This document shows positions 1 to 64,000 of a stretch of 64,000 nt of DNA, one piece after another (positions within the stretch are counted from its first letter, which is position 1; the number at the start of each line of letters is the position of its first letter). This DNA is from Lingula anatina (lineage: Eukaryota > Animalia > Brachiopoda), in the NCBI GenBank assembly GCA_051362555.1, contig CM120641.1, positions 49,110,401 through 49,174,400 on the forward strand, written 5' to 3'. Under the pieces are notes generated by a model. That model ran no database searches and was not told where the DNA came from. It worked only from the letters and a program-made list of their open reading frames with translations. Both the position numbers and the translations under genes were made by a program.

Positions 1-3000
1 TGAATTTGTAAAATTTATGTAAGGATATGATTCAACAGTGGCATGTGTCATTTGAATAGGGATAATAAAAAGTTCTCAAGATTGGCATGAGATAGAGAGT
101 GTGTTTTAAGGCAACTCCACCAATTCCATTGTAACTGTTATTATGTGTAAGATATAAAACCTTTCATTCATAAAGAGCACAGTTGTCAATACAACATTCT
201 ACAAAGAACTGTGAAACTTACGTCCAGAGCGTCCAGGGTGCATGTGTTCCCAGAAGCCACCAGTTTAGACACCCAGCGTATTGCGTCATGACAGGCGGAC
301 TCCGTGGCGTCCACCATCTTCTCTTCCCACTTCTCACAGGTGTGAGAGAAACGAATTAAGTTGAATCTGGACAAAATAGTAATAAGTAAATTAAGTGGGG
401 GACCACTTTTGTCAGGAGCTGAATAACACAAAGAAGTTTTACATGTAGCTTATCCATTTAGATTCTTTTTACTGAAAACAGTGGTGTGCACTATACATTA
501 TACTTCATTTGAAGAAACATATGACATGTTCAGTTTTATTTTGTGATTCCCACCCCTCCTAGCCTTCCCTCTCCTCTCCCTCCCCCTTCCATCCCATGAG
601 GCAACATTCTCAATGAAAAATGTAATTAATAATTGGCTAAAAGAAAAATGCTGTCCATGGCTCTTACTTTGCCCCCAGTTTATACAACTGATCCCATATC
701 AGAGATGCCAGCTCCTTCCTCAGTTCCTCCATATGTTGGTCCATAGAACCAGACGTGTCAATCAAGATGGCCACCCTCTTGTGACAGATCACTCCAAACA
801 CGCGACGGCTGCCTGCAATGGTGGACAAAAAGATATACACATACATTCTTATCTCCAGTGTGTAATAAGAAGCACTGTGAGAATCTCTTAATAGCACAGT
901 TTGTCATGCAATTCAATGTTAAGTACAGTAACTAGGTATGAGACAAGTCTACAAAATTTGAAAAAGCAAATTAAATAACTTTTCAACAGATGCATAAAAA
1001 TTTTTTGGCAAAAAATCTTTGCAATTGCAGCAACCATTTCACAATTATATATATGAACGATTGCTTTATTCAAATCAGATTCTCCCACTCCAAATTCTAT
1101 AAATGCAAACCTCTTGACAACATATATATACATATGTCCATAGATAGTGAGAAAACATTTAGCTAATCTGAAGTGATCCCAGACTTATCTTCAGTTACAT
1201 TGTATGTTACATAATTACAAATAGCTCCCCACAAGGAGTAAATAGCCTCTAACAATGTGAAAGATCTATGTGGTATCTATATGGGTACCTAGTGTTGGCA
1301 ACAGTTTGAGATCATGACCTCACAAATACTGCCATAAGCCATCATAATATAATACTCAGTTTAGACCAACAGCTTACCACTGAGCAAAAACTGCAGTCTC
1401 TTCAGGTACCTCCTTAGCACCTTCTCTAGCATCTCCTGGTACTCCAGGATCTCATGGGGTAACAGCTGCAGGTGCTTGATAGTACCCCCTATGTTCACAT
1501 GGGGAAAGATGTCACAGTACCTGGAAGGGGGAAGCATTCTTCAGTGAAAAAAATCATAGCTGAAAATTGGTGTAGGTATTGACTGTCACTGGCCTTGTAT
1601 AATAACATTAAATTTCTTTTAAAATTTGGTTTTTGACTCAAGATGCACAATTTATTGTGATGACAAAACATTTTTCATAATAATATTGTATTCAATGATG
1701 TATATTTTCTAAGTAACTTACTTTGCAGGAACAATCTTGTTAAGAGTCCTGACTTCTCCCTGAACATGTCTGCAGTCTTGACTTCCCACCAGCTTAGTCA
1801 GGTCCAGCTTTAATTTAGACAGTCCATACAGCCTCAACCACTGAGAGACAAAAGTATTGAATTATTACATCATAATATAATGGTCAGGTCCAGCTTTAGT
1901 TTGGACAGTCCACAAAAGTATTCTTTAACTGAGACAAAATCATTATGATAATCAAAGTATGAACTCAAGAAAGACACCTTATTTATAGGAAATTATTTAT
2001 TTTCACACACTTCCAAGACCATTATCATTACTCCAAAAAACTACAAGCAAGTATCAAAAGAATGGTTAATACGACTGACTGTGAATTATATTTGACATTT
2101 TCCAATTTACCAAAATAGTAAACAAACAGTGTTATTTTATGCAACTATAACTGATAAATAATCAACCAATATTACAAATAGTAAATGAAATTTTTCTTAC
2201 TTCTTTTGTTGTCATAATTTCTTCCTTTTCTGGTATCATTGCTAGTTTGATCTCCTTTCTCACAGACTTCATGTTAGGGTATCTTTTGAATACAACACCT
2301 ACACAAGATGAAATATTAATAAACACCACTAGAAGAAGAGTAAAGATACAAAACTCAGCTCAGTCTGAACAATACTAAAATCATGTTGTCACAATGCATT
2401 AAAGGGTCTCTAGTGCACAGTGAATATGTGGCATGGAGAACATCAGATGGAAAGTTAATCTTACACTGGTAAAGAGACTTTAAGACATAAAGAAAGGAAT
2501 AAATATAGGAAAACCCTTCCAATGACTAACAAGGTTGACTGACCTATGCCATTCTTATCATCTGTGTAAAACTGCTGTGTGGTTGTCTTCTTATATGTGG
2601 ACTTCACTTTCATCATGGGATCCTTGGCAGATGTTGGTCTGTTTCCTTTTGGTGCTTAAATAGTGAATATTTTTCATTGATCAAGAAATAAACTTCCTAT
2701 TTACATACCTTATAAAAGAAACTGAAACCTAAGACTTTAGGTATAAATGTGTCAAATCATTTCGTTAAAAAAATTGAATTTGTACCAAAATATACAGCAC
2801 TCTTTCTAATGTGAAAATTGTTTAAAAAAATGAAGTGTAGTGGTTGTGCTTGGTCAGCACACTTATTGCAATACTGACGCCATGTACTGACTAATTTGCT
2901 CTTAGAGTAAAAATCAAGTGTTTTAAAACAAGGGCTGTGGTTTTATCTTATTACAGCTGATTTCAATCAAACAACATGCTCCACATGACTTACGACTGGG

Positions 3001-6000
3001 TGCTATGCTGTCTTTGGCACTTGAGGGCCTCCAGGTGAGTGCTTTGGGGACAGACTCATCTTGGCTCTCAGATATTTTCTGTAAATGAATAAAAATACCT
3101 TAATACGCTGATGCTTTGTGAAGTTAATACAATTCAAACCAGAAAGATGTAAAGAACAAGCTCTGTGTTAGCATTGTGAGCCAAAGGCAATGAGGCACCT
3201 ACCAGTCTAGCCAAGGAGAGAGCATTCATCTTGGGAGGCGGGAGGGCGTTCTTGTTCTTGGATGGAGTGACACTAGAGGGCAGTGCCTGCAGTTGTTCTT
3301 CATAATACTCCAACTTAAAAAGGAAAACAAAAAATTCATATATCTATGCATAAAAAAGATGATACAAAATTGAAAAAGTTGTCCAATTTTCTGCGTTCAT
3401 TTTCTGGAGCATAAGTATGATGTCATGTTTTTTATCATATCTAAAATTCTACCACCAGTTTTACACACTTCCATATAAAAAATGCCAAAGCCTATTTCAA
3501 TTTTTATACCTCTTTTGCTTTATATTTCTTCTTTACAGACTCCACTAACATTGCACATTTCTGGGAGAAGTTTATTGCTCTGTCGATTTCTGCCAGAATT
3601 TCTTGAACATCATCACTTTCTATTACACCTGTAATAAATTAAATTAATGTTCAAACTGCTGCAGTTAGAATACCAGAAATTTTTCCTTTAATTATATGAC
3701 ATTAAAGCTAAATAATTTAATAGGCTTTATTTTTCAATTTCCAAACTAAAGATTTGAGGGGCTGATTTTATGTATTATCATAATATAAGACATTTCACTG
3801 CTTAACATCATGTTGCACTGAAGTTGTTAACATCATGGAAACAAAAAACAAAGAAATTGCACAAAAATTCTGTCACATGAAATATATGAAACCAATATAA
3901 TCCCTCAGTGAACTACCATCTCTATTACCTGTCTCTCTAAACCAATGAAACCTGCCGCCTGTGCTGTGAGCCAAATTCCTCAAGCTCTCTGCTGTCTTGG
4001 TAATGTTTGCATAGCGACCAGGGATAGCACCAGCACTGTCGTAGTCATCCACATTAAACAGGGCGGTGTGGAGCTTGATTCCGCGCCCTGAACACGATTC
4101 CTCCACATACTGAGCACAAACATCATGAGGTTGATCAGGAACACCACTGGTGAACAGGTAAACACCTTCCACCTCTGGAAAACAAAACAAACACCATGAA
4201 GTTGATCAGGAACACCGCTGGTGAACAGGTAAACACCTTCCACCTCTGAAAAACAAAACACACACCATGAGGCTGCTCTAAAACATGACCATGTTTCACC
4301 AACACTGGACAGAGATATCCTCTTGGCGACACTATCTATTGGATGAAACTGTTATTCCATGGGTAAAGTAATATACACTTATCCTGTGGATAAAGTAATG
4401 TTTTCTAAATACTAGATATTTATTTCTGTTTCTAATATTGTCATCCAGTTGATCAAATGGCTGCTATCCTCAGGATAACTGTCCAGAGGTTAGCAATTTT
4501 ATCCTGTTGTTGATGAAACTGGGTCTTGATTGTCCAAAATATTAAGAATACAAGCATATGTTTACATTCTGCAAATTTGTGATTATTTTACCAATGTGGT
4601 GTTTCAGTTCCTCTTCATTCTCCACTGTCATTCTGTAGGCCTCCAAGAAGTTTCTGCTTCCCCCACACTGCAGACCAAGAACCCACCTGGGAACAAATAA
4701 TGGAGTATTTAATCTTCTTCATGCTAAAGGACTTTTACATAACAACACTATTGTGTTCACTGTAATACATTGGTGAAATCATATTCATAAGTGAGATATA
4801 CTGTAGAAATTTGTTCACTGTAAGACACTGGTGAAATCATTGTGTTAGGTGGGATTAACTGTAGAAATTTGTTCACTGTAAGACACTGGTGAAATCATTG
4901 TATTCAGTGAAATATACTGTAGAAATGTGTTCACTGTAAAGACACCGGAGAAATCATTGTGTTAGGTGAGATAAACTGTAGAAATTTGTTCACTGTAAGA
5001 CACTGGTGAAATCATTGTGTTAGATGAGATAAACTGTAGAAATTTGTTCACTGTAAAGACACCGGAGAAATCATTGTGTTAGGTGAGATTAACTGAAGCA
5101 ATGTGGCTGTCTCACCTCCATGCACTCTGCAGGTTCTCAGGTGTAGGTTTTACCATTGTGGGCCTCCACATTTCAGCACGACTAGTGAAACTGAAATATC
5201 AAGATCAATATATCAGATCCTCCCAAAATGTTTTACTAGCGATTTATTCAATGCATATGAAGTGAACGTAACAAAATATCTTATTTGAAAAAAATTATTG
5301 AAAAATTGAGGTTTAAGTCAAGAAAAAAAAAGATCAATCACCTAAAAAGTTAACCATCTTTGCCTAGTCTTGGAAAAAAACTCTTAAATAAAGACATCAC
5401 TGTAAGTAGATTACCCTATAATGTTGAAGTATTCCCTGTTAGATATCTGTTGCTCCAGAAGCAGTCTCAATGAGTGCTGGATGTGAATTAAGTAGTTGGC
5501 ATTGGGTAGTGACAGATCAATGAGCAGAACCACACTGGAATAACAATAATATACAAATATGAAAGAAAAGGCTCAGAATAATATGACATCTAAATGATAT
5601 TTACATATGTTGTCTAAAGCTATTATTGTGAGTACAGAAATACTATAAACTTACATAGCTGACACTCATAGCAAAAGCTGACACCCTCTCTATAAATCTG
5701 TTACAGAAATAAATTTTCAGGTATACTAAAATTGCAGGTATCTAAACAGGGCCATGAAAACAGAAAAAATGTCATGTCATGATAAACAACTCACTTCTTC
5801 TCCACAATGCTCCCAAATATTTTCCTACTGCCAGAGGACAGCCATTCAATTCTCTTCTCAAACACTTTGACAGTGCTTCCTAGGTGTTTCTGGTACTCAA
5901 ACATCTGGGTGAGGTCCACATGGACATTTCTGACCGTGCCGTCCTGCCAGTGAAACTGTGCCATGGCTTTCTGCAAGGAGAGGAGACATTATACCATCAG

Positions 6001-9000
6001 GGAGGCTGAGAATATTCTCCACCAAACAAAACAACAAAACTTTTACTGTTTCAGTTTAATGAAAAACGATGAGCCAATGGAACTTAATTTACAAATAACA
6101 AGGAAATCTTTATATTCACACAATTGATGACAATATAAAACCTGTAATGACTGTGTACAGATATTATTCACCTTATATACGAAATGTACAGACATGTAAC
6201 AGGGGTATGAAGTAGTGTAATGGCTCCTTACCTCATGAACCTGGGATTGCACCGTTTTTCTTATCACTGGGATGAACTCCTCCTTGAAGGAATATGCATT
6301 TGGAGACAGAACTTGATACAGATCTAGATGTTTGGCTAAAAAAAGAAGAAAAACCACAAAGACTAACTTTTTTGGTCCTTAAGCTATTGATGATCCAGTA
6401 GAACCATCTTTATGATACAACTACTACAAACTTTTTTGTTTACAAAATACTACCTTTCAAGCCATTTTGTTTGAGCCATTCCTCTGATATTTCAGATACA
6501 ACTACAAACTTTTATATTTATAAAATACTACCTTTCAAGCCATTTTGTTTGAGCCATTCCTCTGATGTTTTAGCCAGGAACTTTGGCATCTCTATCCTCA
6601 GGGGGTTACTGTGCCCTGGGGGGCGGGGCAGAAACTGGGACTGGGGGACCTGGGTCACCTCCATTGATATCTGCAGGAGACATATATTACAGCTTTGGTC
6701 ACAATATTAACTATTTCTTGTTTAGCTAGGGGTTTCTTGGCTATATAATTTCTATATGGTGAGATGAGTTTAAATGGTATTCATAGAATTTTATAATTAA
6801 TTATTAACAAATAAAGTGGGTAATGTGAGTAAAGGTGTGTTAAAGAGTAGCATACCTCATTCTCAATGCTGACCAGTGCGTCACCCATCATTCCCTTCCT
6901 CATCTCTTTAATCTTGTTAATCACATCCTGGGCGTTCTTGATCTCCTTCAGCAGTAAGCTGATATCTGAGCCAGTGTAGATCTGTTCCTGATGACAGCAA
7001 ATGGAAAACACATTACTACATGGAACTACTCCATTTTTGTATATCTATTGCTATTTAATCTACTCCCCTATCACTGTACTCATTATTACTACTTTATCAT
7101 CTAACTCCATAATATAACCAGAAACAAATCATTTCTTGTTAGTTTTTTAATGATACATGTTCAGTTAAGTTTGTAGCATTGAATAATTTTTCTAAATTTT
7201 CCTAATGGTATTTATGGAGCATTGTTTAAAAAAAAACAAGCAAATGGGCACAATCTTTTAACTTTTCTTTAAATGTAATTAAGAAACACATACAAACATT
7301 TTATTTGCTTAATCCATTAATTTCTATATAAGCATGTATTGTGTTTCTCCCATAGTTGTAAAAATTAGTATCATCAGACTTAACCCTTTACCATTCACAA
7401 CTATCAAATTAAACACACAACAGAAGACACGCATCATTGTAGACAGAGTTAATGTAATCCTACATCTGTGGGTTTGTGAATCAATAACTTAATGTAGTGT
7501 ACTGGCCTAATCACCCTCTGCACTCTGGGCTATATTTAATCAATGTTCATTGACTGGAGTTTGTAATAATTAATAAAACCAATGATATCAAAGCAACACT
7601 CACCTCTGAAGTAGATGTGTAACAGTGATATCTCCCACGAGATTCAGCTGCTAGGGTCTTTAATGTCAGCTGTAAAGAAAAATTGCTGTATGGGCCACAG
7701 ATATTTACACGTATATATATATATATTTACACGTATATATTTATATTCTTAAAAATATACACATAGGTTCTTGATTTTTAATAAAAAGGAAACCAATATG
7801 TTGAATCATATAACACCAAGAGAAAAGTATAAAATCATCACAAGTTTTGACAACATTAACAGTAAGAAATGGAGGAAGAATGCAATTTTTACCAGCAAAT
7901 GTAATACATATGTATGGCCATATATGAAAGCAAAGTAATACAGACAAGCACTGTATGAGAGCTGTCAGAGTGTCTTACATTAGTGAGGTGGTTGCTGCAG
8001 TCAAATGCCACAGTGTGAAGAGGCTCATGTTTTCCTACCCCCATCTGAAGTATATAATCTGTCAGCACCTCAGAACTCTGATCAGGTCTGGAAAGGACAG
8101 GAAAACCAACCACATGTCATCAACAGTGATATTCCATTGACAAGATTCAGAGTATTTGATAAGTCAACATATATAAACTGTAATGAGTAAATAGAATGAC
8201 ACTGTACAAACACACGCAAAATGCACTTTAAAGTGATTTGTTTAACCTGGCAAAACAATGCACATGATAAGGCAGGTGAATAATTTGTACATACTTCATA
8301 CGGAGAAAATATTATGTTACCTGTGCACTAAAATACAACAACAGGATTTAAAATCATTTAAAACAAAAAATTAGATTAGTTACCAAATATAGATATCTAG
8401 CTGAATCTATTTGGGGGAGTTTGTGACTACTGTAAAACTTACACACTGCCCAATATCAGTACTATCTGGTTGATATGCTGTAAAACTTACACACTGCCCA
8501 GTATCAGTACTATCTGGTTGATATCCTGTAAAACTTACACACTGCCCAGTATCAGTACTATCTGGCTGATATGCTGTAAAACTTACACACTGCCCAGTAT
8601 CAGTACTATCTGGTTGATATCTTGTAAAACTTACACACTGCCCAGTATCAGTACTATCTGGTTGATATCATGTAAAACTTACACACTGCCCAGTATCAGT
8701 GCTATCTGGCTGATATGCTGTAAAACTTACACACTGCCCAGTATCAGTACTATCTGGTTGATATCCTGTAAAACTTACACACTGCCCAGTATCAGTACTA
8801 TCTGGCTGATATGCTGTAAAACTTACACACTGCCCAGTATCAGTACTATCTGGTTGATATCCTGTAAAACTTACACACTGCCCAGTATCAGTACTATCTG
8901 GCTGATATGCTGTAAAACTTACACACTGCCCAGTATCAGTACTATCTGGTTGATATCCTGTAGTCTATAGATGTGTTTCATGGCCTTCAGTAAGTTACAG

Positions 9001-12000
9001 CCTCCACTTGGTCTCAGGTTTGCTACAAAATCCTTTGCCTCATCAAGACTGAAAAAAAAATTAAATTTAAATGTGAACTATATTAAAACACTTTGAGTTT
9101 ATTCAGTATTGGCTGCCAACTTTGAGTAAATATGCAAATAACATTTTAGATATCTGGGTATATTTTCATTTTTTTTCTTTTTTGTTCTTTGCAATTAGAC
9201 CAATGATATAAATTATATCTCCGACTTGACATAATATTAGTCATTTGTCTTATTTAAGAGGGGGATTTATTTTTTATAAATGAACAAAGGCAATGATACA
9301 GAAATATGAAGGTATACTGCAACTTTCTGTTTCAGATGAAAACACAGACTGTGGCACTACTTACGTCCTGTGGTTGATATCTCTCACATGTTGCCAGCAT
9401 TTCTCCATGTCTGAACCAAACTTGACCAAGTACAGCTTCTGTTTCCCTGACAACTGCTCATCTATTAGGTGCTGGGGAATGAAGAAGACATTAAACTAAT
9501 TTACTGATTAACATCCTTTACAACATTACTTGTTATTGTAATTGCTTACGTCTGTATTAACTGACTTTTCTTCTGCTTGTTCACATGATACAGTATTTTC
9601 AAATTTTAAATATAAAGAGACATAAGTAAGTTTATGTAATGTATGAAACACATATATTGTGTAACTTGTTTACTGTCTGTTATGATGATTAACAGAAAAC
9701 ACATATCAAGAGAAGAGTCATTCTTCCAAATATCTTACAGAACATACTAAACATACTTAACAGAGAGTGGTTTATGATTTATGAAAATTCTGTAACATGA
9801 AATTCACCACATCTCCATTTAAAATACTCATTCAAATAGCTATACAAGCTTTACAAAGCATCCATTTCTGATAAATCAATTATATAACAGTTCCTGCTAA
9901 CCAGGAAGCTCCATACTTACAATCAGAGCCTCTTGGAAGTTGGAAAGACGACCAAAGCCACAGTTGGCATCTGAGGAATCAATCACCACTGCCACCTTGT
10001 TTCCTTTCACTAGTCCAAACGTCTTCAATCAAGACAAAAAATGATTGAATTTCAAAATAGACAATTTTATGACATCAACAATCAATAAACCATTCAACTA
10101 AATAAACAGGTTTTAGAATTCAATTCAGTAACAAAGTCTGCTAAAAACCATTAAAGTTACAATCTTCTGGTCTAAGTTTGTAACTCACTGACTAAGTGTA
10201 GCTTTTATACATACAGTATTTCTTACCCTTTTACTTCCATTCAGCATCCACTTGATTCTTTTTGTATAATGTTCTATTTGCCTACAAATGCAAAAAAAAA
10301 TCATAATTAAATTTGTTTTATAAACCTGACTTTATGTAATGACTATTTACAGGATGCAAAATTTATGCATTAAAATGGTGACAGAGACAATGCATTTAAG
10401 TACTAAAGTAAGCTTATATTCTGAACTTGTTGAGGACAAGGAAATACTCACATGTGCAACCTATATTCAAACTCATTGATGTCTTTGGCATCAAAAGTCA
10501 AATGTTGCTGCACCTTTCCAGTAGTTCTGTCATATGTTGGCCTAAATGACAAAATATTTAATAAATTACCACATGTTTACATTAAATGATAGCATCAGGA
10601 TTAAACAATAAATAGAAAGAAATATACCCAATAGTGCATTTGATTATCATTGATAGAAAATATGGTAGGTAAAACTTACTTTCCAGGTTTCCCCTTGGCC
10701 ACCAGGTCTTTCATTGTTAATTTGCTTTCTTCTACACTGTGGTTCTGAAGCCATTCTTCAGATGTTTGTTCCTCAGCTTTAGAAGCAGTATTGTTCTTCC
10801 CTTTCTAAAGAAAAATATAAAAAAAACACTTTTAGTGTTGTTCTCAAATTTTAACGTAAAATGATATGCTTTCTTGATACATGCCCACAAGCAGTGGTGC
10901 CTCAGAGCATCACTTAAAATTGTTCCTTTTAACAGCTTTTTCCCCTCTTTCAGAAATATGTTATAAATACAGATTCTTTTACACATGCATATATTTCTTA
11001 TTTTATCAGTCTCTTTATTGTAAAACCCAAACCACTAAGAATGCCTTAGAAATACCTATAAAAAGCTTTCATTTTAAATCATAAGATTAACAAGTATTTT
11101 AAACAGTTCTTGGATGAATAAATACCTGCTGAAAACACTGGCCTTGGATACTGTGAAATGAATGACAACTACTTACATTTAAAGACCATGTCTGATTGAC
11201 GTGTGTCACTGTCAGCTCATGTGGCTCTTCAGACTCTTCTGTATTCAAGAACTGCCATTCTGGTTTAGGTTCAATAGCTAGAAATGTCCTCCCCTTCTTC
11301 TTGGGTCTGGTATTAACATTGACAAGATACACATTTTAAACTGCATGTACTGCATGAAATACATTACTTGAACTTGTACATGTAAAATGTAAGTTTTTAT
11401 CATCAGTAGTGATTTTAGCAGAGTTTTGTGTTAGTTTCATCAGCACATATTAAACTAGGTACGTAATACCAGCCAGATATGCTTACATATTTTTTATCAG
11501 AATCAATAAAGAGAAAGAATAGTGGCCTGTAACTCACTCTAATGCCAATGCAAAAGCAGAAATGATACGTCAAGTTAGTTAATGGTATGACTGGAAAACA
11601 GCATTACATGACATGCATGATATACAGAATTGATATTGTTGATCCAACTTCACATACCATTACATTATCTACCAGTACTGGTAGGTACATGTAATATGAT
11701 ATTGGTATGGCCCATCTTTGAACATTACATGTGTCTGTTTAAAACTTACCCTGACTTTTTGCTTCGAACTTTACTCTTTCTTCTCTTTGCCCCAGGTTCT
11801 GAAGTATCACCATTTTCTTCGTTCAACCTAATATTTAAAAAAATTCAAAGAAATAAATTCATGGACATGTAAATTGTTATCAGTGAGTAAATTAGACCTT
11901 CTTAATGAAAAAATTAACACACATCTTCTATATCTTTATTTACTCTAACTACATGTATATACCGCTCTTACTCTGTAACCGACCTTTAATGTATCGATTT

Positions 12001-12030
12001 ATATGGGTTCTAGTAATACTGGCATAAATC

Positions 12031-12063
<33 letters not shown>

Positions 12064-12216
12064 AATGTAAGTATCTGGCTGATATTATGTACTTTGTTTA
12101 ATATGTGCTGACAAAGGTAAAATAAGACTAAAATCACTACTGTCTACTGGTGATAAAATCTTACATTTTACATGTACAAGTTCAAGCAATGTATCTCATA
12201 TACATAGAGTTAAAAA

Positions 12217-12251
<35 letters not shown>

Positions 12252-12266
12252 TGTGTGTATATGTGC

Positions 12267-12335
<69 letters not shown>

Positions 12336-12434
12336 TGCACCGATAGTTTAGTAAAAGACGTTTGAAAACACTGCCACTGCTTACTCTTCGTCTCCAATAT
12401 CGTCTTCTGTATCACTTGCTTCTGGCGATGACAT
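1..12434 (-). CDS. VWA3A: von Willebrand factor A domain-containing protein 3A-like, multi-exon; 3' end beyond window start
   Basis: GT-AG exons from probable ATG 12434 (MSSPEASDTEDDIGDE). Peptides VTHVNQT, KIFGSIVEK, VYLFTSGVPD, LAHSTGGRFHWF and VWA motif RVAILIDTSGSM resemble VWA3A as I recall it. Confidence 0.8.
4124..4272 (-). repeat. 71-bp x2 duplication spanning a VWA3A splice acceptor
   Basis: catgagg..ccacct|ctg recurs at 4124, 4195 and partly 4266; about 51 nt exonic + 20 nt intronic. Confidence 0.9.
4284..4528. mobile_element. MITE family A, degenerate copy
   Basis: Imperfect TIRs catgaccatgtttcaccaaca / tgttgatgaaactgggtcttg; interior (ttatcctgtgg, ctagata, ggctgctatcctca, actgtccagagg) shared with 61612-61871. 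Confidence 0.75.
4752..5098. repeat. About 59-60-bp intronic minisatellite, about 6 copies, no exon sequence
   Basis: Unit tgttcactgtaagacactggtgaaatcattgtgttaggtgagataaactgtagaaatt; stops about 15 nt from the donor of the exon at 5116. Confidence 0.9.
6415..6570 (-). repeat. 78-bp x2 duplication spanning a VWA3A splice donor
   Basis: aaaatactac|ctttcaagccattttgtttgagccattcctctgat twice; donors at 6530 (real) and 6452. Confidence 0.9.
8431..8960 (-). repeat. 48-bp x11 array spanning a VWA3A splice donor
   Basis: tgtaaaacttac|acactgcccagtatcagtactatctggttgatatcc every 48 nt from 8431 to 8911; top unit is the end of the exon encoding DINQIVLILGSV. Confidence 0.97.
12030..12331. repeat. (TG)n/(GA)n microsatellites in VWA3A intron
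   Basis: Dinucleotide runs at about 12030-12063 and 12217-12331. Confidence 0.95.
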
Positions 12435-14910
12435 AACTATGTCTGTCTGTGAAAAATATAAGATATATTAAACGTTACTAAATGCATATATGCTTGAGCA
12501 GCTCCTTTGAATCTAACTCGGGCACCTTGTTTGTTGTTGCCAATAGTGGAATGCACTGCAGTGAATAAGAGCCGTCGTTTGATTGGACAATAAAAAGGCA
12601 CAGGTTTTGGCTCGGGGCTCTCTATTATGCATAAGCGAGCATAAGAGTGTTTTACTTTAGTTAGTGGGATGTAATCAATTTTGTTCTCGCTTTAACTCAA
12701 ATTATGCATTCTTCAAGTGACTTAACAGGCGTGAGATACTTTGAGCGAAATATCTCATTTAAAACAGTTTATACTGAGAAGATTTTTTTTTCTCAAAGCT
12801 ATTTTGTTTTTAAACAAACTGAATTACACTTAATAGATAATTATAAACTCTTCGTATGAGCTCTATATTTCACAATAAAAACTCATATAAATATAATCAA
12901 TTCTATTTTACCACTAAAACGACAGTTATAGCAATTTTTCTGAAAACTGTGCTTGTCATCACAGCACGTGACCTCCACAGATAAGATTAGATTAAGAGAT
13001 TATTACATCAAAACTAACTTTAGAAAAAAGAAAAGAAAAAAAAGCAGGGACTAACTCTGAGTACAAAAATGGATTCATAAACCATTAGTAAGTATGGAAA
13101 AATAGTCGTTCACCTCTGCAAAATTAATTTTTTGGCCAAAATGAGCAGCTGTTATGAATTTAAATTTAAATTCCCAGAGCCCTTAAACCAGCAAAATGGG
13201 GAAAATTGTACTAACAACAAAATTGAGATTTTACACAATTAATATTGGAATTACTAATTGATGTTCATCATCAAGTAAGTAAGGAAAATAAATTAATAAA
13301 ATCGGCGAAGTATGAGTCGGGCGTCTTATCTCCTTTTAGTAAGTTATAGGCTTATAATGAGACAAAAGCCATTATTTTGAATTTTTTTGCTACTCGACCT
13401 CCGATAAGAATAAAATTGTTTGAGAAACAAATGAAAAAACTGCCTTATTCACACTAAAACTTAAATTACTATGTAAACAAGCAGGCCTAAAACCCACGTA
13501 TGCAAAGGTATAGAGTACAATTGGCCTACTAAATAAAAACGCTTTAATAAGGGGTGAAAGTACGTGAATAACTACACATATCCTCCTCAAACTTTAAGAT
13601 TTACATACAGTATACGCTTTGTTTTTCATATAAAAGTTTTCGTTTTATATGCTTTGATTAATAGCCTATCATTATGGTTAAATATTTTCATTGCACCCAT
13701 ACATTTAGGCCTATATGTAGGCCCGATTTCACGAGACAGAAAGAGACGGTATGTAATAAATCATGGATGATTTCGCTCTAAATAATATATATAGGCCTAT
13801 GTATATCACCAGGCAGACACCACAGTCTTGATTTTATATTTTATGTATTGATTTTATATATATATATAAACCGTCTATTTAACTTTTTACAGAACTGGCG
13901 AACAAAAGCTACATTTTCCCACAGACACTCAACCTTTTGTTTATTCCTGTTCATACATGACTTACCCACATAACTGTAATGTAAGGTCTTTATTCATTGT
14001 TCCGCATTTCATCATTATACCCTCACTTTTAAAGATACATTTGAATCGAGCGTGTATTCCCAGTAACGCATATAAACCACTTTTCAAGTTGCTCATACGA
14101 CTCAAATAAAGTCGATATTCCAAGGAATTAACCGATCGAATTAATCACTCGGTCGGCCATAAAGAGCTTTGAAACTGCAACTTCTACAAAATTTTCTTTG
14201 TAAAATGACCAACTAATCTGACCTACTGATACGCTCCGGTTATATACAACGCTAGCACAGAAAGTAAGCAGAAAATATCCGTTCAAATATCATTTTTCGG
14301 GTAATATGAAACGATATCCTTTTGCACGTCTCTTAGTTATACTATTTGAATCTATGGTGGCATTTCAGGCATTTGGTAGGCATTTTTGGCAAAGATTACT
14401 TAATCTTTAAATGCATTTTAACTGAGTCTGTGGATAATTTTAATAATAAAGGAAGACAGACGACCACTCACTCGATCTGTATATTTTATCTTATTACATT
14501 AAACGCACTCACGTGACGAGGTGTATTTTCATAGTGCCAGACAAAATTTGTAAGTTTAGCGCGACCGACCCTGGTTTTCAGATATTTTTATACTATCCAT
14601 TAATTTCAGATAAATAGCTTCATCCCAAGACAAGTGCCTGTTTCCTCTCAACTCAAAAACAAAAGAAATGCTTCAAATCGCCTAAGTGACGCGTAGGGTT
14701 CCTACGGGCCACCGTAACAATGTACAAAACGACCTTTCAACGACATATGCAAGTAGCGTCGATATGACAAGTTTAGTATGCATGATACCACAGTGAAGTA
14801 ATCTGGGTCTGCTGGTATACCGAGCACTTGCTGCACAAATTGAGCAAGACTGCAAGCTGAATTGACTGATATTTTAAAGAATCTAAATATTAAACCGACC
14901 GTGCAGGAAG

Positions 14911-17279
<2,369 letters not shown>

Positions 17280-18631
17280 AAGCTCAACTGGCGTTCTACG
17301 TCATCGAGGTTGTTTACAAACCTTTAATGTAGAAAACGAAAAAACTTTCTCCTTATGTTACCGATAATACAACCCATGGAGATAATAACAATAAAGATTT
17401 AATTAGCCACTGCACATATGAAATTATTTGAAAGACGAAATGATAAAAACCCCATTCAACACTTCATAAAAATTTTGTGCCACATTAATTTCAAGTTAAT
17501 GATTATTGGATGTGTAAAAATTTGTATATCTTCTATTAGAAAACACCTAATTAACGCCACGTGCTAAGGTACAAGTATCAAATTCAATCGATCATCTGAC
17601 AAAATGGCAGCAGAATAATTTTGTCAGTAAATAATGTATACATTAGTAATGTGTCGCATCTCTGGGGTTTTAGTGACTCAGATAAAACGGTTGCGAAATG
17701 CGTATTATAACACGGTAATGTTATACAATTTATCCGTCTTTATAGTAAAATCACAAGCCAAAGAGAAGCCAAAATTTAAAACAAAACTCTCTTTAAAGTA
17801 ATAAATTAAGATATGAATGTACACCCCTTTTGAGATGACAGAAAAGGGAGACTCGGTGACGATTCTAAAATTGTAGAGGTACTTTGGCCTCATTATTTTC
17901 ATTTGGCTCTTTTGATCTCTTCCACCAAAAATATAAAACAGGCATCACACCTGAGATAATTTCGTTAAAACCAGTCCCAGGTCCGAGCGTTATGGAACTT
18001 TCCAACCCGGAGAATATATACACATTCAGGTCAATTGTAACAAATATTGGAGTCCCTGTATTTACTTTTATTGATGTTCCTTTTATGTTGCACAGATACA
18101 TATCCGCTTACTAATAGATTTAATGCACGCAATCAGTACGATTCCCTATAAAAACTGGGCCTCTAAAGTAAAGCGAGAGAGAGATCGCCACGACTGTCCC
18201 TGCCTGCGTGCCAGACTGTAGCCCGTATGTGAGGAATAAAGAGTACTTGAAACACAATATTATCTGCTGTGTTTATTCAAGTCGCCGTTCTCTTCAAAGG
18301 AGGGGGGGCGCGGATGTCGCGAGTGGAGGATTGATGATTAAATATCGTCATCGGCATTTGGATACGGTTTGTGGGAAACATCATTATTTTTCTATTACTA
18401 TATTTTCGATAAAGGAACAGAAAAGCAATATTAATATTTAAGAATTGTGTTTATTATAAAGTATTGATTTAACTTTCCCATGTTAATTTCAAATATACAC
18501 ATATATAAAAACTCAACATGGTTTGTTCACTCTTATTAGCCTTCAAAGGTATTTTTATGATGGGAAACAAATGAAATAGAGCAATGTTCAGAACATCAAG
18601 TCTATGTCCATGTAATGTCCATGTCTATTGC

Positions 18632-20887
18632 TTATTGTTCAAACTGAGCCTTATTCTTGAGGAGATAAGCTGCTAGGTATTCTATTGGGTTTGGAGGCCT
18701 GAAAGAAGAAATGAAACCATGTGTTTATAAAATATGTGTGGGCTATGACAATACTTCACTTCTCAATACTTATAATAGACAACTTCAAACTGTAGGATAT
18801 TAAACACACGTTGAGGACATAAACCACTTTATGTTAAACTTATCTAAGTACAAGTTATAACTGTTTGATCATATTTGAACAGATCAATATCATGAATCAC
18901 TGTCACACAGAATACTAAAATTTACCGCCTCTTGACAAACCTCACAGCCTGTCAATTATCTTGACACAGTTTTAATTCATGAGGAATCCGATAGCAGAAT
19001 TTGAATAAAACCATCACTTAAACATGGATTATGGACTTTTTCATTTTCCCAAATTGTAACATAGTTATTGTGAGTGTCAGGAAAGAAGGAAGTTGTATAG
19101 ACATTACCTTTCTTTTCCTAAGACAGACATGCCCTGTATTAAGATAGGGACTACAGTCTGGTTTAGGTGTGTGTAGAAGATGTCTTACCTTTCTTTTCCT
19201 AAGACAGACATGCCCTGTATTAAGATAGGGACTACAGTCTGGTTTAGGTATGTGTAGAAGATGTCTTACCTTTCTTTTCCTAAGACAGACATGCCCTGTA
19301 TTAAGATAGGGACTACAGTCTGGTTTAGGTATGTGTAGAAGATGTCTTACCTTTCTTTTCCTAAGACAGACATGCCCTGTATTAAGATAGGGACTACAGT
19401 CTGGTTTAGGTATGTGTAGAAGATGTCTTACCTTTCTTTTCCTAAGACAGACATGCCCTGTATTAAGATAGGGACTACAGTCTGGTTTAGGTATGTGTAG
19501 TAGATGTCTTACCTTTCTTTTCCTAAGACAGACATGCCCTGTAGTAAGATAGGGACTACAGTCTGATCTAGATAAGCTCTGGTAGGGAGAGACTGGAGAT
19601 CTACTTTACTCCTCTTGGCTGGGGCTTCCATACTCTCTTTTTCACTTTGGATTATTTTCTGGACAAGGAAAAACAAATTAAATATTATAAGTAACTTTGG
19701 TGACTACCAATCATGCACAATTTACCTGGATAGATAACTTTTACTAATATTCAGATACTTAATTCTGCACATCTTTCTTTCTACTTAAAATAAAGGGATT
19801 TTCAATCAACTTATATACAAACCTCACAGCAATACAAAATGTAGCACGAAAATTCATGCGTTTGCACTCCTATTGATGACTCTGATATGTATTGGCTGTG
19901 CTAACACAGCCAATGCATATCAGATTTGTCTATAGGAGTGCTAACGCATGAATTTTCGTGCTATACAAAATGAAGTAAATCTTGTGCGGCACTAAAGGAA
20001 AAAAATATTCTGCCACTATTTTATGGGACAATGAACAACAACTTATTCATTTATCACAGAAGAATTATTTGTGAACATACTCTAATATTTGCACTAATTA
20101 AATTTCTATGACACTTGTAAGGGAGAAATTACCAGTATAAAAGACCTTCAATCTCAATCATTTTATACCATCTCATTTTATAAATAGAGAAAGAACTACA
20201 GAATCATAATTATTTTGGGTGATTGTGGCACTTACAATTAAATGTAAATGCAAATCTTGGCATAAAGGTTTCAGTGAAGAACCATTACCTGGATATTTTC
20301 TGCCAGCCCATGGTCAGCTTGCTGTGTTTCTGTGGTCAACTCAGGCTCAACAGAGGGAGCTTGTTGTGGATCTACGGTTAGAAATTAACACATGGTCATT
20401 TTTTCAAACACCAAATGTAATCTGTTTTAGTTCGCGTTCTGCCTTTACCATTAGGTTCCTTAATGTAAACGGGTTGAATTAACTTGAGCCAGAGATGTCT
20501 TTCATTCCCAAGTCAAATACATGGACATTTGACACGAAACTTCCAGCTGGGAGGAGCTTCGTGTACACAATTCTACTTCACTCGTAGAGTCGGAATACAC
20601 AGTGCAACGATCCTGAACTAGAGTCGTACACTCTGGTTCACAGGTTCAGCATAACATCCGTAAGAAATGTCGACACAAACCACATGAAATTTCGATTTCT
20701 ACTCCAGAGACAAAGCAGCATGTGTAAAGCTACTTAGAGTTAACAACACAATTGTTCAGCAAACATGACCTTTTAAACAGGTGTAGTAATTTGAAATCAA
20801 AAGTATATCAGATATCTAAGCTTAATTACTCAAATTTTACAAAGTAGTTCAGATATGAATGAAAAGAAAATACAAACCGTCCGCCAT
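18632..20887 (-). CDS. DPY30: Protein dpy-30 homolog (COMPASS/WRAD subunit), 4 exons, 101 aa
   Basis: Exons 20887-20878, 20371-20289, 19658-19513, 18698-18632 join in frame and give [53 protein letters not shown], the Dpy-30 motif. Confidence 0.95.
19104..19570 (-). repeat. 81-bp x6 array spanning the DPY30 exon 3 donor
   Basis: ttac|ctttcttttcctaagacagacatgccctg.. with donors at 19511 (real), 19430, 19349, 19268, 19187, 19106. Confidence 0.97.
19842..19963. mobile_element. 122-bp fully palindromic MITE with 9-bp target-site duplication (Mutator-like TSD length)
   Basis: tagcacgaaaattcatgcg..attggctgtg-ctaa-cacagccaat..cgcatgaattttcgtgcta, flanked by tacaaaatg at 19833-19841 and 19964-19972. 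Confidence 0.88.
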
Positions 20888-21774
20888 AGTGAAATCTTGT
20901 TGTTGGTGATGAACGGGTCTCGTGAATTCTCGTGTATCAGGGTACTCTTCTCCAAAGCACAGCCTCGTTTCCATTTAATAACTAGACAACAGCCCTCAAT
21001 CTTTGGCACATAAATAATAACGATGTATAATTACTGGGAATCACTTGTCACTATAAACAGAAACTATGCAATGCACCCTTTGTTCTTATGTAATATTTTT
21101 GTTAATCTTTCTTATAAAAATGCACAAAAAAACTCAACAATAATAATATATAATTGTCAGGTTTCAAATTAAATCCAATGTTAGTTTGTACCAAACGAGC
21201 CACATCCGTTCATTTAATCAATTCTCATACTTCTTTAAATTTGCCAGATGTTGCTTGAACTGTGTTATGGTTAAGGCATCAATTCAAATATTTTTTTAAT
21301 TCACTGGAAGAATAACGAGTCAACATTTTGATTTTTTGGTTATTCAACTGTTTATTTTGACACGTTTGTCTGTACATGTGTTTAACAATAATTATCAGTA
21401 ACTACACATACACATAGCAACAGCATTTTGACAATCAACAATAGTACTTAAGTTGGATCTTCACTTGTACTACGACACATTATACACACTGCATGTATTC
21501 CACTAGTAATATTTTTTAAGATCTCATATTACACTCTGTATCCCACTGGTAAAATTCAATTTCTTAATTACCAGAAAACTAGCTCTTCTGAATATGACCA
21601 TTATTGCCATTCTGTCTTCTGTAATATTTCAGAAAAAAAGATATTCTACAGTCATTTTTTTAATGACGTAATTAAAGCCACATTACTTTCATCATCTAGG
21701 AAACATTTCAAATGTATTGCCATCTACTCTTAGTGGTTTCCTTTTGAATTCATAGTAAGGTCGATGGCCACTTA

Positions 21775-21777
<3 letters not shown>

Positions 21778-21822
<45 letters not shown>
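21778..21822. repeat. A45 homopolymer (U-tract in presumed symplekin 3' UTR)
   Basis: 45 consecutive A, about 120 nt past the symplekin stop. Confidence 0.9.
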
Positions 21823-21823
<1 letters not shown>

Positions 21824-21938
21824 CAGCTTTCTGAGAAACTCGATCTTTTTTCAACTCTGCTATATTTAATGAACAGAAATTTCTTTTTAATCAGCTTTTC
21901 AGATTTAGTTGACGTGTAAACAACAACTTCATCAATGC

Positions 21939-36046
<14,108 letters not shown>

Positions 36047-36463
36047 ATTTTATTACAACAACAAAAGCTGCAGCGTGGGCAGCCGGCAAGTATGACTTCT
36101 TTCACAAATGGCCGCTGTTTACCTGATTAGTTCCGATAAACGGGGGTTTTGAAGAAATTCTTTTAATATGATTTTAATGAGAGAACAGTATTCTATATAT
36201 GCTTTTTATGCAAAAGAGACATAAAGCTACGACTATATATTCCTAAAGCAAGTTTTTAAATATTTTTGTTACTCATAATCTGATTACCGGTTCGGAATTA
36301 GTCGCAGTTTGCTGTTAGTCATGTGACGATGCATCAACAACTTTTACCACCTTGCACGTGAGAAAGAAATATATAAGATCGTGGTCATGTGATAATATAT
36401 CAGAAAGTAGAGGGTTAGAGCTCGTGAATACGCCTCTCTTCTGCCATCGGTTTCAAAGCTACC
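36047..36463. promoter_or_regulatory. Putative bidirectional promoter SYMPK / S28 peptidase with E-box (CLEAR/M-box-like) motifs
   Basis: 417 bp between divergent ATGs; GTCATGTGAC 36318, CACGTGA 36355, GTCATGTGA 36384; YY1-like aaatggccgc near 36106; CpG retained. Confidence 0.6.
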
Positions 36464-39400
36464 ATGTATCTTAAGTTTATCTTGCTGGTTATTTTCCTGG
36501 TCGTCGTAGACGAGGCACTGTCCCTTGGTAAGTGTTCTAAAAGGCACAATCACTACCCGTCAATGTTAACATGTTCATTGTTCGCAGTCTTTATGTTTAG
36601 TTGTGAAACTGTGCAAGCAATAAGCCGTTGGCAGGGAATTTTTTCAAATTGATGAAGCGTTTTGAATCTTTAGCGTTTGAAAAAAGATTCTAAACAATTA
36701 GTATGCATATGAATCATTATGTAATCTCTAATAATTTGAACATATAAAAGCTGAATAAGATACTGATCAGGGGAAAACTGATCAAGCTCCATTTCATGGA
36801 GCATATTGCACCAGTTAATTGTGATCCTTTCGGTTCAGAAGGAAATATTGAGTATTTAGACATAAATAAAGGCGTAACGGGGATAATACTATTAACTGTG
36901 AAAAATGCCAGAAAAAAATTAAGCAAGGACATATAAACAAATCTCATTAAACTGCCAGGGTACTTGGTTGTTTAAGGTACCAAAAGATCGCCCCCTGTGC
37001 CTTTAATTTTTCATATTTTTTTTAGATGAATGCATGTGTAATGGAAATGAATGAATTGTTTTGAATATAGTATACTTTCATCAGACACTCTTTAATCACA
37101 CTCATAACATGATATTAATATGAGTAGAGGCAAATATACAGAGAGATAATATTGAGAGTTGTACTAGTAGGCTAAGTGTTGTATTATTTAACTATAGTAT
37201 TATGTTGTACTAAATATGGTGTCAGTTGTGTACATGTTTTTTGGTTTTGTAGGTATAAATCATTGGAAATTTAGAGAAAAATTACAGGAATACAGAAGAC
37301 AAAGATTACATTTAGAAGTCCACCGTAAACTTGGTGGGAAATTCCCTGATGCTGTTTCTGATATTTTCCCTGCTGAGTACTTGACACAGCCATTGGATCA
37401 CTTTGATTCTGAAAACAGGGTAAAGTGCTCCAAATTACTATAATATTAAATTTTTATGTAAAATTTCTTGAATCCCTTTAATCTCATTAAGAAGATTGCT
37501 TTAGACTATATCTGCTGTATGATTGTCATAGAAAATGTGATTTTTAAGATATATTTGCACTAAAAATATATACAGTGTATATAGTCTTTAGTTTGCCATT
37601 GTGGCATTGCCACAAATCAGTTTTTCATTACACCAAATAAAGTAGTTAATTTCTTAAGACTAAGTTCTATGATATGTAGGCAACTTACAAGCAGAGGTAT
37701 TGGGTGAACTCAGGGAACTGGATAAAGAAGCAAGATGGCCCTGTATTCTTGTTCATTGGTGGAGAAAGTGGCCTCTCTGAATTTGATGTTATTATGGGTA
37801 GGTTTAATACCATATTTTGGTGAATATTATATGTTTGTAAACTGTTGGTTTTGGTTAAAGGGCTTTGTATTTTTTAAGTCAACAAATCTGAAATATTTTC
37901 AAAAGAAAAAAAAAAAAAAAAAAGAACCAATTCATGGTATTATTCTTTGTCACAGAGTTTGACACATTATTGTTAAATAGTGTTGTATTTATATACATTT
38001 TTTAAAATGTATAATTTAACTCAAAATTGATATTAGTCATGCATGGTACATGTACGTTCTTACACTACACATGAGACAGAAGGGATGATAAATGTGAAAA
38101 GTGTTTAGTGGAATTATTAGATAGGTAGGAATGAAATCGGAATGTATTTTTTTTACCAGTCTTTTAATTAAAAGTGGTATTAATTCTCTTTTGTTTTCTT
38201 GCATGTCAACAACATTTTAGGAGAACATGTGCAGCTTGCTGAGAAGTACAGTGCTTTAATTTTTGCTGTTGAACATCGGTTTTATGGTGACAGTCTCAAT
38301 GATGATGGACTGGAGTTGAAGAATCTCAAGTTTCTTTCCAGTCAGCAAGCGTGAGTGACACTGAATTATAGTTTTTACTTTCATGTAAATAAGTCAAGCT
38401 TATAACAAGTGGATTTTAGAAATGCGGATACCGTAATGCACTCATAATGAATTTTACATGAATTATCAGTTTGTTGATCCATTTTCAAATAAACGTCTTG
38501 TCACCAGGAGTGATGCATTCTTAGAAAGAAATGAAATGAAAAGATCAAAAAAAAAAAAAAAAAAAGGAAAAAACAGCCATAAATGAGTGTTGTATAATAG
38601 ATAAATTTTGATATTCTTTTTTTTTTAGACTTGCTGATCTTGCATCATTTTATGAACATGCTGTCAATAAGTACAATTTAACGGAGAGAAATACATGGAT
38701 CTGTTTTGGTGGGTCTTACCCTGGGGCACTGTCAGCTTGGTTTAGACTAAAGGTTTGTTTATAATTACTATATGAACACACCAATGTGTGTATTATAACG
38801 TGAAATTCAATACAAACCAATATCTTTAATTAATATTTTTAAATGTTTATTTGTTATGGCCAAGCTTTAAGTTTTTTTTGCAATGTCCTATGTCTTGTTC
38901 CAGTACCCCCATATTGTGCATTGAGTATTATTTCAGTACCCCCATATTGTGTATTGTATGTGTTCAGCAGATGTCCTATGTCTTCTTCCAGTACCCACAC
39001 ATTGTGTATGGTGCCATAGCCTCTTCAGCCCCAGTAAGAGCTCAAGCTAACTTTGAAGGTTACAATGATGTGGTGGCCAGCAGTCTAGCTGATCCTGTGG
39101 TGAAGGGTTCGCAGGAGGTAATATTTACATACTGCTGTATGCCAGCTTGATGTTGATATTGAACTGTCTTTATATTGACTTTGTCTAGGTAGAATTTTAG
39201 AATAAATTATCCATTAATAAATTAACAGTTCATTGTAATTTTTAAAAATTGGGTCTCAGAACAGTGCTGGTAGCACTACTTTTGTAAAAGGAATGAGTTT
39301 ATCTGGTTTTATTGATCTTAAGGTAATAAAACCCTTTATCTTTTGGTCCTTTTGAAACAGAATTTTGGTAATCTGAAAATGTAACATTACAGTGTGCGTC

Positions 39401-42400
39401 AGCAGTGAGGAAAGCATTCAGTCAAGTTGATGACATGCTCAAAAGAGGGCAGCACAGACACCTTGCTGAAGACTTCCAGTCCTGTGGAGACATCTCCTCT
39501 CACTATGACACTGTCACATTTGTGAGCAACCTTGCTGACCACTTCATGAGTGTGGTACAGTACAATGGAGAGATGCCCAATGTAAATATCAGCAGACTGT
39601 GCCAGATGATGACAGGATCCAGTGACCCCTATTATAATCTGATGACTATCAACAAGGTAGGCTGACTATGGTTGTATTCCCAGAGCTTTTAGATCGATCT
39701 ATCCCCGCGGGGAGTCTCACTAGATTACTGTCAGATAAGACGGCTTAAATGTCCGTCCCGCCTACTACAAGCTGTAAGGGGGTAATTAACTTGTGTGTCC
39801 GCTCGGCTGACAGCTATTTAGCGTGAACCCCCAGGGAGTTAGTTCGATCTAAAGTAGATCGATCTAATCTCTGGAAATGGGGTCTATGATCACTCCAATA
39901 CAGTGGTATGTCCAGTAAAGAGCTTTATCCACCAGTGGACTAAGTAGGAAGTGGGAAGTGAGAACCATTTTGTTTCAACAACTTATGAATTTAGAGTTAT
40001 TGGGTTTTTGATATCTCCTATTTTCACCTCATCATATTTCACTGAGGATTACATTTACATATTTGTTTATCAAGATGTAGTTATTAAAATAAGATCTGTC
40101 ACTTTGTTCTTGGCTATGTCTGAGTTGCAGTCCAGTTTATCAGTGGCCAGCATAACTGTGAAAAGTGAAGTAGAAAAGTAGAAGAGCTTTAAACAGATAT
40201 ATAACTCTGTTTCTGCTTGATTTATTTATAAAATGATGGCATTGTTTTTCAGATGATGTTGAATGCCACAGAGGAGAAGTGTGTGGACAACTCGTGGGCT
40301 AATTACACCAAGAAGCTGAGCAATGTGACAGTGACCAGGGGAGACACAGGGATGATGAGACAGTGGATGTTCCAGACATGTACACAGTTTGGATACTGTA
40401 GGTGTAGATTATTGTACACAGTTTGGATACTGTCAGTGTAGATTATTGTACACAGTTTGGATACTGTAGGTGTAGATTATTGTACACAGTTTGGATACTG
40501 TAGGTGTAGATTATTGTACACAGTTTGGATACTGTAGGTGTAGATTATTGTACACAGTTTGGATACTGTAGGTGTAGATTATTGTACACAGTTTGGATAC
40601 TGTCAGTGTAGATTATTGTACACAGTTTGGATACTGTAGGTGTAGATTATTGTACACAGTTTGGATACTGTAGTTGTAGATTATTGTACACAGTTTGGAT
40701 ACTGTAGGTTGTAGTGATCCGTTAATTAGAACTGAGTCTTCTAAATTTGCATACATCAGATATGTATATATTTGTACGTTTTAATTATTCAAATATACTT
40801 AGACATGACATGTTGCATGGCAGTTTAAGAGAAGTTCATTTAAAATGCAAATCAAGGTTTAATTTAAATGTATCTACAATTAAGTTAATGTACATAGGCA
40901 TGGCATGTTTCATGACAGTTATGAAAGCTAATTTGAAATGCAAATTAAGATAGAGTATAAAGGCAGTGACTGAACCGCAGAGACGGGGAGACTTACAGAC
41001 TGAGAGAGTTAGAGATAGTTATAGATACGGTAGAAGAAACCTGAGTCTTCAGGCGCTTGAATAAACCATGTAACAGAAAACTATTCCTGCCTGTGTCAGT
41101 TGTCTTATTGGTGAAAATGTAACTCTTAGAACAAGTGTATAACCACCGACCGGTTATTACAAATGGCGAGCTCCCAGGTTTCACCTTAAGCAGCTGAGAC
41201 AGAAAGGCAGTTTATAGTCAAGATGCTGTATGAAGACGAGGACCAGTATGAAGACCCAGACATCTACAGCAGGCTGTTAGATTGTCTGGGTGGAATCAGT
41301 AGTGTTCTGAAGACGCAGGAAACAAGTAAAAGAGATGCACTTTTACTATCAAATTCCCTAAGAAATCTGTGGGAAGTAATGAAAGAAGAAACAACAGAGT
41401 ATGACAACGAAAACGAACTATCTTTTGAAGCAATAATAAGCAGCATTCGGCTGGAAGTGGGGCAGAGAACCACAGTGGGTGAGGACAGCTGCGATGAAGA
41501 GACAGCAATAGGGAAAGAAGTTAGAGAGGGGATCCAGAGCAATGAGGTTGTGATCAGCGGCGTTGCTGATAAATCTGCAAAAGAAGAATTCCCTGGTGCC
41601 GAGATGTTGCAGCTCCCCGATGGAGGCAACAATAATGTGGTCAGTGATGTTGCTGACAATGCAAAATCTCCCGAATTTGAGATTTTGAAACCCCTTATGA
41701 CCAGTGGCGATTCTGATGTATTAAAGTCCCCAGATGCAGAAATCTTGCAGTTCCCTGATGAAGAGAGGTCGTCCCCCTGTGATGCTGAACTGTTGAAGTC
41801 CGCTGATGATGAGATGTTGAAGTTCCCCTGTGATAAGATGATGAAAACCCCTGATGTTGAAATGCTGCGTGTTGAAAAAATGGCCACAAATAAGACCAAA
41901 CTGGTTGAAAATGTGTGTTACCATGAGGACAACGAAGAAAATGACAAACAAGTGAAAGAAAAGACTGAACAAAATAGATACTATGAGAACAATGACGGAA
42001 ATGACAGAAATGATGAACAAGTAATGGAAAAGGAAAAACTGCATGTTGGAGAAATGGACAATGATAAGGCCAAACTGATTGAAAATGCGTGTTACCAGGA
42101 GGACAATGAAGAAAATGACGAACAAGTGAAGGAAGAGAATGATCTGCGTACTGAGGAAAGGGACAATGATATGGTGAATTTGAATATACTTGCTTATTAC
42201 AAGGATAAAGACAGAAATGAAAAACAAGGGAAGAAAACAGATGAGTTCCTTGATGCGTTAGAAAGAAATGAAAAACTTTACTTGAACTTGAAAGGTACAG
42301 AGAAATGGAGGTACCCACCTCATTGCAAACTAAGGCATTTTTTTTAATGAGATAAGTTGTCCATGAGTAATTTTTTATAATTATTTTTTCTTGTATTCAA

Positions 42401-44131
42401 TGTATAAAAAAATGGAGGTATCAACTTCACTGGATTTTTTTCAATAAGGCTACTAAATTGTCCTAAGATTGATTTTCATGAAATTTTCTGTTAATTTTTA
42501 TATGTGGCACTTTCCTTTATTTGCATCCAATTTTTTAAAAAATGCATGCACCAGTTTTTATGTTGTGAAATGTGTACTATCTATTGACTGATTTAAGTAA
42601 AAGATGTAAGGCAGTAAGATTTTTATTATTAAATATGTGTGTATGTCTATGCAAAGCTAAAGTATGTATAAAAGCCCTTAAATGCTTATGTGAAGCTATA
42701 GTTGTTTTATTATTGTTTAAATTGTTAAAAATTGGTTAAATTTGATTAGATGTTCATGTACCTTGTATCATAGCTTAACATAATATCAATTACAGTGTAT
42801 AAATAAGTGTCAGTGAAATAGGTTTTTAAAAAAAAATTAAGTTTCTTAATTTTTTTCGGTAAAAAAGGTGTAGATTATTGTACACAGTTTGGATACTGTA
42901 GGTGTAGATTATTGTACACAGTTCTCACACTAGATGGACTTCCAGTCAAACTTGTAGTGTGTATTAACACACATATTGTTAACATCTACTCTTGTATTTA
43001 TTGATCAGATCAGACCTGTGATGTGGGTAGCAGGTGCCTGTTCTCACACCAGATAGACTTCCAATCAAACCTGCAGTCTATATTAATACACACATGTTAT
43101 TAACATCTACTATTTATTAACCAGATCAGACCTGTGATGAAGGTAGCAGGTGCCTGTTCTCACACCAGATGGACTTCCAGTCAAACCTGGACATCTGTCA
43201 GTCTGTGTTTAACATCCCTGGAGAGGAGGTGGCCAGGAGGGTGGACTTCACTAATGCTTACTATGGAGCAGACAGACCCAAGGGAAGCAGAATTGTGTTT
43301 GTGAATGGTAAGGAAACACTTGTGTACAGGCTTGCACAGGTACAATTATAAAGTGGTTGTAAAGATGTAAGGTTAATTGTGTAGAGCTATATCAAGTTGT
43401 GGAAATTTTTCCTGTTGTAAATATTTGGGAAGCACTTGTCAGCTCTCCTGCACAAATGGCTAAGTTTCTAGTCATTATGGTTTGAACTACCTCTCTACTG
43501 CCTGTCTTAGTAAGCTGTATGATTGTAATAAGCTTGCCATCAGTAGGGAAGCCTAATTTGGGTTATTAAGTTATATTATTTCACTATCACATCATATGTT
43601 TTTAATTCAGGCTCCATAGATCCTTGGCATGCCTTGAGTGTACTAAGAAACCAGAGTTCCACTGAGGTGGCCATCTTCATTAATGGTACTGCTCACTGTG
43701 CTAACATGGAGTCTGCAGTGCCACAGGATCCTCCAGCTTTAACACAGGCCAGACAGGTAAGTGATCATGTCTTAACACAGGCTAGACAGGTAGGTGATCA
43801 AGTCTTAACACAGACCAGACAGGTAGGTGATCAAGTCTTAACACAGTTAACTTGATCACAGTTCTGTTTTGTAGTTAGATATTAAAAACTATATTCTAGT
43901 TACAGAACAAACCTGATTTTCATTATTTTTAGTATATAATTTTTAAGACAACAAGTAGGGAAATTCCATTTTTTATTAAATAGCTTTTAATAAAATTATG
44001 ATACTGAAATTAATATCTCCATATTTTTTTCAATCCAGAAAATTTCCGACATAATTGGAGAGTGGCTGAGAGATGCTACAGGACATGCAGGCAAGAAAGA
44101 TCCCAATACGTTATATTTTCAGAAACTCTAA
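36464..44131 (+). CDS. Family S28 serine peptidase (thymus-specific serine protease / PRSS16-like), secreted or lysosomal
   Basis: Signal peptide [20 protein letters not shown]; QPLDHF, QRYWVN, EHRFYG, GGSYPG (catalytic Ser), [28 protein letters not shown]; last exon 44039-44131. Confidence 0.9.
38883..39010 (+). repeat. Three copies of an S28 acceptor junction
   Basis: cag|taccc(c/a)ca(t/c)attgtg at 38904, 38937 and 38992 (real). Confidence 0.85.
39670..39884. mobile_element. MITE family B (PIF/Harbinger-like, 3-bp TSD TAT)
   Basis: Imperfect TIRs with tagatcgatcta near both ends; tat on both flanks; colinear with 50930-51142. Confidence 0.85.
40379..40709 (+). repeat. 34-bp x10 array spanning an S28 donor; resumes at 42866-42923
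   Basis: tgtacacagtttggatact|gtaggtgtagattat, donors from 40398 (real) to 40704 and again at 42898. Confidence 0.97.
40710..42868 (+). mobile_element. Non-autonomous LTR retrotransposon-like insert: 5' LTR about 40710-41161, PBS, one ORF, PPT-like end, no 3' LTR
   Basis: TGTAGTGATCCG..CGGTTATTACA imperfect inverted ends with TATAAA (40957) and AATAAA (about 41060) inside; TGGCGAGCTCCCAGG at 41164; aaaaaagg|tgtag at the far end; interrupts a tandem array. Confidence 0.7.
41223..42347 (+). CDS. Intronless 374-aa acidic ORF in gag position of the LTR insert; function unknown
   Basis: Starts about 45 nt after the PBS; internal repeats [21 protein letters not shown] / [21 protein letters not shown] and DAE(I/L/M)L motifs; no RT, integrase or zinc-knuckle motif seen. 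Confidence 0.6.
   Translation: MLYEDEDQYEDPDIYSRLLDCLGGISSVLKTQETSKRDALLLSNSLRNLWEVMKEETTEYDNENELSFEAIISSIRLEVGQRTTVGEDSCDEETAIGKEVREGIQSNEVVISGVADKSAKEEFPGAEMLQLPDGGNNNVVSDVADNAKSPEFEILKPLMTSGDSDVLKSPDAEILQFPDEERSSPCDAELLKSADDEMLKFPCDKMMKTPDVEMLRVEKMATNKTKLVENVCYHEDNEENDKQVKEKTEQNRYYENNDGNDRNDEQVMEKEKLHVGEMDNDKAKLIENACYQEDNEENDEQVKEENDLRTEERDNDMVNLNILAYYKDKDRNEKQGKKTDEFLDALERNEKLYLNLKGTEKWRYPPHCKLRHFF
42921..43190 (+). repeat. About 116-bp x2.5 array spanning an S28 acceptor
   Basis: cag|atcagacctgtgatg at 43009 and 43125 (real); gttctcacac..gacttcca.tcaaac at 42921, 43040, 43156. Confidence 0.9.
43739..43846 (+). repeat. 33-bp x3 in-frame array spanning an S28 donor
   Basis: agacag|gtargtgatca with donors at 43757 (real), 43790, 43823; reads [22 protein letters not shown]. 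Confidence 0.93.
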
Positions 44132-44575
44132 AAACAGATTGAAAAATAATCCTCATAGAAATTGCAAAAGCTCCTCTGGAGATGGACCCTGTGATATTTA
44201 AATCATACAGATACATTGGAATTATTTTCATGTGTAAGTGATTTAAACTAAGTCAGGTGTTTTAATGATTTTAACCATGTCTATGAAAAGCTACACATTT
44301 GCATCAAGATATTCTATAATGAAAGACTCACTATTGAAATATTGTGATGCGCATTGATCATATTAGTGTGTCTAGTCTTTCAGTAATGCAGGACTGTCAT
44401 AATTTGCCATTCATTACCATGATTCATGAAGATTGTCAAGTTGCACTGTGATCAGAAGGTTGCCTGCCTTTCTGTTGACTATTTAATAGAGTGTTATAGC
44501 ATTTTATTATTACTATGCACTTTTTGTGTTTTATAACATAGAGTGAACATTTTAGAAACATTTTATTAAAATTTA

Positions 44576-44654
44576 AAAATGCATTTGCACATCTATTTAT
44601 GAAGCTGTATTTATAAAATGCATTTGCACATCTATTTATGAAGCTGTATTTATA
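44576..44654. repeat. 39-bp x2 tandem duplication between convergent gene ends
   Basis: aaaatgcatttgcacatctatttatgaagctgtatttat twice. Confidence 0.85.
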
Positions 44655-45125
44655 ATCTTAAGTGTTCGGAGAAATTTTGTTTTACAAGAAACTTTGAAAC
44701 AGCTGCCTTTATTTCTTATTGCATGTATAGCATATTAAACCAATGGTGCTTGAAACGCATCTTCATGATTGTCCATTTACTCTTTTATTTGTAATAAAAT
44801 GTTCTAAAATAGCTAAACAACAGTTTGTTGTTAATAAAATGTAGTAAACTAAAGTTTAGCTTGCAATCTTTTCACTGTTTCATACAGTCAGCTATTACAA
44901 CTTCAATCTGTAAGACAAATCTCTGCACTATAATATTTCAATAACTAATTTGACACTGTTACATTAAGTCAGCAGTGAACAGCAGTGACCCTGGGAATGA
45001 AACTGTCATTAAAATATGCACCACCTCACCAATTTATTACAGACAAAAGCTTACATTCAAGTTATAAATATTATTATATAGAGAATATTTATCAAGGAAA
45101 GTGTGGTTCTCTTCTCAATTGCCTA

Positions 45126-47165
45126 TTACGTGTAACTAGCAAGCACATTAAAGAAGTGAAAGATCTCATCTTTGTCAAAAACACCGACTTCTGTGTTACA
45201 TTCTGAGCATTTGACAGGGTAGTAGACATCATCTGTGCTGGGAGCTGCCACTGAGGACCCACTGGGACACTGTGGGACACTGGGGACACTGCTTGGAATG
45301 CTGGAGTCTGGTAATGTACTGTTTGTGTCACAGGTGGCAGCACCACTGCCTTCAGATACAGCACCACCAGGCACCACTGCACTGGTCTTTATGCTTCCTG
45401 TTGAGTCATTCCTGTCGCTATCAGTACTTTGCTTTGATTTACAAACACTAGACAAATCTGATTCTGCAGGGAAACGTTCTGGTTTTGAGGAGTTCTTTTT
45501 ACGCTTACGACTAGTTGTCATGGAGCTTTTAGGGTAGCGTAGAATTTCAGTTCGGTCCACTTTGCAGTTCATAACAAACATAGCTCTATACTGCTCCTTG
45601 TACAGGTCGTGCCTAAAATATATATGATCATTTCTGCCATTACAGTTGGTTCTAATACGTACAAAAACTAGCAGAAAATATTTGTGGAAATTAGCCATGT
45701 AATGGTTTTCATTACTCAACAACTTTTACATAACTTAATTTATGCAGAAAGTTTTTTCACAATTGTTAACATTGATTTCAACCATTTTGGTTCTTAAAGG
45801 ATAGGTTTGTGGCAGATGATACAACAAAAGTTGACTACTGTATAGAAGTCTGAGCTGTGCCTACCTCTGACAGTCCAAGCAGAGAGATGTCATACAGGCA
45901 GGGCAGTTCAATACTGCATCACTCTTGGGCAGTGGCTTCACTGCAGGTATTTGGCCTCGCTGTCTAGACCCAGTACTGCCACCTTTACCTGGACTTCCTC
46001 GCCTGTAACCCCCTGGCTTGGCTACCTTAGAGGCTGTGGGCTGGTATCTCTCTCTAATTCTGTCCACCCATCTCTGATCCTCATCATCCATGCCAGGGTC
46101 ATAAAGAAGATCATCATTGGACAGCACTGGATGTTTGGGAGGGCCCCCTTGCCCTGCTGTGATACACACATGAAAGAAAAGTTTAAAACTCTTAAGGATG
46201 TTATTACAAAATTTTAACTGAAAGTTAAAGCTTTTTGATAAGCATTTTTTCAGTTATTAATATTGGACAATACCAAATACATGCACAACAATATAGGTAT
46301 TTAAAACATAAATCATTTTTGGCGAGTTGGAAGTAAGAAACACAAGAAATGAATAGATAAACATTAAATACTGCATAATTCCAACTGTTACCTTTGTCTG
46401 CTTGCTTATTCTCTTCTTCATCAGAATCAAAGTAAATGTTGTCATAACTTTGCTGCTGAGCTGGGTCAGACGGACCAGCACTTTCTGGAATTGAAAGTGT
46501 GTCTTTTTAAGTATTCATTAAACAATTTACCAGTATAAAACAACTTCTAAGTTACAAAAAATAAAATATTATGAAGATAAACAGTGGCAAAAACACGGCC
46601 AGATACTGACACTGCATGTAACTCACCCTTTCTTTCTCTCTCTATTTCCTCCAAGGTTTCATCCAGCTCCATGTTCATTTCTTTCTCAAACTCATCCTCA
46701 CTAGAAGACTCTTTGCCAAGACTGCGTCGTCGAATGCGTCTCTTCTGTTCTGGCGTGCCATGTAAGAACTGATGGATCTCATCCTCCGAACTGAAATTCA
46801 TTAATTATACTTGTAAACATAATGAATATAAGTAATTTTACTTGATAGCAAAACAAAACATAGCCCCTTCTCACAAGCACTTAGAAGGGGGCACTTAGAA
46901 TGGGCACAAGATTACAGTAAGGAGAAGAATAAATATTTCATAGCTTTAGGAAACCGGAGGGGGGTCCAAACAATGTGACTTCAGGTTACCTCAGTCTTCA
47001 TCTTTACATGCTAGGTACTAATCGCCATCGGGGCAATCACCATTTAATTTTTGTAAGACCAAAAACTGAGGCAAAGCTTCAGGGTACCGACCTGTCTGCA
47101 CTCTCTTGGTCACTATCTTCTTCTATATCGTATCCATCATAATCCTCCAGTATAGATGAATCCAT
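45126..47165 (-). CDS. EAPP: E2F-associated phosphoprotein, 5 exons
   Basis: SSEDEIHQFLHGTPEQKRR, SSSEDEFEKEM, NDDLLYDP, SDAVLNCPACMTSLCLDCQRH, QYRAMFVMNC, PVKCSECNTEVGVFDKDEIFHFFNVLAS. Confidence 0.92.
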
Positions 47166-48057
47166 ATTTTAAGACTGATTATCTAATGATGTAGAAAAAT
47201 GGCACAAAACCTCTTACAGGGGGGAAACCTCGGTTAATCTTAGCAGGGCGCAGCTATTTTCACAAAGTAAAACACGTGACGTAATGTCTTGGCTAATCAA
47301 TGCGGTGTGTTTATCAAAATAAGCATTTTTTGTATGATTAAAAGAAAAAGAGAAATTTGTACTCATGTCTCATTGCACTTTAGTGCAAATAGTGATCATA
47401 TTCAAAATTATAAATATTTTAGTAACTCTAAACTCGTTACAGTATCTACACGCGGTTACAGCAGAATAATTTTTTTGCTTAACGTGTGCATTAAGTAGGT
47501 AAGCATAAGAAGCTGAAAATACGATAGAAATCAAACATTGATAACAGGATCATAGCAACAATATCATATTAATGCGAGTAACACGGTGCATGAAAAACTG
47601 GCTGTCACGCTGACCCAACACGTACTGCTAATGACTAGTTCCTTAAATATATCAGGAGTAATACAATAGAAAGAATAAAAATTAATCGCAAGATAATATT
47701 TTAGAACACATAATTTGATCAAATATCATTAACTTAAATATTAAAATAATAATAGCTACAATAATATCATTAATTTAACTTGTTAAATAAACAAAAATCT
47801 TATCCTCCGTTAACAAGGAACAAAGCTAGAAAATCTTGGCAACCGAAGTGCCCGGATGTTGATTAAGAAAATGGCTTCTGGAACTGCACTACACTGAAAA
47901 CATTTGGAAATTTATGACAATGAGTCCACGATGCGATGCATTGCGGACTCGGTAATATCACCGTTAGACAAATAAACTCACGCGTTATTAAAGTGACTAA
48001 AAGGCGCATCCTGCTGTGGACAGACAGTTAATTCAGTAGCAGTTCAAAACGGCAAAC
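47166..48057. promoter_or_regulatory. Putative shared promoter region EAPP / DNAH3
   Basis: About 890 bp between divergent ATGs; CpG retained; cacgtgacgt at about 47273; X-box half-site ttggcaac at about 47836. Confidence 0.45.
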
Positions 48058-51000
48058 ATGGCTTTAGATAGAGCTAAGGTACGTATTGTAAATATGTCAG
48101 TTCGAAGCAATTAAAATAAACAGTTTTACTGTGCACGAGTTACATTTATGTTCCAGTCTGAAAATACTGAGTGCAAAAAACGATGCTTTACTCTAAAACA
48201 TCAATATTATAGCTACAATATTCTGCTTCTGCAGTATGTGTTTGGAATAATACAACAAATACCAGTGTGTATTTTTTTTAGATGGTATTCCAGATACTAG
48301 TATATTCTGTTATTATTCTTTCATAAATGCATGTAAGCACAGCTTGATTAAGATAGGAAAATGCTATTTCCCTGGAAACTTTAAAACAACATACATTTGG
48401 TGGCAGCTTCACCATTCCTTGCGTTAAGTAATGAATATATGGGACAGAAATTGTGCACTTAAATCCTGCTGTTGACCATTTCATTTTTATTGGTAACATA
48501 TCTGTGAAAGACTCAAGGGATATGTTTATCTTTTACTCTTACTTTATTTTTATATGGACATAACGATGTGTCAGTAATGGTGAGGTTCTATTTCCAGCAT
48601 GCTGAGACTCCACTCCTCAGCTGTAGTAAGACCCGTGGTCTGCCAGGCCTCCCACCTTTACCAAGATCTGCACAAAGAGAAAGGTCTGAACTGTACCAGG
48701 TAAGACATAATGTATATTGTAATATGGGGAGACATTGACCCTTCTCTTACACGAAAAATAGTATAACACAGAAGTTGGTGTTTAACAAAAACAGTATATT
48801 TCACATCTCTCTACATCAGGTGTAAATATATGGTTAGAAAGAAGTTATAGTTAAATGGTTTATCTGGGTGTGTGGGTGTGAAGTGATTAAGAGGTATAGC
48901 GAGGATTACATAATGATAAAAACATTTGATTGCAAAATATAATGTACATAATTTATATATCTTTAAACAGGTGGTGTTGAAAAACAGTGAACATCCTCCA
49001 ATTATGAAGGGGACCTCATGGACTCTGGCTGCTCCATTTAAAGAGGAGAAACATTACCGGACTCCCAGTGAGTCCATTGCTAACAACTACACTCCTACAG
49101 CCAGTGACCTCAAGATGAGAGAACTACTCAAGAGAAAACCTCCACACAGAGTAGAAGGTAGCTGGAATATTTTTTATCAGACTTAATGTAGAATTGTAAA
49201 AGTCCTTTTGCTTATAGTTTGTGAAAGAAACTGATACTTTATGAACTGATATTTCTTTTATGGTTCACATAAAGTATATAGCTGAAGAAATTTTTTAATA
49301 TTTTATGATAATAACTGTCTTACGTTTGATAAAAAGCTATGTGGGCCCTTATATTAAAACACATGTTGTAAAATCTTTATTTTTGTATTTTTCAAGTTTT
49401 GTGTTTAATATTTTTTTATTCCTTTCTTTAAAACTGTCAAATACCCCTATATCATACTTCCTGTGTACCAGTTCTGTGTATTTGTATCATTATTTGTAAC
49501 TCAAGGCTCTGTCAAGTCTCCTCGCAGACGTGCCCAACAGGTGTCACCACGTGATGGTGTACAGAATGGGATTCAGATTTCACCAAGGTCTGGAAAACAG
49601 AAGAAAACTAAAGAAAGAGAAGAAAATGGGTGAGTTATCATTCTATTTGTTAGTTGTTTTTAAGTTGAAATCATTCTCAAGTATTACTTATTAACAAAAG
49701 AATTTAATTAGCATTTCCCAAATTTATTTTGGAAGATCTCTGTCAAATATATCACACAAGCAATATCTGCACATATTTAGGGTTTGTATCTACTTGTATG
49801 TATGATGATATGATAAAGTTCTATTCAAAGTAAAGTATTATCTGTATAAGAGAGAGATGGCTTGTGTTGTCAGGCATACCAATGGTGTGGCAGAGGAGCC
49901 ATGTGGAAGTCGTCCCATTACGCCAGTGGAACAGCTCAATATTATGAAGAATATAGAGGATGAAATGCGGCAGGTTATTGGAGAACCTTCAGATAGAGAC
50001 ATGGAGGTAAGCTGGAGCTGACATAGTGTTATGTGTGGACATTGTGTTATTTGTGGACATAGTGTTATATGTGGACATTGTGTTATGTGTGGATATATTG
50101 TTATGTGTGGAGTGTGTTAGGTGAAGCAGTGTGTTTCTATGTATTAAACAAAGTATATACTATGTATTGTCAGGAGTTAGGGATATAAGTTATACATATA
50201 TTTGTTTTGCAGCGTTATTATTATTACATCAACAAAGGCATTCAGAAGAGCATGCTGGCTCCCCAGCCTCCAGAACAGATGAAGAATGTCCACAAACTGA
50301 TTCCAGACGCCATCTTGTCCAAGCCTGAGCTGGATGGAATGGTGAAAGACCTTCATGAGGAGGTCACAGGAGACTATGAGCTGAGTCTCAGGAAGTGTAT
50401 TGGTAAGTGACCTTTTTATCTGTAGGAAACCATGACTTGACTCCAACTTAGTTGTGTTATGGCAATGAACTATTTGCTGTCAGTATTTGATATGGTTTGA
50501 GTGGACAGTAATTGTTTTATATTTTAAACATTAATTGTAATATTACAGTGGACTACATCCTCAAAGATCCCACAGAGAAGGAGCGTCTTCACATTGCCTG
50601 GGTACCGCGTCCTTTCCCTCAGAGGATCATCCGTGCTCCCGTACCCTGGCATGATAACTACGCACAAATGAAGGAGGAGTTGAACACACATTTGTTTACA
50701 ACTAACCCTATCATGCAGGAGTTACAGAATCTTTGGTTCAGAAGGTACAGAACTCACAGCAAGAAGACTAAACACTATGTAACAAAGTGTATGAGTTGCA
50801 TTCAGCATAGTGCGTTTTGAACTTTGTATAGCTTCAAACACAATTCCAAAAATTTACCCAGTTTGAATCTTATTGCCACATACAGATCAAACGTAGCACA
50901 TTACTTTAAACATATAACACCATTTCTGAGGGTGCATTCCCATAGATTTTAGATCGATCTATCCCCGTGGGGAGTCTCACTAGATTATTGTCAGATAATC

Positions 51001-54000
51001 CGGCTTAAATGTCCGTCCAGCCTACTACAAAATGTAAGGGGGTAATTAGCTTCCGTGCGCCTCGCTGACTGCAATTTAGCGTGAACGCCCAGGGAGTTAG
51101 GTCAATCTAGTAAGATCGATCTAAATCTGTGGGAATGCAGCTTCACTGTTTGTGCTGTAACCAGGTGTAAATACTTGTGTTTTGGTACTTTGTTACATAT
51201 TAACACATTCTATACTGGTCCTACATTTGATATTATATACAACACAATTTTACCTTGCAGTTTCAGCCACTTGAGGTTTGTGAAGCTTGAAGAGCTGCTG
51301 GCAGCAGAGCTTCCTCTGTTACCCACTGAGTTTGAGTCCCTGGTAAAGAAGCAGTGCTGGGATGCCCATGATATCCTGACTAAGAGGTGAGTTAATACAC
51401 TGAGTTTGAGTCCCTGGTAAAGAAGCAGTGCTGGGATGCCCATGATATCCTGACTAAGAGGTGAGTTACCACAAAGACTAAATACCAGATAAGAGATCTG
51501 TACATGCTGCACTGAAGCTTAATGTAGCCCTTGATGCTAAATGATGAGTAGTAAGTCAAAGAGAATTATCCTTTTTTATTATGCAAGCTATTCTTTGTGT
51601 GCATACCAGCTTGTACATGTACTACTATTATTTAAAGTCACCTGTTAGATAAGTGCACTGTGTACCTGGACTATTTCAGCTGGATCCCAAGCTGTGCCCA
51701 GCTGTTCAGAGAGAGACCTGAACTGTGGGAATATCTGGTGCCTGAAGATGACAATGAGTCTACAGAGCTGGTGCAGGAATTCTTTGGCAGCGTGGCTGCA
51801 CTCATGTCTCTGCAGCTACGAAGCATGGTGGTCAACTCTCTGGCAGACTTCCTCAAGTTCTTTGAGATTCATGCTGTAAGTTTTAATATACAGGTTTTCT
51901 GAGATACATGCTATTTTGTGTTCTTTTGGATTTAGGTTTTTGCACATTCAGGTATTTTGACAGAGATGTGATAGCTGTACATGTAATAACCAGTGCATTG
52001 CAGGAAATCATTTTCTTGTGGAGTAGTGGCCTTAATGGGTATACACAGTTTTATCACCAAATCACAGTGTATTTCCAGACATCCAAGAAGGTTGGTCAGA
52101 TTCCTTCCCATCATTTTACTATGTTGCTCTGTCTATTTCCAGGCTGGCAATGACTTTGATGGGGAGTTTGATGAGCTGCAGTTTGTGATGGCCCAGGTGA
52201 TGATCATCAAGTTGAGAGTGGAGGAACCCAAGATTTTGTTTGACCCGCCATTCAGGGAGTGCAAGGATATCATCCTCAGATGTTTCTCTGACATCATAGC
52301 CAGTGGAGAAGGTATCCCCAGGGTAAGTGTATGACTGGGTTCCCATAGATAAATTGATCTAACAGATCTGAAGGCGTTTCTCACTAAATTGCTTTCAGCT
52401 TAACCAGCTTAGATGTCTGGCCTGCCTACTAAAGCTGCTAAACGATAATTAATGACCCCTAGCTTCAGTAGGCGTGACAGACATTTAAGCCCCTTAAGAT
52501 GATTGCAATTTAGAGAGAATTCCCTTGGAGATAGATCAATCCACATTTAGTACAATAGGGTCTGGAAATGGTCCCAAAGTGTGTTCTCTGACACCATAGC
52601 CAGTGGAGAAGGCATTTAAAGTTACAGTGTGTCACCATAAAATGCTTTGGTAATGTACCTTGAATATGTATCTTGATTGTGTAAATGGCACCCTGAATTC
52701 TGTTAATATCATCTAACATACAAGCTGACATGGCCTCTTCTAATGCTGATTTAATAATTGCAGGTGGAGGTTGAGATGGCCCCAGAAATGAGAGGTCAGA
52801 AATTGTTGCTGCGGTCAGTGAAAATAGAAGAAAGCTTGGTGACAGATTTTACAGACAGAGCCATGGAGATCTTCAGAGTGAACACTCTGGGACCACAGAA
52901 GTAAGATCAAAGTGATGACAATAAATTCTAGGTAAAGGAGTTAACATTTGAGATCTAGCTTTTAAAGTAAATACTATTGAAGACTTGTAGAAGCAGTTGC
53001 AGGTGATCAAAAAGACCAATCTAATCTTAACGACATTTAATCTCTGAAATTGGTTTTGATAATTTTTTGTAAACCTTCCAGGTATTTGAATACATACAAA
53101 AAGTACAGTGACCTCCTGAACAACAAGGCAGACCAAGACGTTACTGCGTTCCTCAAAGAAGAACATTCTATTCTGGCATTCAAAAAGGTTTGAAAACACA
53201 AAGATAGTAATGTGAATTACTGATAATAAATTAACATTAATGAATTATGTTAACCAATGTTTCTGCACAACACTTAAAGGGTTTGAAAGCACATAAATAG
53301 AAATGTGAAGTATTGATAATAAATTAAAATTAATGAAGAGGATTAACCAATGTTTCACCAGTTTCACCAATCAAAATAATTCTTTAAAGACAGGATATAA
53401 AATCTATAAACCAGCTTCAACTGTGATAAATATACTTCCAGAAAATCCACAGCTACATTGACCTGTGGAATGAGATAGCTCTGTTGAGGATCACAGTGCC
53501 ACTGAGTATGTTCTGTCTGGACTGTGTGGACCTGAACAGGGAGCTGTGTGACCGCTCCAACCGGCTCAAGGACAGACTGGTCAGTTTTGAGGTCAAGGAG
53601 AACAAGGAGCTGAATAAGGGGTGAGTAAACTGGACAGTACTTTTAATATGTAATAAAGGGTGAGTGAACTGGACAATACTTTTAATATGTAATTTGTTAC
53701 TGAAAATTGGGTGGGAAACAAGATACATTATCACAGTTAAGTTGACTTATAATTGACTGTTGTTGTTGTTGTTCCAGAATCATCAGGCAGTATGATGAGA
53801 TGTCAGAGACACTAAGTGGTAAACTGGAGACTACAGCTGATGTGGTAGAGCTAACACATTACCTGCAGAATGTAAGTGGTCTTACTTATATCACAGACCT
53901 ATTGGACTCTGTATAACACTGTTTGCTATCATATGGTAGTATTGTATAGAGAACATGAAGTGATGTGATATTACATGGTTTAATTGTGTAAAGCAGTATG

Positions 54001-57000
54001 ATGTCAGGATATTATACCAAAAAGAAAAATAAGTCTTGTTCAATTGTTTATCACAGGTCACCATTTCAGTTATATTTACAATAAATTTAAATTGACTTGC
54101 ATGTTTTTATCCTTTCTACACAGCAGTTATAAATACACAAATTTAAATATTTAGATTGATGTTCTAGCTGACTTGTAATATTTCCAGTCTACTGATGTGA
54201 CAGCCTACAAACTGAAGGAAGAGGTAGACGAGGCAGGAAACAGACTCATGTTTTTGTTGGATTATGCTATATTTGAAGGTAAGAATTATTTTCCTGATTA
54301 TTATTCATTTCTAAGAGGTAAACTTTTGATTTTCTTATGTTTTTTTTTCTCCAAGAAATACTGAAGTACCTGAAACACAGTGTGTCCTGTGCCATGGTAT
54401 CGCCTCCCTTACTATATCTGCTCATTAATAAAATGTATGTTATTGTAGCTGAGGACTTGAAGATTAACAGCAAAGTGTTCAAGTGGCCCAAGTCAGTGGG
54501 TAAAGTGTTTGAGTTGGCCCAGGGACGTATCTCTAACAGACGGGAACAAGTCGAGGAGGCAGTCAGGGCCAAGACACAGGCCTTTGAACAGAAACTCACT
54601 GAGTACAACAAGGAAGTGGAGTCATTCCGCAAGAAAGAGGTATGGATTCTGAAGTAAAACATTCAAAAACTTCTTGGAAGAATAGTTACAATTTGCTACT
54701 GGTAATAAATCCATTAGTATAAATGAGGGGTCGTATTTATATCATTTTTATGGTGAGTATGAAGAGATAAAATTTTGTGCCTCTCTTTTTGTGCCAAATT
54801 GATTTTTGTTTGACTGAAATTATGTTGAAATATCTGTATCGTTTGACTTTGTTATTGACCTATGTTGTTCCTGTTACTGTTACAATGGTGTGTATATTAT
54901 ATTGTAGATTATGAGTCCAGAGGAGATGAAGAACAATGTGGAGACCCTGACCAAGCTTCATGACAACCTGGAGGCCGCACGTGATGAGCTGGAGGCCATT
55001 AATGAGGAGGAACGCCTGCTGGAGTGGGAACTGAGCACCTTCCCCATTCTACAGGCCATGTTCTCAGCCAAGGAACCCTATGATAAACTCTGGAAAACTG
55101 CCCTCAACTTCCACCAGAAGAATGACATTTGGACCAATGGTAGGTTGAAGAAATATATACAATCTGTAATGCACTATACATAATACTGCACTACACCATA
55201 GACAACATTTTACCAGATTGTCTTGCACTGGGGGTAGACCACCTCACCACAGAGATCCAAGCCTTACTGCAGACATTTTCATATAGATCTCATCAAAACC
55301 TTTTTACAACTGAAGCTATATGTTTTTAGTAGAACTATTTACAGAGCCAGTGAAACTATAAAGACAGTTATGGTTTTCAGGTCCATTCCTTGGTCTGAAT
55401 GCTGAGGAGATAGAGAATGAGATCAGTGATATGTACAGAACAATGCACCAGTTGACCAAGAAGTTTGCTGACCAGGCAGGACCTAAGAGGATTGCAGAAG
55501 CCAATAGGAACAAGATTGACAAGTTCAAGCAGAACCTGCCTATACTGCACACTATATGTAACCCTGGTATCAAGGACAGACACTGGCAGTTGGTGAGTAT
55601 ATTCCACATGTAAAACAAGTGTTGCTATAACAACTATATCCACGGGTGGGTGCCAGCATGAGGTCAGGATTTGTCACATGTTTAATGTTTATTATAGTAA
55701 TCATACAAATAAAATGCACATCATTGTACATAACAAATGTTTCCATGAGTGAGATATACACTGTGATTAAGTGCTGTATACAGTGGTGTCATAGTGCAGG
55801 GAATTATTATTATGGTTGCTTTCTATATTTGTAGATGAGTGATGCTGTTGGGATGAACATCAGACCAGAACCTGAGACCTCTCTTAACCAGATGTTAGAG
55901 TATGGACTGACCAAACACATTGAAAAGTAAGTTATTTTTTTCATATAGTACACACTGAAAGCACTATATTATCAGGATGAAGACAAAGAGGGTTATTTGT
56001 TTTATATGATCAAAATAATATTCTTTATGCTGTGCAATACACATATTGCTGTTTTTGACAAATTTTCATTTGATACGGTGTCATTGTTTTTCCACATCAA
56101 AGCTCTGACTCACATTTTTATGATCAGTTTATGTCATTTGTATCTTCCATTGTGTCTTGTCTTGGCAGGTTGGAAGAGATAGGTGGCGCTGCTAGCAAGG
56201 AGTACTCCCTGGAGAAAGCTCTGGAGAAGATGAAGTTTGAATGGCAAGATATGCAGTTTGAGTTTGTGCCCTATAGAGATTCTGTAAGTGATTCATTAGT
56301 TTGTTCCTATAGAGACTCTGTAAGTAATTCATTAGTATGTGTGTCTACTTATATTTCATAATTCTATAAGAATATTTCATTGTTCAGGAATTGTGGATGC
56401 AGAAGTTTTTGGGTAAATTATTGACAAACAATTTGGCAAGGAATAAAGTTGTGTACAGTAGTTAACATTTCACATTTCAGGGTGTGAGTATTCTAGCTGT
56501 CAGCAGTGGATGAGGTCCAGATGTTGCTAGATGACCACACTGTAAAAGATGTCCTTACAGTAGTTTACATATCATATTTCAGGGTGTGAGTATCCTGTCA
56601 GCAGTGGATGAGGTCTAGATGTTACTAGATGACCACATTGTAAAAGATGTCCTTACAGTAGTTTACATATCATATTTCAGGGTGTGAGTATCCTGTCAGC
56701 AGTGGATGAGGTCCAGATGTTACTAGATGACCACATTGTAAAAGATGTCCTTACAGTAGTTTACATATCATATTTCAGGGTGTGTGTATCCTGTCAGCAG
56801 TGGACGAGGTCCAGATGTTGCTAGATGACCACATTGTAAAAGATGTCCTTACAGTAGTTTACATATCATATTTCAGGGTGTGTGTATCCTGTCAGCAGTG
56901 GACGAGGTCCAGATGTTGCTAGATGACCACATTGTCAAGGCTCAAACCATGCAGGGGTCACCATTTGTCAAACCATTTGAGGCAGAGATGAAAGAATGGA

Positions 57001-60000
57001 CAGAGAAACTGCTACTTATGCAGGATATTCTGGACTCTTGGCTCAAGGTAGGTACTGAGATGTCTTAGTAGATTGTTTTTTTTCAAGTGTGTTTAAATTG
57101 AAGTTATATATATAACAATGCTGATTGGCTGTACCTGGAGCTTATATTGTAGTTGTTGTGATATGACACCCGGTGTGGCATGTAGACAATACATAGACTA
57201 ATACACTACATATCATGGTGTCTCTTTCTATTCAGTGTCAAGCCACCTGATTGTACTTGGAGCTATTTATATGATATAATACATATGATACTATTTCAGT
57301 GTCAAGCCACCTGGGTGTACTGGAAGCTATATATATATATATATATATGATATGATATTGTATATATGATATTATTTCAGTGTCAAGCCACCTGGCTGTA
57401 CTTGGAGCCTATCTTCAGCTCTGAGGACATCATGGCTCAGATGCCAGAGGAGGGCAGGAAGTTTGGTATAGTAGACAGCTACTGGAAGGACATCATGACA
57501 GAGTCTGTGAAGGATCCTCACTGTTTGGTGGCCACAGCTCAGAACAACATGCTGGGGAGACTGAATGAGTCCAATGTGCTACTAGAGGAGATCCAGAAAG
57601 GACTGAATAACTATTTGGAGAAGAAGAGACTGTTCTTCCCAAGGTAAGTCTGAGATATTAAATAACTATTTGGAGAAGAAGAGACTGTTCTTACCAAGGT
57701 AAGTCTGAGATATTAAAGAACTATCTGGAGGAGAAGAGACTGTTCTTCTCTAGGTAAGTCTGAGATATTAAATAACTATCTGGAGAAGAAGAGACTGTTC
57801 TTCCCAAGGTAAGTCTGAGATATTAAATAACTATCTGGAGAAGAATAAACTGTTCTTCCCAAGGTAAGTCTGAGATATTAAATAACTATCTGGAGAAGAA
57901 GAGACTGTTCTTCCCAAGGTAAGTCTTAATTCCCGAATGTCTGATGATATAAGGAGGGAAGTAACTACCTACACAAACTAGTCAGTGTTATGTAATGCCT
58001 GATAATGCTGTAGCAGAGAAGTTAGAGGTCTAGGAACATTAAATTAGTATATAGTAAATTATTAACTGGTGAGCCAAGTAAGATGATGAAATACCCTATT
58101 TGCAAATGTCAAGTTTTAGATCAGTAAAAATCAAGGCATCTGCTGGTATAATAGATCTGACCTTTGACCTATAATTTACTTAGGTTCTTCTTCCTGTCCA
58201 ATGATGAGTTGCTGGAGATCTTATCAGAGACCAAGGACCCGACCCGCGTCCAGCCTCACCTGAAGAAGTGCTTTGAAGGCATCGCCAAGCTGGAGTTTAC
58301 TGAGGAACAGGAGATTTTGGGGATGATCTCTGCTGAGAAGGAGACAGTGCCTTTTGTCAGTAAAATCGTACCAGCTAAGGCCAAGGTGAGCACACCTGTT
58401 TGAATGATTTCTGGCTAAAACGGTGCCATTTGTCAATAAGACTGTACCAGCTAGGTGCAGCATATTTTATTATTTATGGCTAAGGCAGATGTAGTATTGG
58501 CATCAGATTTATCTGTGAGTGTTGTTATATTATTAAATGCTGTTCAGGTTATAGTGCTGTGTATTTGTAGGGCATGGTGGAGAAATGGCTGATTCAGGTG
58601 GAAGAACAGATGTTAAAGAGTGTACGTGATGTGATCAGCAAGGCAGTCAAGGGTTACCAAGAGACACCAAGGAACAAGTGGGTATTGGAGTGGCCTGGTC
58701 AGGTTGTCATCTGCACCAGCTCCATCTACTGGACATCTGAGGTGACCGCAGCCATGAAGGAGAAGAATGGAATGAAGGTAATAGTTGTAGATACGCTGGG
58801 CTTCAATTAATGGAGTTTGCTGATGTAGCATATCCTCACTTCTTTGTAGATCACAAGGATCTGTTTTACAATCTGTGATGATAGAATTTGAAACATTCCA
58901 TTCTGTTAACTCGGGTTATATTGCTAATATTTGTACTATAAATTATTATTGCCATTAGCAACCTTACTGTGTTTTGAGTTACTGTCATATTTGATAATGT
59001 TCTCAAAAATACCTAGATATGAGAGTTAGTGTAATTTACAGAAGCACACGGACTGCAATATTGAACATCAAATAATGCCTAATTTGCAGAAATATCTAGT
59101 GAACAGTTTATAAACATGATTTCTATTGTTTATAGAAATACCTAGATAAGAGTAATGAGCAGTTGGTTGAGATAGTAGAGCTGGTGAGAGGGAAGCTGGA
59201 TGGGGGTGCCCGTGTCACCCTGGGAGCTCTCACTGTCATTGATGTCCATGGTGAGGATAAGATTTATATTGTTCTCCTTTTTTATCATTGATTTATATTG
59301 TACTACTTTCTTATCATTGATTTAGTTCTTATGTCAATTTGATCATTATTACAAAGTAACACATTGTATGAGTATTCAGCAGAATGCATTAATCAGGCTA
59401 GGCTAAAAATGAAAAAGAATCTTAAATGAAAACAATAAAATAAGCCATCTTAATCTCTGTATGTACATTTATCTTTCTAGCTCGTGATGTTGTCAGTAGT
59501 CTGGCAGAGAATAACGTCACCAGTGCCAATGCCTTTGATTGGTTGAGCCAGCTACGCTACTACTGGGAGAAAGATGTCATTGTCAGGATGATCACTACAG
59601 ATATTAACTATGGCTATGAATATCTGGGCAACTCTGCACGTCTTGTCATCACAGCACTGACAGATAGGTGTTACAGGTATATTTCTAGCAATAAACATAC
59701 TAATCTGTATTGAGTGTTAGGCAAATTTTATTAAGTTGTTTGTTTGTGCACATATTCATGTGGTATACAGTGTAAGTCAGTGTATTCAGCTAGTTGTTTG
59801 TGTGTGCGTGTGCATTTGATGAGTATATCCCTTGTCTTTCAGGACATTGATGGGCGCCCTGAAATTGAATCTAGGTGGCGCTCCTGAGGGACCTGCTGGT
59901 ACAGGGAAGACAGAGACCTGCAAGGATTTGGCTAAGGCTGTGGCTAAACAGGTAATTTAATTTGGCTAGGTTGATTTGGATAAGACTGTGGCTAAACAGG

Positions 60001-63000
60001 TAATTTAATGTGGCTAAGGCTGTGGCTAAACGGGTAATTTGATTTGGCTAAGGCTGTGGCTAAACAGGTAATTTGATTTGGCTAAGATTGTGACTGAACA
60101 GGTAATTTAATTTGGCTAGGGCTGTGGCTAAACAGGTAATTAGATTTGGGTAAGGTAGTGGCTAAACAGTTAATTAGATTTGGCTAAGGCTATGGCTAAA
60201 CAAGTAATTTGATTTCCTTATGCTATGAATGAACAGGCAGTTCAACACAATGTTACTAGTCACAGCTAACACAATCTGCTCTCTGTTTCAGTGTGTTGTG
60301 TTCAACTGCTCAGATGGTTTGGACTACAAGGCCATGGGGAAGTTCTTCAAAGGTCTGGCACAGGCTGGGGCCTGGGCATGCTTTGATGAGTTCAACAGAA
60401 TAGAGTTAGAAGTGCTGTCTGTAGTTGCTCAACAGATCCAATGTATTCAGCAAGCCATTGGCAACAGACTGAAGAGGTTCATCTTTGAAGGCACTGAGCT
60501 CACACTGGATCCCTCCTGCACCATGTTTATTACCATGAACCCTGGATATGCAGGGCGCCAGGAACTGCCAGATAACTTGAAGGTGAGTTCACCATGAATC
60601 CTGGATACACAGGGCGCCAGGAACTGCCAGATAACTTGAAGGTGAGTTCACCATGAATCCTGGATACGCAAGGCACCAGGAACTGCCAGATAACTTGAAG
60701 GTGAGTTCACCATGAATCCTGGATACGCAGGGCACCAGGAACTGCCAGATAACTTGAAGGTGAGTTCACCATGAACCCTGGGTATGCAGGGCACCAGGAA
60801 CTGCCAGATAACTTGAAGGTGAATTTATGTATTACTGTAACCAGGAGTCCATCTGAATATGTTTATGTGATAACTTGAAGGTGAGATCAGCTTCATATAT
60901 TGTACACCCACCTTTTACACCTTACAACACAGCTCTGTAGATTTATCTTTGGAAATCCATTCATCCAGTCCACTACATAGTACTCATTGTGTAATTGTAT
61001 GCTGTAGGTGCTGTTCCGTACTGTGGCTATGATGGTGCCAGACTATGGGCTGATTGGTGAAATCTCCCTCTACTCTGTAGGATTTGTAGATGCTAGGAGG
61101 TAAGACTGTGGACATACATCTAAACCACTATCACAGCTAACATGCCTTTGACATTGAATTATGAATACAGGTTTATTAAGATAGTGCTGTATGGTATTAA
61201 AAGCTCTCTTTATCAATATGTTGTTTAACATAGAAGTATATCTGATATCTGTTATAACTCTCCATGGTTATGTATTTCCATAGCTTGGCTGGTAAGATTG
61301 TTGCTACCTATCGCCTGTGTTCGGAGCAGCTGTCGTCACAGCATCACTACGATTATGGCATGAGAGCCGTCAAGTCCGTCCTCACTGCTGCTGGCAACTT
61401 AAAACTCAAGTACCCAAAAGAAGATGAGCCCGTCCTACTGCTCAAAGCTATCAAAGATGTCAACTTACCAAAGTTCTTGGCACAGGTTAGTGGCGGCTGA
61501 ATTGAGACTTTCTCTGTTTTATTTTCATTTATATTTTTAAGATTACAAAAGTAGACAAGCAGTATCTTTTGTTGTATTAATATCTGAATGTCTAACTTGA
61601 TTTATATTTATCAGTTTCATCAACATTGGATAGCGCTATCCACTGGATAACACTATCCATTAAGTAATATTGTTATCCTCTGGGCAATTATCCTGTGGGT
61701 AAATTAATGTTTAACAAACACTAGATACTTATTTTTGTCTCTAATATTGCTTTCAAGTGGTTAAAAGAGGCTGCTATCCTCAAGAAAACTGTCCAGAGGA
61801 TAACAATTCTACCCAAAGGATTGTGTTATCCATAAGATAGCGCTATCCAGTGTTGATGAAACTGGACCCAGGACCTGACCACGACATTTTATATTTATTT
61901 TTAGGATGTTCCACTATTTGAAGGAATCATCTCAGATTTGTTCCCAGGAGTTTCCCTGCCCAAACCTGACTATGACATTTTCCTGGATGCTCTCAGAGAC
62001 AACATTGCTAAGAAACATCTCCAGCCAGTGCCATGGTTTATTGATAAGATTATCCAGGTTTGTCACTTGTAGCATTGTCATGAAAACAGCTTTCCAAAAA
62101 TGTAACTGAGGATAGATGTATACTTCTATTCCAAATTTTATCAGTGGTTTGCCATTCAGATGCATTTACCCATTTTAAAAATTGGACTAAATTCTGTTAA
62201 CTGTGGCAGAGATTTTTAAAGAATGGCAGTATTTTATACTTGTATGTCTTTCTAAAAAAATTCTTTGTTAATCCTTAGGTCTATGAAATGATCCTTGTGC
62301 GTCATGGTCTGATGATAGTTGGTGAGCCTCTTGGAGGGAAGACGTGTTCCTACCAGGTGCTGGCAGATGCCCTCTCTGACCTCCATGCTGCTGGGATGAT
62401 GGAAGAGAACAAAGTGATGTACCGCATCATCAACCCTAAAGCTATCACCATGGGACAGCTGTATGGATGCTTTGACCCTGTGTCACATGAGTGGTCTGAT
62501 GGTAAGATGATGACTTCAACTTTCTTTATTACCACACTTCTACTTAACTAAAAAAACTTAAAGTGTCTAGTTCCTGTTAAATTGATTTAAGGTATGAACA
62601 TGTTTAATATCAGTGGGACTGAAAACAATGAGAGCTGTATGTGTCTTTTCTCAGGTGTTCTTGCCAACACATTCAGAGAGTTTGCAGTGAACCCTAGTGA
62701 TGACAGGAAGTGGATTCTGTTTGACGGTCCTGTAGACGCTGTCTGGATTGAGAACATGAATACAGTACTGGATGACAATAAAAAGGTGGGTAACTGACAT
62801 ATATTGACATATGTATACTGACACAACACAAGAAGACATGAGCACAAGTAACACAATATGATTGAGAACATGAACACAGCACTGGATGAGAATAAGAAGG
62901 TGGGTAACTAACATATACTGACAAAACACAAGAGCAAATGCATCCAAATGATTACAATATCACATCAAACACATTTTCTTACTTCCTTTCAGTTATGTCT

Positions 63001-64000
63001 AATGAGTGGTGAGATCATTCAGATAATTACAATATCACATCAAACACATTTTCTTACTTCCTTTCAGTTATGTCTAATGAGTGGTGAGATCATTCAGATA
63101 ATTACAATATCACATCTAACACATTGTCTTCCTTCCTTTCAGTTATGTCTAATGAGTGGTGAGATCATTCAGATAATTACAATATCACATCTAACACATT
63201 GTCTTCCTTCCTTTCAGTTATGTCTAATGAGTGGTGAGATCATACAGATGAGTAACACCATGAACCTGATATTTGAGCCAGCAGACCTGGAGCAGGCGTC
63301 TCCAGCCACAGTCAGCAGGTGTGGAATGATCTACCTGGAACCTCATCAGCTGGGATGGAAGCCCTCTAAGCAGTCTTATATGGAGCATGATCTCCCTAAG
63401 AACCTGACAGCTGATGAGTCTGGGATGGTGAATGATTTGTTTGAGTGGCTGCTGGACCCCTGTCTGGAGTTCCTGAGACATGAGTGCAAGTTCTACATCA
63501 ATACATCCCAGATCCACCTGGCCCGCTCCATGATGAGGCTGTACACCTGTCTTCTGGATGAGATAGCTCTGTCTGGTACTGAGGGACAGGAACAGTTAAC
63601 TAGCCAACAGGTAAAAGGATATTTTCACGCCAAAACTGTGACATCAGTTTTGATTTCTGAAAAAAAAAAAGGAATTATGTTTGGATTGCAAGGGTTTAAC
63701 TGATGTTTTAAAAACATTGACCAAGAATAAAACTTCCACATAATCTATGATTTTATGTTAATCAAATAATTAATGAGAAATCTCTGATAATCTGTGTGTT
63801 TCAGATCACCCTGTGGCTCCAGGGGTTGTTTTTGTTTGCCCTGGTCTGTAAGATAATTAACAATCTCTGATAATCTGTGTGTTTCAGATCACCCTGTGGC
63901 TCCAGGGATTGTTTTTGTTTGCCCTGGTCTGTAAGATAATTAACAATCTCTGATAATCTGTGTGTTTCAGATCACCCTGTGGCTCCAGGGGTTGTTTTTG
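48058..64000 (+). CDS. DNAH3: Axonemal inner-arm dynein heavy chain 3, multi-exon, 3' part beyond window
   Basis: N-terminal LPPLP..LYQ and [20 protein letters not shown] match DNAH3 as I recall it; [37 protein letters not shown]1 [26 protein letters not shown]2 [22 protein letters not shown]. Confidence 0.9.
50020..50110. repeat. 18-bp x5 intronic minisatellite just after a DNAH3 donor
   Basis: gacat(a/t)gtgttatgtgtg repeated. Confidence 0.85.
50930..51142. mobile_element. MITE family B, second copy
   Basis: tgcattcccatagattttagatcgatct / agatcgatctaaatctgtgggaatgca TIRs; flanks tga and tca. Confidence 0.88.
51324..51468 (+). repeat. 74-bp x2 near-perfect duplication spanning a DNAH3 donor
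   Basis: cactgagtttgagtccc..ctaagag|gtgagtta, donors at 51387 (real) and 51461. Confidence 0.95.
52333..52575. mobile_element. Diverged relative of MITE family B
   Basis: ttcccatagat start, tctcacta, gctta.atgtc, gcctacta, tctggaaatgg end shared with the other two copies. Confidence 0.6.
53184..53360 (+). repeat. 93-bp x2 diverged duplication starting at a DNAH3 donor (mostly intronic)
   Basis: g|gtttgaaa.caca..ttaaccaatgtttc at 53188 and 53281. Confidence 0.8.
53613..53693 (+). repeat. 39-bp x2 duplication spanning a DNAH3 donor
   Basis: aataa.gg|gtgagt.aactggaca.tacttttaatatgt, donors at 53621 and 53660. Confidence 0.9.
56270..56340 (+). repeat. 36-bp x2 in-frame duplication spanning a DNAH3 donor
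   Basis: cctatagaga.tct|gtaagt.attcattagt, donors at 56284 and 56320. Confidence 0.9.
56454..56936 (+). repeat. 98-bp x5 array spanning a DNAH3 acceptor
   Basis: atttcag|ggtgtg exon-like starts at 56481, 56583, 56681, 56779, 56877 (real). Confidence 0.97.
57120..57412 (+). repeat. Decaying copies of a DNAH3 acceptor junction
   Basis: ttcag|tgtcaagccacctg at 57236, 57300, 57381 (real); remnant tggctgtacctggagc near 57127. Confidence 0.85.
57606..57926 (+). repeat. 55-bp x6 array spanning a DNAH3 donor
   Basis: ctgttcttcccaag|gtaagtct, donors at 57644 (real), 57699, 57754, 57809, 57864, 57919. Confidence 0.97.
58347..58456 (+). repeat. Decayed copy of a DNAH3 exon end after the donor
   Basis: gtgccttttgtcagtaaaatcgtaccagcta vs gtgccatttgtcaataagactgtaccagcta. 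Confidence 0.7.
59925..60215 (+). repeat. About 34-bp x8 array spanning a DNAH3 donor
   Basis: gatttggctaaggctgtggctaaacag|gtaattt; real donor 59952; the last copies are degraded. Confidence 0.95.
60532..60886 (+). repeat. 59-bp x5 array (plus remnant) spanning a DNAH3 donor
   Basis: gataacttgaag|gtga at 60583 (real), 60642, 60701, 60760, 60819; remnant at 60881. Confidence 0.97.
61612..61871. mobile_element. MITE family A with long TIRs
   Basis: cagtttcatcaacattggatagcgctatc / gatagcgctatccagtgttgatgaaactg, plus subterminal ggataacac/tgttatcc and tgttatcctctgg/ccagaggataaca. Confidence 0.85.
62746..62935 (+). repeat. 114-bp x2 duplication spanning a DNAH3 donor
   Basis: gattgagaacatgaa.acag.actggatga.aataa.aag|gtgggtaact, donors at 62786 and 62900. 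Confidence 0.9.
62951..63249 (+). repeat. 75-bp x4 in-frame array spanning a DNAH3 acceptor
   Basis: ttcctttcag|ttatgtctaatg at 62993, 63068, 63143, 63218 (real); 25-aa repeat with no stop. Confidence 0.97.
63779..64000 (+). repeat. 83-bp x3 or more array spanning a DNAH3 acceptor (truncated by window end)
   Basis: gtgtgtttcag|atcaccctgtggctccaggg at 63805, 63888, 63971. Confidence 0.93.

Follow-up and report, generated by a model that had tools for sequence, protein, structure and literature searches.

The question raised by this locus is why so many of its short tandem repeats copy the edge of an exon, together with its splice site, into the adjoining intron. We analysed one window, which is the whole stretch of 64 kb of Lingula anatina DNA under study, with TRF and with a lag scan that was blind to gene structure. 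Gene models were based on protein homology and RNA joints and were made without using the repeats. The VWA3A model was 99.7% identical to the Lingula protein P0146 over 1067 aa without gaps, the DNAH3 model matched P0008 at 60%, and the SYMPK model agreed with 13 of 13 RNA joints among those listed. The names VWA3A, DPY30, SYMPK, S28 peptidase and DNAH3, which a preliminary description had assigned, were all confirmed. The genes are:

222..12434, minus strand, VWA3A, 28 coding exons within the window, with the 3′ end lying outside it
14911..17279, plus strand, regucalcin/SMP-30, CpG-rich, control gene without arrays
18632..20887, minus strand, DPY30, 4 coding exons
21939..36046, minus strand, SYMPK, 33 coding exons (homology and RNA joints)
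36464..44131, plus strand, S28 serine carboxypeptidase, 11 coding exons
45126..47126, minus strand, EAPP, 5 coding exons, without arrays in the window
48058..64000, plus strand, DNAH3, 34 modelled exons, continuing past the window end

The lag scan yielded 39 clusters of local duplications, compared to no hits in three local shuffles. Thirty-one of them span an exon-intron junction, 30 at modelled junctions and one (63779) at the acceptor of an exon truncated at the window end, which was recognized by tblastn. Both boundary types are affected (18 donor and 13 acceptor arrays), and TRF also found arrays where exon-edge duplications had been claimed. The junction-spanning arrays are:

1797..1912, minus strand, old acceptor-spanning duplication, period 86, junction 1840/1841 (lag scan)
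4116..4270, minus strand, acceptor array, 71 bp, 2.2 copies, junction 4174/4175 (TRF, lag scan)
6423..6570, minus strand, donor array, 78 bp, 1.9 copies, junction 6531/6532 (TRF, lag scan)
8430..8962, minus strand, donor array, 48 bp, 11 copies, junction 8922/8923, 5-nt microhomology (TRF)
19104..19565, minus strand, donor array, 81 bp, 5.7 copies, junction 19512/19513 (TRF)
24486..24773, minus strand, acceptor array, 61 bp, 4.8 copies, exon-contiguous RNA joint 24518/24519 (TRF, RNA)
26041..26423, minus strand, donor array, 48 bp, 8 copies, junction 26382/26383 (TRF)
26551..27040, minus strand, donor array, 63 bp, 7.8 copies, junction 26999/27000 (TRF)
28717..28844, minus strand, donor array, 44 bp, 2.9 copies, decoy GT lost, RNA joint 28818/28819, array also in X6 (TRF, RNA)
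30006..30260, minus strand, acceptor array, 64 bp, 4 copies, RNA joint 30030/30031 (TRF, RNA)
32037..32277, minus strand, acceptor array, 61 bp, 4 copies, junction 32066/32067 (TRF)
32958..33108, minus strand, old acceptor duplication, period 87, junction 32992/32993 (lag scan)
33920..34334, minus strand, donor array, 46 bp, 9 copies, junction 34290/34291, unit made up of 43-44 exonic nt and the donor dinucleotide (TRF)
38883..39006, plus strand, old acceptor duplications, periods 33 and 88, junction 38991/38992 (lag scan)
40379..40709, plus strand, donor array, 34 bp, 10 copies, junction 40397/40398 (TRF)
42921..43189, plus strand, acceptor array, 116 bp, 2.3 copies, junction 43124/43125 (TRF)
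43739..43846, plus strand, donor array, 33 bp, 3.3 copies, junction 43756/43757 (TRF)
51324..51468, plus strand, donor duplication, 74 bp, 2 copies, 100% identical, junction 51386/51387 (TRF)
52284..52612, plus strand, old donor duplication interrupted by a high-copy insertion, junction 52322/52323 (lag scan)
53183..53356, plus strand, donor duplication, 93 bp, exon part only 5 nt, junction 53187/53188 (TRF; bridged by X1 and X6 contigs)
53613..53693, plus strand, donor duplication, 39 bp, 2 copies, junction 53620/53621 (TRF; bridged by X1, X4 and X6 contigs)
56261..56341, plus strand, donor duplication, 36 bp, 2 copies, junction 56283/56284 (TRF)
56454..56935, plus strand, acceptor array, 98 bp, 4.9 copies, junction 56876/56877 (TRF)
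57231..57408, plus strand, acceptor array, periods 64 and 81, junction 57380/57381 (lag scan)
57606..57926, plus strand, donor array, 55 bp, 5.8 copies, 9-nt filler, junction 57643/57644 (TRF)
58347..58453, plus strand, old donor duplication, period 76, junction 58385/58386 (lag scan)
59925..60215, plus strand, donor array, 48- and 34-bp units, 8 copies, junction 59951/59952 (TRF)
60532..60889, plus strand, donor array, 59 bp, 5 copies and a decayed copy, junction 60582/60583 (TRF, lag scan)
62746..62933, plus strand, old donor duplication, period 114, junction 62785/62786 (lag scan)
62941..63249, plus strand, acceptor array, 75 bp, 4 copies, junction 63217/63218 (TRF)
63779..64000, plus strand, acceptor array, 83 bp, 2.7 copies, truncated by the window end (TRF, tblastn)

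Such duplications occur in 27 of the 113 introns (about one in four) across seven neighbouring genes, and arrays account for 16.5% of the intron bases in the window. The remaining eight clusters comprise four intron-internal arrays, two in-frame exonic duplications, which are the sole exonic ones, one cluster within an inserted element and one past the S28 stop codon:

4754..5105, unstranded, intron-internal array, 58 bp, 6 copies, donor 10 nt away (TRF, lag scan)
25121..25220, unstranded, intron-internal array, 33 bp, 3 copies, acceptor 34 nt away (TRF)
50020..50111, unstranded, intron-internal array, 18 bp, 5 copies, donor 14 nt before (TRF)
59261..59324, unstranded, intron-internal duplication, 29 bp, 2 copies, donor 11 nt before (TRF)
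22368 and 23274, in-frame exonic duplications, 24-mers, in the weakly conserved SYMPK tail (lag scan)
41865, duplication cluster inside the inserted element (lag scan)
44576..44655, unstranded, 39-bp duplication beyond the S28 stop codon, without junction (TRF, lag scan)

About four arrays had been reported to lack exon sequence; this holds for 4754, 25121 and 50020 as intron-internal arrays and places 44576 past the S28 stop codon, while the intron-internal array at 59261 had been missed. The units are mutually unrelated, as had been claimed: a search within the window found a distant match for one out of 36 arrays only, and this was the displaced remnant of the 40379..40709 donor array, located at 42866-42923 across a 2.2-kb insertion. 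A transposon or Introner family was rejected, as no sequence common to the dispersed units was found in the window. None of the 113 junction 18-mers representing spliced exon-exon joints was present in the window DNA with up to 2 mismatches allowed. This speaks against mature mRNA as the template, and insertion of the processed-pseudogene type was rejected on the same ground.

The Lingula arrays are junction-spanning "mirage" minisatellites, whose unit crosses a real exon-intron boundary. This type of structure is not novel: it is known from amphioxus (PMC3087553), where it was reported for Adh3, the globins BflGb6 and BflGb9, troponin C and PGBD5 (PMC3087553, PMC3902484). The authors call its origin unclear (PMC3087553), and the Adh3 mirage is reported to show somatic length instability (PMC3087553, PMC3902484). 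As described there, boundary copies lie in tandem at donors and acceptors, mostly retain GT/AG, vary in copy number between haplotypes and leave splicing normal. Lingula differs in being a brachiopod and in its units of 33-116 bp, compared to 10-72 bp (Adh3) and 150-160 bp (globins) in these reports; beyond them, it covers 113 introns of seven genes and adds a placement null, polymorphic births and donor/acceptor and exon-length patterns. Human donor-spanning VNTRs have been described in F7 intron 7 (37 bp), CBS intron 13, LMNB2, PDGFA and 6-16 (PMC1557585). Their reiterated donor sites are likewise functional in principle and mostly silent, with the most upstream donor being used, but in that account they are isolated loci on the donor side only, whereas the 18 donor and 13 acceptor arrays within 64 kb make mirages the main minisatellite class in the Lingula window. 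New here are the occurrence in a brachiopod, a measured excess at junctions, ongoing birth, the larger intron share of acceptor units and the absence from 28 short internal exons. Mirages, so far anecdotal in a handful of amphioxus and human genes, are the main kind of minisatellite in this window.

An assembly or polishing artefact has practically no chance of explaining the arrays. Short-read contigs from four DNA runs of other samples served as a check; they bridge the arrays at 25121, 50020, 53183, 53613 and 59261, show units joined to one another in the array at 28717 and pile up on further arrays. Moreover, the array copies bear substitutions of their own, and many are decayed. At least three arrays are present in other samples and absent from the window, and all three among the joints listed span a junction (DNA contigs):

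28452..28558, minus strand, acceptor-spanning array site, unit ~118, in run X4 only, single-copy in the window
28983..29019, minus strand, acceptor-spanning array site, unit ~60, in run X6 only
63546..63614, plus strand, donor-spanning array site, unit ~82, in runs X4 and X7, single-copy in the window

Both the copy number and the presence of arrays vary between samples; contig depth, a rough measure, in bin 26540-26993 was 650 in X4 and 33 in X6, compared to ~80-110 nearby. That the arrays are old and still arising, as had been proposed, is supported by the decayed copies at 1797, 52284 and 58347 together with the three arrays found only in other samples.

Placement was compared with chance for the 34 arrays that lie within or border modelled introns. 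Thirty of these span a junction versus 11-12.5 expected (p 1e-11 to 2e-10), a 13-15-fold excess in odds over random placement, which bears out the claim of non-random placement. The accompanying argument that intron interior far exceeds junction flank was overstated: because the introns are short (median 282 nt, or 241-245 nt with arrays collapsed), the chance level of spanning is 33-37%, which accounts for part of the pattern. This level favours an explanation without any mutational bias, by which duplications would arise evenly, exonic copies would be purged, and spanning ones would stay recognizable longer through their selected copy. However, a 5- to 10-fold persistence advantage would be needed (p 0.008-0.02 at 5-fold, 0.2-0.3 at 10-fold), whereas one copy held fixed probably provides ~2-fold, and with spanning arrays assumed to last 3 times longer the excess still had p at most 5e-4. 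In addition, 14 of the 15 arrays with a TRF match of at least 94% and a unit of at least 30 bp are junction-spanning, with no intron-internal array among the 15, and the 3 polymorphic arrays among the joints listed span junctions as well. Even birth is therefore a quite improbable explanation.

The excess also fits transcription-coupled mutation targeted to splice sites, in which spliceosome assembly, polymerase pausing or R-loops would expose single strands at exon edges, and the repair of breaks there would create duplications, perhaps with nascent unspliced RNA as the template. None of the four intron-internal arrays is more than 34 nt from a junction (p 0.01-0.017), and three of them begin 10-14 nt after a donor. 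Apart from one inserted element, the lag scan detected no array of at least 30 bp deep in the introns of the window. On the other hand, spliced joints are absent from the DNA, and the place of the junction within the unit is variable and no different from uniform (KS test, p 0.15 and 0.12). Furthermore, the splice sites of 28 short exons are without an array, and the difference between donor and acceptor units is explained by splicing needs alone. Of the splice-site-targeted mechanism put forward previously, the placement excess and the near-junction internal arrays hold, and we consider a mutational aim at splice sites as such unlikely.

Between 5 and 65 nt of each unit are exonic, and the non-exon part has a median of 17 nt at 17 donors versus 39 nt at 11 acceptors (p 0.018). 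Out of 18 arrays tested, the duplication joint read cleanly in 10 and was blurred through divergence or truncation in 8. The clean joints showed overlaps of 1, 2, 3, 5 and 6 nt or fillers of 1, 1, 3, 9 and 24 nt; no local template was found for the 9- and 24-nt fillers. End-joining of paired adjacent nicks at engineered breaks in mouse ES cells generates small tandem duplications that are similarly tens of bases long and whose joints carry short microhomology or small inserts (PMC5730883). The parts covered of that study report no exon or splice-site preference, and its extension to Lingula would be by analogy.

Arrays were found on 29 of 77 internal exons of at least 100 nt, and the 28 shorter internal exons had none (7.7 expected, p 1.4e-4), with a cut-off that was chosen after looking; four other cut-offs gave p 0.005-0.05. 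The X4-only array, which adjoins an 82-nt exon, runs counter to this absence. GC content was slightly higher in host exons (0.50 versus 0.46 for exons without arrays, p 0.03), and CpG density did not differ (p 0.56). The CpG-rich regucalcin gene has no arrays, its 8 junctions being too few for a test.

We give an even chance to exon-biased tandem duplication by end joining followed by selective filtering. Two close nicks or a staggered break would be filled in and joined, thereby copying the intervening DNA once. Behind the excess observed at junctions, at least one break would fall in or beside the GC-richer exon body far more often than deep in the intron. Selection would then remove wholly exonic copies, except for in-frame ones in loose protein regions; donor units would need only a short intron head, acceptor units would keep ~30-45 nt of intron tail, and copies next to short exons would be lost or never arise. 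Once present, two copies may expand and contract as any minisatellite does, which could underlie the depth differences between samples. The junction excess, the junction-spanning position of the three listed polymorphic arrays, the unrelated units, the joints with short overlaps or fillers, the donor-acceptor difference, the confinement of exonic duplications to two in-frame 24-mers, the arrays' absence from short exons, the slightly higher GC content of host exons, the frameshift or early stop expected at most nearest decoys and the exon-contiguous RNA joints support this view, which as a whole could equally well prove right or wrong. Exon-body bias plus selection fits the non-fixed junction position and the short-exon absence at least as well as splice-site targeting does. 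Against it, the four intron-internal arrays near junctions are less well predicted by exon-body bias than by edge bias; slippage on short homologies would be an alternative birth step to break and repair.

The exon-length pattern might also be explained by a minimum homology length. In a very polymorphic outbreeder, exons would be islands of allelic identity amid divergent introns, and repair between alleles could start in an exon, abort in the non-matching intron and duplicate the boundary by end joining. Consistent with this, alleles are strongly divergent (over 1786 nt, one X6 contig differed from the window by 107 substitutions and 30 gap letters, and numerous contigs end loosely in introns), arrays require an exon of ~100 nt or more, and the intron part of the unit matches the flanking intron over just 4-8 nt in several young donor arrays. 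Amphioxus, the other mirage lineage, is also highly polymorphic. Nevertheless, the clean joints of the young arrays 51324, 33920, 26041 and 62951 require no second allele, and human cases arise despite low species diversity (PMC1557585). We regard such boundary-dependent repair as rather improbable.

RNA joints at 24518, 28818 and 30030 all use the exon-contiguous site, in 3 of 3 arrays with a listed joint, out of 31 arrays in all; RNA depth was low (271 and 174 reads), and minor decoy use could escape. The spliceosome would accordingly pick the site joined to the whole exon, which makes the extra copies passengers. A function of the decoys in tuning unproductive splicing, as spare splice sites or in extending the protein in frame is highly improbable. 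In its favour, 92 of the 96 decoy copies recovered with a probe biased to intact sites retain GT or AG, 5 of the 26 nearest decoys would preserve an open reading frame, and some human pseudo-sites are used (6-16, CBS; PMC1557585). However, all listed RNA joints lie at the exon-contiguous site, RNA depth was 0-0.19 in the two bins that arrays occupy, samples differ in which arrays they carry and in copy number, and unit lengths are not enriched in multiples of three (13/28, p 0.16). Use of the nearest decoy would cause a frameshift or early stop at 21 of 26. There is no sign of function, and the junction arrays are likely neutral repair scars near exons, surviving only with the extra copy in the intron.

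In human segmental duplications, variable internal tandem repeats located at exon-intron boundaries have been linked to a duplication route to new introns (PMC2812944). Boundary repeats in Lingula could likewise be a source of cryptic splice sites and, in principle, even of new introns; unlike that report, the window holds no demonstrated new intron or alternative splice, and no decoy was recruited among the 13 listed RNA joints.

Two questions now become approachable in one genome from data that already exist, namely the exon or edge bias of short tandem duplications and the rules by which one splice site wins over identical copies. The contrast between donor and acceptor units and the lack of arrays on exons below 100 nt offer direct leads. 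It is conceivable, if doubtful, that in Lingula and probably other marine invertebrates a germline mutation process targets exon edges through a coupling to splicing, to transcription or to the chromatin of exons, having placed junction-spanning duplications on about a quarter of introns, making up a sixth of intron DNA and still creating new alleles. Such a process would represent a genome-wide natural assay of break sites and of spliceosome choice among identical sites. On the practical side, such arrays can cause errors in gene prediction, exon-primed markers and short-read assembly.

Gene models were built from protein homology and reading frame, with the repeats left unused, and covered the following genes:

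VWA3A, 28 exons; gap-free and 99.7% identical over 1067 aa to the Lingula database protein P0146
SYMPK, 33 exons, 1473 aa
DNAH3, 34 exons; 60% identity to P0008
regucalcin
DPY30
S28 peptidase
EAPP

One 86-aa exon of VWA3A was 100% identical to Lingula anatina VWA3A over 95% of its length, with the remaining matches at 80% or below, which assigns the window to this brachiopod and rules out amphioxus as its source. Pfam supported DPY30, S28 peptidase, EAPP, regucalcin and the dynein motor domain, in all five of six stretches scanned. RNA reads came from raw-read runs carrying the same species label (271 and 174 reads placed, a low depth); the 13 SYMPK joints among those listed, out of 28, all agreed exactly with the model. 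Altogether the models contain 113 introns with a median length of 282 nt. The long, charged, low-complexity C-terminal extension of SYMPK (22343-23456), whose exons are backed by RNA joints, carries two in-frame 24-bp duplications. EAPP contains a coding repeat of 9 bp (45260-45291), which is one unit short in X6, one of four DNA runs from other samples (X1, X4, X6 and X7) assembled as short-read contigs. A contig of X7 links 46778 back to 45162, a possible tandem duplication of 1617 bp within EAPP that would have a coding exon at each breakpoint. Near-zero cover of 44861-50800 in X1, a region covered in X4 and X7, may be due to filtered records or to a haplotype that is divergent or missing. 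Two stretches of DNAH3 introns (57464-58185 and 58276-58575) are skipped by DNA contigs with unknown letters between, which probably derive from paralogous dynein genes.

An annotation-blind scan at lags of 8-400 bp yielded 39 clusters of local tandem duplication compared to none in three local shuffles, and the arrays were recovered by TRF. A modelled junction lies inside 30 of the 39 clusters, and a 31st, which reaches the end of the window, has its acceptor placed by tblastn; these junction-spanning arrays, whose unit includes an exon edge and its splice site, comprise 18 at donors and 13 at acceptors. The others are four intron-internal arrays at 10-34 nt from a junction, two in-frame exonic 24-mers, one array inside an inserted element and one beyond the S28 stop. 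Units measure 33-116 bp (median 62), and arrays touch 27 of the 113 introns and occupy 16.5% of intron bases. A transposon family was ruled out, as within-window searches gave a distant match for only one of 36 arrays, to its own displaced remnant, the units being otherwise unrelated.

The arrays are placed strongly non-randomly at junctions. For the null, each array was collapsed to one unit and units were placed randomly in gene bodies, excluding wholly exonic placements; all statistics derive from this one 64-kb window. Junctions were spanned by 30 of 34 arrays compared to 11.3-12.5 expected (p = 1e-11 to 2e-10, odds ratio 13-15); this count leaves aside array 63779, whose exon is truncated, the exonic arrays 22368 and 23274, and array 44576 beyond the stop. 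Counting array 41865 as intronic changed little (p = 1e-10). When spanning arrays were credited with a threefold longer visibility, p was still ≤5e-4, and the excess faded only at 5- to 10-fold. Fifteen arrays have a unit of at least 30 bp and match by TRF at 94% or more; a junction is spanned by 14 of them, and intron-internal arrays are absent from this set. The preliminary description had argued that random slippage should give mostly intron-internal arrays; its conclusion of non-random placement holds, but the chance level of junction spanning is not as low as it assumed, amounting to 33-37% of units, compared to the 88% observed, because the introns are short.

Short-read contigs from other DNA runs bridge several arrays and contain a unit-to-unit join at array 28717, and they show that the arrays are real and still arising. 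Contig depth over 26540-26993 was 650 in X4 and 33 in X6, with approximately 80-110 nearby. Among the joints listed, at least three duplications occur in other runs where the window is single-copy, at 28452-28558 (X4), 28983-29019 (X6) and 63546-63614 (X4 and X7), and each of these three spans a junction. X4 and X7 further showed about twofold background depth at 58457 and in the bin 55437-56097, although the window itself is single-copy there or holds only a decayed pair; these may be further arrays with joints beyond those listed. High-copy elements crowded the second of the two read alignments and masked most of its joints.

Concerning their origin, mRNA templating was ruled out: spliced exon-exon joints were found in the window DNA for 0 of 113, so mature mRNA did not serve as template. 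We consider the chances about even that the arrays would arise by exon-biased end-joining duplication, would then pass a selective filter and would thereafter undergo ordinary minisatellite turnover. This reading is favoured by the variable place of the junction, the donor and acceptor content, the gap at short exons, the structure of the joints and a precedent in nick repair. No fixed distance of the breakpoints from the splice site was found, the position of the junction within the unit being variable. The non-exon part of the unit had a median of 17 nt at donors (n = 17) compared to 39 nt at acceptors (n = 11; p = 0.018; arrays 52284 and 58347, too decayed, and 63779 left out, three exon parts read by eye), which matches what each site needs for continued function. 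Arrays were borne by 29 of 77 internal exons of at least 100 nt and by none of 28 shorter ones (7.7 expected, p = 1.4e-4), with a cut-off chosen post hoc and four others giving p = 0.005-0.05; one array present only in X4 is located on an 82-nt exon. Joints showed overlaps of 1-6 nt or fillers of 1-24 nt in 10 of 18 arrays, the other eight being unreadable. Templated fillers were rejected, as the apparent local matches of six long "fillers" proved to be diverged end copies, and for the clean 9- and 24-nt fillers no local template was found. Selection for in-frame units was not detected (13 of 28 units, p = 0.16). In mouse cells, end-joining repair of adjacent nicks is described to give such duplications (PMC5730883).

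Against exon-biased end joining counts the fact that all four intron-internal arrays lie close to junctions (p = 0.01-0.017), three beginning 10-14 nt after a donor. The same four arrays speak for the mutational mechanism targeted to splice sites proposed in the preliminary description, which nevertheless appears unlikely to us; a process of germline mutation directed at the edges of exons is possible but doubtful. A heterology-boundary model could draw on the strong allelic divergence of introns, one X6 contig differing by 107 substitutions and 30 gap letters over 1786 nt, and seems quite improbable.

At the three arrays with a listed RNA joint (24518, 28818 and 30030), the splice site contiguous with the whole exon was used, at a low depth that would allow for minor use of decoys, the copies of the site inside the intron. 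RNA depth was 0-0.19 in two array-filled bins. In 21 of the 26 arrays examined, splicing at the nearest decoy would shift the frame or introduce an early stop. The GT or AG was intact in 92 of 96 decoy copies found, a proportion uninformative on selective loss or keeping since the probe favours intact sites and the arrays are homogenised. In classic experiments with duplicated sites, the site beside a full exon is reported to beat that beside a truncated exon. For the human F7 VNTR, identical downstream donors are described as potentially competent but unused (PMC1557585).

Arrays of this kind are already known, and those of Lingula represent a new case. In amphioxus, the name mirages was given to tandemly duplicated exon-intron boundaries of Adh3, and the globin, troponin C and PGBD5 genes have them too; their length is unstable, splicing is left undisturbed, and the authors term their origin unclear (PMC3087553, PMC3902484). 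Human examples are F7, CBS, LMNB2, PDGFA and 6-16 (PMC1557585). Of the six features listed for mirages, the five other than somatic instability were found in the window. Within the literature covered (main texts, few subscription journals), neither a report of such repeats in Lingula nor a genome-wide enrichment test was found. What makes the case valuable is the density of the arrays and their testable patterns, which bear on how mirages originate.

Exon CpG o/e was 0.13-0.23 in array-bearing genes compared to 0.83 in regucalcin, which has no array; EAPP (0.30) also lacks arrays, and the junctions are too few for a comparison. CpG loss points to methylation in Lingula, and a tie between arrays and CpG methylation is only suggestive. 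The stretch 12001-18000, including regucalcin, has a CpG o/e of 0.65-1.04 compared to 0.1-0.3 over most of the window, contains no minisatellite and carries an inverted dispersed repeat of 320 bp (14045-14365 and 16523-16844).

Apart from a 2.2-kb insertion (approximately 40710-42865), the S28 intron 40398-43124 consists only of copies of a donor array and an acceptor array. The insertion carries a 374-aa open frame without Pfam match and interrupts the donor array of 34-bp units, leaving a remnant of that array (42866-42923) next to the 116-bp acceptor array. Short, high-copy, partly palindromic, MITE-like elements were observed in introns at 50930-51137 and 39670-39879, at 52365-52540, at 61612-61864 and 4293-4504, and at 19842-19963, with depths in DNA runs of up to several hundred thousand.

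Follow-up and report, generated by a model that had tools for sequence, protein, structure and literature searches.

Tandem duplications across splice sites in Lingula anatina: short intron shares at donors and longer ones at acceptors, likely through selection on the exon-adjacent signal

Minisatellites of the mirage type have been described in amphioxus at Adh3, the globin genes BflGb6 and BflGb9, troponin C and PGBD5 (PMC3087553, PMC3902484). According to the amphioxus account, units of tens to ~160 bp span exon-intron boundaries at donors and acceptors, normal splicing is preserved, copy number varies between haplotypes and edge units diverge from inner ones; the authors call the origin unclear for what are a few lancelet loci, and splice-site duplications have been proposed to give rise to new introns (PMC3087553). 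Donor-spanning VNTRs are reported in human F7 (IVS7) and also in 6-16, CBS, LAMIN B2 and PDGF (PMC1557585). The F7 repeat has 5-9 copies of a unit of 4 exon and 33 intron bases, and only its first donor is used, whereas downstream copies are also used at 6-16 and CBS (PMC1557585). A break pathway described in PMC8355091, whose summary makes no mention of splice sites, may show in general terms how an initial two-copy duplication of similar size could form.

We measured 30 tandem arrays across splice sites, 18 at donors and 12 at acceptors, within the window, the whole 64-kb stretch of the brachiopod genome analysed here, for which a protein hit at 100% identity agrees with Lingula anatina. They are mirage-type minisatellites, a type already known from lancelets: all 30 are built of head-to-tail units spanning an exon-intron boundary, donors and acceptors are both affected, and unit lengths of 33-116 bp lie inside the mirage range of 10-160 bp reported in PMC3087553. 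The annotation was built from open frames and homologues and comprises 113 introns in 7 genes; as a check, the joined VWA3A is 99.7% identical to P0241, DNAH3 and SYMPK share 60-69% identity with homologues, and internal stops are absent. One gene is presumably PRSS16-like and is labelled so. About 30 of 226 annotated splice sites carry an array (~13%, about one in eight), and the arrays named in a preliminary description are all present where it placed them. The measured features are as follows, with units and intron shares (the intronic part of a unit) in nucleotides; the sample is one window with 30 arrays, and part of the shares were read by eye. A degenerate donor-side copy at 52284, split by a MITE, was excluded from the share comparison and included in the enrichment test.

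1797..1930, minus strand: VWA3A exon 25 acceptor duplication, degenerate, 2 copies, unit ~86, intron share ~42 (by eye)
4116..4278, minus strand: VWA3A exon 19 acceptor duplication, 2 copies, unit 71, intron share 12-30
6406..6573, minus strand: VWA3A exon 13 donor duplication, 2 copies, unit 78, intron share 36-39
8430..8962, minus strand: VWA3A exon 9 donor array, 11 copies, unit 48, intron share 8-13
19104..19574, minus strand: donor array at exon 3 of a small nameless gene, 6 copies, unit 81, non-exon share 19-28, which does not align to the distal intron past +6
24486..24784, minus strand: SYMPK exon 28 acceptor array, 5 copies, unit 61, share 28
26041..26423, minus strand: SYMPK exon 24 donor array, 8 copies, unit 48, share 6-7
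26551..27040, minus strand: SYMPK exon 23 donor array, 8 copies, unit 63, share 22
28717..28844, minus strand: SYMPK exon 17 donor array, 3 copies, unit 44, share 14-18, GT lost in copies
30006..30260, minus strand: SYMPK exon 15 acceptor array, 4 copies, unit 64, share 38-39
32037..32280, minus strand: SYMPK exon 10 acceptor array, 4 copies, unit 61, share 31
32958..33108, minus strand: SYMPK exon 8 acceptor duplication, degenerate, unit 87, share 30-52
33920..34334, minus strand: SYMPK exon 5 donor array, 9 copies, unit 46, share 2-3; a strong donor (score 11.1 vs median 8.3) is completed by exon letters
38883..39009, plus strand: PRSS16-like exon 6 acceptor array, 3 irregular copies, proximal unit 55, share 34-37
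40379..42923, plus strand: PRSS16-like exon 8 donor array, ~11 copies of 34, share 15, interrupted by a 2.15-kb insertion (~40709-42865)
42921..43189, plus strand: PRSS16-like exon 9 acceptor duplication, unit 116, share 51; it abuts the preceding donor array, so the exon 8-9 intron, insertion aside, is all repeat units
43739..43846, plus strand: PRSS16-like exon 10 donor array, 3 copies, unit 33, share 15-24
51324..51468, plus strand: DNAH3 exon 8 donor duplication, 2 copies, unit 74, share 8-11
52284..52615, plus strand: DNAH3 exon 10 end, degenerate copy displaced by the MITE
53183..53356, plus strand: DNAH3 exon 12 donor duplication, 2 copies, unit 93, share 88
53613..53693, plus strand: DNAH3 exon 13 donor duplication, 2 copies, unit 39, share 31-34
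56261..56341, plus strand: DNAH3 exon 20 donor duplication, 2 copies, unit 36, share 14-17
56454..56938, plus strand: DNAH3 exon 21 acceptor array, 5 copies, unit 98, share 36-39
57231..57408, plus strand: DNAH3 exon 22 acceptor array, 3 copies, units 64 and 81, share 33-36, or 53 for the proximal unit, which has a TA expansion
57606..57926, plus strand: DNAH3 exon 22 donor array, 6 copies, unit 55, share 17
58344..58453, plus strand: DNAH3 exon 23 donor-side duplication, degenerate, unit 76, share ~34
59925..60215, plus strand: DNAH3 exon 27 donor array, ~8 copies, unit 34 (first 48), share 7-12 (first unit 21)
60532..60889, plus strand: DNAH3 exon 28 donor array, 5 copies of 59 and a decayed distal copy, share 8
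62746..62917, plus strand: DNAH3 exon 33 donor duplication, 2 copies, unit 114, share 74
62941..63249, plus strand: DNAH3 exon 34 acceptor array, 4 copies, unit 75, share 38-49
63771..64000, plus strand: DNAH3 exon 35 acceptor array, unit 83, share ~39, continuing past the window end

The arrays differ from the amphioxus loci in host phylum, in their density within one window and in that presence or absence differs between individuals; the donor-acceptor comparison and the enrichment test given below do not appear in the amphioxus account drawn on here (PMC3087553). As in the human VNTRs, the first unit straddles the exon-intron boundary, splicing takes the most upstream donor and length is polymorphic, however, those repeats are single loci and the F7 unit is the reverse of the short-donor pattern seen here, where the arrays form a dense genome feature (PMC1557585).

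The donor intron share (median 16.5 nt, range 2-88, n = 18) is smaller than that of acceptors (median 38 nt, range 21-51, n = 12; p = 0.003, Mann-Whitney on midpoints), and the gap persists under worst-case microhomology assignment (p = 0.022) and on uncurated script values (18 donors, 10 acceptors; p = 0.014). The short donors and long acceptors of the preliminary description are thereby upheld, although its donor list was a selective subset. Nearly all its values were right: remeasurement returned the same donor shares at 60532 (8), 8431 (8-13) and 40379 (15), with small changes at 33919 (3-4 vs 2-3), 59925 (7 vs 7-12, first unit 21) and 26041 (7-9 vs 6-7), and the share of 11 at 51324 agrees with our 8-11, but this supposedly high-copy array has only 2 copies. 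Acceptor values likewise agree (28 at 24486 and 31 at 32037 in both; 20 vs 12-30 at 4124, 39 vs 38-39 at 30006, 39 vs 36-39 at 56454, 43 vs 38-49 at 62951), and breaks at 20-45 nt were recovered in 11 of 12 acceptor arrays. Seven measurable donor arrays had been omitted, 19104 (19-28), 28717 (14-18), 43739 (15-24), 53613 (31-34), 56261 (14-17), 57606 (17) and 58344 (34), and four more had been set aside as exceptions (6415, 26551, 53184 and 62746, with shares of 36-39, 22, 88 and 74). With all arrays included the donor median moves from 8 to 16.5, and only 3 of 18 donor arrays have a share of 8 nt or less. Exon-side reach has medians of 39 and 38.5 in the two classes, so that the acceptor intron reach of 38 is not longer.

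Two readings of the asymmetry had been offered: that the duplicated segment is delimited by RNP-bound nascent RNA, or that selection keeps only duplications carrying a complete signal next to the exon. U1 pairs to about +6 to +8, and branch point plus polypyrimidine tract span ~20-45 nt. In this window, splice information extends to +5 at donors and to about -19 (weakly -28) at acceptors, with signal lengths and pass curves derived from array-free sites (94 donors, 102 acceptors). In a selection-only simulation, 83% of donor junctions pass the site-strength filter by k = 5, and acceptor junctions need k = 20 for 73% and k = 30 for 89%. The median gap was reproduced in 8 of 8 settings (P = 0.07-0.50), which supports the selection reading for the gap, the observed gap being no larger than simulated; weighting the null by microhomology left predicted shares unchanged. 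At donors the footprint reading is not supported: fresh breaks do not cluster at the U1 limit (+6 to +8, at most ~+15), the two-copy donors ranging from 9.5 to 88 nt, fitting the selection-only null (P = 0.53-0.68) and matching acceptors (p = 0.61). A spliceosome footprint at the time of duplication is therefore likely not the cause of the unequal share, which selection on the exon-adjacent signal would explain instead. Three features are not reproduced by selection alone: high-copy donors reach only a short way into the intron (P = 0.004-0.007), acceptor shares are narrowly spread (P = 0.0001-0.006 on curated and 0.03-0.07 on uncurated values), and arrays are concentrated at splice sites. Full reproduction by a selection-only simulation, named in the preliminary description as a refuting outcome, was thus obtained for the gap but not for these features.

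Donor share falls with copy number (rho = -0.61, p = 0.007; uncurated -0.67, p = 0.002), and exon share shows no such relation (rho = 0.10-0.14). Two-copy donors (n = 7) have shares of 9.5, 15.5, 32.5, 34, 37.5, 74 and 88 nt, median 34, and donors with at least 5 copies (n = 9) have a median of 10.5 nt and a maximum of 23.5. Because two-copy donors are not short, the short reach likely arises after duplication rather than at a U1-sized break. We aligned the unit's intron part with the intron past the last copy in 10 donor arrays; it matched in 5 of 5 two-copy donors (p 0-0.022) and found no alignment at 19104, 26551 and 28717 (p 0.25-0.54), and at 57606 it aligned with a 16-nt gap as trimming predicts, a single weak case (p = 0.044). 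Two points count against gradual trimming with age: copy number stands in for age only indirectly, and exon parts in high-copy arrays are 87-100% identical to the exon. In some multi-copy arrays the distal intron flanks diverge, and no clear gradient is seen in the exon parts. Several junctions carry extra letters or microhomology, with overlaps of 3-9 nt by eye against a null mean of 0.7 and none at others; the arrays have been remodelled.

All four arrays with visible RNA joins (of 30, at low depth and among the 15 of 24 joints listed) use the exon-adjacent site: the AG at 24486 (12 reads) and 30006 (4), and the GT at 26041 (8) and 28717 (8). Splicing at these four arrays takes the copy adjoining the intact exon and leaves the rest as intron; no use of downstream copies, as at 6-16 and CBS, was seen. 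Run X3 is 122 nt shorter at 24486, two units fewer, which shows haplotype length polymorphism, and five splice-site duplications that are single-copy in the window were found in runs of other individuals:

28452..28558, minus strand: SYMPK exon 18 acceptor, duplicated in runs X2 and X3, non-exon share ~48
28983..29019, minus strand: SYMPK exon 17 acceptor, duplicated in run X3, non-exon share ~34
60251..60293, plus strand: DNAH3 exon 28 acceptor, duplicated in run X6, intron share 37-41
61896..61981, plus strand: DNAH3 exon 31 acceptor, duplicated in run X6, irregular array, non-exon share ~16, uncertain
63546..63614, plus strand: DNAH3 exon 34 donor, duplicated in runs X1 and X6, 4 nt equal to the window intron and 13 other letters

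Other individuals differ at ~1% of sites (X3 at 111 places in 10.2 kb), and 10 of 11 indels among those listed are intronic, down to +16 and -17 from splice sites.

Of the 33 arrays associated with introns, 30 extend across a splice site where ~37% would be expected to (P about 1e-10), as do 25 of 28 on an annotation-blind list (P = 1.4e-8); some process therefore likely directs duplications to exon borders or preserves them there. The same tendency shows in young two-copy pairs (7 of 8, chosen post hoc) and in polymorphic duplications (5 of 5 among those listed). A selection-only account of this excess requires a 17-fold retention difference.

We hypothesize, with a probability of roughly 0.5, that the unequal intron share reflects purifying selection followed by trimming and amplification anchored on the single working copy. 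The starting material would be the duplications across donors and acceptors that are abundant and segregate among individuals, with the exon-adjacent copy spliced and the others intronic, as at the four arrays above. As simulated, a duplication would survive only if the exon-adjacent copy retained its signal, ~5 nt at a donor (or fewer where the exon supplies suitable letters) and ~20-30 nt at an acceptor, a requirement that would set the floors and most of the gap. Arrays would then turn over by slippage or unequal exchange, with the real exon as an undeletable master for the exon part; because the intron is protected only to the signal's end, its share would shrink towards ~5-20 nt (donors) or 30-40 nt (acceptors), and units rich in exon sequence would remain alike long enough for amplification. 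Against erosion, no acceptor share exceeds 51-53 nt, even in the four two-copy acceptors, where it would be expected not to have begun. Survival and turnover alone do not account for the frequent splice-site position of the first duplication, and the preference for splice-site over purely intronic duplications, which selection cannot give, counts against selection with trimming.

Recombination at haplotype boundaries would supply that preference with no RNA involved, and we regard it as unlikely. In a very polymorphic animal, homologues would match through exon and splice signal and lose their similarity shortly after; an invading strand or repair synthesis would come to a halt at that limit and re-anneal upstream. 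The segment thus duplicated would have an intron edge mirroring the conserved signal, short at donors and long at acceptors. The ~1% divergence and the intronic indels near splice sites fit this route, as do the polymorphic units at 63546, 28983 and 28452, whose intron letters are unlike the window's intron. Lancelets are highly polymorphic. The route would explain the splice-site enrichment and also the occurrence of such arrays in lancelets (PMC3087553), however, comparable arrays are reported in humans (PMC1557585), where diversity is low, two-copy donor breaks at 9-88 nt lie far beyond the 5-nt conserved signal, and all five two-copy donor units matched the distal intron of their own chromosome.

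An origin coupled to splicing, which widens the first idea of the preliminary description, appears quite unlikely. Nascent RNA held by the spliceosome or a paused polymerase, or a splicing intermediate (cut 5' exon, lariat tail) whose free 3' end coincides with the splice site, would pair with template DNA, and this hybrid would either guide nicking or serve as primer for local re-synthesis, duplicating the segment around the site. The strong excess of site-spanning duplications points this way, and upstream reach in the transcript direction is equal (39 in exon at donors, 38 in intron at acceptors, p = 0.85). Breaks with complementary 3' overhangs are reported to give small tandem duplications (PMC8355091). 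Acceptor shares are narrower than uniform breaks predict, but this signal weakens on uncurated values (P = 0.03-0.07), and the spread is also compatible with pooled exon-side reaches truncated at 20-25 nt (P = 0.054-0.095). The RNA-DNA hybrids are putative, two-copy donors have no U1-sized peak (a share of 11 nt or below in 1 of 7), a polymorphic acceptor unit carries just ~16 non-exon letters, and in a weak motif scan branch-like motifs are only mildly enriched at -30 to -11 (41 seen, 24 expected). Plain selection with detection bias is very unlikely. On this view duplications have no preferred position, those inside introns are lost to decay or collapse before they can be seen, exon anchoring keeps the others recognisable, and the short high-copy donors reflect chance in a small sample. 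In its favour, the simulation gives the gap, the high-copy split comes from 9 arrays, and at quarter intronic detectability the young two-copy (P = 0.26) and polymorphic (P = 0.17) sets are unremarkable, however, 30 of 33 is still P = 0.004 there, a neutral pair should diverge at most ~2 times as fast as an anchored one, and the copy-number correlation persists on uncurated values.

Splice-site duplications can lead gene annotation astray. Taken by itself the donor-acceptor asymmetry is of less consequence, because selection explains most of it; that ~13% of splice sites are affected and that new duplications are segregating bears on whether duplications are born at splice sites and by which route. 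We speculate, as a distinctly unlikely case, that splicing itself seeds them, with the RNA ends that it makes exactly at splice sites (cut 5' exon, lariat tail) invading the gene, a hybrid of ~40 nt upstream of the site setting one breakpoint and repair or RNA-primed synthesis across it the other. If true, the spliceosome would be a site-specific germ-line mutagen that keeps multiplying splice sites, here at roughly one exon border in eight.

We annotated the window from its sequence and from homologues, which gave 113 introns in seven genes. These are VWA3A, a regucalcin-like gene, a small unnamed gene, symplekin, a PRSS16-like protease, an EAPP-like gene and DNAH3, where regucalcin-like, PRSS16-like and EAPP-like are provisional names. 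The window is animal DNA with a GC content of 32–41%, and a VWA3A exon is a 100% match to the Lingula anatina VWA3A protein, P0241. After correction all introns are GT-AG, internal stops are absent from the joined reading frames, joined VWA3A is 99.7% identical to P0241, and identity to homologues is 60–69% for DNAH3 and 61–62% for symplekin. The median annotated intron is 282 nt and the median internal exon 126 nt. The small gene (18640–20887, minus strand, four exons) lies 3′ of symplekin with an open frame of ~100 codons as annotated. In SYMPK intron 24, the segment 25890–25995 (minus strand) looks like an exon and is richer in GC, with one frame open for ~37 codons; the RNA joints seen in SYMPK skip it.

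Tandem Repeats Finder, a period scan and self-BLAST, all run without annotation, identified 31 splice-site-spanning duplications in this single 64-kb window, from which all statistics derive. Arrays are named by their start position; 52284 was too decayed for measurement, leaving 30. The intronic part of the duplicated unit has a median of 16.5 nt at donors (range 2–88, n = 18) and 38 nt at acceptors (range 21–51, n = 12), a difference with p = 0.003, or 0.022 when microhomology is assigned against the asymmetry. The curation choices that matter were reading arrays 1797 and 56261 by eye because of indels and taking the inner unit for 57231 and 59925; uncurated script values are 18.5 vs 37 nt (p = 0.014). 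Array 63779 extends past the window end. The preliminary description had proposed short intron reach at donors and long reach at acceptors, and its 13 share values are within a few bases of our re-measurement or inside the microhomology range, but seven measurable donor arrays were missing from its list and four more had been put aside as exceptions. The asymmetry is real, although weaker than was drawn, with only three of 18 donors at 8 nt or less. Because the exon-side reaches are of similar length (39 nt in donor arrays, 38.5 nt in acceptor arrays), acceptor intron reach is not specially long, and donor intron reach is the odd one out.

Splice information at array-free sites extends to +5 at donors and to about −19, weakly −28, at acceptors. 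Simulated junctions passed a strength filter in 83% of cases by k = 5 at donors and in 73–89% at k = 20–30 at acceptors. With uniform breakpoints and this filter applied to 86 array-free introns in eight settings, the simulated donor-acceptor gap was 7–21.5 nt vs 21.5 nt observed (P = 0.07–0.50). Selection for duplications that keep a complete signal thus reproduces the gap, which requires no RNP. Acceptor shares are narrower than uniform breaks predict (P = 0.0001–0.006; uncurated, 0.03–0.07), and their spread fits the exon-side reach cut at 20–25 nt.

Weighting the null by microhomology left the predicted shares the same, and microhomology was rejected as the cause of short donors. Unit length is a multiple of 3 in 11 of 18 first donor units (P = 0.014, post hoc) vs 3 of 12 acceptor units. 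The idea that leaky donors downstream are tolerated is not supported, since only 4 of the 11 in-frame units are stop-free vs 39% of random ones.

The proposal that an RNP footprint sets the donor break found no support. Two-copy donors have shares of 9.5–88 nt with a median of 34 nt, which does not set them apart from acceptors (p = 0.61) or from the null (P = 0.53–0.68), whereas donor arrays of at least five copies have a median of 10.5 nt and none above 23.5 nt (vs the null, P = 0.004–0.007). A U1-set break is not supported because the least amplified duplications should show a U1-sized break best, and they do not. Intron share falls as donor copy number, at best a proxy for array age, rises (rho = −0.61, p = 0.007), and exon share shows no such relation (rho = 0.10); unit GC was rejected as a driver of copy number (rho = 0.20, p = 0.29). 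In each of the five two-copy donors tested, the intronic part of the unit can be aligned to the distal intron. In three multi-copy donor arrays it does not align, and in array 57606 a 16-nt gap is needed, so the unit edges seen today frequently differ from the original breaks. We infer that arrays erode and amplify while anchored on the real exon, which would be undeletable, and that the intron part would be protected just as far as the splice signal. The donor-acceptor asymmetry is mostly ordinary. A by-eye search for cDNA-templated fillers, meaning next-exon sequence within units, found none that was convincing.

Raw RNA runs with the same species label were mapped at low depth on 24301–34500. 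Among the 15 of 24 joints listed, reads join at the exon-adjacent copy in each of the four arrays where a joint is visible, and none uses a distal copy:

Array 24486: 12 reads joining the exon-adjacent copy
Array 26041: 8 reads
Array 28717: 8 reads
Array 30006: 4 reads

In DNAH3, RNA depth was ~0–2 with MITE matches dominating, and site use was assigned by frame and homology only. The pattern matches human F7, where only the first of 5–9 identical donors is used (PMC1557585).

Selection alone does not explain why the arrays concentrate at splice sites. Among intron-associated arrays with units of at least 29 nt, 3 of 33 are purely intronic (4754, 25121, 59261), and on the Tandem Repeats Finder list alone 25 of 28 span a splice site. 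Purely intronic duplications pass any splice-site filter and should make up ~63% of survivors (P about 1e-10, or 0.004 with a fourfold lower chance of seeing an intronic array); selection alone would require a 17-fold difference in retention. There are two candidate origins. A putative splicing-coupled RNA-DNA hybrid would fit the equal upstream reach, ~39 nt at both site types (p = 0.85). Stalling of repair at points where the match between divergent haplotypes ends would fit the ~1% differences between individuals, in which 10 of the 11 indels listed are intronic.

Purely intronic arrays at 4754–5105, 50020–50111, 59261–59324, 25121–25220 and 7701–7746 begin 11–14 nt past a donor or ~31–33 nt before an acceptor; as introns are short, these positions may reflect chance.

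The duplication process is ongoing. In sequencing runs from other individuals (X1, X2, X3, X6), X3 contigs have two units fewer in array 24486, and at least five sites that are single in the window are duplicated, a lower bound since the DNAH3 side was read from 12 of 43 insert rows and 15 of 76 joints. All those listed span splice sites, and two of the five are present in two runs each:

60251–60293: acceptor duplication in X6, intron share 37–41 nt
61896–61981: acceptor duplication in X6, share ~16 nt, uncertain
28452–28558: acceptor duplication in X2 and X3, share ~48 nt
28983–29019: acceptor duplication in X3, share ~34 nt
63546–63614: donor duplication in X1 and X6, 4 shared letters plus 13 other

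At 45521–46840, part of the EAPP-like gene, X6 contig depth is near zero at 90% likeness and X1 is normal; either a filter hole or a divergent haplotype could account for the gap.

Donor array 40379 contains a 2.15-kb insertion (40709–42865) whose ends share a short direct overlap. The insertion carries internal repeats and an acidic, low-complexity ORF of 374 codons (41223–42347, plus strand). No terminal repeats were found in the insertion, which is likely a mobile element. Insertion aside, intron 40398–43124 consists throughout of donor-array units abutting acceptor-array units, and its original middle appears lost. High-copy MITE-like copies lie at:

39660–39880
50929–51138, in a bin where summed contig depth reaches ~350,000
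52345–52575, within a decayed donor duplication
61610–61870, in a region where X6 skips 61611–61908

The Lingula arrays are mirages, the minisatellites with tandem units across exon-intron boundaries that are described in the amphioxus Adh3, globin, troponin C and PGBD5 genes (PMC3087553, PMC3902484). The defining features of mirages that are testable here are present. As to homogenisation, distal intron flanks diverge in some multi-copy arrays, and the exon parts have no clear gradient. A literature search, mostly of paper listings and largely without subscription papers, returned no such arrays in Lingula and no donor-versus-acceptor comparison of intron share. The density of the arrays, together with their ongoing polymorphism, makes the question of mirage origin testable.
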